Virus record (IMG/VR): IMGVR_UViG_3300046786_000301
Coordinates: 1 to 50,403 of that record
Source of the DNA: a virus
Taxonomy: Duplodnaviria > Caudoviricetes
Reading direction: 5' to 3' (one strand)
Length of the DNA stretch: 50,403 nt
Below, piece by piece: positions 1-50,403 of this stretch (the stretch's first letter is position 1; the number at the start of each line of letters is the position of its first letter). The position numbers and the translations under genes are program-made. The notes beneath the pieces are model-generated. The model searched no databases. It saw nothing but the letters and a program-made list of their open reading frames with translations, and was not told the DNA's origin.

Positions 1-127
1 CCGTAAGCTACGCAGTGTCATCCTGGGGTCAGGAGATAGCCGATAATGCATCCCTACTACTTACTAGACTTTATTAGCAAGTTTAAAGCTAGTATTTTAA
101 ATGATGTAGGCTTTTTATCAGAGGGGC
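1..127 (+). repeat. 127-bp terminal direct repeat, copy 1 (circular assembly overlap)
   Basis: 1..127 is identical to 50277..50403. It falls inside genes (MazG end / next gene start), and 127 is a common assembler k-mer, so the genome is circular/complete at 50,276 bp. Confidence 0.95.
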
Positions 128-279
128 TAACTACCACATATAAACTGGCTTCCCCTAAAGATGCCACCAATGTTCAGTGGAATATGGCCGCTATTAGTAG
201 AACAGCAGAAGAACTACTAGCAACATTAAATGCTTTAGAAAAAGAGCTTGATACTCTTAATAAGAAAAATGGAATCTAA
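46..279 (+). CDS. hypothetical protein (77 aa)
   Basis: ATG overlaps the MazG stop (TAATG) across the circular junction; GGAG upstream. Confidence 0.7.
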   Translation: MHPYYLLDFISKFKASILNDVGFLSEGLTTTYKLASPKDATNVQWNMAAISRTAEELLATLNALEKELDTLNKKNGI

Positions 280-658
280 ATGTATTGAATCAAAATGAGC
301 CTGTAATAACTCAGGCTACCCAATCAAGTGGTTTGAAGGCAAAAACTATTATCACCATAGATTGGTTGCTGGAGCAAATTTAGGAGAGGTAGTCATGCAT
401 CTTTGTGATAATAAAAAGTGTATTAATCCAGAGCACCTAAAAGTGGGCACATATGCCGAGAACTCAGCAGATATGGTAACTAAAAATAGACAGGCATTTG
501 GTGAACGAGCTGGTAACTCTAAATTAGTAGCGCACCAAGTTGTAGAGATTAGGGGACTGTTTGGGAAACTTTCTAGCAGAAAGGTAGCTAAGCTATTTAG
601 CATTTCTGCTAGTAATATAAAAGACATTTGGACTAGGAAAATCTGGAGACATATTTGA
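269..658 (+). pseudogene. HNH homing endonuclease with in-frame TGA at 296-298
   Basis: Frame reads MESKCIESK*ACNNSGYP...HRLV...VMHLCDNKKCINPEHL...N..DM..K.R followed by an HTH-like tail, a typical phage HNH_3 layout. The ORF track only finds 362..658. Confidence 0.7.
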
Positions 659-2322
659 TTCGTAAGTATTTCAAGAATTCGTTTGCCGAAAACATCTATA
701 ATCAAAAATATCGCCATGGACCCAACGACGATTGGGGTGCGTTATGCGACAGACTGGTAGATGATGTATGTGGTACTCGTGCTGGAACAGCAGAGCGTCT
801 AATGAGCAAAGAAGATTGCTCCCAGCTAGCAGAGTTTATGAAAGACATGAAATTCTTGCCAGGAGGCCGGTACTTATTTTACGCAGGAAAGAAGAACAGT
901 TACTTTAATAATTGCTTTCTTTTGCGAGCAGAGGAAGATACTAGAGAAGAGTGGGCAGAGCTGATGAAGCGGGCCGTATCCTGTCTCATGACCGGCGGCG
1001 GCATTGGTATTGACTACTCTATTCTTCGCCCGGCTGGCAAGCCGCTATCCCGTACCGGAGGTATTAGCTCGGGACCACTACCTCTTATGCAAATGATTAA
1101 CGAGGCAGGTCGTGGAATTATGCAAGGAGGGTCTAGACGCTCAGCGATCTATGCTAGTCTCAATTGGCAACATGAAGACATTTCTGACTTCCTTACAGCA
1201 AAGAATTGGTCAGAATCTGTAAGGACTGCTAAGGCTGAAAATTTCAATAGCTTTGCTCCGCTGGATATGACTAACATCTCAGTGAACTACGATGACAGGG
1301 CTTTATGGGATCAAGGTAGCTTACGAAATAAAAACTGGCTAGCTACTAACCCCGTGTTCTTACAGAATGTTCGTCAAGCTATGGAGACAGGGGAACCTGG
1401 GTTCTCTTTCAATTTTGGAGATAAACAAAATGAAACGCTTCGTAATGCTTGTACTGAGGTTACTTCAGAGGATGATTCTGATGTCTGTAACTTGGGTAGT
1501 ATTAACCTTGGTAACATTACTAGTTTGGATGAGTTCCGTAGTGTGGTATCCCTTGCTTCTAAGTTTCTTGTTTGTGGAACATTGCGAGCGGATTTACCTT
1601 ATGACAAGGTATACAAAATAAGAGAAAAGAACCGACGGTTAGGGCTAGGTCTTATGGGTGTTGCAGAGTGGCTCATGCAAAGAGGGTACAAGTATGAAGT
1701 AGTCCCTGAGCTTCATAAGTGGCTGGAAGTTTATCGTGATGAATCCAAACGTAGTGCAGATGAGCATTGTGATAGATTCTATATCAATAGGCCTGTTGCA
1801 TATCGTGCCATAGCACCAACCGGAAGCATAGGTATTCTAAGTTCCACAACAACTGGTATTGAACCATTATTTGCTGTAGCATATAAGAGGCGCTATTTAA
1901 CTAATGGTACTCAATGGAAGTACGAATATGTAGTAGACGGAGCTGCCCAGAGCTTAATCCAAAAGTATGGTGCTGACCCAGACTCTATTGAAACTGCTCT
2001 ACATTTAGCATCTGATCCAGAGCGTAGAATCAAGTTCCAATATGACATCCAATCATATGTTGATATGAGCATTAGCTCTACTATCAATATGCCTGAGTGG
2101 GGGTCAAAAGAAAACAATGAAGATAAGGTACAAGACTTTGCAAATATTTTAGCTAAGTATGCTCCAGGTCTTCGGGGGTTTACAGTGTACCCAAATGGTG
2201 CAAGAGGTGGTCAGCCACTAACCGCAGTGCCTTACAATGATGCCATTAAACATCGAGGTGTTGTATATGATGAGATTGTGGATATATGTGATTTAACTGG
2301 AGGCGGAACCTGTGGGAGTTAA
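655..2322 (+). CDS. nrdJ: class II (adenosylcobalamin-dependent) ribonucleotide reductase
   Basis: PGGR, NCF, GGGIG, RRSA, NACTE (NxCxE), CNLGSIN, LGLGLMG, APTG motifs and C-terminal CxxxxxxxC; 555 aa with no beta-subunit gene in the genome; TTG start. Confidence 0.85.
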   Translation: MIRKYFKNSFAENIYNQKYRHGPNDDWGALCDRLVDDVCGTRAGTAERLMSKEDCSQLAEFMKDMKFLPGGRYLFYAGKKNSYFNNCFLLRAEEDTREEWAELMKRAVSCLMTGGGIGIDYSILRPAGKPLSRTGGISSGPLPLMQMINEAGRGIMQGGSRRSAIYASLNWQHEDISDFLTAKNWSESVRTAKAENFNSFAPLDMTNISVNYDDRALWDQGSLRNKNWLATNPVFLQNVRQAMETGEPGFSFNFGDKQNETLRNACTEVTSEDDSDVCNLGSINLGNITSLDEFRSVVSLASKFLVCGTLRADLPYDKVYKIREKNRRLGLGLMGVAEWLMQRGYKYEVVPELHKWLEVYRDESKRSADEHCDRFYINRPVAYRAIAPTGSIGILSSTTTGIEPLFAVAYKRRYLTNGTQWKYEYVVDGAAQSLIQKYGADPDSIETALHLASDPERRIKFQYDIQSYVDMSISSTINMPEWGSKENNEDKVQDFANILAKYAPGLRGFTVYPNGARGGQPLTAVPYNDAIKHRGVVYDEIVDICDLTGGGTCGS

Positions 2323-2401
2323 TACAGCTTGGGCTGCTTGTATTCCTAAATATGTAGTGCTCGCATATGAAACACTAGACAAGTTAAATGGGGTAGCATA
2401 A
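2312..2401 (+). CDS. small hypothetical protein (29 aa)
   Basis: GGAGG SD and GTG start; fills the gap exactly, and its TAA overlaps the next start (TAATA). Confidence 0.45.
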   Translation: MGVNTAWAACIPKYVVLAYETLDKLNGVA

Positions 2402-2853
2402 TAACAACAATTGCAGCTAGCATCTCATTAGGTGCCATTGCGGGTGACAGACAATACACATATGGTGGTACCACCAAATTCTTAGGTGCTCCTAAGGTTA
2501 TTCAAATTGCAGACTCCCTCTCTAAGGAAATGTTTGGAGTACCCAAGACACTCATAGGCTTTGCCGGTAATGCAGATGTATGGGGACAGGTACAAGCATT
2601 CTTTGCTGACCCAACTAGAAAGCTTCCTAAGCTAAAGAACATTGAATTTCTGATGCTTAATAAGAACGGAATCTACCATGCTACAAACATGGAAAATTGG
2701 GTTCTACTTAACGAGAAGCATTTTGCCATTGGTAGTGGTATGAGCTTTGCCATGGCAGCCATGGCGTCTGGGAAGACTCCTATTGAAGCATGTAAGGTAG
2801 CTAGTAAGTATGATGTACTCACTGGCCTAGGATATAAAGAGCTATCTTTGTAA
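2401..2853 (+). CDS. HslV/proteasome-beta-like Ntn protease, ATA start
   Basis: Extending the 2530 ORF upstream gives (ATA)-TTIAASISLGAIAGDRQYT; C-terminal AIGSG..FA.AAM..G..P.EA...A...D..TG; N-terminal Thr nucleophile pattern. Confidence 0.75.
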   Translation: MTTIAASISLGAIAGDRQYTYGGTTKFLGAPKVIQIADSLSKEMFGVPKTLIGFAGNADVWGQVQAFFADPTRKLPKLKNIEFLMLNKNGIYHATNMENWVLLNEKHFAIGSGMSFAMAAMASGKTPIEACKVASKYDVLTGLGYKELSL

Positions 2854-2860
2854 TGTCAAT

Positions 2861-2900
2861 AAAAAAAGCCCCTTGGCTCATGCCTTGGGGCTTTTCTTTT
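2861..2900. terminator. bidirectional intrinsic terminator between the convergent arms
   Basis: AAAAAAAGCCCC...GGGGCTTTTCTTTT stem flanked by A and T tracts; a second small hairpin AGCCTT-GGGA-AAGGCT is adjacent. Confidence 0.85.
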
Positions 2901-2914
2901 AGCCTTGGGAAAGG

Positions 2915-2953
2915 CTACTTCTTTTTCTTACCACCACGGTTACCGCATGCCAT
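2915..2953 (-). CDS. 12-aa basic micropeptide MACGNRGGKKKK
   Basis: GGAGG SD 6 nt before the ATG, directly after the endolysin stop and before the terminator. Confidence 0.5.
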   Translation of the reverse strand: MACGNRGGKKKK

Positions 2954-2954
2954 G

Positions 2955-3485
2955 CTATTCCTCCAAAGGTATTACTTCTATAGCTCTCTGTAAGAGCTTA
3001 TATCTATCAGGATAGCCATTAAGACCACCATTAATGCACTTAGTAAGGTCTTGGAACAAGTTAGCATCACACAGCTTATTAAGACTGTGCTCATTCCAAA
3101 ACCACCCAGCACTCCTAGCAGCCCATTTAGGCTCTGCTAACATCTCAGGACTATCCCATAGAGGAAGGTCCAAATCAAACCCACACATTATATAGTTGTT
3201 CTTGCCAGTGATCTGAATAAGACCCCTGCCTTTGAACTTTACCCCATCTCCCTTAGCAGTGTTTCCAAGGTCCTTACGGCCCTCGTAGGCTGCTCCAGAG
3301 GCTATCTCTTCTACATATCGGAGTTGTCCAGATTCATGCCCGATTTGGGCCAGGAACATCCTAATTCTCTGTGGCGTATTTATGTTGTAAATAGCCATAG
3401 TGTCTTGAATGTGTCCTAGGAACCTGTCAATGCGTTCCTCTGAACACCCCTTGTAGATGGCTCGTAGTTGTTCTTTAGTTACCAT
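2955..3485 (-). CDS. glycoside hydrolase family 19 endolysin
   Basis: FLAQIGHES, YEGRKDLGN, FKGRGLIQITG..NY, SAGWFW, INGGLNG..DR motifs. Confidence 0.92.
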   Translation of the reverse strand: MVTKEQLRAIYKGCSEERIDRFLGHIQDTMAIYNINTPQRIRMFLAQIGHESGQLRYVEEIASGAAYEGRKDLGNTAKGDGVKFKGRGLIQITGKNNYIMCGFDLDLPLWDSPEMLAEPKWAARSAGWFWNEHSLNKLCDANLFQDLTKCINGGLNGYPDRYKLLQRAIEVIPLEE

Positions 3486-6400
3486 TGTAATATTGATATT
3501 TGTAGATAGAACCTAGTGAGTCGTTAATCTCACCCTCAGCACGTTGCTTTGGAGTCTTAGCAGCTTCTACACCTATCCTACCTAAGTCTAGATTCAGGAG
3601 TCTAGTGGGATCACCCTTAGCTTCCATATACTTCTTCAGGATAGGTCTGGTATCGTCACCATGTAGTATGGCAGACTTATACTGCTTCTCCAAGTCCTTC
3701 TGGTCTTTTACATCCTGCATAGCACGTTGCTTCTGAGTCCATAAGGTTTCCTCCTGTAGACGCTCACGAATTGGGCGTAGCCCGAGTACCTTACGCACCT
3801 GCTGTTCCTCAAGAGTTCTAGGCTGTTCCAGCTTATTCTCTCCCTTGGAGTTCTTCACATTACCAAACTCGTCAGTCATCACCTTATTCTCAAACATAAG
3901 CCTACCCTGAGCAGGTAAAGCCTTATTGGCTAGGTCATATAGAGAGGCTGTATCTTGCTTGTTAGCATAGGCATAGGCAGCTGCAATGATGTTCACCGCG
4001 TTTGAGATGTGTGGTGCTACTGACAAGGGTTGTGTAGGATCAGGCAATATAGAACTCATAGACACTCTATTTGCAATGTCAGTCTGAGATACATGGGAGG
4101 CTACACCATCCATAAGAGCACTACTTTGGGTAGGATCATCCATCAGATATTCTCTAACAGACTTATCTGTAATGTGCTTGACAAGCTCACTAGCTTCCTT
4201 GTATCCAGGCAGTCCTGTAACACCGTATAGAGCGTAGGCTGTAGCAAGCATGGCCGCTGCTGCGGCTGGCTGTCTCTTAGCATTAATGGTAGTAGAAACC
4301 ATTTGCTCTACTAGGTTATGTTTGAAGGTAGACAAAGCGCCTACCATCTTACCAGTTTCCCCTAATGCAGAGTAGATAGATGGTCTCTCATCGGGATGAT
4401 AATTGGCCATAGCATACTCTGTAGCACTCTGAGCACGAAGCAGAGCCTCCTCACCTCTGAGTCCTGCTTTATGGAACATATCCGCCAGGGTCATAAACAG
4501 AGGACCACGGGTAGCACGTTCAGGTGCTGTGGTACTGTAGTCAACCACCTTAAGCGTCTTAAGTGCAGCATTACTCTGGTGTAGTTCATGAGCAAGAGCC
4601 ACTTCAGAGAAATCAAAGATACCCTTATCATGTGCCCAAGCCCAGGCTTCCTTCAGATGTGCTGGCACACCTTTAGCAAGTTCTGGCTTACCCATAATGT
4701 CAGCCACTGTGAGTGAGACAGTATGTAGTCCACCACCAACAGCAGCAGAATGTCCTAGCTCCAAAGGATTCAAACCAGTCTCTGCCCTGACTCGTAGCAT
4801 CTCAGGCAGTCCGCCTGTAACAGCTTGTGAAAGCTGCATAGCTGCAAAACCAATATTCCCAAAACCCATCATAAGTCTTGAAGACGTTCCAGAGATAAGA
4901 TTTACCACCTTACGGGGTAGTGCTGGACCAGCAGTGTTGAAAGATACCATTTTAGTGGCAGTATCTAACAAGGCATTACCAGCAGCACCTACGGTATTGA
5001 GTGTTTGACCTTGGATATGGTCTGCATATTTCTCTAGGAACCTAGCAGTATTTGGCATATCCTTAGCCATCTTAGGATCAGATGCTAGAGCAAGTGCCTC
5101 ATTAATAGGCTTCTGCATACTAGAATATCTATAGCCCTCTTCTAGGTAGTCTACAAGACCAGCTAAGAACTGCTTAGTATTCTCCGCCTTAGATAGCCAT
5201 GGTCGATCACCAAGAGCACCTTTGACGCCAGCCTTCTTAATCTCATGCACATCAAACCGATAGAGAGCGTGTGTAGAGTCTACAGCATGCTGATCTACAA
5301 TGGCTTTAGCTTCTGCAAAGCGTGGATCGAGTTCACCAAGTCTAGCAACCAGCTCATTGAACCCATTGTAAGTGTTGATGGAGTTCTTAGTATTTGTACG
5401 AAGACCCTTACGATCCTTACCAATGACCTCAGAATATTCCTTGCCCATAGTTTGATAGTGCTTGACAGCAGCGTCATGCTGGAACTTGGTATCCCCTTGA
5501 GCAATGCCCTTGGTTATGAAACGACCGTCCTTGTCAATGAACCCAACAAAGCTTACATAGGCTCCACTGAAGTTACTAGGGACATAGCCTTCACGGTATT
5601 TGAATCCCTCTAGACCTTGTTCACCAAGAGCCTTTTGGGTTTCTGCATAGTGGGTATCTAGAGCATCCTTAATAGCTGTAGCAGTCTTCTTCATCTTATC
5701 TGAGAAGCCCAAGGTGTCTAATAGTTCAGGTGTAAGAGGTTTCGGAGACTTGTCTAGAGCTTGTAACAGTTCCACTAAACTACCTTGTTCCTCTGGAGTC
5801 AAAGACTTGAGCTGTTTAACAATACCATCCTTACCCGTTATGTATGTTTTGCTTAAGGTTTCAGCCTTGTTACGAGCCTCTTGAAATATATTGCGGACAT
5901 AGTTTAAGGGCTTGTTAGATAGATTGGTACGTAGGGCACCTTCTACACCAGAGCGTAGGCTATTTACCCCAACCTTAGACATATCCTTACTAGGGTTAAT
6001 ACCAGCAAGCGCCTCTTCTCTCGTAGCTACCCTCTCATAGGCAGAACCTTCCAGACCAGCTACCCGTGCTTTCAAAGCAAGTTCGTTCTTCTTAGCAATG
6101 GTTTCTGGTGTAATGGGCTTAAGTAGAGAATCCTGCTGTGGTTGCTTAGGGATAACTCGTAGGCTATTAGCAATGGGAGTAGCTACCTTATTATAAAGAC
6201 TTTTAACAGAGTCTGTAATCTCCTGAAGATCGACAGCACCACGCTCACCTTGATGGTTCATGCGGTTGGCTTCTGCTACGGCTCCTTCAAGGGCTCCAGA
6301 AGGCTCTACAGAGCCTCGTAGCTGACTGTTGAGTGCCAAGGTACGCTCGGCTGCTCCCATGCTGTCTATGGCCTGTGTAAGCGGAATACCTCCCTGACCA

Positions 6401-7575
6401 AATTGTTGAGCAGCCTGAGCTGACGCCTCGTCTAGTGTTGCATGTTGCCCAATGGGGTCACGCATAGGGGGTAGTTCATCACCCCATAGATGACGTTGTA
6501 AAGGCTCAGTAGCATGCTGTACATCCATAGATAGGTCTGCCTTAATGGGCATACCATTCTCATCAATACGCCAATCACCAGTAGCTGCTTCATATGGATT
6601 AGCAATACGACCCTGTTCTGGTTGGTCAAAGAGTTCACCAGACATAGGCTGTTCACGTTGCATACGAGCAAGTTGTTCTGAAGAAGCTTGTTCAGCAAGG
6701 CGTTGTTGTTCCGCTACATGCTCAGCATAGCCAGTTGGAGCATTGGCCTGACGACCACGCTCAGCAGCATTATTATCCAGACTAGCTTGCCTAGCTACCT
6801 CTTGCTGCATGGCAGCCTGACGTTGTTCTAGGATAGCTTGTGCTTTAGCAGCCCGCTGTTGTTCTAGTTGAGATACAACAGTATCAAGTCCATTACCAGA
6901 CCCAATTGGACGTACTGGTTCCTGCCAACCGTTTAGTTGACTATCAGCAATGTCTTGGAAAGCGCGCTCACCAGCAAATAGGTCTACTGGACCAGTGTGC
7001 TGTTCCACAGCTTTAGCAATGTCTACCTTAGGAGCCTCTGTTTTTGGAGCCCTAGCCAGTTTAGGCTTACCAGTATTCCCCATAGGAATGGTGTGTGCCA
7101 CCATACCCATAGGGAGTAGTTCACTAAGTACCTTGCTCACAGCAGCTGCACCAGTTTGTCCTAAGTCAGTCTTAGGTACATAGGAGTGCTGAGTCATTAA
7201 ACGCTCTTGTTCCTTTTGGAAGTCAGGAATACCAATACCAAGGGCACGGTTAGAAGCTGCCTGGATAGGAGCAAGAACACTAGAGATAAGTCCAGTGGTA
7301 GTGTTTAGGACAGTTTCACCTGCCCCCTTAACATAGTCCATAATGCCTGGCTCAGGCATGTTCTGGGCCTTGGTAGTACCAGCTAACCAAGCAGGATCAG
7401 TACCAGGGATAGTGGGGCCAGAGTAGGGAGCAGCATCTGGATTCTGCCCCTTTAGTTTCTTTAGCTGCCTCTCATACCAAGAAGTACCATTATCAGCTGG
7501 TGTTACCCCATTGGCAGAGAATAAATCAACTGGCCCAGACGACTCTGGTAAATCTTTGAATAGATCAATAGGCAT
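3475..7575 (-). CDS. large internal virion / DNA ejection protein (1366 aa)
   Basis: Size, helical/Q-rich composition and position as the last of three ejection-like genes after the tail hub; no catalytic motif recognised. Confidence 0.65.
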   Translation of the reverse strand: MPIDLFKDLPESSGPVDLFSANGVTPADNGTSWYERQLKKLKGQNPDAAPYSGPTIPGTDPAWLAGTTKAQNMPEPGIMDYVKGAGETVLNTTTGLISSVLAPIQAASNRALGIGIPDFQKEQERLMTQHSYVPKTDLGQTGAAAVSKVLSELLPMGMVAHTIPMGNTGKPKLARAPKTEAPKVDIAKAVEQHTGPVDLFAGERAFQDIADSQLNGWQEPVRPIGSGNGLDTVVSQLEQQRAAKAQAILEQRQAAMQQEVARQASLDNNAAERGRQANAPTGYAEHVAEQQRLAEQASSEQLARMQREQPMSGELFDQPEQGRIANPYEAATGDWRIDENGMPIKADLSMDVQHATEPLQRHLWGDELPPMRDPIGQHATLDEASAQAAQQFGQGGIPLTQAIDSMGAAERTLALNSQLRGSVEPSGALEGAVAEANRMNHQGERGAVDLQEITDSVKSLYNKVATPIANSLRVIPKQPQQDSLLKPITPETIAKKNELALKARVAGLEGSAYERVATREEALAGINPSKDMSKVGVNSLRSGVEGALRTNLSNKPLNYVRNIFQEARNKAETLSKTYITGKDGIVKQLKSLTPEEQGSLVELLQALDKSPKPLTPELLDTLGFSDKMKKTATAIKDALDTHYAETQKALGEQGLEGFKYREGYVPSNFSGAYVSFVGFIDKDGRFITKGIAQGDTKFQHDAAVKHYQTMGKEYSEVIGKDRKGLRTNTKNSINTYNGFNELVARLGELDPRFAEAKAIVDQHAVDSTHALYRFDVHEIKKAGVKGALGDRPWLSKAENTKQFLAGLVDYLEEGYRYSSMQKPINEALALASDPKMAKDMPNTARFLEKYADHIQGQTLNTVGAAGNALLDTATKMVSFNTAGPALPRKVVNLISGTSSRLMMGFGNIGFAAMQLSQAVTGGLPEMLRVRAETGLNPLELGHSAAVGGGLHTVSLTVADIMGKPELAKGVPAHLKEAWAWAHDKGIFDFSEVALAHELHQSNAALKTLKVVDYSTTAPERATRGPLFMTLADMFHKAGLRGEEALLRAQSATEYAMANYHPDERPSIYSALGETGKMVGALSTFKHNLVEQMVSTTINAKRQPAAAAAMLATAYALYGVTGLPGYKEASELVKHITDKSVREYLMDDPTQSSALMDGVASHVSQTDIANRVSMSSILPDPTQPLSVAPHISNAVNIIAAAYAYANKQDTASLYDLANKALPAQGRLMFENKVMTDEFGNVKNSKGENKLEQPRTLEEQQVRKVLGLRPIRERLQEETLWTQKQRAMQDVKDQKDLEKQYKSAILHGDDTRPILKKYMEAKGDPTRLLNLDLGRIGVEAAKTPKQRAEGEINDSLGSIYKYQYYNGN

Positions 7576-8453
7576 TATTTAATTCCTAGTTGGGCCTTTA
7601 CTTGTGCCTCTGTCATATTGTAAAGTTTGGCAGTGTGTGCAATGTTTTCAGGAGTGTTTAGAGCAGCTTTATCTACAGGTTTACCAGCTTGTGGTACAGG
7701 CTTAGCTCCAAAGTCAGGATTGGGAACAAGTTTACCAGCATTATCCCATACCATTGCAGGAGCTTTAAAGCCACGGTTTGCAATCATCTCTTTAACTAGG
7801 TCTGCCCTAGTCTGTGCTTTTGCAACCTGATCTCTGGTGGATTCAGGATTATCAATAACATTGTTATAGAAATATAACTGAGACTCAAGACTTGTAGGAG
7901 ACCTAGGAGCACCACTACCACCAGCACCACGAGCTACAACAGCATCTACCCTACTCTGTGCGCCACTACGAGCAACATCCTTAGAGTTCTCACCTTGGAT
8001 ACGAAGATGTTCATACATCTTAAGCATATCACCAGTCATTTTGTAACGCTGCTGGGCAAGTTTAGATACTTGTGGGTCAGGAGATAGCATATCTTTTTCT
8101 AGCTGAGCATGCGCCTGCTTAACCTCATTTTCAGTGGTTGAAGAAGAAAGATCGGATAAGGCTTTTAAATAAGTAGGCTCTTTAAGCCTCTGTTTTACAT
8201 CTAGGTCAAATATAGAGTTTGCAGTTAGTGCTCTAGCATGGCCAGCATTGGCATTATTCAGCTCAGTGGTAGATACTTTATTAGCCATATCCAAGGGCAG
8301 CATCTGTTGATTCTTGTATAACTCCTGTAGGGAGTTCTGCTGATTTATAACATTATTTCGCTGGGCATCATAGGCTTGCTGACCTTGCCATCGGCCAGCA
8401 TCAAACCCCTCAGCCTGAGCCATTGAAGGATACATTGTAGATAGATCAGCCAT
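7575..8453 (-). CDS. putative internal virion/ejection protein (292 aa)
   Basis: Coupled ORF, Q/A-rich, position in the podovirus ejection cluster. Confidence 0.55.
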   Translation of the reverse strand: MADLSTMYPSMAQAEGFDAGRWQGQQAYDAQRNNVINQQNSLQELYKNQQMLPLDMANKVSTTELNNANAGHARALTANSIFDLDVKQRLKEPTYLKALSDLSSSTTENEVKQAHAQLEKDMLSPDPQVSKLAQQRYKMTGDMLKMYEHLRIQGENSKDVARSGAQSRVDAVVARGAGGSGAPRSPTSLESQLYFYNNVIDNPESTRDQVAKAQTRADLVKEMIANRGFKAPAMVWDNAGKLVPNPDFGAKPVPQAGKPVDKAALNTPENIAHTAKLYNMTEAQVKAQLGIK

Positions 8454-9769
8454 TACCAGCCACCGCCATCACCAAATAGTCCCTGAAAATCAGTATACAT
8501 GCCAGCTAAGCTGCTTGGAGAAAAAGCACCATTAGAGCTTAAACTATTACCAAGCATTTGAGCAAGTCTAATCTTGTTGTTAAAATCATTCTGTTGGCCT
8601 TGCATAATAGCAGGAGCCATGCCTGCATTTGCCTTAGCAAGAGCTGCCTGTAGTTCTACAGAACGCGTGCCATACTGTGAACGTCTACCAGAGGCAGCGT
8701 CACGTCTAGCAAGCTCTTGTTGTAGCTGCTGAGCATAGGGACTATTTTGTCCATACATATTCTGTAGACTATTTAGATAACTACCATTTCCTTTCATTCC
8801 ACGATAAGCACTATATAAAGAAGCTAGAGTACTAGCAGCATTAACATAAGGATTACCCTGTTGCTGAGTAGAATTATTTAGAGACTGCGGTGTCCCACCT
8901 GGCTTTCCTGCAAAGTCATTATAAACTTGGCCAAGTCTATCTATAAAAGATAGTTGAGGTGCCTGACTGTTTACAGGGCTACCTTCTATAGAAGTAGGAG
9001 TAGAATAGTTTCTACCTTCATTACTATAATTTGTATCGGCCTCAGGCCCAAAATCATCACCCCAAGTATCCACTGGTTTACTCCCGTTGTTATTAGTAAA
9101 ATACCCCATAGCTTGCCCGAAAGCGCCACGAGCTGCTCCTGATTCCAACCCGGACTGGAATCCGTTTCCCTGTAAGGCAGAAAGAGTTCCACCAGTCAAT
9201 CCACCATTAATTGCCCCACGAAGATATTCGGGGATTTGGTCGTATCCAGAAGTCACCCCAGAAATAGCATTACCAATTCCGGCAGCAGCACCCCCGGAAA
9301 GCCCGCCCCTAATAGCTCCCTCACCAAAACTACCTCCAGATAGTCCACTCTGGGCTCCGCCCCATAGGGCACCGGAGGCAGCTCCACCTGCAACAGAACT
9401 ACCCATAGCTCCAGATAAAGCACCACCAGTAAAAGCAGAGCCAATGGCAGTCCCAATAGCTCTACCAACTAGTCTCTGTGTGGGATCATTAGATAGTCTA
9501 GTTCCCTCAGCTCCAACATCCCAAACTGATCTACCATAAGGGTCGTATGGATTCCAAGATAGGTCACCATTAAATCCACCGTATAGAGAGGATAGTACTG
9601 CTGTTGGGCTACCAGGGATAATGGACCCAGAGTCCCATATATCTTGTATATCTTCTCCAACACCATTAAAATCTAGGTGGGCAGCGTCATCTATAGCTTT
9701 AGATGTCCCGCCTAACATCCCCCCAATACCATCACCCACAGCACTAAAAATATCACCTAAAAAACTCAT
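8453..9769 (-). CDS. Gly-rich DNA transfer/pilot-like protein (438 aa)
   Basis: Long GxxxG glycine-zipper segments and Q-rich C-terminus; position after the tail genes. Confidence 0.6.
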   Translation of the reverse strand: MSFLGDIFSAVGDGIGGMLGGTSKAIDDAAHLDFNGVGEDIQDIWDSGSIIPGSPTAVLSSLYGGFNGDLSWNPYDPYGRSVWDVGAEGTRLSNDPTQRLVGRAIGTAIGSAFTGGALSGAMGSSVAGGAASGALWGGAQSGLSGGSFGEGAIRGGLSGGAAAGIGNAISGVTSGYDQIPEYLRGAINGGLTGGTLSALQGNGFQSGLESGAARGAFGQAMGYFTNNNGSKPVDTWGDDFGPEADTNYSNEGRNYSTPTSIEGSPVNSQAPQLSFIDRLGQVYNDFAGKPGGTPQSLNNSTQQQGNPYVNAASTLASLYSAYRGMKGNGSYLNSLQNMYGQNSPYAQQLQQELARRDAASGRRSQYGTRSVELQAALAKANAGMAPAIMQGQQNDFNNKIRLAQMLGNSLSSNGAFSPSSLAGMYTDFQGLFGDGGGW

Positions 9770-9777
9770 ACTATTCC

Positions 9778-10188
9778 TTAAGGTTTAGTTGTGCCTAAAT
9801 TGGTCCAAGTAACAGCACCAGCATCGCTTATAGCAGCTCTCCAGTAGTGCCCATCTGGGCTTTTCATAACTGGCCCCTTGTCTGCGTCATCAGTGATAAT
9901 GTCATCAGTGGTGTCTACACCCTTTGTTATTCTAGAACTTGTGTTAAGACCAGCATACCCAGAGACAGCATCTTTATTTATAATCTGTTCTGCATCTGTA
10001 ATGCCATAACCAGCTAAAGTAGTGGGAGTTCCAGTAATATAACTCCAAGCAAAGCCACTTGCAATGCTATTTACAATAGCTCTAAGCTGCTCATACCAAC
10101 TACTCCAAAATGAGGCATTAGAAAATGCCGTAGCTTGTTGTTGCGCAGTACGAGGAACTGGTGGACTGGGTGGGAGTAATAGAGCCAT
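9778..10188 (-). CDS. small tail-associated protein (136 aa)
   Basis: PTTLAGYGITDA tail-fibre repeat motif; KSPDGHYWR motif. Confidence 0.65.
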   Translation of the reverse strand: MALLLPPSPPVPRTAQQQATAFSNASFWSSWYEQLRAIVNSIASGFAWSYITGTPTTLAGYGITDAEQIINKDAVSGYAGLNTSSRITKGVDTTDDIITDDADKGPVMKSPDGHYWRAAISDAGAVTWTNLGTTKP

Positions 10189-10427
10189 TACCCAATGCGC
10201 CAGTTTATACCATCAGAGTACACAGGTATAACTATACTACCACCACCAGCTACTATAGAATAGAAAGCAGACGATGAGGCATCAGTAACAAGCCTACGCT
10301 GCCCTAAAAAGACAGATGAAGCTGCTGGTAATAGGGCTACAGGTGAGGAATTGTAAACAACGGTATTAACGTCATTAAGCCACTCCTGAGCTATAATAGT
10401 CCCAGAAGTAAAAGTAGTTGAGGCCAT
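10188..10427 (-). CDS. small virion protein (79 aa)
   Basis: I.QEWLNDVN N-terminal motif resembles the tailspike N-terminus (INADWLNGIN); C-terminal PVYSDGINW. Confidence 0.65.
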   Translation of the reverse strand: MASTTFTSGTIIAQEWLNDVNTVVYNSSPVALLPAASSVFLGQRRLVTDASSSAFYSIVAGGGSIVIPVYSDGINWRIG

Positions 10428-11893
10428 TAGGTTCTTCCTTTATTAATAGTAACCTGGAATTTCTGAATACGCATTGGGTAGTTGTCAGTGTATGTGAGTT
10501 TAACAATACGCTGTCTAAAACTACCAAGTCTACAATATGATGGCAAGTCTTGATTCATATTAATTGAATAGTTACCATAGAAACTTTGGAAATCATCGTC
10601 AGATAAGGATATAGTAACATTGCTATTAGCAGGAGGCCTATCCCCTACAATTGAGAGCCTACTCATAGTCTTTCTGTTCATAGTTCCAAAATCAGCAGCC
10701 TCTGACATAATGGTTACAGTGAAGTTTGTTCCATTATCTTGGTATAGGCTATTGTCAAACTTATACAGAGCATTACTACTAGGGATGGAGAACACAGTGA
10801 TGTTACCAGCATTTGACACAATGGTAGAAGCAGTGCTTAGTGGAAAACTAGACGTTTGCTGATAGGCCCATTTACTCCAGAATTTCTCATTAATGTCATA
10901 GACAAAGGTTCTAGCACCACCAGTAACTAGGTAAAAAGTGTGACCTAGATTTACTACGACATAACCAGTAATTGGATAGTCGGAAGCAGCTAAGGATGCA
11001 AAGTATCTACGAGAAGTATCACTGCCTACTTCTTCAATGTTGAAGTCCTGTAGCTTGAAAACATCTACAGCATTATTGACATTGTACCCAATGTAGTAGA
11101 TGGCATTACCAGCTTTAGCTAGTCCGCCAATATACCCGTTTATTTTAACAGGAGTATCATTACGCTTGAATGGGCTTCCAGTAGCTACACCTGCATCCCA
11201 GAAATACTCAATAGTGGAGCTTCCAAATACTACAAGGTAATTATTTAGTTTCTCTACATCTAGTATAAGGTCCCCCTCCATCTCGGCGTCAATAACATTA
11301 CCTGCTGTCCACAGCATAGGATCATTCAAATCGCTATTGTAGATGGAGGCTGTTGTGGATTTAACCAGTACTAAATAACCGTCAATAAAGACAGGCTTAG
11401 GAATGTGCGGTACTGGTAGGTCCGCAGCAACGCAGGCTGTAACCACTCCTGCTGTATCAATCTTTACTAGCGTAGTACCGTCTGTGCCAATAAGCACAAC
11501 TACTTCATCATCATAAAGGAAGGTAGTAAAACCAACCTTAGATGTTCCTGTAGTAAATACAGCAGCACAAGATATAGTTGCACCAGAAGTAATGTTATAT
11601 AGGTAAACATTAGTATCAATTGCGTATGCAAAAAAGCCAGCATCTTTCCAGTAATATGACCCCCTAATCGTTCCTGAAATAGGGGGAGTTATGTATGTTC
11701 CAGAGCCAGCTCTCTTATAAGCAAAAGTTCTTAAGTCACCAATGCGCTTGTCTTTAATAACCTCAATAAAGCCATTGACAAAGATTTCATCTTTTAATCC
11801 TAGCGGGTCATTCTGTCTAGAAGTAACCTCTCGAGTAATGGAGATTTCATCCTGACTATATGTATCCCCTGTTGGGGTTTTAGAATAAGCCAA
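10427..11893 (-). CDS. P22 gp10-like packaged-DNA stabilisation / tail hub protein
   Basis: 488 aa beta-rich; FIDGY, FGSSTIEYFWDAG...PF, SDD...G..RLGSFRQR motifs; TTG start. Confidence 0.8.
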   Translation of the reverse strand: MAYSKTPTGDTYSQDEISITREVTSRQNDPLGLKDEIFVNGFIEVIKDKRIGDLRTFAYKRAGSGTYITPPISGTIRGSYYWKDAGFFAYAIDTNVYLYNITSGATISCAAVFTTGTSKVGFTTFLYDDEVVVLIGTDGTTLVKIDTAGVVTACVAADLPVPHIPKPVFIDGYLVLVKSTTASIYNSDLNDPMLWTAGNVIDAEMEGDLILDVEKLNNYLVVFGSSTIEYFWDAGVATGSPFKRNDTPVKINGYIGGLAKAGNAIYYIGYNVNNAVDVFKLQDFNIEEVGSDTSRRYFASLAASDYPITGYVVVNLGHTFYLVTGGARTFVYDINEKFWSKWAYQQTSSFPLSTASTIVSNAGNITVFSIPSSNALYKFDNSLYQDNGTNFTVTIMSEAADFGTMNRKTMSRLSIVGDRPPANSNVTISLSDDDFQSFYGNYSINMNQDLPSYCRLGSFRQRIVKLTYTDNYPMRIQKFQVTINKGRT

Positions 11894-12601
11894 TTATTCT
11901 CTCCTTGGGCTAAAGAATAGGCTGCCATCCTCTACCCCAAACTCTTCAATTTCCTTAAGATAGATTTCAGCTTCTTGGATAAGCAGGCGCCTATCTTCTA
12001 GTGGAATACCCCACTCAGGAGCTAAGAGTACTGCAAGTTTATAAACAATAGGCAGGTAGTATTGCTCAGGAAAATCCATTGTATCTGTAGAAGCTATAAA
12101 GTACTCAAATGGTCGTTGATAGATCATTGCTACTCTATAATTAGCAGCCACATTACTATCTGGAGTAGGCCAAATACTTATTTCACCATAGTTGTTAAAT
12201 GGCTGGTAGGAAAGTTTAACAGGTTGTGAAGATGAACTATTCCTTGGAAGGACATTATACTCGCTTTTAGATATAATGTCAATAGGAATTCTAGTGTTAT
12301 TCCCAGAAATGTTTTCTACATAGGCATCTAGCATCTTAAGTGGGTATGGTGTGTTCACAGTTTGTCCAGCACCAATAAGATAAGAAGCTGTAGTTGTTAG
12401 GGTAAGAATATATTCTTTACGAGCCCATAGTGGAATACCCTTAGCTCTTAGTTGAGCCACCAGCATGTTTAAGTTCATCGCTGCTTTGGTAGTATCTTCA
12501 ACAGTAGGAGACTGTCCAGCAGCGAGGACACCAAGCTTACCAATGGCAGCAGTTAGGAGCTGGTCACGAGTAAGCTGATAAGTAGTAGTTCCAGAAGTCA
12601 T
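11894..12601 (-). CDS. head-tail adaptor (P22 gp4 / T7 gp11-like)
   Basis: LGVLAAGQSP, LN.LV..L...G..LW, IWPTPD, DFP..Y....Y.LA..LAPEWG motifs. Confidence 0.8.
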   Translation of the reverse strand: MTSGTTTYQLTRDQLLTAAIGKLGVLAAGQSPTVEDTTKAAMNLNMLVAQLRAKGIPLWARKEYILTLTTTASYLIGAGQTVNTPYPLKMLDAYVENISGNNTRIPIDIISKSEYNVLPRNSSSSQPVKLSYQPFNNYGEISIWPTPDSNVAANYRVAMIYQRPFEYFIASTDTMDFPEQYYLPIVYKLAVLLAPEWGIPLEDRRLLIQEAEIYLKEIEEFGVEDGSLFFSPRRE

Positions 12602-12845
12602 AAATATTCCTTAGGAATGCTATTTTGATCCATTGTGATTTTCATGTTTATATTCACGGCCCGACGTATACATCGTATTCTAAGAAGTTCTGCGCAATGC
12701 GCCGGTTGTCAAACTGCTGGAACTGCGGTGCCAAAAGCTCAAAGTTGGCTGTGACTCAGAAGAGCCAACGACACCTGTGGCCTAGAAGGTGCTACCATTA
12801 CTTTAAGCGTTGCCATGATCACCTCCACACAGTTTTAAGTGATGG

Positions 12846-15800
12846 TTAATAAGTAGTTACTATGCCGCCAACAACGTATCCCTTTTTTGGTGTTGCTGCG
12901 TAATCAATTACGCCGTTTGATATTCCGAACTTTCCATCGCTTGAAGCACCGGCCAGGTATGCTGTGTGCGCTTTCTTTGTTGTCACCACACCGCCTGAGT
13001 AACCGTTCCTGATTTCACGGTATACCCAGCCAAACACGTCATCATCTCCGGTCGCAAGCGCGATAGTGTTCGCCCCAGTGCGCTTGACAAAGCGGCCTCT
13101 CGGGATGCTTGCACCAGTGCTATTCAGCATGCGACGTGTAAATCCAGTGTCAGGGTAAATCTCATACTGGATATTCACCTCTTCCACCGGGTTTGACGTG
13201 ATAATTGAGTTGATTGACGCCATGATCGTGGCGTTGCTCTGTGCCGTGTAATTCTGGTTGGCAGTCCATGTTTGGCCTCCAATTATCAATGTCTTGTTGG
13301 CTGACGTGCAATCCCCCAGGCGTGCGCCCAAAGACTTTGCAGTCCCGGTTTTGATCCACAGTTCGCCGCGCCCTAGTTCGTCGACGGCACCAAAAATGAT
13401 CGCTGCCGCCGTCCCTGACACATCCGCACCAGCCGTGGTGCCAAGCACCAACATACCGTCGGGGTCTGTTTGCAGTATCGGGCCGGCATGCACCCCGCCA
13501 ATTTCCCAGCCGTATCGATCAGCCGCTTTTTCTGTGACAACTTCACCCCCCGATGCTACAGTTTGATAGACAACGCCGAATTCGCAGCCGTGTAGCACCA
13601 GGCGGCTTTTGGTTGTCGGGTCAAGTGATTGCAAATATACCCCGTATGGTGTCGAGTCTGGCGAGCGGCATCCGCGCATTTCGACCAGTGCGGGTTTGTA
13701 GCTCGCTGAGATAGACGGGTATGAAATAGTTGGGCCAGTATTGTGGAAACCAAACGCAGCCGCTGTTGTACCGACGTTCATGTGCTCGGCAATAACGTCT
13801 TCAAAACGGATTGTTTCTCCGCTTGATATGCCACAACCAAAAATCCATGTGTTTTGATTCTGCCCGGCGATCAACTTCATGCGCTTAAATGACTGGCGAA
13901 GGCGACGGTTCTGTGCCTTGCTGCCTGGCGTAGTGCGGTTTGAGTCGTCCGAATGAATGCTGTATTCGCCATTCCAACTTACACCATCTCCGGTGTCGCT
14001 GATGATAGTGCAGTCTCTGAATTTTGTGTCAGTGTGTGCTTCAAGAATCGCGTGGTGGGTGTCGTTTTCTTTCAGGATAAATGTTCTATCAACTCCGTTA
14101 CCTCGACTCTCCACAAACTCTGGAATTTCCAGGTATGTTGCGTTGTATGTGCCGTCATCTACCAGGTCAATCAATATGCGGTGGTGATAGTGCGATCGGT
14201 TGCAACCAAATAGCGATGCGGCTGTATCAATGTAGAGGCTTTCAACAGCCGAACGCAGCGTTGTAAAAGTTTGTCCCGCACCCACTCTGATTACCTCGTG
14301 CCAATAGTCGCTTTCGAGATAATCAGAAATCTGCTCATCAGACAGTGTGCGGCGGCTGCTGATACCGGCCTGTGCCATCGTCGTGTAGGCGTTTGCCTGC
14401 CAGGCTGTAAAAGACGACAGGTCTAGCGTTGCGACTGCGTAGATACCAGATTTTGTCGCGATAGCCGAATCTGTTAGTTTGACTTGCTTTGGTATAGACG
14501 CAGTAAACGATGCAAGCGACGGAAGGCTGCTGACTTGATATGCGTAGCGACAAACGATGTTGCCCGTGGTGAGGTCGGAAATAGTGAAGAGTATTCTGGT
14601 TAGAGTAATACCAGGAAACTGCTCAATGTTGAATCCCGTGACCGCGTAATCGTGCGATGGATCACAGCCGTACACCCACAGCTCCTTAACAATCGCGCGC
14701 AGCGCATCGTTGTCCATAGCATCGTCGAACGGTAGACGCAAGCCTGCCGTTAGTACCGAATTGGCGGTGATCATCGCAGCGATCTTTCTGTCGGTGTAGT
14801 CATCGGATGCCGCAGATGATTGCGTAGCGTCGGCGCGCAGTTGCGTTGCAGCAGACGCCGGATAGATCCCCCATGTGTCCGCCGCCGTGAAATCGACAAC
14901 GGCGGTCCCGGTGATGCCAGAGCTTGCAATTTGCGCCAGGGAGAACTCGCGCAGGCCCGCGTAGTTGACGCCCGTTGATGAAAACGAGCAAACGTCAACC
15001 GGGTTTGTCCCGGCTGCATCGTCCACTTGCTGCACCGTGATGTTGAACCGGGTGCCGACGTCGTTTCGGAAGAAGTTTTTTAGCTGGTAGAGCTTTGATG
15101 TGTTGGCGCCAAATAGCTGCAGGCGCTTGATGACGCGCAAAGCAACATGTGCACCTGGCACAAAGTCGCTGGCGGACTCCAGGTTTGATGCACGGGTTTC
15201 GAGCGCTGCGATGCTGGGTGATGCAGCCACCACGGCGCCGATGTAGCCAGCCGCAGCAGGCGACGACACGATTGCACGAGGGTGCAGCGTGGTGTCTGTA
15301 GCGCCAGCATAAATGCCCCATGTGGCGTCTCCGGCATCAAAGTCGAGCACCAGATTGCCGGTGATGCCAGAGCTTGACACTTGCGCCAAAGCAAACTCTT
15401 GCTGGCCGGTGTAGTTGACGCCAGACGATGCAAATGAGCACACATCCACCGGGTTGTCACCCGCTGCATTGTCAACCTGCTGGATGGTTACGCTGAACCG
15501 TGTTCCAAAGTCGTTGCGTAGAAAATAACGTACACGGTAAATCTTGGATGGGTCGGCGCCAAACAGCTCCAGGCGGCGGATGGGGCGCAGCAGTGGATCG
15601 AAGCCCGCCATGAACACGCTACTTCCCTCAAGGTCTTCGACACGCTGCCCAATGGCTGATGATGGGTAGCGCGTGATCTCCGTGGCCACCGGGCCTGTGT
15701 CAACACGGTACAAAATTAGTGAATCTGTGCTACCAGTCACCGGTACGCTGAAATAGGTGCCGACAGGACAGCGTGGTGCAAGCACGGCTGTGGCGGTGGC

Positions 15801-16457
15801 ACCTGTCAATCCCATGCTTGCCGCAAACGATAGCGTTGGGGCCGTGGTGTAGCCTGTGCCAGGGTTGGTGATGGCGATGGACTCTAGGGCACCCGCAATA
15901 ACAAGAAAGGTACCAGCGGCTCCAGTGCCTCCGCCGCCAGAAAACGTCAGCGCGAAGGTGCCATTGGTGCCCCCGCTACCGCCCGCAGTCACTATTGCTA
16001 GTGCCACACCGTTTGACAGTGCATCGGAGGTGCTGGCATATAGCCCGGAGTTGACCTGGGCGGCATTGGCGCTGACCTGGGCATAGGCTGCACTGGCCTC
16101 TGCGGAATCGGCGGCGGCCTCGGCCCTGATGGCCTGGTCTATTGCTTCCCCCATTGAGTCCCTGAACTCCTCATAGTTTTTTAGCATTCCTCCAACAGTG
16201 TTTGATTGATATGTATGAACTTTGTTGTATCCGACGAGACTGGCACCTGTTGTCTCGGCAAGATCAGCTAAACGAGTTACGTTGTCCTTCAGCCACTTGC
16301 CGATGGTGCCAGCGGTATATCCGACTGAGTATAGAAAACTTAGATTACCACCAGTACCTCCAGTAGTATCCTGAAGGTCATTAATGCCATTAAGCCAGTC
16401 CGCATTAATCGGGGTCTGTCTGTCTATATAGTTTCTGTTGACTAATGGGTTTGTCAT
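12846..16457 (-). CDS. tailspike / receptor-binding protein, probable depolymerase (1203 aa)
   Basis: N-terminal virion anchor, ITNPGTGYTTAP repeat, duplicated ~120-aa domain, pectinesterase-like beta-helix start (VGAGQTFTTLRSAV); body visibly GC-richer than its flanks. Confidence 0.8.
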   Translation of the reverse strand: MTNPLVNRNYIDRQTPINADWLNGINDLQDTTGGTGGNLSFLYSVGYTAGTIGKWLKDNVTRLADLAETTGASLVGYNKVHTYQSNTVGGMLKNYEEFRDSMGEAIDQAIRAEAAADSAEASAAYAQVSANAAQVNSGLYASTSDALSNGVALAIVTAGGSGGTNGTFALTFSGGGGTGAAGTFLVIAGALESIAITNPGTGYTTAPTLSFAASMGLTGATATAVLAPRCPVGTYFSVPVTGSTDSLILYRVDTGPVATEITRYPSSAIGQRVEDLEGSSVFMAGFDPLLRPIRRLELFGADPSKIYRVRYFLRNDFGTRFSVTIQQVDNAAGDNPVDVCSFASSGVNYTGQQEFALAQVSSSGITGNLVLDFDAGDATWGIYAGATDTTLHPRAIVSSPAAAGYIGAVVAASPSIAALETRASNLESASDFVPGAHVALRVIKRLQLFGANTSKLYQLKNFFRNDVGTRFNITVQQVDDAAGTNPVDVCSFSSTGVNYAGLREFSLAQIASSGITGTAVVDFTAADTWGIYPASAATQLRADATQSSAASDDYTDRKIAAMITANSVLTAGLRLPFDDAMDNDALRAIVKELWVYGCDPSHDYAVTGFNIEQFPGITLTRILFTISDLTTGNIVCRYAYQVSSLPSLASFTASIPKQVKLTDSAIATKSGIYAVATLDLSSFTAWQANAYTTMAQAGISSRRTLSDEQISDYLESDYWHEVIRVGAGQTFTTLRSAVESLYIDTAASLFGCNRSHYHHRILIDLVDDGTYNATYLEIPEFVESRGNGVDRTFILKENDTHHAILEAHTDTKFRDCTIISDTGDGVSWNGEYSIHSDDSNRTTPGSKAQNRRLRQSFKRMKLIAGQNQNTWIFGCGISSGETIRFEDVIAEHMNVGTTAAAFGFHNTGPTISYPSISASYKPALVEMRGCRSPDSTPYGVYLQSLDPTTKSRLVLHGCEFGVVYQTVASGGEVVTEKAADRYGWEIGGVHAGPILQTDPDGMLVLGTTAGADVSGTAAAIIFGAVDELGRGELWIKTGTAKSLGARLGDCTSANKTLIIGGQTWTANQNYTAQSNATIMASINSIITSNPVEEVNIQYEIYPDTGFTRRMLNSTGASIPRGRFVKRTGANTIALATGDDDVFGWVYREIRNGYSGGVVTTKKAHTAYLAGASSDGKFGISNGVIDYAATPKKGYVVGGIVTTY

Positions 16458-16825
16458 TATTCCATTCCTGTAATTGCAATGCCAGCAATGGCATAGTTAG
16501 CTATTGAAGACCATCTAAACTGGTAAATGTCTGGCTCTATAGTTAGCCCGACAATGGCACAACCTGCCGTTCCAAAATCTGCTCTAGGTAGTACACTATA
16601 GGCATCACATGATGGTGCAAAACTATCAACACCATCCTTACGAATGATATCTGGAACAGCATGTTCACCTCTAATCTTAATAAGAGTCTGTGGATGCCTA
16701 GTCTCAAAATCTTTGGAACAAACTGCAAGGCCATCCCAACGAGTCTGAATATCTTCCCTTGGAAACCAGAAGCCGCATACATCACAGCTTATTTTGTTAT
16801 TGCCAGGCCATGTGGTTTTACGCAT
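16457..16825 (-). CDS. Zn-finger virion-associated protein (122 aa)
   Basis: CDVCGF...RWDGLAVC..DFE.RHPQ motif common in podovirus tail regions. Confidence 0.7.
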   Translation of the reverse strand: MRKTTWPGNNKISCDVCGFWFPREDIQTRWDGLAVCSKDFETRHPQTLIKIRGEHAVPDIIRKDGVDSFAPSCDAYSVLPRADFGTAGCAIVGLTIEPDIYQFRWSSIANYAIAGIAITGME

Positions 16826-16827
16826 AA

Positions 16828-17064
16828 TTAGCCTTGCTTATATTTAATCTCTTTAATGTCAGATTTAATTTCTTCAAACATTCCACGAAGGTCATGTTTA
16901 AACTCTTTAAAATCTCCTTTGTGTAGATAATCGCGCCGGATGTCAGCAATTTGAACTTCACTCTGTTTAATCTTTTCATCATAACCATCTATTGTACGCT
17001 TTAAAAAGTATGACATAATTGCTAATACCCCAGATACAACCCATTGTAGGTCTTGTATAGACAT
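16828..17064 (-). CDS. small membrane-anchored coiled-coil protein (78 aa; possible holin/lysis accessory)
   Basis: One N-terminal hydrophobic helix followed by a charged coiled coil. Confidence 0.6.
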   Translation of the reverse strand: MSIQDLQWVVSGVLAIMSYFLKRTIDGYDEKIKQSEVQIADIRRDYLHKGDFKEFKHDLRGMFEEIKSDIKEIKYKQG

Positions 17065-17363
17065 TAGGCACCGTAATATACAAGCCCTTGTGGGGTTCCT
17101 GTACCAGTGACAGAAACTACCAACCCCAAATCTGCCCTAATTGGTGTAACAAAAGCTACACTATTAGCCCCAGTAGTAAGAGTTGCTGTTAATTTTGCCA
17201 AAACAGTTCCAGATGCGGTACCAGAGTCATTGTCATATACTGTAATAGTGGCCGGGTTATTGTTATCACTAACAGCTACAATACCACTAAGAATACTCTT
17301 ACCTACACTAATTTGCTGAGCAGCAGTAGCATTAATAAGCCCACTAGAAATACTTAAACCCAT
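17064..17363 (-). CDS. structural protein (99 aa)
   Basis: AGGAG SD; beta-rich, ITVYDN motif; late operon. Confidence 0.7.
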   Translation of the reverse strand: MGLSISSGLINATAAQQISVGKSILSGIVAVSDNNNPATITVYDNDSGTASGTVLAKLTATLTTGANSVAFVTPIRADLGLVVSVTGTGTPQGLVYYGA

Positions 17364-17378
17364 TGGTTTCTCCTTAGA

Positions 17379-17400
17379 AGAGGCGGGTTTCCCCGCCTCT
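17379..17400 (-). terminator. GC-rich stem-loop (attenuator/processing site)
   Basis: AGAGGCGGG-GAAA-CCCGCCTCT perfect 9-bp stem on the minus strand with only a weak U tract. Confidence 0.55.
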
Positions 17401-17402
17401 GT

Positions 17403-17855
17403 TTAACGAACGTAGTATACCATTAAATACATTTCACCAGCAGTGGGACTACCGGTAGTTGCAGTGCCCTTTACCCAGATAGGTTTGTCTGCACCAAGTG
17501 GAACATTATAGTGTTCTACTCCGCCAAGTTTTGATAGCATACTATTAGTTCCAGCAGCACCAAATGCACTAGCAGCAGAAACGTACCCTGCACCACCTGA
17601 AGTAGCACCAATGTCTACTGTAGCAGCACTTATACTATTACCGGTAAGAGCTGTTTCTACTAGAAGTTGCATATTCAAGATGGAAGCATCGGCAGGGAGA
17701 ACAGCTACTAATGTATTTGTACCTCCAGTAGTAAAGTTTGCTGAAGTAAGCTTAACTGCTTTTACCACAACATCCTTAATATTGCTTGTTGCTGACGGGC
17801 CACCTGGATTGGGATCACTGACAGCGACCTGCCCCTGTACAAAAATGACAGCCAT
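17403..17855 (-). CDS. structural protein, putative capsid decoration (150 aa)
   Basis: Immediately after the capsid gene; VAVLPADASI ... AGEMYLMVYY beta-rich. Confidence 0.65.
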   Translation of the reverse strand: MAVIFVQGQVAVSDPNPGGPSATSNIKDVVVKAVKLTSANFTTGGTNTLVAVLPADASILNMQLLVETALTGNSISAATVDIGATSGGAGYVSAASAFGAAGTNSMLSKLGGVEHYNVPLGADKPIWVKGTATTGSPTAGEMYLMVYYVR

Positions 17856-17867
17856 TGTTGTCCTTTC

Positions 17868-17895
17868 AAAAATAGGAGGAGACTAAACTCCTCCT
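17868..17895 (-). terminator. intrinsic terminator after the major capsid gene
   Basis: AGGAGGAG-TTTAGT-CTCCTCCT followed by ATTTTT on the minus strand. Confidence 0.75.
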
Positions 17896-17902
17896 GTGTT
17901 AT

Positions 17903-18832
17903 TTAAGCTCCAGGACTTCCGTATACGGCACGGCGATCAGTCCAGCCGAAGCTGTAGCGAGCAGTAGCCTTATACTTGGCATTCTCAGTGTCGAAGTCTT
18001 CGTCCATATTGAACTCGTCACCACGACGCTCAAAATACTTCAAACCATTCTTTACATCAGTACGGATAAACCATGCGTCAGCGTCAGTCAGATAATGGTT
18101 AACCACTACCTGTGGAATTAGTCCCATAGTCTTGAGAGCATTCAGATCGTTGTTGTCAGTACCAACCCGGCCTTCAGTATACAGGATACGCTTGGCTTCA
18201 AACTTGAGTTCTTTAGGAATAATCAGTGTTTGAGGGCGCACAGCAATACGCAGACCACGGTCATTGGTAAAACTAGCAATGTCAATACAAGCCTGCTCCA
18301 GAGCAGCTTCTGACAAGTCAGCAGCTACAGACACACCATTGGTGTAAGTACCACCAGCAATGTTAGGAGCAGAGCTAGAACCACCACCACCTGCGGATGC
18401 AATGAGGGTTGCACCATCACCACCAACATAGGAAGTGTTGAATGCACGGTTGTATACGTTAGCACCAACAATTTCCTTAGTCTGACGCATTGAGAAAGCA
18501 AGACTTGTGGCCTTCTGCTTGCCAACTACATCATACTGGTCATCTTCATACACTTCACGAGTGATAATGAAGCCTAGTGCATATACAACGTGGTTGTAAC
18601 GGCTAGTAAAACCTTGACGACTAGTGTCATAGGAAATCGGAGCGCCCTCGTTCTTGACGTTGGCTAGACCAAAGTATGAAGCTCCCACATCTTCCTCAAA
18701 AGCACGACGAGATGTATTCTTATCGAATAGCTTGTCCCACTCTACAGGATATTGATTGTAAGCGTCGCCATACCACACATTGACGCCAGGCCATAGAGCC
18801 TTGGCAAAACTTGAAGTAGAAATAACACCCAT
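17903..18832 (-). CDS. major capsid protein (309 aa, HK97-fold, Mu gpT-like)
   Basis: LWPGV, S.RAFEED, KNEGAPISYD, YALGFIIT.E, LIIP.EL, YLTD.DAWF, RYSFGWTD.R..YGS.GA motifs; followed by a terminator. Confidence 0.88.
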   Translation of the reverse strand: MGVISTSSFAKALWPGVNVWYGDAYNQYPVEWDKLFDKNTSRRAFEEDVGASYFGLANVKNEGAPISYDTSRQGFTSRYNHVVYALGFIITREVYEDDQYDVVGKQKATSLAFSMRQTKEIVGANVYNRAFNTSYVGGDGATLIASAGGGGSSSAPNIAGGTYTNGVSVAADLSEAALEQACIDIASFTNDRGLRIAVRPQTLIIPKELKFEAKRILYTEGRVGTDNNDLNALKTMGLIPQVVVNHYLTDADAWFIRTDVKNGLKYFERRGDEFNMDEDFDTENAKYKATARYSFGWTDRRAVYGSPGA

Positions 18833-18844
18833 GTTATCCTCCTA

Positions 18845-19483
18845 TTATACGCCAACAATGGCGTTACCTTGCGCACTGGTAGTCAGTTGCACAAGGAGTT
18901 TATTATTAGCTGCGGGAGCCTCATTGTCCACACGCTTAACATAGCCTACTACGTGAATTGGACGGCTAGCAGAAGCAGATGGGGCAGTTGCATTTACATA
19001 CATACCAGAAGTACCAGTAACAGCACCATTACCAGTAACGGCAAGGCATCCAACATCGGCATTTAGACCAATATCAGCAAGAGCATATGATGCTGTTGAC
19101 TGTACCTCAAAGATGAGATCGGCAGCATCTGCCACAAGTACATAAGACTTGACACCAGCAGCAGCGTACTGTGGAGTATCCAATACAATAGAGCCAGAGG
19201 TCATAGAACCATCTAGTGGATCTAGTTTGGTGTTAACAATACCAACAACAGCACCCAGCACCACACCTGCAACCACATCGTTTGCGGTAGTTGCAGCAGA
19301 TAGTGATTTGACAGTTACTAGGCCAGATGTTGATGCATTAGTAGAGCGGACAACTAAGTCACCAACAAAGATAGGTACAGTTTCACTTACAGAAACCTCA
19401 TAAATATTGGCTTGACCATTATATGGCGCGCCAGTGATGTGCTTTACGGGGCGGAACCCATTTACACGAGAAACGTTAGCCAT
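18845..19483 (-). CDS. capsid cement/decoration protein (212 aa)
   Basis: MAN.....GFRPV, IFVGDLV motifs; directly upstream of the capsid gene. Confidence 0.7.
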   Translation of the reverse strand: MANVSRVNGFRPVKHITGAPYNGQANIYEVSVSETVPIFVGDLVVRSTNASTSGLVTVKSLSAATTANDVVAGVVLGAVVGIVNTKLDPLDGSMTSGSIVLDTPQYAAAGVKSYVLVADAADLIFEVQSTASYALADIGLNADVGCLAVTGNGAVTGTSGMYVNATAPSASASRPIHVVGYVKRVDNEAPAANNKLLVQLTTSAQGNAIVGV

Positions 19484-19502
19484 TGGCTATTCCTTTCGTT
19501 AT

Positions 19503-19904
19503 TTACTTCTTAAAGGAGAAGTCTCCATAATCAGAAGCTTTTTGAGCATCACCTTGCATAGTCTGCTCAACAGCATCAATTTGACGTTGCTTAGCAGTTT
19601 GATCTTCTTTATAGTAATCTTCACGTTGTCGCATAACGACAGCACGAATACCCTTACCAACAGAAATAGAAGAAGCAGAGCCTAGTGATGATGGACTGTC
19701 AACTCGTTTATCTCCAATGGTGCCAGCTTTGTCCGCAGGTACAATCTCATACCCAGCTTCCATCAGCCGTTCAACACGGTCTTCAACATCATTGACAATT
19801 CGATATTCGTATCCTTCTTCCTTGTTCTTTACGGACAGCCGATTACGGGCTGACAAGGGGACACGGGTTGGACGCGCACTTGCGGCTTGTGGAGTTCTAC
19901 TCAT
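19503..19904 (-). CDS. head morphogenesis hypothetical protein (133 aa)
   Basis: GYEYRIVND...GYEIV motif; AGGAG SD; between scaffold and capsid genes. Confidence 0.7.
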   Translation of the reverse strand: MSRTPQAASARPTRVPLSARNRLSVKNKEEGYEYRIVNDVEDRVERLMEAGYEIVPADKAGTIGDKRVDSPSSLGSASSISVGKGIRAVVMRQREDYYKEDQTAKQRQIDAVEQTMQGDAQKASDYGDFSFKK

Positions 19905-19916
19905 ACCTATCTCCTA

Positions 19917-20690
19917 TTAACTACGTTCCTTGACGGCCTTAAGGGCAGCAAGGTATTTTTCTTTGGTAAGGGTGCCACTACGGACCAGCGTACCCATAAC
20001 GGTACGCTCTTGTTCTGTTAGAGAGCCTTCGATGCTTACACTACGTTGCCCACCACCAGAAGCTCCTGAATTAACAGGAGCTGCATTTTCCTTATTTGAA
20101 TTAACAAACTTGCTAGGAAATTCCTTCTTCACAGCTTGTGCGACTTGCTTGAGTACATCGGCAGGTGGAATACCCCTAGCTGCTAGTTCAGTGCCAAAGT
20201 CATCAGCAAACTTACGCATATAGCTTGTGGACTCATACCACCTATTCTGGTTCTTCCAGGCAGTGAACTCTGGATGTTCAGAAGCTTCTTGAACAATTGG
20301 ACTATCCTTAACTGCCTTGATAGATTCTACTTGCTTTTCAACAACCTTGATTTCATCATCAAGTTGGTCAAAGCGATCACCGTCTCCATTTGATAGAGCG
20401 TCTTTGCGCTCCTTCTTTAGAGTTGACAATGCTCGCTCAAACTCTGATTCACGTACAGTGGTATAGTGGATTTTAAGAGCTTCTAGAGCCTTTCTAACCT
20501 CTTTAATCTCACGACTTTGGTGAGAAATCTTGTCGAACAGGGGCTGTCTACGGACAAATTCTTTGGCATCAATAAACTCTGTCTCATCACCATCAAATTC
20601 GTCCTTAGGACGCCAGCCCATCTCTAGGGCCTTTTGTTCAATCTCTGATACTTGAGAAACCTCTTGTTCTGTCTTAAGTTCTTCACTCAT
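19917..20690 (-). CDS. putative scaffolding protein (257 aa)
   Basis: A..MGWRPK.EF...F.DA.EFV motif, acidic coiled coil, position. Confidence 0.7.
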   Translation of the reverse strand: MSEELKTEQEVSQVSEIEQKALEMGWRPKDEFDGDETEFIDAKEFVRRQPLFDKISHQSREIKEVRKALEALKIHYTTVRESEFERALSTLKKERKDALSNGDGDRFDQLDDEIKVVEKQVESIKAVKDSPIVQEASEHPEFTAWKNQNRWYESTSYMRKFADDFGTELAARGIPPADVLKQVAQAVKKEFPSKFVNSNKENAAPVNSGASGGGQRSVSIEGSLTEQERTVMGTLVRSGTLTKEKYLAALKAVKERS

Positions 20691-21009
20691 TTACATCTCC
20701 AAATACACAAATAATGTCTTCATCATTGATTACTAGGTAAACCTCGTCATCAAGTGGGTCTTGTACAAACTTACCACCAAACTTAGCAAAACCAATGGTG
20801 TTGCCTATTTTAACACTTCCTAAATAGTCTTCATGACACTTAGGACCAATCTGTAATACTACGCCTTTATCCACATTAATCTGTTCTTTACGTTCAGATG
20901 TTTCAGTGAGGATAATGCCAGCTCGTTGAGCAGAGGCAAACACCTTATCATGTTCCTGAATCTTATGTGGCTTAATTAGGATTCTACATCCTGTTACAGT
21001 AACACTCAT
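20683..21009 (-). CDS. GroES-like co-chaperonin
   Basis: RILIKP...GIIL...G.VLQIGP...VKIG..I.F.KFGG...YLVINDEDI cpn10 signature. Confidence 0.85.
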   Translation of the reverse strand: MSVTVTGCRILIKPHKIQEHDKVFASAQRAGIILTETSERKEQINVDKGVVLQIGPKCHEDYLGSVKIGNTIGFAKFGGKFVQDPLDDEVYLVINDEDIICVFGDVNE

Positions 21010-21203
21010 AGTTCCTCCTCAAAGGAAATTTCTAAAATGTCTCGTAGTGCTTGAACATATCCCTGTCGATATTTAAGTCCATCTGAGTCTGTAGATGTAA
21101 GTTCCTCCTTAACATCTTCCACTCGTTGGTGTACTTCCTTCTTGAAATACCTAGTTACTTGGTTTTCGTTCCACTCTTGGAACTCTGTGCGTGTGATGAT
21201 GAT
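21006..21203 (-). CDS. small protein between portal and GroES (65 aa), ATC start; missed by the ORF track
   Basis: AAGGAG followed by ATC ATC ATC ACA CGC; reads (M)IITRTEFQEWNENQVTRYF...YRQGYVQALRDILEISFEEEL; its stop overlaps the GroES ATG (ATGA). Confidence 0.75.
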   Translation of the reverse strand: MIITRTEFQEWNENQVTRYFKKEVHQRVEDVKEELTSTDSDGLKYRQGYVQALRDILEISFEEEL

Positions 21204-23203
21204 TGAGTCTCCTTAGACTGCGCTAGTTTCTGTGCATGACTTTCAGCCTTATGCTGTAGGTCTTGCTGTTGTTTTGCTACTGCACTTGCAAGGAACACAT
21301 GGTTCATAGCAAGATCAGAAGCGGCCTTAACCGTTGCACTATGCTCAGCTTCCTGCATCTTCTGGGCATGGTCTTGAGCTTTCATAGCCATTTGTACCTG
21401 AGCATCACGACCTTTTAGCTCCATGTCTTGCTGCTTAGCAGCAGCGTCCATCTGGGCTTTTTGTTGGTCTAGCTGGGCCTTCTGTTGAATGGCCATAAGT
21501 TTGGGATCGGGAGCTGGTTCTGGGGCTTGACCTGTCTGAGCTACCTGAGGTGCTAATAGTTTTTCCCAATTTGGCTGTTCTTGTGCTTCTAGGATACGAG
21601 AAACAACCTCTACTGGATTTAATAAAGGTCCAAAGGCTTGGAGAAGTTCTCCAAGGCCCATAGCTTTTTGTAACTTCTCTTGATTAGATACTGCATTAGG
21701 ATCAGCACCTGGAAAAATATCAAACTTTGAGCCATCAAAGTCACTTGGATCAACTGTCTCATCCAAAACTTCTACATATTTATTCGGGTCAAGATATAGT
21801 TTATTTAGATTAAATATCTTTAAGAACTCCTCATCCAAACTACGGAAAATACGCTTATAAACCGCAGTAAAGACCTTCATTCCCTGCTCAACTGTAGCCA
21901 TCGTAGTAGTTGCTGGGGTATTTTGCCCAGGCATCTTTCCAGTAAAGATTTCAGCTACGCTGGCAAGCTCCTTTCCAGAGGTAATTAGACTACCCATAAG
22001 TTGGAAAAGTACACTACTAGGTTCTTTTGCTGGCAGAGGAATAATTTGTTTTCGTAAATCATCTCCAGTAGCATTAACTGGCTTCCATTCCCCAGGAACA
22101 AAAGATGCTCCACCCATCTTAATCTTCAGAGCCTTACCAATAAAACCGCTTTGTAGATTATTTAGGCTACCAGAATCAATCATTTGGTTAATAAGACTAT
22201 TGACAGCCTCATTAATAGGGCCTAAGAGTACACCAAAACCAATATCATAGAAGCTACCATCAGGGTTTGGTACAAAACCAAACTTGGTATACATATTAAT
22301 AGGTTTAATTTTAGCTACTGACTTCTCATCAGAGGTTAAAACCACATCTTCAACAGTATGTCTACGGTAGATAGACAAAACTTTACCTGATTCTAACTCA
22401 AAAGTTACAATAACTGGAGCTGGGTAATCATTTTCCTTATCTCCATTTAGGGATAGGTAGGTATGCTGTTCAATAAGTGTATAAGGAACTGTTTCATCAT
22501 TCGCAGTATAGCCTTGACTGTCTTCACGAGGAATTGGATCGCCGAGTTCAACATCCTTGAAAATCCCCAACGAAATATTTTCTCGCAAGACTCGCTTGCT
22601 CATTTCAATAACTTCGGAGGTTCTGTCAGACTTGTCTAGTGTCTTAGTCCAGTAGTTTACTACAAAGTTTTTAGGTAGTATAAACTTGGAACAAATCTTA
22701 TCCTCATTCCGATCATACCATGTCTTCTTGAATACACAGCCAACAATTGGAAGCATGGACAGCATCTTGTCCATATCTTCTTCCCAGCCATCCATCTCTT
22801 CGAGAAGTTGATAGGACATGAACTTGGCAATGCGCTGGCTCTTAGCAAACTTAGAACCATCTGGGTCTTTGCCTATAATTTTAGCATTTACAATTTTACC
22901 ATTAGAAGGGACTAGACTAGGATAGGCACGAGCATTGAACTGCATTGCGGCAGTTGTCAACAGGGGGTATTTAACATTAGCGGCATTAGGCCACGGGAAG
23001 CTTTTGGTTTCTCTATGCTGGTTAGCAAGTTTAACCCAATCCTCTAGAGCACTTTCCCAATCACTGCGACTGTCTAAGTCAATCTCAAAGCCCTGCTTAC
23101 AGTCGTTACCAATCTTGTTAAGCTCATCTTCAGAAAGCTTGTCTGCATAGTTGACTCGAAGAAAGTTAATGTCCTGTGCAGACTCAGTATCCTGTAATGG
23201 CAC
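21155..23203 (-). CDS. portal protein (P22-like, Q-rich C-terminal barrel)
   Basis: FPWPNAANVKYPLL, G.VFKK, FYDIGFG, PGEWK, ATTTMA..EQG motifs; follows TerL. Start uncertain: GTG 23203 preferred over the track's 23287. Confidence 0.88.
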   Translation of the reverse strand: MPLQDTESAQDINFLRVNYADKLSEDELNKIGNDCKQGFEIDLDSRSDWESALEDWVKLANQHRETKSFPWPNAANVKYPLLTTAAMQFNARAYPSLVPSNGKIVNAKIIGKDPDGSKFAKSQRIAKFMSYQLLEEMDGWEEDMDKMLSMLPIVGCVFKKTWYDRNEDKICSKFILPKNFVVNYWTKTLDKSDRTSEVIEMSKRVLRENISLGIFKDVELGDPIPREDSQGYTANDETVPYTLIEQHTYLSLNGDKENDYPAPVIVTFELESGKVLSIYRRHTVEDVVLTSDEKSVAKIKPINMYTKFGFVPNPDGSFYDIGFGVLLGPINEAVNSLINQMIDSGSLNNLQSGFIGKALKIKMGGASFVPGEWKPVNATGDDLRKQIIPLPAKEPSSVLFQLMGSLITSGKELASVAEIFTGKMPGQNTPATTTMATVEQGMKVFTAVYKRIFRSLDEEFLKIFNLNKLYLDPNKYVEVLDETVDPSDFDGSKFDIFPGADPNAVSNQEKLQKAMGLGELLQAFGPLLNPVEVVSRILEAQEQPNWEKLLAPQVAQTGQAPEPAPDPKLMAIQQKAQLDQQKAQMDAAAKQQDMELKGRDAQVQMAMKAQDHAQKMQEAEHSATVKAASDLAMNHVFLASAVAKQQQDLQHKAESHAQKLAQSKETQSSSHAQSSKSGTKTK

Positions 23204-24671
23204 TGCGTCCTGAGTTGGCACCACCTGAGGATTCGAGTTCAAATTCATATTCATCTTCATCCATTTCTTGTTTAGTAGGGGCCTCAATCATTCGGTCTAA
23301 TAGTAGTCCAAGATAAGCAAAAGCATCCACTTGGTCATCATGCTTTCCACGAGGGAAAGTCAGACATTCATCCTCAAAGGTAGCATACCAATCAGCTTCC
23401 TTATCAAAACGTACACCATGGGCACGCATACGAGCCTGCATTACACGGGCTCTTGTTATCTTATCTTTACCCGCAGGCTTTAGCTTTTCAATAGACGGGA
23501 AGATGTTGGAGCTTAGCATCTCTTCCCGTAGGAAAGGACCAATGGCCTTAGATACTTGCATCTCTTCAATACCAAAAGCTTCTGGCTTATAATGTTGTTC
23601 TAGAGCTAAGATGGTGTCTACAATTTCTCTACCATCCAACCGTTCCCTAATAACATCCTTGATGTAAATGAGTTTGTTCTCATCCACAGCCGCCACTACG
23701 AAAGCGGAAAAGTCAGCCGTTTCCTCTTGCGAGATGGCTAAGTCCGCAGTAATGTAATAGCGTAAAGCACCACTGTTCTTTGGATCAGGAAGGAAATCTA
23801 CCTTCTTGAAAAAACTCATCCCCTCATCAATTGGGATGTTTAGATATTCCATAGAGTAAACGTCTGGGATACCTTGAGAGATATAGTCGTTTCTTAGGTC
23901 TACAAAGTAGGCTTTATCAAATCTATTGGCCCATAGTATCTTTGTGAAGTCACTGTTGTGGGCTCTATATTTATAACTCTTCCAGGCTCTGCGCTTGGTA
24001 GTCCATTGCTTGAGTTCCTCTGTGATGGTTCCCTTTTCGTATGGCTTTGGCATCACAGATTCCAGCATTGAATCACTATGAAGAATGGTTCCTACATAAC
24101 GTACAATTCCATTGATAGACCTACAAGGTAGGAGAGCGCCCATGAACCAACGCCTAAACTTAGCACGCCGATCCTTATTCATTACAATTTCATCGTTCTC
24201 AAGGTCATCACAGATAATGAGATCAGGACGCTTGTTATTCCATTTAAGACCACGAACCTTCTGCTCAGAACCCTTGGCCTGAATACGGAACATATGCCCA
24301 TCTTCACAGACTACAATTACATCATCCTCGGAGTCCTTGATGAAATCTTTAATCTTGAATAGGGTGCGTAGTTGGTCATTGTCTGAGAACTCCTTCTTCA
24401 TGTCTCCTAGAAACTGTACAGCCTGGGCCACAGTGTCGGAGACAATGATGGCATAGCTACGTTCTCTGAAACAGAGTTGAGCCATGGTCCATCCAAAAGT
24501 GAGAGCTGTACTTTTTGCATGTCCCCGAGGAGCTGCAATGGCTACTAGAGGGTGTCTATCGCAGAAATGTTTCCACCACTCGTAATGACATTCTGGACTC
24601 TCTACAGCAGCATCGAAGTTCTTTTGAAGAAGGCTGCTTACGAATCCTTGTACTGTGTCTGCGGTTATCAA
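23184..24671 (-). CDS. terL: terminase large subunit
   Basis: APRGHAKST Walker A, RPDLIICDDLE Walker B, GTILH, ADLA, FPRGKHDDQVDA nuclease motifs; TTG start. Confidence 0.95.
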   Translation of the reverse strand: MITADTVQGFVSSLLQKNFDAAVESPECHYEWWKHFCDRHPLVAIAAPRGHAKSTALTFGWTMAQLCFRERSYAIIVSDTVAQAVQFLGDMKKEFSDNDQLRTLFKIKDFIKDSEDDVIVVCEDGHMFRIQAKGSEQKVRGLKWNNKRPDLIICDDLENDEIVMNKDRRAKFRRWFMGALLPCRSINGIVRYVGTILHSDSMLESVMPKPYEKGTITEELKQWTTKRRAWKSYKYRAHNSDFTKILWANRFDKAYFVDLRNDYISQGIPDVYSMEYLNIPIDEGMSFFKKVDFLPDPKNSGALRYYITADLAISQEETADFSAFVVAAVDENKLIYIKDVIRERLDGREIVDTILALEQHYKPEAFGIEEMQVSKAIGPFLREEMLSSNIFPSIEKLKPAGKDKITRARVMQARMRAHGVRFDKEADWYATFEDECLTFPRGKHDDQVDAFAYLGLLLDRMIEAPTKQEMDEDEYEFELESSGGANSGRSAITGY

Positions 24672-25102
24672 CTAGCTGTGCCTTGCTTCTTATCATAGGA
24701 CCGCATGGTGCCTAGACCAAGTAGCCCGAACAAAAGTTGCATGGTAATGGTGGTATCTAGGACAGGGAAGGTTCCTGTATAGTGAAATCCTACTGCTGCA
24801 ACAAACTTAGCCATAGGCTCCAGAATTGCAGCATATGCCAGCCCAACGCCACCAACCCAACCAACGAAAGGCCTCCAGCCGCTAACGAAAGTAGATGAAT
24901 TTCCTGCCTCAACTGCGTTAACTCCAATTTGAGCCTTAGCCAAATCCGTGTTAGCAGCGAGCTGAGCGAGTTCACCAGATTGTTGAAGTTTAAATAGTTC
25001 AATTTTAGCTTCTTGTGCTTTCTGTGGATCAGGGAATAGCTTGTCTACAACCTTGGTACCAAAGTCAAAAAGAGCACCAAATCCTGTAATGTCTAGTCCC
25101 AT
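24668..25102 (-). CDS. holin of 3TM (GTA-holin-like) family
   Basis: DKLFPDP, N..EA...F.SGWRPF.GW, LLGLG.MRSYDK signature. Confidence 0.8.
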   Translation of the reverse strand: MGLDITGFGALFDFGTKVVDKLFPDPQKAQEAKIELFKLQQSGELAQLAANTDLAKAQIGVNAVEAGNSSTFVSGWRPFVGWVGGVGLAYAAILEPMAKFVAAVGFHYTGTFPVLDTTITMQLLFGLLGLGTMRSYDKKQGTAS

Positions 25103-25103
25103 G

Positions 25104-25406
25104 TTACTTCCTTTTTCGGGTAGCCCCGTCATTACGTTTCAAAGAACCATCCCGGTTCCGAGAGAAGGAGTCATTTTGTCGTTCTGGAACAACCCGTAGG
25201 TTGCTGCGGCTTGTAGGAGCGCCGCCCTTGGATAAAGGAGTAATGTGGTCTACAGCCTTACCATCACCCTTATGAACCAGCCCCTTCTTCTCCATTAAAG
25301 CCCTCGCCTTGTTCTGCAAGGCCCTCTTTTTCTTCACAGCCGGCTTCGAGGTATAGAGTGCTACTTCCCTCTTGTAGTCCCTCTTCCCGTTCTTCATAAA
25401 TGGCAT
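25104..25406 (-). CDS. packaging-associated HNH endonuclease (100 aa)
   Basis: GDGKAVDHITPLSKGG...SNLRV...N; located between TerS and TerL. Confidence 0.85.
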   Translation of the reverse strand: MPFMKNGKRDYKREVALYTSKPAVKKKRALQNKARALMEKKGLVHKGDGKAVDHITPLSKGGAPTSRSNLRVVPERQNDSFSRNRDGSLKRNDGATRKRK

Positions 25407-25965
25407 CGTGTTCTCCGTCCGATAGGACTACCGCCTCTTCAACAGGGCCGGTGTTACGTTTATTGAACTTAGCAAACTCATCAGCGAGTAGCTTAAGCTG
25501 GTCGGCAACAGAGGCTGTCGCTATGCTGGTTGTATTTTCAGAAGACTCTTTGTGCAGAGCTACCTGTCGTGTCATTAGGTCAGAAGCTGTCCTGGTAGCA
25601 TCCCGCAAAGATACAGGCTTTCTCACCACTTCTCCAGACTTTTGGTTAAAAACGAAGTCTCCAAACTCTAGTCTATCTTGTACCATGGACAGGGAGGTAT
25701 CTACAATCTTAGATAACTTATTATCCACCTGTAGGATACGAGAGGCTTTGATTTCTGCTTCCAGTTCATACCACCAAGGGGCGGTACGCCACTCTCTTAT
25801 CAGACCATAAGACACTCCTGTAAGCTCAGACACAAGTCTGAGGTTTCCTAGAGCTAGATATTTGGTAACACATTCAATGCGTTTTTCAACAGGAAATTTA
25901 TAACCAGGCTTATGAACGTGCTTTCTAGCACGCTGAATAGAGAGCTTTTTATCAGAAATATCCAT
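25270..25965 (-). CDS. putative terminase small subunit
   Basis: First late gene; N-terminal HTH (YLALGNLRLVSELTGVSY..IREW), WW, G..V.KPV motifs; 3' end overlaps the HNH gene by 137 nt. Confidence 0.65.
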   Translation of the reverse strand: MDISDKKLSIQRARKHVHKPGYKFPVEKRIECVTKYLALGNLRLVSELTGVSYGLIREWRTAPWWYELEAEIKASRILQVDNKLSKIVDTSLSMVQDRLEFGDFVFNQKSGEVVRKPVSLRDATRTASDLMTRQVALHKESSENTTSIATASVADQLKLLADEFAKFNKRNTGPVEEAVVLSDGEHDAIYEEREEGLQEGSSTLYLEAGCEEKEGLAEQGEGFNGEEGAGS

Positions 25966-26020
25966 AGAGTCCTTTCTAACAGGAATAAACTAAAGGGAAG
26001 CATAAGCTTCCTATAACTCT

Positions 26021-26049
26021 ATTATATCATAGAAATTTATAAAAGTCAA
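26021..26049 (-). promoter_or_regulatory. sigma70-type promoter for the late arm
   Basis: TTGACT-17-TATAAT with extended -10 TG. Confidence 0.85.
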
Positions 26050-26103
26050 GTGTTTTCTTTCTGATAGAGTAAAAATATATTTAACAGAAAGATTAAAAAG
26101 CTA

Positions 26104-26132
26104 TTGACAAAAACATAAAAGTATGATACCCT
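26104..26132 (+). promoter_or_regulatory. rightward promoter into the non-coding region
   Basis: TTGACA-17-TACCCT with extended TG; followed by an AT palindrome and a polypyrimidine tract. Confidence 0.5.
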
Positions 26133-26792
26133 AAATAATATTATATATTATTTATATTTCTTTCTTTTATTCTTTATTTCTTTTATCAACCTTTTCTTTC
26201 TTTCTTCTTTTCTTTCTTTAACTACACATAACTATGGGAGCAGCTCATGCTACTCTGCTGCGACCCGGTAATAGCCCTAGAACGCGTTTAAACACCACCA
26301 GAAGCTCCTAATAGGTCCTACCTGGTACCCATGTAGCCAAACACCTATTGAGGCACCTTCTAGAGCCTTTTATCCAACCCACCCCTAATGTAGAAAATTA
26401 TAGCAGCGATATAAAGTGCATTACCACATTATGGCTGCCACCAAGTTTTCCCCCCCACCCCCTCTAATAAAACCACACTCTGCCCTATGAAATTGTAGGC
26501 ATATGAAAGTTATCCACAGGCACCTAGGATGGGTGGGCCTGAATAGTGTTTTATCATATACAAGTAGCACCAAGGACTTGGAAGCCCTACCTGATAACAA
26601 TTCTCATCGCCTTTGCCTACACACATTGTTACTATTCTTCTCTTATTTGTCAGGTTGGTGTAAGGTAGGGGGAGCATAGTAGAGGCATTGAAGATCGAGG
26701 CCAGGTGAGAAGCTAGCCGCGTGGTGGTGGGTTCCTGGGCCCCTGGGTTTTCATAGGGGGATGTTCTCCCGCTGTAGGTAAAAGCCCATTGT

Positions 26793-26821
26793 TTGACTCA
26801 ACTATTTAGTTGTGCTACAGT
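26793..26821 (+). promoter_or_regulatory. early promoter with palindromic spacer
   Basis: TTGACT-17-TACAGT with extended TG; spacer contains CAACTA-TT-TAGTTG. Confidence 0.65.
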
Positions 26822-26827
26822 GGCACC

Positions 26828-27190
26828 AAGGTTAGAAATAGCCCGCTCGCCAGCAGGACGTATGTCCGATGGCCGCCCCTTGGGGCGCTTTAACAACTTA
26901 CACGCCGTGCGAAGACCAACGAACGCAGCACGGCCCACTCTTAGTGGTTCGATTCCACACAGCCGCGCTCTATGGGTGGCTTCTACATTGGCATAGGGGG
27001 TGGCTAAAGTGTTCTGGTGCGGGTGGCCCTATTGGTATGGGCTGCCAACGGCCAGAATTTATCACCTGCCCGGGACGGGTCGGTGCTAGGGTAGGGATTA
27101 CCTTACCTGCGCAGCAGCGCGCTTAATGGGTTTGATGAATCTATTAAGGGCGCTTTTGCCCAAATAACGCAGCATTAAGCCGCTTAAGGA
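26828..27190 (+). ncRNA. long structured 5' leader / candidate ncRNA
   Basis: About 370 nt between the promoter and the first SD-bearing gene, with consecutive hairpins, a boxA-like CGCTTTAACAA and a T-loop-like GTGG-TTCGATT-CCAC. Confidence 0.45.
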
Positions 27191-27196
27191 AACATC

Positions 27197-27823
27197 ATGA
27201 AAGTAGCTACTCCCGCAAAGACCCATCCCATGGCTAACATCGCTGGAAGCGGTGCAGCCCCCATGGCCAAAGCTGTTGCCCTGCGCACTGGCAACACCGA
27301 CAATATTTCTGGCATGGTATGGGCACAAACTGCCATCGCCCTGTGCATGACGCAAGCCAGCGCATGGACGACGCTGGCGCATGAGCTGTTTACCATGAAC
27401 ATCGAACAGCGTGAAGCGGCCATCAAGGCTTGGCGTCAGTGGAAGTCGGACAAGACCAAGGCCTTTAAGTCTGGAGAGCAACAGACTCCGCGTATGGATG
27501 AAAAGGACTTCAAGCGAATTATGGGCACAGCCACTGTGCGCCTGTCACACATGACCAAGATCGCCGCCGCCATTACGGCTGGAATGGATGTGGAAGCGGT
27601 GGCACATCACTATCGCATCAAGGATGGCGCTGTGGCTGGCCTGTCGGTTGACTCACTGTATGCCGTGGCCTTGCTGTTTGTTAAATCAGAGGCAGGACGC
27701 ACTCCTGACAGTTTCCTTGTGAAGCTGGGCAAATTTTTGGAGGCAAGGGCAGAAACAGGCATCGCAGAATCTGATCTGGCGACCTATAACAAGGTGGTTG
27801 AATTCGTCAACACTCTTGCCTAA
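27197..27823 (+). CDS. early hypothetical protein (208 aa)
   Basis: AAGGA SD; first gene of the early arm. Confidence 0.8.
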   Translation: MKVATPAKTHPMANIAGSGAAPMAKAVALRTGNTDNISGMVWAQTAIALCMTQASAWTTLAHELFTMNIEQREAAIKAWRQWKSDKTKAFKSGEQQTPRMDEKDFKRIMGTATVRLSHMTKIAAAITAGMDVEAVAHHYRIKDGAVAGLSVDSLYAVALLFVKSEAGRTPDSFLVKLGKFLEARAETGIAESDLATYNKVVEFVNTLA

Positions 27824-27874
27824 CCGTGGCTAGAGAAGCAGACTAACCCTAAACTTTTTATATAGGTATCTATC

Positions 27875-28090
27875 ATGGGTGCTGTAAAAACTTTCCGTTG
27901 TCCTGCCATGCCTGTCACCGGTGCTCGCACTGTGCTTCCAACCCGTGTAAGGGTAGGCTGTGGTGAGCCCGGTCGAGAAATAGGAGCTGCAAGGCTCACT
28001 GATGCTGTGCTGGTGGTGACCCGCCTGAAAAGGTCTAGTCCACAAGGGACGAAGATCAACAAGCCCATGCCACCGGCATCCTTCATGTAA
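27875..28090 (+). CDS. small basic early protein (71 aa)
   Basis: AGGT SD, fits the gap. Confidence 0.5.
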   Translation: MGAVKTFRCPAMPVTGARTVLPTRVRVGCGEPGREIGAARLTDAVLVVTRLKRSSPQGTKINKPMPPASFM

Positions 28091-28106
28091 TCTTAAGGAG
28101 AACCCC

Positions 28107-28295
28107 ATGCAAGTCAACACCGCTTTCGCCCTGGCTTTCGTCGATGCCACCGTTAAGGACATTAACCAACGTGGAAGCAAAGCCTCTTGGGTGTCCCGTG
28201 CTGTGGTGGATAGGGTCATCCACACCAAGCTTGGCACTAAGACTGTTCCATCCACCGTTGTTCATGGTTCCAAGGGCGTCATGGTTCGTAAATAA
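28107..28295 (+). CDS. small early protein (62 aa)
   Basis: AAGGAG SD. Confidence 0.7.
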   Translation: MQVNTAFALAFVDATVKDINQRGSKASWVSRAVVDRVIHTKLGTKTVPSTVVHGSKGVMVRK

Positions 28296-28307
28296 TTTAG
28301 GAATGTC

Positions 28308-29141
28308 ATGAATATACTACACAGAGATACAGGACGAGTCCTGTTTACAGTAAGTGGTGAAAACCTTAGCGGGGCTGACCTTAGCGGGGCTGACCTTAGA
28401 GGGGCTGACCTTAGCAAGGCCTACCTTAGCGGGGCCTACCTTAGCAAGGCCTACCTTAGCGGGGCCAACCTTAGCGGGGCTGACCTTAGAGGGGCTGACC
28501 TTAGCGGGGCCTACCTTAGCAAGGCCTACCTTAGCGAGGCCAACCTTAGCAAGGCCTACCTTAGCGGGGCCTACCTTAGCAAGGCCTACCTTAGCGAGGC
28601 CAACCTTAGCAAGGCCAACCTTAGCGGGGCCTACCTTAGCGGGGCCAACCTTAGCGAGGCCAACCTTAGCGAGGCCAATCTTAGAGGGGCCATCCTTAGC
28701 TGGGCTGACCTTAGCGGGGCCAACCTTAGCGAGGCCAACCTTAGCGAGGCCAACCTTAGCGAGGCCAATCTTAGAGGGGCCATCCTTAGCTGGGCTGACC
28801 TTAGCGAGGCCCTTAATATTCCATCTATTCCTCACACAGTAATCACTCCTGAAGGTGAGTTAACTGTTTACAAGAAACTAAAGGAAGGGGTGGCTACTCT
28901 TTTAGTCCCAAAGAATGCCGCCAGATGTTCTGCAACGGGCAGGAGGTGTCGCGCAGAGTATGCTAAAGTTTTAGAACTTCCATGCGGGGTATTCATTGGA
29001 CATTCAAAGCATGACTCTTCGTTTACATATAAAGTAGGTGATATTGTGAGGCCCACTAAGCCCTTTGAAAAGAACCGCTGGATCGAGTGTGCCCCAGGCA
29101 TACACTTCTTTCTTACACGTGAGGAGGCTGAAAATTATTAA
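28308..29141 (+). CDS. pentapeptide-repeat protein with DUF5758-like C-terminal domain
   Basis: 30 A(D/N/Y)L(S/R)x repeats, then P.GE...YKK...L.VP..A.R..ATGR.CRAE.A.V...Y.VG..V....F...RW.EC..GIHFF.TREEA..Y. Confidence 0.88.
   Translation: MNILHRDTGRVLFTVSGENLSGADLSGADLRGADLSKAYLSGAYLSKAYLSGANLSGADLRGADLSGAYLSKAYLSEANLSKAYLSGAYLSKAYLSEANLSKANLSGAYLSGANLSEANLSEANLRGAILSWADLSGANLSEANLSEANLSEANLRGAILSWADLSEALNIPSIPHTVITPEGELTVYKKLKEGVATLLVPKNAARCSATGRRCRAEYAKVLELPCGVFIGHSKHDSSFTYKVGDIVRPTKPFEKNRWIECAPGIHFFLTREEAENY
28362..28811 (+). repeat. 30 x 15-bp tandem repeat (core CCTTAGC)
   Basis: Directly visible; encodes the pentapeptide repeats. Confidence 0.95.
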
Positions 29142-29328
29142 TGGCGTTAACATCCCTGCTGCTGACAATCATGGCAGGGCATTCCCATTCAACCAATCAG
29201 AACAGCAATATCTTGGACCTGCTTTGGTAGGAGGAAAGCTCTACCGCATGATGGTGTGGCTGAATGTTTCTAAAGACGGTCGATCATACGTTCGAGTTAC
29301 ATTTGAGGAACCAATTGATGGGGAATAA
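29134..29328 (+). CDS. small beta-rich protein resembling DUF736-like ssDNA-binding proteins; ATT start likely
   Basis: GAGGAGG 6 nt before ATT ATT AAT GGC; Y.G...V.GK.Y....W...SKDG.SY....F pattern. The track's TTG at 29065 lies deep inside the upstream gene. Confidence 0.6.
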   Translation: MINGVNIPAADNHGRAFPFNQSEQQYLGPALVGGKLYRMMVWLNVSKDGRSYVRVTFEEPIDGE

Positions 29329-29762
29329 TGAACATCCGTGAAGCCCTCATACAGCAACAGCCTATCCTTGCCCTGCAACGTGCTTCGGCAGATGAAATAG
29401 CTGGGTTGGATGCTGTTGTCCGTGAACTTCTTAAGAAGCTTAAGGTGCTCAGAAAGGCAAGAAAGGGGAAAGGAATGAAACTCTCTGATGCAAGCTGGAT
29501 TGCCCCATTGCTGCAAGCTGTTGCAGATGGCCAGAAGATTCAGATATACTGTGAAGAGGATGGACGGTGGTCTGACGCCACTACTAACATTATCTTTAAT
29601 AGGGGTCAAGAATGCTATCGAATAAATTTTGGGGTGTTGAAATATCGTCTGTATCTACGGAAACACGGTAATAGCTATTACGTGGTGGCCAAGCATGACC
29701 AGCCTGAGAAAACGCCTGGATTTGTCAAGTGGTTATGCGATTGGAAAGAGGTAGAAGTGTGA
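29328..29762 (+). CDS. hypothetical protein (144 aa)
   Basis: TAATG coupling; A.ADG.KIQ...W.D...YRI and FVKWL.DW motifs. Confidence 0.7.
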   Translation: MNIREALIQQQPILALQRASADEIAGLDAVVRELLKKLKVLRKARKGKGMKLSDASWIAPLLQAVADGQKIQIYCEEDGRWSDATTNIIFNRGQECYRINFGVLKYRLYLRKHGNSYYVVAKHDQPEKTPGFVKWLCDWKEVEV

Positions 29763-29783
29763 AAATTACTGTTAAGGACATTA

Positions 29784-29972
29784 ATGAAACCTATTGAATT
29801 TATCACTGATGTTGGGCAGTACAATGCCTCTGTCGGTATTGAAATGGAAGCTCGTGTCAATAAGGAACTAATCATTACAGATGGTGTGTTCCATTATGAG
29901 ATACTGAGCTACTATTGGACACCTAAAGGCATGTGCCTTGATATTCAAAAGAAAGAGGACAATGCCTATTGA
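29784..29972 (+). CDS. hypothetical protein (62 aa)
   Basis: AAGGA SD. Confidence 0.65.
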   Translation: MKPIEFITDVGQYNASVGIEMEARVNKELIITDGVFHYEILSYYWTPKGMCLDIQKKEDNAY

Positions 29973-30162
29973 CAACATCTCCACCATTGCCCTGCTTAAT
30001 GAGCTTAAGGCTCGTATGAGCAGCAAGCATGGAACCCAAGGTATTTCTCCCTGTGAATGGGAGGATTTGTACAGCCGCGCAGAAAAATTGCGCTGTAGAG
30101 AACAGAGCGTTGTTACTCAAGAGGAGCCCCTACCTACCATTGATTTCCAATGTGGCTGCTAA
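29962..30162 (+). CDS. hypothetical protein
   Basis: GAGGA SD before the ATG at 29962. Confidence 0.55.
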   Translation: MPIDNISTIALLNELKARMSSKHGTQGISPCEWEDLYSRAEKLRCREQSVVTQEEPLPTIDFQCGC

Positions 30163-30238
30163 GCCTTCTTGAAAAGGGACTGCTTCAAGTTCTGTTCATA
30201 TTATTTGCTATTGTCATCTTCTTCATCTAAGGATTTAT

Positions 30239-30421
30239 ATGTCAGTCGTCATCAAGTGTAAGTGTCCATCAACTACTCCTGCCGCACAGTATCAGGATAC
30301 TACATACGGTATTGGTATGCGGGTGGCTAACAAAACTGAGAAAGGGGATCAGCAAAGTACAGATGTTCGCTGCACCATCTGTAACCAAGTTACCCGCGTC
30401 CCCAATTCACAGCGCAAATAA
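30239..30421 (+). CDS. small Zn-ribbon protein (60 aa)
   Basis: CKC...YQD..YG.GMRV.N...RCTIC. Confidence 0.75.
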   Translation: MSVVIKCKCPSTTPAAQYQDTTYGIGMRVANKTEKGDQQSTDVRCTICNQVTRVPNSQRK

Positions 30422-30430
30422 TAAGGATAT

Positions 30431-30598
30431 ATGTCTACAACTTCTCGTCGTATTTCGCAGGCTGCCAGTAAAAGCCGCCCCTCCCGTACCACCTCCGGTC
30501 GTGCCAAGATTTACATTGCCATTCCCCCCAAGGAAGGCTGGCCTGCTTTCACTGGTGGAAATTGGGCTGCTCTTGGTCTTCGCTCACGCAAGGGCTAA
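30431..30598 (+). CDS. small basic protein (55 aa)
   Basis: AAGGA SD; MSTTSRRISQ...RSRKG; missed by the track. Confidence 0.55.
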   Translation: MSTTSRRISQAASKSRPSRTTSGRAKIYIAIPPKEGWPAFTGGNWAALGLRSRKG

Positions 30599-30599
30599 T

Positions 30600-30800
30600 A
30601 TGCAAGTCATTAAGCACATTAATGGTATGTACGACTGCTTCAGTGGTTCTGGCTACGGGATGCACACACGCATCCAGGTGGGCAGGTCACAAAATGGGTC
30701 GATCATCTGCCGCTTCATCGCTGGCCAACGCCTGCCAAATAACGTGGTGAGGAGCCTTGTTAATGGCCTTAATACTGTCTCCCACTACCAAACTCTGTAA
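30600..30800 (+). CDS. hypothetical protein
   Basis: ATG at 30600 (MQVIKHINGMYDCF.G.GY..HTR). Confidence 0.6.
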   Translation: MQVIKHINGMYDCFSGSGYGMHTRIQVGRSQNGSIICRFIAGQRLPNNVVRSLVNGLNTVSHYQTL

Positions 30801-30806
30801 GGCCAT

Positions 30807-31118
30807 ATGACTTTCAAACCCTTCTTTATTCACATTAACCCAAACCAGCCTGGTGTGTTGCATGGCCGTAAGCTGCGTGCTGTCACTGTGCGTGTGTCTC
30901 CCAACATGGAAGATGCTATGGCCTGCAATGTGCAGGTGGCTATGTGCAGCAAGAATGATCAATTTGTTAAGGACATTGGCCGCACCATTGCCAGCGCCAG
31001 CATGGCTCACACTGTTAACAAGCGTGCTCTGCCTGGTAAGTTGGCGGAGTTGCACATGTTATGTGGTGAGGATGTTCATACCTATGAATATAACTACACT
31101 CTGCGTAACTTCCTTTAA
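30807..31118 (+). CDS. hypothetical protein (103 aa)
   Basis: A.CS.NDQF.K.IGR.IA motif common in phage early proteins. Confidence 0.75.
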   Translation: MTFKPFFIHINPNQPGVLHGRKLRAVTVRVSPNMEDAMACNVQVAMCSKNDQFVKDIGRTIASASMAHTVNKRALPGKLAELHMLCGEDVHTYEYNYTLRNFL

Positions 31119-31126
31119 GGACATTA

Positions 31127-31573
31127 ATGTTTTCCCACTCTATCTGGAAGGTGAAACCTGCCCCTGAGCCGGTTCGTTCTTGGCAAGGCCACAACATAAA
31201 CAAGCTGGCTCCTTTTGCCAGTGCCTTTTTATATAAGGCTTTCCTGGAAACTGAAGCAAAGTTCCACAAGGGGCAGTTCATTACCTGGGCCTCAGCACCA
31301 AGCCTAGTTAATGCACAGTATGCCTGTGTCATCCTTGTACTGGATATTGAGCAGGATTCTGGGGTGTTGTCCTATGACAATTACACAGGCTTGCCTAAGT
31401 ATCTCTATCTGCAATCCATATACCTGTCCAACAATGTATCTGGACAGAAGAAATGGGATGATGAGAAAACCTACCGAGTTCTAACGGCTGAGGAAGTTGA
31501 ATGGGTTAAGGCTAATGATCTCATACAAAATCGTATCAAAGAAACAGCCCCAAACTTCGTCCCCAAATATTAA
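31127..31573 (+). CDS. hypothetical protein (148 aa)
   Basis: AAGGA SD. Confidence 0.7.
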   Translation: MFSHSIWKVKPAPEPVRSWQGHNINKLAPFASAFLYKAFLETEAKFHKGQFITWASAPSLVNAQYACVILVLDIEQDSGVLSYDNYTGLPKYLYLQSIYLSNNVSGQKKWDDEKTYRVLTAEEVEWVKANDLIQNRIKETAPNFVPKY

Positions 31574-31787
31574 GCTGTTTGAGGATGCCCTGAAACGATG
31601 TACCTTTAAGGCAGGGGATCGCATTAAGGTGCGAGGCACTGCTAACAAGGGCATCATCACAACTATTGGACAATCTGTTAATGACATATCATGGGAAGGG
31701 AAGATGCCGCGATTTATTGCCATTAAGCTGGACGATAACAAAGAGTTTCTTGTTTCCCCCAATCAAATCAAACGGAGCTATTCATGA
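31515..31787 (+). CDS. hypothetical SH3-like protein
   Basis: FKAGDRIKV...G.I pattern. Confidence 0.6.
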   Translation: MISYKIVSKKQPQTSSPNIKLFEDALKRCTFKAGDRIKVRGTANKGIITTIGQSVNDISWEGKMPRFIAIKLDDNKEFLVSPNQIKRSYS

Positions 31788-32071
31788 ATAGGTTTGGATT
31801 TGTTCTTCTCCCTGAGCGTGGAAATCGCCGGGAATTCTTTCTGAGTAACAATGCTGGTTGGGCTGTTCATTCTGACCACTCTGATGCAAGAAAAGCCCCT
31901 GCCGCCGTGTGGTTTGATACAGCCCAACGTCGTGACCTAGCAATGAATGAGGCTGCCACCACATGGCCAGGAAATATTTTCTGCCCTGTGGAAGTTACTA
32001 ATGGAATTAAGTGTGTTCCCGGCCCCCTGGCCAACTACAACATCAATGAACGAGGAGTGTTGCCCCGATGA
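31784..32071 (+). CDS. hypothetical protein (95 aa)
   Basis: GGAG SD; ATGA coupling. Confidence 0.65.
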   Translation: MNRFGFVLLPERGNRREFFLSNNAGWAVHSDHSDARKAPAAVWFDTAQRRDLAMNEAATTWPGNIFCPVEVTNGIKCVPGPLANYNINERGVLPR

Positions 32072-32694
32072 ATTTGTATTCTGGCATGTACGATAGTTTC
32101 CACCCACTTGACATTTTCTTCCCTAATGCGGGACAAGTAGTGGCTCGTGAGCCTAGCGATTTACAAGGCCCCGGTATCCTCATCATCCATGGCGGGGAAG
32201 ACATTAGCCCATCGCTATACAACAAAGGCCGATCACGACGAACCTATGCCGATGAGGTACCAAGCTATCGGGATAAAGCAGAGTGGGCTCTCATTCAGGA
32301 GGCTATCAAGCAGAAAATCTTTATCTTTGGCATTTGCCGAGGTGCTCAGATGCTCTGTGCTGCCTCAGGGGGCTATCTCATTCAGGATGTAACCAACCAT
32401 GCTGGCTCAGGCCACATGGTGTACACTAACAAGGGTAAGTTTCGGGTGAACAGCCTGCACCATCAAATGCAAGCACCTTGGGATGTGGAACACCAGATAT
32501 TAGCTGTCAGTGAACCTCTTAGCAAGCATTTCCTGGATGTGGATAATGATATTAAGGTGCCTAATGAGCCAGAGGCGGTATACTATCCCACCATTAATGG
32601 TCTTGGTGTACAGTGGCACCCTGAGATGATGTATGAAAATACTAACGCAAACTTGTGGATCAAAGAAACTTTGAAGGAGTATGTCCATGAATAA
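32068..32694 (+). CDS. class I glutamine amidotransferase / peptidase C26 (gamma-glutamyl hydrolase-like)
   Basis: GGEDISPSLY, RD..E, GICRGAQ, VNSLHHQ, GVQWHPE. Confidence 0.9.
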   Translation: MNLYSGMYDSFHPLDIFFPNAGQVVAREPSDLQGPGILIIHGGEDISPSLYNKGRSRRTYADEVPSYRDKAEWALIQEAIKQKIFIFGICRGAQMLCAASGGYLIQDVTNHAGSGHMVYTNKGKFRVNSLHHQMQAPWDVEHQILAVSEPLSKHFLDVDNDIKVPNEPEAVYYPTINGLGVQWHPEMMYENTNANLWIKETLKEYVHE

Positions 32695-33346
32695 ACTTGC
32701 TTGTATGGTTGACTATCCTGATAATTCGGGTTGTATTGCCCATGTAGACAGCATGTATTCTCAAGGGTACATTTCCAACTGTTGTGGGGCATGGTCCACC
32801 ACAAACCTAGCAGATTGGAAGCGTGTTTCCACAGGCATTACTGTGTACATAGGCCCCGAAGATGAGGAACTTCCTGAGGATGATGAGTGGAATAGACACA
32901 CTAAGCTGAAAGGCTTCGATGGTGACTTTATTTACATTAAGGAGTTGCTGAAGGGGTATGAAGTAGAGTACAATGAGTTTGGGGATGATGTTACGGAGAA
33001 CACATATCCGTTCCCTCAAGAAGCAGAACGTGATTACTACGCCTACTACAATGGTTTGAAGAACCCTAAGGAAACTTCATACTGCTCCGTTCATTTGGCT
33101 TCAGGGTGGAAAACTCCTCGGTACACTGAGGGTCTTACAAAAATACTTAAGAATCACAAGCTGGCTTTCTTCATTGTTACTGCTGATCAATTTCAGAAGG
33201 AGGAGATATTTAAATATGGTATTGAACTGATGGACAGGATGCCTGATTTCTGGAGGGCTAAGAGCTTTGCACAGAATGGCAACTACCCTGACGCAAAACC
33301 CAACCTTATGCTCATCATTAAGGAGATTAACCATGAGCAAGTTTAA
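32681..33346 (+). CDS. hypothetical protein (221 aa)
   Basis: Coupled ORF inside the amidoligase cluster; SNCCGA motif. Confidence 0.7.
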   Translation: MSMNKLACMVDYPDNSGCIAHVDSMYSQGYISNCCGAWSTTNLADWKRVSTGITVYIGPEDEELPEDDEWNRHTKLKGFDGDFIYIKELLKGYEVEYNEFGDDVTENTYPFPQEAERDYYAYYNGLKNPKETSYCSVHLASGWKTPRYTEGLTKILKNHKLAFFIVTADQFQKEEIFKYGIELMDRMPDFWRAKSFAQNGNYPDAKPNLMLIIKEINHEQV

Positions 33347-34121
33347 ACTCGGATGTGATCCTGAGATTTTTCTGGCTGACGCCGCCGGTGTGTTGCGTAG
33401 CTCCATTGGCCGAATTGGCGGATCAAAGGAGATGCCGATTCCACTCCCCTTGGGGGATGGCTATGCCGTGCAGGAAGACAATGTGGCTGTTGAGTTTAAT
33501 ACTCCTGCTGCTAGTTCCCGTGAAGCATGGGATAATTCCATTGCTTCCACTGTGGAATTCTTGGAAAACCATGTGCGAGAGAAGTATGGTTTCCATTTCT
33601 CCACTTTGTCCGCAGGCCTGTTCAACCCTGAAGAACTGGCTGATCCACGTGCTTTGGAATTTGGCTGTGATCCCGATTTCAATGTGTGGACTGGTAAGCA
33701 GAATCCTCGCCCGAAGGCTGTAGAAGCCACCCTGCGTAGCTGTGGTGGCCATGTCCATGTGGGCTATCAATTCAAGAGTGGTACGGAGGCTATGCGACTA
33801 CTTAAGCTCATGGACTTGCACCTCGGAGTAGGGTCGATCATTATAGACGAGGGCCAACTGCGTAAGCAACTCTATGGCAAGGCCGGGGCTTTCCGCACCA
33901 AGCCCTATGGGATTGAGTATCGTACCCTTAGCAACTTCTGGATTTTCGATAAGTCGCTTCGTAATTGGGTTTGGGACAACACTACAAAAGCAATGGAAGC
34001 ATTGTCAACAGACTTTGATATTGACAGTCTCCAAAAGCCAATTACCGAGGCCATTAATAGGAATAACAAGGCCCTTGCTATGGAACTCATAGGCACCTAC
34101 AACATTGGGATGCCTGCGTAA
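33333..34121 (+). CDS. phiEco32-like COOH-NH2 ligase type 2
   Basis: LGCDPEIF, IGG.K..P, QEDNV..EFN, FGCDPD.N.W, RSCGGHVHVG, R..LYG.AG..R.KPYG.EYRTLSNFW. Confidence 0.9.
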   Translation: MSKFKLGCDPEIFLADAAGVLRSSIGRIGGSKEMPIPLPLGDGYAVQEDNVAVEFNTPAASSREAWDNSIASTVEFLENHVREKYGFHFSTLSAGLFNPEELADPRALEFGCDPDFNVWTGKQNPRPKAVEATLRSCGGHVHVGYQFKSGTEAMRLLKLMDLHLGVGSIIIDEGQLRKQLYGKAGAFRTKPYGIEYRTLSNFWIFDKSLRNWVWDNTTKAMEALSTDFDIDSLQKPITEAINRNNKALAMELIGTYNIGMPA

Positions 34122-34696
34122 TGAGAGATACTTGTTCTAGAGGCTCTATTCGAGACTTCAGGCAGCGCTACCAGGGCACCATTGGCTCTTTCATCAAAGA
34201 TAGTGGGGACAAGATGTTCGTTTGGATTACCGAAGTCACCGATAGGCAGGTGGAATTCCAAGATACTAATGGAAATACCTACACCGCTATCCATGATAAT
34301 GGTGTAACATTCGAGTTTACTCAGGTTCCTTTGGGCTGGTTCAATAGCTCCAAAGGCCCTCTGTTTGTGTGTCGTAGGCCTGCTAGGCAATATCAGCGAG
34401 GCATTTCCCCGGGCAATACTTTCATAATTGGAGTAAATGGGAGTACCATTAGTGTCAACTTGGAAACAATAGCAGACATTTATACCTACTCGGAGAAATA
34501 TTCTCCAACTATGATGGCTTGGGCATTGAGTAAACACTTTGCCTATAATAACAATCATTTCTATTTCTATAACACTGTCATTGGTACTATTGACCAAAAG
34601 ACTAGTGTCATTAAGCTAAAGACAAACTTATATGTACAAGAGGTTTCAGATTGTGTCAAACGTAATGGGCTTCCCTTTACCGTGGAGGTTGCATGA
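34121..34696 (+). CDS. hypothetical protein (191 aa)
   Basis: R.P.RQY.RGI motif; coupled ORF. Confidence 0.7.
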   Translation: MRDTCSRGSIRDFRQRYQGTIGSFIKDSGDKMFVWITEVTDRQVEFQDTNGNTYTAIHDNGVTFEFTQVPLGWFNSSKGPLFVCRRPARQYQRGISPGNTFIIGVNGSTISVNLETIADIYTYSEKYSPTMMAWALSKHFAYNNNHFYFYNTVIGTIDQKTSVIKLKTNLYVQEVSDCVKRNGLPFTVEVA

Positions 34697-35751
34697 CTAT
34701 TGCTAAAGATATTGGTCTAAATATTCCAACTCCATATGTCTTGAAGAAGCTCCTTGTAGAGCCTGTTATTGGTGCTGACCCAGACCTCATGTATGGTGTG
34801 GAATTGGAGATTGAGAACCTAAATCCTGAGGTGTCTAAGGGAGACTTCTGCGTAGCAGGAACTGTGTTCCATGAGGATGGAAGCCTGCGTAACAACGGCG
34901 GAGAGTATGTCACTAAGCCCATGAAGCTACGTGAGTTGCAATATGTGCTCAATCAGTTCTTCAGGAAGAACCAGTTTAATGAGGATAACTACTCCGAGCG
35001 TTGCTCTGTCCATGTTCATGCCAATGTGGGCGATATGGAATGGGAGCAGGTGAAGACTCTGATACTTGTCTACCAGGTGTTTGAGCGTAGCCTATTCAGT
35101 TTCATTGGAGGGGAACGAGACAAGAACATCTTTTGTGTCCCTCTGTATGACACCCAGCTAACTCAGAACCTAATAGATCGTAAGGGCTCAGACGTTGCTG
35201 GTAAGTGGAAAAGCTGGGAGAAGTACACAGCATTGAATTTGCTACCTATCTTCTCTCAAACCACTATAGAGTTTCGCCACATGGGTGGCACCTGTGACCT
35301 TAATAGGATTATGTTGTGGTGCAACATCATTGGATGCTTGTTTGCTTTTGCTAAGCGAGAGTCCTTCGAGGAGGCTTCCAAGTATTTCCTGTCTCTGAAC
35401 ACTACCAGCGCCTATAAGGAGGCTGTGTTCCGTGTGTTTGGTGAGTGGTCGTATGTCTTGTTGTCTCTGCCAACTCATGAGCAAGATATGGAAGATGGTG
35501 TACTAACTGCCAAGTATGCTTGTGGCGATAAGGTTGTAAATAAGACTCATATTTGGCTCGGCACTGCCGCCACCATGGATGCTGTTATAGAGGCTGGGCG
35601 ACTCATACCGACGACGAGGTGGCCGTATCAACCTCCAATTATAGACAACCAAACTCGGTGGATTAGGGATGAAATACTAAATGAGCAGAATGAAATAACT
35701 GTGGGACGACTTGATGCATGGTTAACTAACCAAGATGAGAGAATTGTCTAA
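34693..35751 (+). CDS. putative amidoligase (Amidoligase_2)
   Basis: GVELEIE, DGSLR...EYV, S.HVH.N, KY.ALN, TIEFRH. Confidence 0.88.
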   Translation: MTIAKDIGLNIPTPYVLKKLLVEPVIGADPDLMYGVELEIENLNPEVSKGDFCVAGTVFHEDGSLRNNGGEYVTKPMKLRELQYVLNQFFRKNQFNEDNYSERCSVHVHANVGDMEWEQVKTLILVYQVFERSLFSFIGGERDKNIFCVPLYDTQLTQNLIDRKGSDVAGKWKSWEKYTALNLLPIFSQTTIEFRHMGGTCDLNRIMLWCNIIGCLFAFAKRESFEEASKYFLSLNTTSAYKEAVFRVFGEWSYVLLSLPTHEQDMEDGVLTAKYACGDKVVNKTHIWLGTAATMDAVIEAGRLIPTTRWPYQPPIIDNQTRWIRDEILNEQNEITVGRLDAWLTNQDERIV

Positions 35752-36995
35752 TGTGTGGCCTCGTCGGTCTTATTACTGGAGCTAAAAATGGCTTTGACTA
35801 TCCAGAGACTAAGATGTTTCGTGATATGCTCTACATGGACGCTATGCGGGGCACAGATGCCACTGGCGTCATGTATGGCACCAACCTGAACAATGTGCAT
35901 GTACACAAGGCTGCAATGCCTTCCTGGAACTTTATGGGCACTAAGGAATGGGGTGATACTGAAACTGTTTTGACTAGCAAAGGTAAATGGGCCTTTGGTC
36001 ATAACCGTGCTGCCACCCGTGGTGACAAGGGTGCTGACAAGAATGCTCATCCGTTTGTTGTTGATGACAAAATTATCCTGATGCAGAATGGCACTTATCG
36101 TGGTAGCCATAAGCACCATAAGGATGTGGAGGTGGACACTGAGGCATGTGCTCATGTTATCCTTGAGTCTGAGTCTATTGAGAAAGCTTTGCAAAGCATT
36201 AATGCTGCTTATGCTTTCATCTGGTATGATGTTGAGAAGGAGACCATTAATGTTATTAGGAATGAAGAGCGGCCTCTGTACATTGGTTACTTGAAGAATG
36301 GGGGTATTGCCTTTGCCTCTGAGAAATACCTACTCATGGCTGCTGCTGAACGAAATAGTGTGGAGCTCAAACGAGAGCCCTACATGATTATGGATGGGCA
36401 GCTATGTTCCTATAACTTTAGTGAAGATGAGTTTAAGGAGGAGTATGAAACTGTTGATGGTAAGTTCCGACAGGTTTTTCCATTCCAGGCTACTCGGGCA
36501 ACTGGCGAGGAGGTTTACACGGGGAATGTGAAGCTTTTGCCGAGTACTACGGTTATTAACCACCCCCGTAGTAATAAGCATGATCGCATTGCAATTTTTG
36601 ATGCTATTAACTATCTACAACATGGCTTGGGTGCTAGCCGTACTGAGGAAATTGTCAAGTATTTGGAATCTTTCTATCTAGACCCTGCTAATCGAAATAC
36701 CAAATATACTATTGAAGGTATTGACTATGTAAAGATTAGGGAGATGGATGCCTCTGATGACCAATATTACATCTTTGGAACTATCTGCTCTGACGATTAT
36801 CTAAATGGTGAGTTGGTTGTGTGGACTATTCAAGGAGAGAGCGAGTCCCGTGTCATGCACTATACTAGCAGCTTCTTCCAAGGCTACATCAACCACCTGT
36901 GCCGCAAGACTATAAATCATGGAACCCTCACCTGTTTCATCATGAAAGATATTGAAGTAGTGTGTATATTACCGGAGAACTCTTATGCGCAATAA
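35751..36995 (+). CDS. class II (Ntn) glutamine amidotransferase
   Basis: MCGLVG, RG.DATG, GHNRAATRG, NAHPF, VDTE, RN.ERPL, FASE. Confidence 0.92.
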   Translation: MCGLVGLITGAKNGFDYPETKMFRDMLYMDAMRGTDATGVMYGTNLNNVHVHKAAMPSWNFMGTKEWGDTETVLTSKGKWAFGHNRAATRGDKGADKNAHPFVVDDKIILMQNGTYRGSHKHHKDVEVDTEACAHVILESESIEKALQSINAAYAFIWYDVEKETINVIRNEERPLYIGYLKNGGIAFASEKYLLMAAAERNSVELKREPYMIMDGQLCSYNFSEDEFKEEYETVDGKFRQVFPFQATRATGEEVYTGNVKLLPSTTVINHPRSNKHDRIAIFDAINYLQHGLGASRTEEIVKYLESFYLDPANRNTKYTIEGIDYVKIREMDASDDQYYIFGTICSDDYLNGELVVWTIQGESESRVMHYTSSFFQGYINHLCRKTINHGTLTCFIMKDIEVVCILPENSYAQ

Positions 36996-37698
36996 GCTTT
37001 TCATTGCTGTTAATCCTGTAGGCTCTGGCTTTGCCAAAGCCTTGCAAGCAGGACTATCAGTTAAGGGCATTAAGGCCCTTCGAGTCGATAACGAGCGCGG
37101 AATGCAGCTATGGCTTAATGGCCGCTATGTATTCTTTGTTACTCAGAAAACTCTCAACAAGGTGGAGCAATTCCATGCATTCAATCAAGCCGGAGTCTCT
37201 TGCCCTAAGTACACTACAACAAGTGACGGAGCTAAGGAACTCGGCGTCAAAACTCTATTTGCAAGGACTCTTATCTCCAGCACAGGCGGACGAGGTATTG
37301 TTGAGTTTGACACTGATACGGAAAACTATCCAAGGGCTCCACTCTACACTGAGTACATCCCCAAGAAAGCCGAGTATCGAATCCACGTCTTCGAGGGAAA
37401 AGTAATTGATAGGCAACAGAAGAAAAAAAAGCGGGGTTTCGAGGAAGATAGGAACACTCGTGTTAGTAACCTTAGTAATGGTTATGTTTATACTCGGGAT
37501 GCTATTGTATTGCCTGAAAATATTGAAGCGTTGGCTGTCAAGGCAGTGGAAGCTTGCCGATACAGCTATGGAGCGGTAGATATTATTTACAACGAGAAGC
37601 GTAACCAGTGCTATGTGCTTGAGGTCAACTCAAGACCGGGCCTGATGGGCACTACGCTGGGCAATTACATTAATGCTATTAAGGAGTATGTGATATAA
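36985..37698 (+). CDS. ATP-grasp ligase (RimK/glutathione synthetase-like)
   Basis: GGRGI, EYRIHVF, YGAVDI, LEVNSRPG. Confidence 0.88.
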   Translation: MRNKLFIAVNPVGSGFAKALQAGLSVKGIKALRVDNERGMQLWLNGRYVFFVTQKTLNKVEQFHAFNQAGVSCPKYTTTSDGAKELGVKTLFARTLISSTGGRGIVEFDTDTENYPRAPLYTEYIPKKAEYRIHVFEGKVIDRQQKKKKRGFEEDRNTRVSNLSNGYVYTRDAIVLPENIEALAVKAVEACRYSYGAVDIIYNEKRNQCYVLEVNSRPGLMGTTLGNYINAIKEYVI

Positions 37699-37847
37699 AT
37701 AAATACCTGTACCTATTTCTGTTTGCTAGTATTAATTGGATTGATGCTACAGTGTTGCTTCTATCCTTTGGATTATACGACCCATCATTAGCATTCAGAT
37801 TTGCACCTTGGAAAACTATCTGGTTCAGAAATATCCTGGGGACATGA
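37695..37847 (+). CDS. small hydrophobic protein (50 aa), ATA start
   Basis: AAGGAG 8 nt upstream; ATA overlaps the upstream TAA (ATAA); its stop overlaps the next ATG. Confidence 0.5.
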   Translation: MNKYLYLFLFASINWIDATVLLLSFGLYDPSLAFRFAPWKTIWFRNILGT

Positions 37848-37981
37848 AGAAAAAACCTATGAACTTTGAACAATGGTGGGAAGCCTACTGCTCTAATGGG
37901 TTTTGGGAAGGTTCTTGTGAAGAGTGTCCTGGATATGGGGACGCTCTTAGAATTTGGAAAGCTGCACAGGAGAATATGTAA
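37844..37981 (+). CDS. small protein (45 aa)
   Basis: FEQWW...W.AA motif; coupled on both sides. Confidence 0.6.
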   Translation: MKKKPMNFEQWWEAYCSNGFWEGSCEECPGYGDALRIWKAAQENM

Positions 37982-38184
37982 TGCGCTGTTCGTGCTGTGA
38001 CCGAAATCTGAATGACTATGAATCTACTCTACGTCATGCAGAAACCCATGAGTTTCTTGACACCTGTATGAAATGTCTTGATGGCACTAACATCCCAACC
38101 ATTGGGCGTGAAGACCTTAGTAAGTTTGAATATTCTATTGAGGAGGACGAAAATGGCTGTGAAGACCAATGTGTTGATGAGTGA
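37981..38184 (+). CDS. small Zn-finger protein
   Basis: MRCSCCD..L.DYE......T..F.D.C..C. Confidence 0.75.
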   Translation: MRCSCCDRNLNDYESTLRHAETHEFLDTCMKCLDGTNIPTIGREDLSKFEYSIEEDENGCEDQCVDE

Positions 38185-38440
38185 TCCCAACTATGGCTAC
38201 TATAGTGGTGGAATAAAAAAATTTAAAATGGCTAACGACAGGGATTGGGTTTGCCATAGCTGTGGTGTTAAAGCTGTTAACTTGCTCCTAAAGAGTGTGC
38301 GCACTTCTCTTGTCCGTACTGGTGGTATTAAAATTGCTGCCGGTAAGTTTGTGGAAGACTCTGATAATGGTAAGGTAGCCATTAATGTTATTAAAACAAG
38401 GAATGGCCCACTCACCATTGCTGCGAGGTATAAGTTTTAA
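38153..38440 (+). CDS. hypothetical protein
   Basis: GAGGAGG SD before the ATG at 38153; CHSC. Confidence 0.65.
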   Translation: MAVKTNVLMSDPNYGYYSGGIKKFKMANDRDWVCHSCGVKAVNLLLKSVRTSLVRTGGIKIAAGKFVEDSDNGKVAINVIKTRNGPLTIAARYKF

Positions 38441-38745
38441 TGTTTGTTGCACTCGGTACTAGTGACGTTATGACCTCCAGCCCAATTAGGCCTAACGAAT
38501 GGTCAAGACCACGTGTTTATTGTCTAAGAAAAGACCTTTCTCTAGATGCTACTAACACTTATATGTTAACCTTTGGGCACGGACAAGATGACTTGCTCGA
38601 AGCATTTGAAAAACAATGGGAAGGGCCTATTTTGTTTAAGAGTAAGAAAGCAGTTAATAGTGTTCCTGGGCATGGAGAATATCCTAGAAATACTTTAATT
38701 GTGTTTGAACTACCAATGCACACAGAACTGGAGAACACAGAATGA
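38440..38745 (+). CDS. hypothetical protein (101 aa)
   Basis: TAATG coupling. Confidence 0.65.
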   Translation: MFVALGTSDVMTSSPIRPNEWSRPRVYCLRKDLSLDATNTYMLTFGHGQDDLLEAFEKQWEGPILFKSKKAVNSVPGHGEYPRNTLIVFELPMHTELENTE

Positions 38746-39053
38746 GCGACGCACTGAAGCAAGCCGCGAAGCAGGCGCTTGAGGCGCTGGAAGAAGTGGA
38801 TGCGCCAGAGAAGTGGCCGTTTGCAGTCAAGCAAGACACGTGCAGAGCAATTGAAGCCTTAAGAGCCGCACTCTCTGCACCCCATCCAGCAGCACCTGTG
38901 CCAGCGAAGGCGGTGCAGGCACCACTGACCACTAGGCAAGTCATTAGTGCATTCCAAGACACCGACTATGGGAGCTATGAGACATTTAAGGCTGGGGTGC
39001 GCTTTGCAGAGTGCCTTCATGGTATCAGGCAACCTGGGAGCGATGAATGCTAA
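38742..39053 (+). CDS. hypothetical protein (103 aa)
   Basis: A.KQALEALE...AI.ALRAAL...FAE..HGI pattern; GC-richer than neighbours. Confidence 0.7.
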   Translation: MSDALKQAAKQALEALEEVDAPEKWPFAVKQDTCRAIEALRAALSAPHPAAPVPAKAVQAPLTTRQVISAFQDTDYGSYETFKAGVRFAECLHGIRQPGSDEC

Positions 39054-39244
39054 CCGACCAATGCATTGAAGAGGCAACCATCCACATTAGCCTGACCGAG
39101 CCATACGCTCGCTGGAAGATCGCCCGTGCAATCGAGGCCCTGATGTGCAACAACCTGGGTCGGCAGAGGATACCTATTCCAGTGGCCGACAAAGGCCAAG
39201 AAGCTGTTGGCGCTATCGTTCGAAAGACGCAAAATAGTGTTTAA
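39047..39244 (+). CDS. hypothetical protein (65 aa)
   Basis: LTD..I....ARAIEA pattern. Confidence 0.55.
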   Translation: MLTDQCIEEATIHISLTEPYARWKIARAIEALMCNNLGRQRIPIPVADKGQEAVGAIVRKTQNSV

Positions 39245-39252
39245 GGAACTTA

Positions 39253-39999
39253 ATGCGCATAACCTATGGCCCATGCCCAAGGTGTAGGGAACGAGGAAAA
39301 GACAGTCGTGGAGACAATCTTGTATCCTACCCAGATAACGGAAGCCACTGCTTCTCGTGTGGCTACCATGTAAATCCTGTGGGGTTTAGAGCCCTTATAA
39401 AGAAGGAAATCTATGACACTAAAGTCTTACCTTACGACTACACCAGTGAAGTGGAACCAGCCGGATGGAAATGGCTTCTCCAGTGGGGACTCCCCTACTC
39501 CTATTGGAAACCATACGTCGGCTATTCTAGTGCCTTTGGCAGAGTGGTCATCAAAGTTGGGAATCCAAGTAATCCTGCCTTCTCCATTGGAAGGCTTGTT
39601 GAGCCAGACAAAGAAGGTAGGAAGTGGTATGTATGGGGTGACTGTCATTCCCACGCTGAACTTCTGCGACCAATGGCCCTACCCACCGTGGGACAGCCAT
39701 TAGAGGGGTGCTGCACTGTTTTAGTGGAAGATGTGGTGAGTTGCCATAAGGTAGCTCAGGTAGCAGAATGTATGGCCTTGTTTGGAACAGAGCTTCATAA
39801 GGCCCACATCTATGCCCTTCGTGACGGTACTACTAGACCTATTGTTCTGTGGTTGGACGAGGATCAGAGAGGTTATGTGCAAAAGAAAGCATTAAGGATA
39901 CAGATGCTGACAAACAGGCCTGTAATCGTTGTACATACCAAAAAGGACCCAAAGTGTCTCCATGTTAAGGAAATTAATGAAACAATTAAAAGTATCTGA
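39253..39999 (+). CDS. DNA primase (Zn-finger + TOPRIM)
   Basis: CPRC...DNL..Y.D...HCFSCGY; VLVED..S..K, WLD.D, DPK. Confidence 0.88.
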   Translation: MRITYGPCPRCRERGKDSRGDNLVSYPDNGSHCFSCGYHVNPVGFRALIKKEIYDTKVLPYDYTSEVEPAGWKWLLQWGLPYSYWKPYVGYSSAFGRVVIKVGNPSNPAFSIGRLVEPDKEGRKWYVWGDCHSHAELLRPMALPTVGQPLEGCCTVLVEDVVSCHKVAQVAECMALFGTELHKAHIYALRDGTTRPIVLWLDEDQRGYVQKKALRIQMLTNRPVIVVHTKKDPKCLHVKEINETIKSI

Positions 40000-40342
40000 A
40001 GCCACCCAGCTGCAACTGGACTGGTTGGTGGCGCGGTGTGAGGATGAGCCAATCCGCATCTCAGATGGCGTTGTGCGCTTCAACATGTCGCAATTCACGG
40101 ACGACTACAACCGCTATGCACCCTCGACCGACTGGGCACAGGGTGGACCTATCATTGAGCGGGAGGGACTTGCGCCGGATGCACGGCGAGATGTCAATAA
40201 CAACACCATAGAATGGGAGTGCTACAATTGGAGGGGGGATGGTAACTACATTACAGGACCAACCTGCCTGATTGCCGCCATGCGCTGCTACGTAATCGGC
40301 AAGCTGGGCGACGTGGTGGAGGTTCCAGAGGAGTTCAGATGA
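39977..40342 (+). CDS. DUF2591/NinX-like phage protein
   Basis: LDWLVA, PSTDWAQGGPIIERE, GPT.LIAAMRCYV...LG..VEVP. Confidence 0.8.
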   Translation: MKQLKVSEATQLQLDWLVARCEDEPIRISDGVVRFNMSQFTDDYNRYAPSTDWAQGGPIIEREGLAPDARRDVNNNTIEWECYNWRGDGNYITGPTCLIAAMRCYVIGKLGDVVEVPEEFR

Positions 40343-40575
40343 GACTGTCTAGTGTGCTACTAGTGGCAGGTCTATTGATGTTTTCCCTGACATGTGGTTG
40401 GTATGCTCACAAACTGGATAAAGAGGGTGTGACAAAGAAAGCACTTGACAACATCTTTGAACTCTGCTACAATTATTCTGTGGTAAGAAAAGAAGATAGG
40501 TTCATAGGATGCTTTCCAATGAGCAATCCAAGCAAAGAAGAACACAAAGAGCTTGACACACTTACAGAAGTGTGA
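40339..40575 (+). CDS. small membrane-anchored protein (78 aa)
   Basis: N-terminal hydrophobic helix; contains two internal promoters. Confidence 0.6.
   Translation: MRLSSVLLVAGLLMFSLTCGWYAHKLDKEGVTKKALDNIFELCYNYSVVRKEDRFIGCFPMSNPSKEEHKELDTLTEV
40445..40473 (+). promoter_or_regulatory. sigma70-type promoter (replication genes, distal)
   Basis: TTGACA-17-TACAAT with extended TG. Confidence 0.7.
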
Positions 40576-40581
40576 TAGACT
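40553..40581 (+). promoter_or_regulatory. sigma70-type promoter (helicase, proximal)
   Basis: TTGACA-17-TAGACT with extended TG, followed by an AT-rich inverted repeat. Confidence 0.7.
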
Positions 40582-40629
40582 AAATATACAATACATATAT
40601 AATATGTATATGTATATAAGGAGTATTAG

Positions 40630-41883
40630 ATTATTTATATACCAGAGCTTTCCTACCTTAAGGTTCTTCTAAGTAAAGAATATTTCCTAAAGTATTTTGA
40701 ATATGTAGATGTTAAATATATTAAAGATTCTTATAGGGAACTGTTCTACCTCTATGAAACCCTTAAGGAACTACACAACTCTGTTGACCGTGACGTAAGC
40801 CTCGATGAGTTGCAGGCCTTCTTCTTCACCAAGTATCCCGACTCCGATAAGGAGTCATATTCAGACCTGTTTAAACGCCTCAGGGGAGAAGAAATTGGTG
40901 GGGATGCGGCAGAGGTACTACTTAAGTCTATTAAGCGCCGCAAGGAGGCTTTAAACCTCTCTGAGACCCTATTCAAGGTGAGCCAGGGTCTGGAGGTTAA
41001 GGAAGGATGGCAAGATGACGCAATGTCCTTCCTACAAAACACGGTCGATCATCAACAAAACTCGGAAGTAAGGCAGGTAACTTCTGATTTGGAACAGCTC
41101 ATTCATGAGACATATCAGGACACAGGTGCTCGTTGGCGTCTTAATTGTCTTAACAAAAGTCTTGGAAGTCTACGTAAGGGAGATTTTGGCTTCATCTTTG
41201 CTAGACCGGAAACAGGCAAGACTACTTTCCTCGCTTCTGAGAGTACAGGCTTCCTTGGTCGCCCTTCGGAGCGTATAGTCTGGTTCAACAACGAGGAACA
41301 AGGTAACAAGGTAATGATTCGCATCTATCAGGCCTATTTTGGTGTGCCTATGGATGTGCTACTAGCTAATGTCAAACGATTCAGAACATCATTTGAAGAT
41401 CAGGTTGGAGACCGATTCCAGCTATATGACTCTGCTACAGTCTCGAGAAGAGAAGTAGAGAGAGTTGTATCGAGAGTTCAGCCAACAATCGTCATATATG
41501 ACCAAATTGACAAGATCAAGGGATTCTCTGCTGACCGAGAGGACCTTCGACTCGGCTCCATCTATCAGTGGGCTAGAGAACTGGCTAAAGGAAATCACGC
41601 TGCCATTGGAGTATGCCAAGCTGACGGAACAGCAGAAGGAGTGCGTTACCTCACTATGGAGCATGTTGCCAATGCTAAGACAGCCAAACAAGCTGAAGCA
41701 GATTGGATTCTTGGGATTGGAAAAGTCCATGATGACAGCCTTCAAAAAGTACGGTATCTAAACATAAGCAAGAATAAGCTGTTCGGAGATACAGACTCCA
41801 TCCCTGAACTTAAGCATGGGCATTTTGAGTGTTTAATTAATGCTCCTGTGGCACGTTATGAAGATGTAGTGACTTATAAATGA
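40630..41883 (+). CDS. DnaB/SF4 replicative helicase, ATT start
   Basis: ARPETGKTT Walker A, FNNEE, YDQIDK, QAD, K.AEAD..LGIG, KNK. The frame is open from ATT 40630 (AAGGAG 6 nt upstream), 60 codons before the track's TTG. Confidence 0.88.
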   Translation: MIYIPELSYLKVLLSKEYFLKYFEYVDVKYIKDSYRELFYLYETLKELHNSVDRDVSLDELQAFFFTKYPDSDKESYSDLFKRLRGEEIGGDAAEVLLKSIKRRKEALNLSETLFKVSQGLEVKEGWQDDAMSFLQNTVDHQQNSEVRQVTSDLEQLIHETYQDTGARWRLNCLNKSLGSLRKGDFGFIFARPETGKTTFLASESTGFLGRPSERIVWFNNEEQGNKVMIRIYQAYFGVPMDVLLANVKRFRTSFEDQVGDRFQLYDSATVSRREVERVVSRVQPTIVIYDQIDKIKGFSADREDLRLGSIYQWARELAKGNHAAIGVCQADGTAEGVRYLTMEHVANAKTAKQAEADWILGIGKVHDDSLQKVRYLNISKNKLFGDTDSIPELKHGHFECLINAPVARYEDVVTYK

Positions 41884-42425
41884 GTAAAACATTCTTTACT
41901 TCTGATACTCATTTTTATCATGAAAGTGTAATCAAGTTCTGCAATAGGCCATATGGTTCTATTGAACATATGAATGAAGAGCTTATCAAAAACTGGAATT
42001 CAGTTGTTAATGATAAGGATCACTTGTGGTTTCTTGGAGATTTTAGTTTTGGAACCTATCAACAAACTGAAGATGTTCTAAACAGACTTAATGGGATTAA
42101 ACACCTCATTGTTGGGAACCATGATAGGAATGGTAGGACAGACAAACTATTCAATAGGGACTGGAATAAGTGGTTTGTTGATAGCCATGATTACTTTAGA
42201 CTAAAAGTGGATGGTGAAAAACTTGTACTGTGTCACTTCCCATTAGCTTCATGGGAAAGGGGATATGTTAATCTTCATGGTCACTGGCATAGTACTCCAG
42301 GAAATTGCTCATCTAAATGGATGCAACACGATGTTGGCGTAGATATGAACAACTATACTCCAGTGCTTCTTTCAGATGCTGTTATGCGAGCAATAGAAAA
42401 TAAAGAAGGGCAGGTGGTTTATTGA
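41880..42425 (+). CDS. calcineurin-like metallophosphoesterase
   Basis: SDTHF.H, LGDF, GNHD, HFP, HGHWH, VGVD. Confidence 0.9.
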   Translation: MSKTFFTSDTHFYHESVIKFCNRPYGSIEHMNEELIKNWNSVVNDKDHLWFLGDFSFGTYQQTEDVLNRLNGIKHLIVGNHDRNGRTDKLFNRDWNKWFVDSHDYFRLKVDGEKLVLCHFPLASWERGYVNLHGHWHSTPGNCSSKWMQHDVGVDMNNYTPVLLSDAVMRAIENKEGQVVY

Positions 42426-43606
42426 CCACGGTTACATTTGATGTGGAGACTACTACAGCAAATCGCGGACATCCATTTACCCCTGAGAACTTTGCTGTAA
42501 GCTATGCAGTTAAGGTAAATAATGAACCTACTTCCTTCCACTATTACAATGAACCAGATTTCATCAGTTACCTTCGCGGTTGTATTTCCAAGGCTAATCT
42601 TCTTGTTGGCTTTAACATTAAGTTTGACATTCATTGGCTTACACGGCTGGGGATTACTCTACCTGATGACGTTGATGTGTTTGATTGCTCTCTTGCAGAA
42701 TTCATTGTTACCGGTCAAGAGGCTGTCATGGTATCGTTGGATGAAACGCTGGCTTCATATGGTCTGTCACCAAAACAAGATAAGGTTGCTGAATATTGGT
42801 CCATAGGTATGGATACACCAGACATCCCTGTAGAGGTTCTTGAGGAGTACAACATACAGGATGTGGAACTCACCTATCAACTGTTTCTAACTCAATGTGA
42901 AATTACAAACCAAAAGCAACATACCCTTATCCTACTTGCTGGCAAAGATTTGTTGTCTCTTGCCTCTGCCGAGTACAACGGTATTAAGTTTGACACAGAG
43001 AAGTGTCATAGGCTTGTTGGAGAATACTCTAGCCGAATGGCAGATATTCAAAAGGAGCTTGATGACTACATACCGGAACTCCCTGAACAATGTGTCTTTA
43101 ACTGGAATAGTGGGGACAGCCTCTCTGCTTTGCTCTACGGGGGTGACGTTACCTTTGAATGGAGGACGGAAGAACTTGCTACCTACAAAAGTGGCCCTAA
43201 GAAAGGTGATACCTACCTTAAGGGATCGTGGCACTCCTATGTACAGACATTCCCAAAGCGTTTCAACCCTCTTGAGGGCACAGCGGTTAAGAAGTGTCTT
43301 GTACCGGGATACAACGGTACGATGTATTACCAAGTTGATGATCCAACGCTTAAGCAACTTAAATCTCGTAAAAATGAGGACAAGCAGCTCTTGGGACTAT
43401 TGGATAACCTTGCCAAGACCACCAAAGTTTTAGAGATGATGGAGACATTCCTAAAGCACTTTAAAGAGCTTGCATGGGCTAATGACATGGTACATGGTCA
43501 ATATAACCAGAACATCGCTAGAACAGGCCGTTTAAGTGCCTCTCGACCGAATCTCCAGAACACTTCGCCAGAGATAGATCAACTACTTGTGAGTAGATAT
43601 ATGTAA
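42422..43606 (+). CDS. DNA polymerase A, N-terminal part (3'-5' exonuclease + thumb)
   Basis: FDVET, FNIKFD, YN.QDV, TGRLS...PNLQN; ends just before motif A; TTG start. Confidence 0.9.
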   Translation: MTTVTFDVETTTANRGHPFTPENFAVSYAVKVNNEPTSFHYYNEPDFISYLRGCISKANLLVGFNIKFDIHWLTRLGITLPDDVDVFDCSLAEFIVTGQEAVMVSLDETLASYGLSPKQDKVAEYWSIGMDTPDIPVEVLEEYNIQDVELTYQLFLTQCEITNQKQHTLILLAGKDLLSLASAEYNGIKFDTEKCHRLVGEYSSRMADIQKELDDYIPELPEQCVFNWNSGDSLSALLYGGDVTFEWRTEELATYKSGPKKGDTYLKGSWHSYVQTFPKRFNPLEGTAVKKCLVPGYNGTMYYQVDDPTLKQLKSRKNEDKQLLGLLDNLAKTTKVLEMMETFLKHFKELAWANDMVHGQYNQNIARTGRLSASRPNLQNTSPEIDQLLVSRYM

Positions 43607-45087
43607 TGACGATTATTAATGCCGATGTGAAAGGTTTAGAGCTGGTAGCAGCGGCTGACCTATCAAGAGACAAGGTTCTATCTACTGAAATATGGAACAA
43701 GTTTGACACCCATGCAGATAACCAAGCAAAGTTCAAACTACCAGATCGAGTAACTGCCAAGCGGTTCGTCTTTAAGCTTTTATATGGCGGCAGTGACTAC
43801 GGGTTTGCTAATGACTCCGACTTCCTGGACGTAGGCTATAGCGTTAAACAATGGGCTGCCGTTATCGAGGCCTTCTACACTAAGTATGAAGGTATCAAGA
43901 AATGGCACGATGGCTTGTTGGAAACCGCTATGTCAACTGGGAACATTGAGATACCTAGTGGGCGCTACTTCAACTACCGACCTAACCAATGGGGCAAGTG
44001 GCCACTTACAACCATCAAGAACTATCCCGTTAACATAAGTAGCGGCTTCTAGGAGAAATCCTAGTCGAATAAGCTGGTGAACTCAGGGGAAGACTCCAGT
44101 AGTTTATCCTGAGCCAAGATTTATATTGACAAAGCTTTGTTGCTATGGTATAATATTAGGAACTTAAGAGGAGTTTCTAATGAAATTTAAACCAGTAAGT
44201 ATAGAAGAGCACACAGAGATTGTTGAATTGTTTCACTCTGACTTAGGAGTGCAAGCAATCATGCAAAAGTATAGTAGGGACCATAAGACTATCAAGAAGA
44301 TTTGGCTTACAGAGTATCATGAAGGCCAGTTTAAGGCTAGGACCTCAAGGCTATGTAAACTACATAAGATTGGTAGTAAGAATCCTATGTACGGTAAGAA
44401 TGGTATGCAGCATCATAATGCAGTAGAAAAGGGAACCAATAAGGACGGGTATACTTTGGTATTCGCTCCTGATTGGTATACTGGTGTCAAGGATGGCAAC
44501 AAAACCTATGAACACATTATAGCCTACTGTGAGCACAATGGAATATCTGCTTTGCCTACTGGCATGGTAGTACACCATCTGGACTGTGTTAAACAGAATA
44601 ACCATCCAGATAACTTAGTTATGATATCAATACCAGACCATCGCCGTATACATGCATGGATAAATAAGGTGCAACGACTATCCGGAAACGGAGTAGGGAA
44701 CAGTGTTCCCGAAGCGCCAGCCACCCATATGGGTGATGATATAGTCTGAGCTATGTGGCGACACATAGAGGGTATCCGGAAGCGGGATATCCGGAACACA
44801 ACTGACAGGGATGGGGTGCAGACTTGGTTATGCTTGCTCGCATTGAATTCAACCGCAGACTTAGAGAAAGTGGCTTAGACGCTCAGTTCATTTGTACAGT
44901 TCATGACAGCCTTGTGGCTGATGTTCCAGAAGTAAATGTAAACCGAATCGCCTGGATGCTTAGAGAATCTATTGAAGCAGTTCCAGAGCTTTGCAAGAAA
45001 TCATTCAACTATGATTTCTCTCTACCATTAACTTGTGAAGTACAGGTAGGTCAAAATAAATTTGACATGCATGATTTCATATGGTAG
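43606..45087 (+). CDS. DNA polymerase A, C-terminal catalytic part (spliced: join 43606..44030, 44805..45087; 235 aa)
   Basis: Motif A ADVKGLE, motif B R..AK.FVF.LLYG, spliced KNYPV|QGWGAD, motif C TVHDS. Confidence 0.9.
44126..44154 (+). promoter_or_regulatory. intron-internal promoter for the homing endonuclease
   Basis: Perfect TTGACA-17-TATAAT with extended TG. Confidence 0.85.
44180..44749 (+). CDS. intron-encoded HNH homing endonuclease
   Basis: GAGGAG SD; KNPMYGK, GY, EH, VVHHLD..K.NN..DNL; the ORF runs through P7 and stops within the S element. Confidence 0.88.
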   Translation: MKFKPVSIEEHTEIVELFHSDLGVQAIMQKYSRDHKTIKKIWLTEYHEGQFKARTSRLCKLHKIGSKNPMYGKNGMQHHNAVEKGTNKDGYTLVFAPDWYTGVKDGNKTYEHIIAYCEHNGISALPTGMVVHHLDCVKQNNHPDNLVMISIPDHRRIHAWINKVQRLSGNGVGNSVPEAPATHMGDDIV

Positions 45088-45090
45088 AAT
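45062..45090 (+). promoter_or_regulatory. sigma70-type promoter upstream of the SSB-like gene
   Basis: TTGACA-17-TAGAAT with extended TG. Confidence 0.75.
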
Positions 45091-45209
45091 ATTAATATAG
45101 ACTATAGATTTTGCGGGTAAAGTGTTTACGGATACACACAAGTCTTCCAAACTTGAATAGACCAGATCGATACTGGCTACCCGCTCCAAATACACACAAA
45201 GGAAATATT

Positions 45210-45737
45210 TTGGCTTTTAAAATTGTAATTCAGGACTTCGCTGTTGAAACCATCACCAAGGGCCGTAACTCCTATGAGAAGGGCGTTGTCACCTATACCT
45301 TCAATGGGGTTAACAAGACCCAGACCATTATGAGCTTTGCAAACCCGGCTGTATTTAAGGAGATTAAGAATACTCCGAGTGGTACAACTCTTGTTGTAGA
45401 GGTTACAAAGAATGATAAGGGCTACGATCAGTGGTCTAGCGTAACCCGTGATGGGGCCACCACACAAGCCACTGTGGCTGCTGGGAGCACTGGAGCCACG
45501 ACCCGCATAGCGGGGAGTAATTATGAAACACCTGAAGAACGTAAGCAACGTCAGTTGTTTATTATTCGTCAGAGTTCCATAAGCAATGCTATTGAACTTC
45601 TTTCAGTTGGTGCCAAGGTTCCACCAAAGACTTCTGATGTACTGGGTACCGCACAAGAGTTTGTTGACTTTGTATATGGTATTGATGCTGCTCTAAGTCC
45701 ACAAGCTGACGAAGCTACTAAAGATGTTCCTTATTAA
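45210..45737 (+). CDS. putative ssDNA-binding protein
   Basis: AAGGA SD with TTG start; OB-like N-terminus, YETPEER..RQ..I.RQSS, acidic/aromatic DVPY tail; located after the polymerase. Confidence 0.65.
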   Translation: MAFKIVIQDFAVETITKGRNSYEKGVVTYTFNGVNKTQTIMSFANPAVFKEIKNTPSGTTLVVEVTKNDKGYDQWSSVTRDGATTQATVAAGSTGATTRIAGSNYETPEERKQRQLFIIRQSSISNAIELLSVGAKVPPKTSDVLGTAQEFVDFVYGIDAALSPQADEATKDVPY

Positions 45738-45745
45738 AGTGTATC

Positions 45746-46105
45746 GTGTCGTTTCGCATAGCTGAGAAACAGGCACTAAAAAGCCCCTTCCTGAAACATC
45801 GGGTTGGGGCTGTCATTATGAAAGGTAGTCGTGTTATCTCGTCTGGTTTCAACTCTATTCGATATTCAAGAATCACTAGATTATCATCTATGCATGCCGA
45901 AGCTAGCGCAGTCTCAAAACTTCTTAGAGATGGCAGGCTTAGCGATTTGGTTGGTTCTACTATGTTCGTTACAAGGTTTACTAAGTCTGGCGATATATCT
46001 TGTGCTAAGCCTTGCCATACTTGCAGGGATCTCATATGCTCTGTTGGAATTAGGAATGTCTTCTATACTGACTTTGACGGGTCTACGAAAGAGATAAAAA
46101 TATGA
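45746..46105 (+). CDS. cytidine/dCMP deaminase-family protein
   Basis: H.VGAV......S.GFN, HAE, PCHTC zinc motifs. Confidence 0.85.
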   Translation: MSFRIAEKQALKSPFLKHRVGAVIMKGSRVISSGFNSIRYSRITRLSSMHAEASAVSKLLRDGRLSDLVGSTMFVTRFTKSGDISCAKPCHTCRDLICSVGIRNVFYTDFDGSTKEIKI

Positions 46106-46392
46106 CCAAGCAAGAGTTTTGTAAGAAGTATGAAAACGTGGAATTATACTTTAAGTCCTATTATAAATATAAATTTCTTTTTGAGGGCAGGGCCGGCAGG
46201 GGCAAAGACAATAAACTAATTACTATAGTAGTAGGAGGAACATCAGAGGACATTTACCGCCTTGATGTAGAGGCTAAAACATCCTATAATATCTACGACC
46301 TGGACCCTTACGAGGGGCAAGCTGCCTATACAGATAGGAATGTATCAGACTTAGAAGGATTTTACGAAAGAACTGAAAAGACAAAAATATGA
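46102..46392 (+). CDS. hypothetical protein (96 aa)
   Basis: F.SYYKY.F.F motif; ATGA coupling. Confidence 0.7.
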   Translation: MTKQEFCKKYENVELYFKSYYKYKFLFEGRAGRGKDNKLITIVVGGTSEDIYRLDVEAKTSYNIYDLDPYEGQAAYTDRNVSDLEGFYERTEKTKI

Positions 46393-46727
46393 AAGTAATT
46401 ATAGCTGGTAGCAGAGATATTGACGACATAGATGTTCTACATGACGCATATGGCCGCTGTAGGTGGAGTATTACTGAGATTGTTTCTGGAGGCGCTAGAG
46501 GAGTGGATACCATGGCGAGAGACTTTGCAATTTATAATACTATTTCATACAAAGAATTCCTGCCAGATTGGGATATTGGACGGCACGCCGGCTTTATTAG
46601 AAACGACCAAATGGCACAATATGCTGAAGGCCTTATTGCTATTTGGGATGGTAAATCAAAGGGCACTAAGCACATGATAGACACCATGCTAAATTATCAC
46701 AAACCAACCTATATTCATTTTGTATGA
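46389..46727 (+). CDS. YspA/DUF2493 SLOG-family protein
   Basis: MKVIIAGSR, VSGGARGVD, AG.IRN.QMA, WDGKSKGT.HMI. Confidence 0.9.
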   Translation: MKVIIAGSRDIDDIDVLHDAYGRCRWSITEIVSGGARGVDTMARDFAIYNTISYKEFLPDWDIGRHAGFIRNDQMAQYAEGLIAIWDGKSKGTKHMIDTMLNYHKPTYIHFV

Positions 46728-46765
46728 AAGCACTCATTGATGGTGATGAACTAAAAACTAATTGA
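46724..46765 (+). pseudogene. original 5' end of the 5'-3' exonuclease, truncated by the insertion (MKALIDGD+ELKTN*)
   Basis: ATGA-coupled to the SLOG gene; matches the second copy at 47319. Confidence 0.8.
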
Positions 46766-46790
46766 CTTTTATGTTTAGATGTGGTATAAT
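46762..46790 (+). promoter_or_regulatory. cassette promoter
   Basis: TTGACT-17-TATAAT with extended TG, followed by GGAGG. Confidence 0.85.
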
Positions 46791-46810
46791 GTAGTTATAG
46801 GAGGAAATTT

Positions 46811-47335
46811 ATGGCTAACCAATATACCCCATTTAGATTTTTATCAGAGACACATAAAGAATGTTCTATGTGTGGAGAAATTCTACCGCACTCGGATTTT
46901 TATTCCTCTGATAAAAAGTCGTTACGAAATAACGGCTTGTCGTACTACTGTAAAGAATGTACAAAGGCTAACTCTAGAAATAACCATAACGCTAGAGTAA
47001 AGATTGATCCAGAATACAAAAGAAGTAAAAAGGATCAATATATTAGATATACCTACGGTATAACACTACAAGAGTATGAGGAAAAGCTAGTACAACAAGG
47101 TAACTTGTGTGCTATTTGTGGAAGTCATCTTCCATCAACGGGTCCATTAACTCATTTGGATCACGACCATAAAACTGGTAGGCTGCGTGCATTCCTTTGT
47201 ACCCTTTGTAACAAGGGATTAGGGTCTTTTAGAGACAACACTGAGTTTCTCAATAAAGCCATTAATTACCTTAGTACCCATAGTTCCAATGTAGATGGAA
47301 AAGAAAAGGAGTTCCCCAATGAGAGCACTCATTGA
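46811..47335 (+). CDS. endonuclease VII-family (homing) endonuclease
   Basis: N-terminal CSMC...F...GL..YCKEC; YGIT..EY...Q...CAIC...LDHDH.TG.LR.FLC..CN.GLG.F.DN...L..AI.YL. Confidence 0.9.
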   Translation: MANQYTPFRFLSETHKECSMCGEILPHSDFYSSDKKSLRNNGLSYYCKECTKANSRNNHNARVKIDPEYKRSKKDQYIRYTYGITLQEYEEKLVQQGNLCAICGSHLPSTGPLTHLDHDHKTGRLRAFLCTLCNKGLGSFRDNTEFLNKAINYLSTHSSNVDGKEKEFPNESTH

Positions 47336-47993
47336 CGGTTAGGGTGATATGGTGGCGTTTAGAGTGGCAGCCTCCGCAGAAGGAGAAGACGAGCCATGGG
47401 TGGCTTGTGCCAGAGCGGATAGTTTCATTGATGAGATAATCATTGCTGCTGCTGCGGACGAATATGAAGTATGGCTCTCTGGTTCCAACAACTTCCGCTA
47501 TGGTGTCTATCCAGAGTATAAGGCCAATCGAAAGGGAGGCTACCGACCTAAGTGGGAAGTGGAAACTAAAGACTATCTGAAGCGTGTCCACAATGCTCAA
47601 ACCATTGAAGAAGCAGAAGCTGATGATGCTCTAGGCGCTAGGCAAACTGAAGATACGGTTATTGTCACTAATGATAAAGACCTTAAGATGATTAAAGGGC
47701 TGCATTATGATCCTGTCAAGAAACTGCTCTGGTCTATTACACCTGAAGAAGCTACTCGTTGGTTTTATTATCAGATGCTCGTTGGCGATCCCGTTGACAA
47801 CATCAAAGGGGTTAGCGGCATTGGACCGGTCAAGGCAAACCGGATTCTCGATAGCTGTGCCAGCGAAGAAGAGATGTTCCAAGCAGTGATGGACAATTAC
47901 TCCTCAGAAGAAGAGTATTTAATGAACGCAAGGTGCCTGTGGATATGGCACAAAGAAAACGATGAGTATACCTTGGACACCAGGCAGACGTAA
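47319..47993 (+). CDS. 5'-3' exonuclease (T5 D15/FEN-like); in-frame TAG at 47340-47342
   Basis: AAGGAG SD, MRALIDG*GDMVAFR, NFR, YKANR, EADD, DKDL, GD.VDNI.GV.GIGP.KA. Confidence 0.85.
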
Positions 47994-48339
47994 TGCCTTC
48001 ATCATGTCCGTTCTACGCTCTGGTACACGACGTTGGCCAGCCAAGTGGGACATACTAGAAGACGCTAAGACTGAGAAAAAGATTAACCCAAAGACAGGAC
48101 GCCTTGCACAGATGTACAAATGTGCCTCCTGTACTGAGGAGTATACAAGTAAAGAAGTAGAAGTAGATCACATTGATCCTGTAGTGCCAATATCGGGGTT
48201 CATCTCCTGGGATAATGTAATTGAACGCATCTTCTGTACAGCAGACAAACTCCAAGTTCTCTGCACTACTTGCCATAAGAAAAAAAGTAAGATAGAAAAC
48301 AAGCATAGGAAAGACCTTGCAAATTCAAGTACCAGTTAA
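47962..48339 (+). CDS. HNH endonuclease (125 aa)
   Basis: LR...RRW, YKCASC, VDHIDPV, LQVLC..CH..K. Confidence 0.85.
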   Translation: MSIPWTPGRRNAFIMSVLRSGTRRWPAKWDILEDAKTEKKINPKTGRLAQMYKCASCTEEYTSKEVEVDHIDPVVPISGFISWDNVIERIFCTADKLQVLCTTCHKKKSKIENKHRKDLANSSTS

Positions 48340-48499
48340 GAACGAAGATGGAACACTTGCTTTCACAGCAAGCATGAACGAAAAGGAAACTCAGGCTGTC
48401 CTACAGTTCGGGCTTAACATGGCTCTGTCCATGGGCATTATGTCCCAGCTACTTTCTCCAGATAGCCTGAGTGCCGCTGGTTCTGACGAACTCCAATGA
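48317..48499 (+). CDS. hypothetical protein (60 aa)
   Basis: AGGA SD, TTG start. Confidence 0.6.
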   Translation: MQIQVPVKNEDGTLAFTASMNEKETQAVLQFGLNMALSMGIMSQLLSPDSLSAAGSDELQ

Positions 48500-48509
48500 A
48501 CCTATTGGC

Positions 48510-49271
48510 ATGAAGCATTTTGTAATTCCTGACTGTCAAGTAAAGCCAGGATATAGTGTCGAATATCTCAGAAACATCGGCAAGTACATTGTAGACAAGA
48601 AGCCTGATGTTGTGGTGTGTATTGGGGACTTTGCTGACCTACCTAGCCTAAGCTCCTATGACGTTGGTAAGAAGAGCTTTGAGGGTAGACGATACAAGGC
48701 AGACATTGAGGCTGTCCATGAGGCTATGGAGGCCCTCCTAGAGCCTATTAATAGCTTTAATAGGAAGGCCAAGGAAGGTCATCGAGAGCGCTATTATCCA
48801 CGCTTGGTAATGACACTTGGCAACCATGAAAATCGTATTGAACGGGTCATAAATGGCGACCCTAAGCTAGATGGAACCATTTCTACAGAAGACCTAAAAT
48901 ATAAGGAGTATGGTTGGGATGTTATACCTTTTCTTGAGCCCATTGTTATTGATGGTGTTGCCTATTGTCATTACTTTGTTACCGGTGTTGCTGGCCGCCC
49001 CTCTACAAGTGCTCAAGCTCAGCTTGCGAAACAGCACATGAGTTGTGTAGCAGGCCACCAACAGGGACTACAAATAGCCACAGCACACAGAGCTAACGGA
49101 GATAGACTTACTTCTATCATTGCTGGTAGTTGCTATGAACATGATGAAGACTACTTGGGGTATCAGGGTAATAAGCACTGGCGTGGTTGCCTAATGCTAC
49201 ATGAAGTCAAGGATGGGTGCTTTGATCTTATGCCTGTTTCACTGGATTATTTGAATAAACGATATGCTTGA
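48510..49271 (+). CDS. metallophosphoesterase
   Basis: IPD.Q, IGDFAD..SLSSYD, GNHE.RI, Y.HYF, GH.Q, GSCY.H.E.Y. Confidence 0.88.
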   Translation: MKHFVIPDCQVKPGYSVEYLRNIGKYIVDKKPDVVVCIGDFADLPSLSSYDVGKKSFEGRRYKADIEAVHEAMEALLEPINSFNRKAKEGHRERYYPRLVMTLGNHENRIERVINGDPKLDGTISTEDLKYKEYGWDVIPFLEPIVIDGVAYCHYFVTGVAGRPSTSAQAQLAKQHMSCVAGHQQGLQIATAHRANGDRLTSIIAGSCYEHDEDYLGYQGNKHWRGCLMLHEVKDGCFDLMPVSLDYLNKRYA

Positions 49272-49440
49272 ATCTTTTTACCATCCAAAAGGCATGATGT
49301 GTGCTAGTTGTAAAGACAAGTTTAAAAAGTGTGACCAACTAAACTTCTCGAAGATGCCACCTGTAGAAAAACGAGTAGATGAGGGTGTAGTTATTGTCAA
49401 GGTAATTTGCACAGAATATAAGTACGACAAACATGATTAA
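49264..49440 (+). CDS. small Cys-rich protein (58 aa)
   Basis: PKG.MC..C....C..L.F..MP...V.C.EY; fills the gap. Confidence 0.6.
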   Translation: MLESFYHPKGMMCASCKDKFKKCDQLNFSKMPPVEKRVDEGVVIVKVICTEYKYDKHD

Positions 49441-49726
49441 CGAACACGACATTGAAGACATGAAAGACCAGAAGCAGGCTATGGTATCCTGTAGAGCCAA
49501 CGATATTCAAATCTCTGGTACCCACTATAAACAATTCAAGGGTATGGAACCTTGGGATGTTATTACAGGGTGGGGCCTAGGCTATTTAGATGGTACTGCC
49601 CTTAAATACATTGCTCGCTGGAAACATAAGAATGGTGTGGAGGATTTGAAGAAGGCAGTTCATTTTCTACAGAAGGCCATTGAGGTGATTGAAGATGAAC
49701 AAGCTTCTGCTAAACGCACTTCGTAA
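49433..49726 (+). CDS. DUF3310 (T7 gp1.7-like nucleotide kinase family) protein
   Basis: Q..G.HY, PWD, G...KYI.R..HKNG.EDL.KA. Confidence 0.85.
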   Translation: MINEHDIEDMKDQKQAMVSCRANDIQISGTHYKQFKGMEPWDVITGWGLGYLDGTALKYIARWKHKNGVEDLKKAVHFLQKAIEVIEDEQASAKRTS

Positions 49727-49856
49727 CACAGAGGAAACCCTATTGCTAGAGCTGCTAGAAGTTGATAGTTCTATGCTGGTGGACGCTTTCCTAGACATTA
49801 TTGACGAACGAGAAGAATGGTTAAATGAAAAAGTATTATACGACCAAGAAGCGTGA
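49695..49856 (+). CDS. hypothetical protein (53 aa)
   Basis: GAGGTG SD; E..LLELL...S..LVD.F.D.I.E. Confidence 0.6.
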   Translation: MNKLLLNALRNTEETLLLELLEVDSSMLVDAFLDIIDEREEWLNEKVLYDQEA

Positions 49857-50007
49857 AGATGACAGTCCGCTATCCAAGAACTTTGGGGAGTCTATTCGTT
49901 ACAAACGTAGGCTTATTGAGGAGCGCATGGCGCGAGAAGATGCTCTGCGAGACATCGCAGAAGACGAAGCCTATGAACTTAGCAAACAACAAGAAACTAA
50001 ATACTAA
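49825..50007 (+). CDS. hypothetical protein (60 aa)
   Basis: Charged ORF filling the gap before MazG. Confidence 0.55.
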   Translation: MKKYYTTKKREDDSPLSKNFGESIRYKRRLIEERMAREDALRDIAEDEAYELSKQQETKY

Positions 50008-50322
50008 ATGACAAGTGAACAATATCAAGAAGCCATCAAGACCTTCCGACTACCAACCTATAATGCAGAAGCTGCTGTCATGGGCTTCCTATCTGAAGCA
50101 GGTGAGGTGGCAGGTGTATTCACTCGCCTTATCCGTGGAGATTTTGATGCTGACACTGCTGCCAACAAGCTCCATTATGAGCTTGGTGATTGCCTCTTTG
50201 GCATTGCTGCTATCTGTTCTGACAACGGATGGACTATGGAAGAAGTTATGGAAAGTAATGTGGAGAAGCTAACTGGCCGTAAGCTACGCAGTGTCATCCT
50301 GGGGTCAGGAGATAGCCGATAA
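50008..50322 (+). CDS. MazG-like NTP pyrophosphohydrolase
   Basis: EAGEVA, ELGD.L, N..KL..R..R.V..GSGD.R. Confidence 0.88.
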   Translation: MTSEQYQEAIKTFRLPTYNAEAAVMGFLSEAGEVAGVFTRLIRGDFDADTAANKLHYELGDCLFGIAAICSDNGWTMEEVMESNVEKLTGRKLRSVILGSGDSR

Positions 50323-50403
50323 TGCATCCCTACTACTTACTAGACTTTATTAGCAAGTTTAAAGCTAGTATTTTAAATGATGTAGGCTTTTTATCAGAGG
50401 GGC
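50277..50403 (+). repeat. 127-bp terminal direct repeat, copy 2
   Basis: Identical to 1..127. Confidence 0.95.

Follow-up and report, generated by a model that had tools for sequence, protein, structure and literature searches.

Probable AUH start codons in at least three genes of a complete tailed-phage genome

Introduction

Several open reading frames (ORFs) of the phage genome studied here lack a plausibly placed ATG, GTG or TTG and have an ATT, ATA or ATC codon (AUH in the mRNA) where a start would be expected. Do these genes initiate at AUH, and if so, why? By the window we mean the whole stretch of DNA analysed, 50,403 nt, a complete phage record (50.4 kb) with terminal repeats. The original prediction named five AUH starts in it. 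We consider it likely, from comparison with homologues, that AUH starts are genuine in at least three window genes, encoding a replicative helicase, an HslV-like peptidase and a small ORF at the portal end. A 64-aa ORF at 29134 is a possible fourth case, and the fifth proposed site, at 37695, is unsupported. Such AUH-start genes come out truncated from gene callers.

Results

The helicase is encoded in this arrangement:

40630..41883, + strand: DnaB-like replicative helicase, 417 codons, from ATT 40630 or ATT 40633 (PHROG 19, E = 8e-45)
40618..40623, + strand: AAGGAG Shine-Dalgarno (SD) motif of the helicase, with spacings of 6 nt to ATT 40630 and 9 nt to ATT 40633
40553..40603, + strand: sigma-70-like promoter matches upstream of the helicase (TTGACA-17-TAGACT and TAGACT-16-TATAAT), matching in consensus only; a 3.5-kb scan gave 8 such matches against 6.3 expected from shuffles

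The frame opens at 40630, right behind TAG 40627-29, and its earliest ATG, GTG or TTG is TTG 40810, at codon 61. Alignments with homologues begin at residues 1-4 of the protein read from ATT 40630 and not at TTG 40810. The proposed survey of relatives gave a concordant result: 25 of 76 assessable helicase genes have no ATG, GTG or TTG at the N-terminus and carry, behind an SD, ATA (11 genes), ATT (9), ATC (4) or CTG (1) instead. The other 51 start with ATG (33), TTG (10) or GTG (8). An SD match of at least 5 nt precedes 21/25 of the near-cognate starts compared to 15/51 of the canonical ones (Fisher p = 7.7e-6). A quick tree of 70 helicases requires no fewer than 10 switches of start class, so that AUH recurs without strict conservation; the clade of the window's helicase is near-cognate in 16 of 27 rows.

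The second case, at the portal 3' end, comprises two features:

21006..21203, - strand: conserved 65-aa ORF, starting at ATC 21203 (or 21200 or 21197); ATC or ATT in all five homologues
21209..21214, - strand: AAGGAG within the portal 3' end, SD of the small ORF, followed by ATC codons after 5, 8 and 11 nt

Here the predicted AAGGAG is present, followed by three consecutive ATC codons, and the homologues bear out the claim, each having AAGGAG(G) or GAGGAGG followed by ATC or ATT at 5-8 nt. Lying in the -1 frame of the portal gene, the ORF runs across the portal stop, and its own end overlaps the ATG of a GroES-like gene; in all homologues the overlap covers the last 17-35 portal codons, again in the -1 frame. 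Within the window's open frame the earliest canonical codon is number 31, a GTG. The invariant residues W11, T17 and R18 all lie upstream of this GTG, the only one in the window's ORF, and two of the five homologues lack ATG, GTG and TTG throughout the frame.

The HslV-like gene lies behind the ribonucleotide reductase (RNR) gene:

2401..2853, + strand: HslV-like Ntn peptidase, with ATA 2401 adjoining the Thr-Thr nucleophile (PHROG 1040, E = 5e-23)
2297..2401, + strand: short open frame over the RNR 3' end, 34 codons, with GGAGG 8 nt before GTG 2312 and TAA at 2399-2401

The peptidase frame opens at 2371 and first offers a canonical start at ATG 2530, codon 54. As claimed, ATA 2401 directly precedes the invariant Thr-Thr; a start at ATG 2530 would lose the nucleophile Thr. 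The predicted TAATA overlap is also real: TAA 2399-2401 closes the 34-codon frame, inside which GTG 2312 lies. The RNR gene has a different stop, at 2320-22. The short frame may serve as a coupling upstream ORF (uORF) for the peptidase gene. Across 36 further loci and the window, Thr-Thr is always preceded by one of six codons: ATG in 18, TTG in 5, GTG in 3, CTG in 1, ATA in 9 (including the window) and ATC in 1, hence by a near-cognate codon in 11/37. ATA stands right behind a stop codon at four HslV-like loci, and relatives' starts often share bases with the preceding stop, in the forms NTGA, ATAA or TAATG. The association with SD motifs is weak in this family (5/10 versus 3/25, p = 0.027), and no SD match of at least 4 nt was found for the window's ATA. 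Translation of the window's gene may be very low or may require the putative uORF.

The two remaining sites are weaker:

29134..29328, + strand: 64-aa ORF, candidate starts ATT 29134 and 29137, with GAGGAGG (29121-27) 6 and 9 nt before them; alternative start GTG 29119, without an SD
37695..37847, + strand: 50-codon frame with ATA behind AAGGAG, unsupported as a gene

At 29134 the sequence is as described, GAGGAGG followed by ATT after 6 nt, but the in-frame GTG 29119 had been overlooked; CTG 29128 is also in frame just upstream. The public gene call starts at this GTG and gives 69 aa. The ORF is probably a real gene. A relative's contig differs from the window at third positions of codons in this frame, and it retains neither GTG 29119 nor TTG 29224. 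At 37695, ATA does follow AAGGAG by 8 nt and shares bases with the ATA-TAA that closes the preceding gene, but the status of the frame as a gene is unsupported: a search for its homologues found none, and it lies in a stretch that relatives lack or that cannot be aligned with them.

Logan contigs from two runs, probably of the source sample, equal the window with zero differences across 21203, 29134, 37695 and 40630. AGGAG is common inside genes; of the 77 listed coding-strand copies, 22 precede a canonical start that opens a frame of at least 40 codons, and the rest mostly have no candidate start downstream. An SD ahead of AUH is therefore no proof in itself, and the support comes from orthologues.

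Several further genes start with TTG:

655..2322, + strand: RNR, TTG start; ATG in four orthologues and TTG in one, at or beside this position
23184..24671, - strand: large terminase (TerL), TTG immediately behind a stop codon; ATG in 4/4 orthologues
10427..11893, - strand: 'tail hub' gene (PHROG 'head closure Hc3'), TTG 7 nt after AAGGAG; ATG in 5/5 orthologues
42422..43606, + strand: N-terminal part of DNA polymerase A (PolA-N), TTG; orthologues have ATG, GTG or TTG, or ATA/ATT in genome G005
45210..45737, + strand: SSB-like gene, TTG 45210, 6 nt after AAGGA

Orthologues agree with the predicted TTG starts of RNR (655), TerL (24671), the hub gene (11893) and PolA-N (42422). The SSB-like gene also starts with TTG, though not at TTG 45111, which was rejected because the orthologues' Met aligns at TTG 45210. 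In RNR, TerL and the hub gene the window thus has TTG at positions where relatives have ATG, which may reflect a trend across the genome and not gene-specific tuning alone.

AUH is required by 3 of 54 conserved ORFs in the window (about 5%), and 48 of 65 provisional genes keep ATG. All six genomes compared contain at least one gene that starts with AUH or CTG, and at least six gene families show AUH across relatives. For example, AUH occupies the position of the orthologues' Met codon in PolA-N of G005 (ATA/ATT), a zinc-ribbon gene of G003 (ATT) and an exonuclease of G004 (ATT). In dozens of related phages weak codons replace ATG at matching positions, and within the wider group ATG, GTG, TTG, ATA, ATT, ATC and CTG interchange at the same codon. 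Families differ in this respect: near-cognate starts occur in 8/77 PolA-N genes, compared to 0/46 primases and 0/11 phosphoesterases at the same loci.

Discussion

The location and conservation of these starts, their association with SD motifs and their gene-specificity, all evident in the comparisons, are most likely explained by translational attenuation like that of infC, pcnB and ccpN, employed here with unusual frequency; we hold this explanation as a whole to be probable. The ribosome would be positioned by a strong SD 5-8 nt upstream in the helicase and the small ORF, and by the stop-start overlap with the upstream frame in the HslV-like gene. The fMet-tRNA initiator would pair with AUH by two of three bases, so that initiation would be slow and further disfavoured by IF3. 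Starts at AUU and AUA behind an extended SD give about 10-30% of the AUG level in S. aureus (PMC13009471). The weak codon would then set the expression level, limiting the amounts of a hexameric helicase, a protease and a minor head-assembly protein. SD strength moves opposite to codon strength, so that a strong SD with a weak codon and a weak SD with ATG look interchangeable. The suggestion that the phage throttles these proteins fits the concentration of AUH in particular families (helicase, HslV-like peptidase, small ORF in 5/5, fewer in PolA-N) and the pairing of weak helicase starts with stronger SD motifs. AUH use could nevertheless be near-neutral instead of selected.

Near-neutrality is the core of one alternative, in which hosts initiate unusually well at AUH and CUG and the start codon drifts among ATG, TTG, GTG and AUH without regulatory purpose. 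The repeated change of start class among the 70 helicases, the six or more families with AUH and the TTG starts of RNR, TerL and the hub gene would suit such hosts. The strong gene-specificity, with no near-cognate start in the primases and phosphoesterases of the same loci, would not, and the stronger SD before near-cognate starts suggests that the weak codon has a cost needing compensation. The metagenome bins that contain helicase relatives bear the labels of many different phyla and give no indication of the host. We regard this account as unlikely. The original prediction also offered an infection-dependent switch, in which the phage lowers initiation fidelity, e.g. via IF3, and AUH genes are on only in infected cells; the 30S subunit would be another conceivable target. 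The level of IF3 influences how well non-canonical codons initiate, as well as re-initiation and even the propagation of M13 (PMC2268962), AUH or CTG starts recur in all six genomes, and an ATP-grasp gene in an amidoligase cluster bears the PHROGs name of the ribosomal protein S6 modifier RimK, in name only. Against this, no translation initiation factor appears among the PHROG names given to 67 ORFs, and the sole tRNA call is a doubtful tRNA-Gly, with no credible tRNA found. AUH genes are spread over replication, auxiliary and late head modules and so form no single temporal class, most provisional genes retain ATG, and relaxed fidelity would make SD compensation unnecessary. The switch is thus unsupported, and we think it improbable.

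That the true starts are internal (TTG 40810, ATG 2530, GTG 21122), that the genes are broken or that AUH codons are assembly errors is very unlikely and already contradicted by the comparative data. Gene callers do pick canonical codons, as in the helicase of GenBank MW202697, annotated from an internal ATG, and the collection's call at GTG 29119. However, the N-terminal stretches are conserved in protein sequence, an internal start would cost the peptidase its nucleophile, two of the small-ORF homologues are devoid of canonical codons, the pattern recurs in dozens of independent assemblies and independent re-assembly confirmed the window. Recoding, finally, would produce the small ORF as a portal fusion by -1 frameshifting, or the helicase or peptidase by readthrough of an upstream stop. 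The consistent -1 overlap with the portal speaks for it, as do other oddities of the genome: the exonuclease gene contains an in-frame TAG, and a group I intron interrupts the polymerase gene. Inspection by eye upstream of the conserved EFQEW segment found no conserved slippery heptamer; what is conserved is the strong SD with AUH at 5-8 nt. The helicase TAG is preceded by only nine codons back to a TAA, none of them canonical, and the frame upstream of the peptidase's TGA is closed by a TAA within 7 codons. We give recoding hardly any credence.

Translational attenuation has precedents in bacteria. E. coli infC, which encodes IF3, starts at AUU and is autoregulated through discrimination by IF3 against this codon. 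The phage starts are similar in being AUU or AUA codons that IF3 would disfavour, and infC initiation is inefficient and sensitive to the IF3 level. Since none of the phage genes in question encodes IF3, a feedback loop is not obvious here, and their start class is labile among relatives. E. coli pcnB reportedly also starts at AUU (Binns and Masters 2002). There too an inefficient start codon limits the level of an enzyme, but in one chromosomal gene, whereas each phage genome has several such genes and as many as a third of the members of a family can be affected.

The phage SPP1 is likewise a compact genome with an SD before most genes (PMC6316719). Its 80 ORFs start with AUG (72), UUG (3) or GUG (5) and none with AUH, whereas the window has AUH in 3/54 conserved ORFs and TTG in at least five. 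Stop-start overlaps such as ATGA and TAATG couple genes by termination-reinitiation (PMC2268962). The HslV-like starts of relatives overlap a stop in this manner, and the window has TAATA; its upstream frame differs in being a 34-codon open frame of no known gene, and re-initiation at AUA is putative. A further likeness is to ccpN (AUA) and cvfC1 (AUU) of S. aureus and B. subtilis, where a non-canonical AUH codon also follows a strong, correctly spaced, extended SD and the authors' reading is translational attenuation (PMC13009471). Those are bacterial regulators mapped by Ribo-RET, at four non-canonical sites genome-wide. The predicted phage cases are instead replication, protease and head genes and make up about 5% of the conserved ORFs.

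Gene content and relatives

At 50,403 bases, the window is a complete virus record carrying direct terminal repeats. PHROG annotation of 67 ORFs gave the following gene content:

Window: ribonucleotide reductase, HslV-family peptidase and endolysin
Minus strand: structural block with a GroES-like gene, portal, large terminase and holin, among others
Window: cluster of glutamine amidotransferase, amidoligase and ATP-grasp genes
Window: primase, DnaB-like helicase, dCMP deaminase, endonuclease VII, exonuclease and MazG
Window: DNA polymerase A, split into pieces

No close relative was found among GenBank phages at the DNA level, and the top helicase protein matches among them share 40-46% identity. 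Metagenome bins containing relatives of the helicase carried scattered labels (Pedobacter, Saccharibacteria, Pseudomonadota, Ktedonobacterales, archaea and others); the helicase-bearing contigs in these bins are most likely misbinned phage contigs, and therefore no host can be named. None of the sequencing runs on record that carry the stretch is an RNA run, and their contigs alone were looked at. The two runs holding the full stretch probably represent the source sample and hence are not independent. Assemblies from other runs break or pile up at 28308-29141, which encodes a pentapeptide-repeat protein with ADLSG/ANLSE-type units. The cluster at 32068-37698 (glutamine amidotransferase, COOH-NH2 ligase, amidoligase, aminotransferase and RimK-like ATP-grasp genes) is kept in four of the five related phage genomes compared (G001-G005); the PHROGs name of its RimK-like gene is 'ribosomal protein S6 glutaminyl transferase'.

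AUH starts in three conserved genes

The original prediction placed the start of the replicative helicase at an ATT, and comparison with relatives bears this out. The open frame begins at 40630, right behind a TAG (40627-40629), and its first ATG, GTG or TTG is TTG 40810, at codon 61. The Shine-Dalgarno (SD) motif AAGGAG (40618-40623) lies 6 nt from ATT 40630 and 9 nt from ATT 40633; promoter-like hexamers immediately 5' of the gene are consensus matches only. The protein is predicted to belong to the DnaB-like replicative helicase family, P-loop included: it matches PHROG 19 (E = 8e-45) and Pfam AAA_25 (27.9 bits, cut-off 27), with a DnaB_C match of 22.7 bits that falls under its cut-off of 27, and the GKT motif of the P-loop is invariant in the helicase alignment. 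At least 80% of the query is covered in 127 GenBank phage records, and annotated homologues begin at residues 1-4 of the window's frame, so the 60 N-terminal codons are, on this alignment, judged to be real protein.

We surveyed 80 related IMG/VR loci, 75 of them assessable, for a total of 76 helicase genes with the window's own. A canonical codon stands at the conserved 'x-x-P-E-L' N-terminus in 51 of the 76 (ATG 33, TTG 10, GTG 8), and the other 25 have ATA (11), ATT (9), ATC (4) or CTG (1). Because the canonical calls at three loci (L009, L024 and L038) are doubtful, 25 may be an undercount. An SD match of at least 5 nt at a distance of 3-12 nt precedes 21 of the 25 near-cognate starts compared to 15 of the 51 canonical ones (Fisher p = 7.7e-6). 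On a quick maximum-likelihood tree with SH-aLRT support (70 rows, with locus L057 dropped), the start class switches at least 10 times on well-supported branches, and 16 of 27 rows in the window's clade are near-cognate. A GenBank record, MW202697 (L003, 566-706), repeats this pattern: its deposited helicase start is an internal ATG, and further upstream, behind AAGGAG, the conserved N-terminus offers only ATA and ATT as candidate codons.

For the HslV-like peptidase, the predicted start at ATA 2401 is upheld by the position of the putative nucleophile. HslV-family Ntn hydrolases require Thr as residue one once Met is removed, and for this reason the start is set at the codon before Thr-Thr. 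The frame opens at 2371 and its first canonical codon is ATG 2530 (codon 54), a start that would cost the protein its nucleophile. The protein matches PHROG 1040 (E = 5e-23), and no Pfam family at E ≤ 0.01. A single-sequence query found no close relative among viral contigs, metagenome contigs or the GenBank phage collection; the gene is present in the five related genomes, alignable from Ile-Thr-Thr, and a search with the alignment of those five proteins recovered 49 loci, 36 of which could be aligned from the first residue. Residues T2 and T3 are invariant in the HslV-like alignment, consistent with the Ntn-hydrolase hallmark of a predicted Thr nucleophile right behind the initiator Met. The codon before Thr-Thr in the 36 loci is ATG (18), TTG (5), GTG (3), CTG (1), ATA (8) or ATC (1), all of them AUG itself or codons one base away from it with established initiation activity; with the window's ATA, 11 of 37 are near-cognate. 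At four loci a stop codon stands immediately 5' of the ATA, and therefore no other start is possible there.

No SD match of at least 4 nt precedes the window's HslV-like ATA. This codon is overlapped by a TAA (2399-2401) that closes a 34-codon open frame (2297-2401), within which GGAGG lies 8 nt upstream of GTG 2312; our guess is that translation of the peptidase could be coupled through this frame. Many relatives show a similar overlap of the start with the upstream frame's stop, as NTGA, ATAA or TAATG. Among L105-L148, the HslV-like start coincides in these same configurations with the end of frames 80-138 codons long; some overlap the 3' part of the upstream long gene in a different frame, and the frames could be genes in their own right or shadows of that long gene.

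The third gene is a small ORF at the 3' end of the portal gene, for which an ATC start had been proposed at 21203. Its minus-strand frame (21212-21006) overlaps the last portal codons in the -1 frame and ends where the GroES-like gene begins. AAGGAG is followed by ATC ATC ATC at 5, 8 and 11 nt, and the frame reaches its first canonical codon, a GTG, only at codon 31. Homologues occur in three of the five related genomes (G001, G002 and G004) and at one further locus (L154), and all five genes, including the window's, show an ATC or ATT 5-8 nt behind AAGGAG(G) or GAGGAGG. The frames in G001 and G004 contain no ATG, GTG or TTG, and so these two genomes offer standard callers no start. W11, T17 and R18, all invariant, precede the window's GTG, T17 and R18 being past the portal stop. 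Fusion to the portal by -1 frameshifting is considered improbable, since no common slippery site (X XXY YYZ) was seen by eye in the five overlaps. None of the small ORFs matches a Pfam family at E ≤ 0.01, and in the ESM Atlas the portal-adjacent one matches unnamed viral clusters only, with scores below 0.9, which gave no lead. The adjacent GroES-like co-chaperonin gene (20683-21009; PHROG 3188, E = 4e-11) lies between the small ORF and a scaffold-like gene.

Two less certain sites

At 29134, the ATT does lie 6 nt behind GAGGAGG, as described originally, and the gene is probably real; what had been overlooked is an in-frame GTG at 29119, which overlaps the SD motif and from which the public gene call (69 aa) starts. 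The protein has no homologue in the five relatives, viral contigs or metagenome contigs, and its sole match in a large protein collection is the window's own 69-aa call. A wastewater-metagenome contig is about 87% identical to the window across 29022-29364. Upstream of 29130, 13 of the 15 listed differences fall at third positions of the preceding gene; none of the differences listed falls within 29130-29186; and in 29187-29262, 11 of 13 listed differences fall at third codon positions of the ATT frame. Because the listed differences favour these positions, the frame is probably coding from near 29134. In the same contig T29120A abolishes GTG 29119 and T29224C abolishes the next in-frame TTG, which by the differences listed would leave the ATT as the sole candidate start. 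In the window itself GTG 29119, which has no SD motif of its own, is a possible alternative start.

The ATA at 37695 finds no support as the start of a gene. Searches of the five relatives and of viral and metagenome contigs returned no homologue, and a related contig skips 37629-38000. In G004, the only relative in which the junction was inspected, the zinc-ribbon gene adjoins the ATP-grasp gene directly.

Spread and gene-specificity

In a homology-anchored survey of the window, 3 of 54 conserved ORFs need a non-canonical start. An SD motif followed by an AUH codon was rejected as stand-alone evidence for a start because AGGAG is frequent inside genes. In the related genomes, the orthologues' Met codon is replaced by ATA/ATT in the N-terminal DNA polymerase A gene (PolA-N) of G005, by ATT in the zinc-ribbon gene of G003 and the exonuclease of G004, and by CTG in the HslV-like gene of G002. 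Among genes flanking the helicase loci, canonical starts are lacking in 8 of 77 PolA-N genes, 0 of 46 primases and 0 of 11 phosphoesterases. Among relatives, near-cognate starts recur, in the helicase (25/76), the HslV-like gene (11/37) and the small ORF (5/5), but the start class is labile.

The TTG starts proposed for RNR, PolA-N, TerL, the tail hub gene and the SSB-like gene were confirmed against orthologues, with the SSB-like start at 45210. At RNR (4/5), TerL and the hub gene the orthologues have ATG; at PolA-N their starts vary among ATG, GTG, TTG and ATA/ATT. A provisional list of 65 genes for the window contains 48 ATG, 12 TTG, 2 GTG and 3 AUH starts, several of the TTG entries being artefacts of longest-ORF choice.

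Other oddities in the window

The C-terminal DNA polymerase A gene is interrupted at 44035-44805: orthologue residues 2-141 correspond to 43612-44034 and residues 132-230 to 44755-45075. Inside the interruption lie an HNH endonuclease ORF (44180-44749) and a full-length, sub-threshold match to the group I intron family RF00028 (44404-44768; 32.7 bits, gathering score 50, E = 3e-6). The exonuclease (47319-47993) reads MRALIDG, then TAG (47340-47342), then GDMVAF, where orthologues have MRALIDGDLVAF; a 6-nt insertion places the in-frame TAG right behind the conserved Asp-Gly motif. The gene may be broken, may start at ATG 47349 or may be read through. TAG terminates 3 of the 65 provisional genes. 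ARAGORN called a tRNA-Gly(UCC) at 45113-45188, between the polymerase and SSB-like genes; by eye its 7-bp acceptor stem is perfect and CCA is encoded. Rfam found no tRNA there at the gathering score or at E ≤ 1, and this candidate is not relevant to initiation. Upstream of the RNR gene, the only well-placed start of an HNH-endonuclease-like frame (299-658), ATG 395 behind AGGAG, comes after the His-His of the HNH motif; the frame is either a degenerate homing endonuclease or a further odd start.

Discussion

Three of the five originally predicted AUH starts are confirmed, that at 29134 is qualified and that at 37695 is unsupported. Comparative sequence evidence indicates that the AUH codons of the helicase, the HslV-like gene and the small ORF are genuine initiation codons. 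As in infC, pcnB and ccpN, each stands at the predicted N-terminus, with no canonical codon there or further upstream. Functional SD spacing is present at the helicase (6 nt) and the small ORF (5 nt), and absent from the window's HslV-like ATA. In the simplest view, fMet-tRNA would read a near-cognate codon poorly and IF3 would disfavour it, and a strong SD or a stop-start overlap would render the weak codon usable. In a Staphylococcus aureus study, expression from AUU and AUA starts that had extended SD motifs reached about 10-30% of that from AUG, which its authors read as attenuation (PMC13009471), and high IF3 is described as inhibiting non-canonical initiation and re-initiation (PMC2268962).

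We favour the interpretation that AUH starts tune expression level, because they are gene-specific in distribution and inversely related to SD strength. The original prediction also offered the alternative that the phage relaxes initiation fidelity during infection, for example by targeting IF3, which would make AUH starts an infection-dependent switch. The IF3-targeting switch is unsupported, since the AUH genes occur in early, auxiliary and late modules alike, no translation initiation factor is named in the PHROG annotation of the 67 ORFs, and no tRNA call is credible (the ARAGORN call lacks Rfam backing). A permissive host, that is, a lineage that initiates readily at AUH, is still conceivable in view of the frequent switching of start class and the extra TTG starts of the window. 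A broader version, in which start fidelity is relaxed at infection time across this freshwater and wastewater phage group, by a phage IF3/30S factor or by a permissive host lineage, we consider improbable. If it were true, AUH and CUG starts would be part of the normal coding repertoire of these phages, turned on in infected cells, and the present annotation of about 5% of conserved genes would be wrong for that reason; if such a relaxing factor, of phage or host, were proven, viruses would have a new route to reprogram translation. A weak start codon appears to trade off against SD strength, and the phage group offers a natural, many-times-replicated data set on how start codon and SD jointly set translation level.

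These results have a direct consequence for phage annotation. Standard gene callers accept only ATG, GTG and TTG, and therefore truncate or miss genes with AUH starts. Anchoring starts on orthologue N-termini would catch such cases cheaply.

In bacteria, only a few genes are known to have weak AUH starts, whereas in this large group of environmental phages such starts turn up repeatedly, and in a gene essential for replication. A literature search covering mainly open-access journals turned up no paper describing AUH starts that recur in phage genes. The type of mechanism is already known, and, as far as our searches reach, the frequency, the use in a replicative helicase and the evolutionary lability are new. 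An autoregulatory loop of the infC type does not apply: the infC product, IF3, discriminates against its own start, whereas the products here are a helicase, a peptidase and a small protein, none of them IF3. The well-annotated phage SPP1 has no AUH start among its 80 ORFs (PMC6316719), in contrast to the 3 of 54 conserved ORFs in the window.
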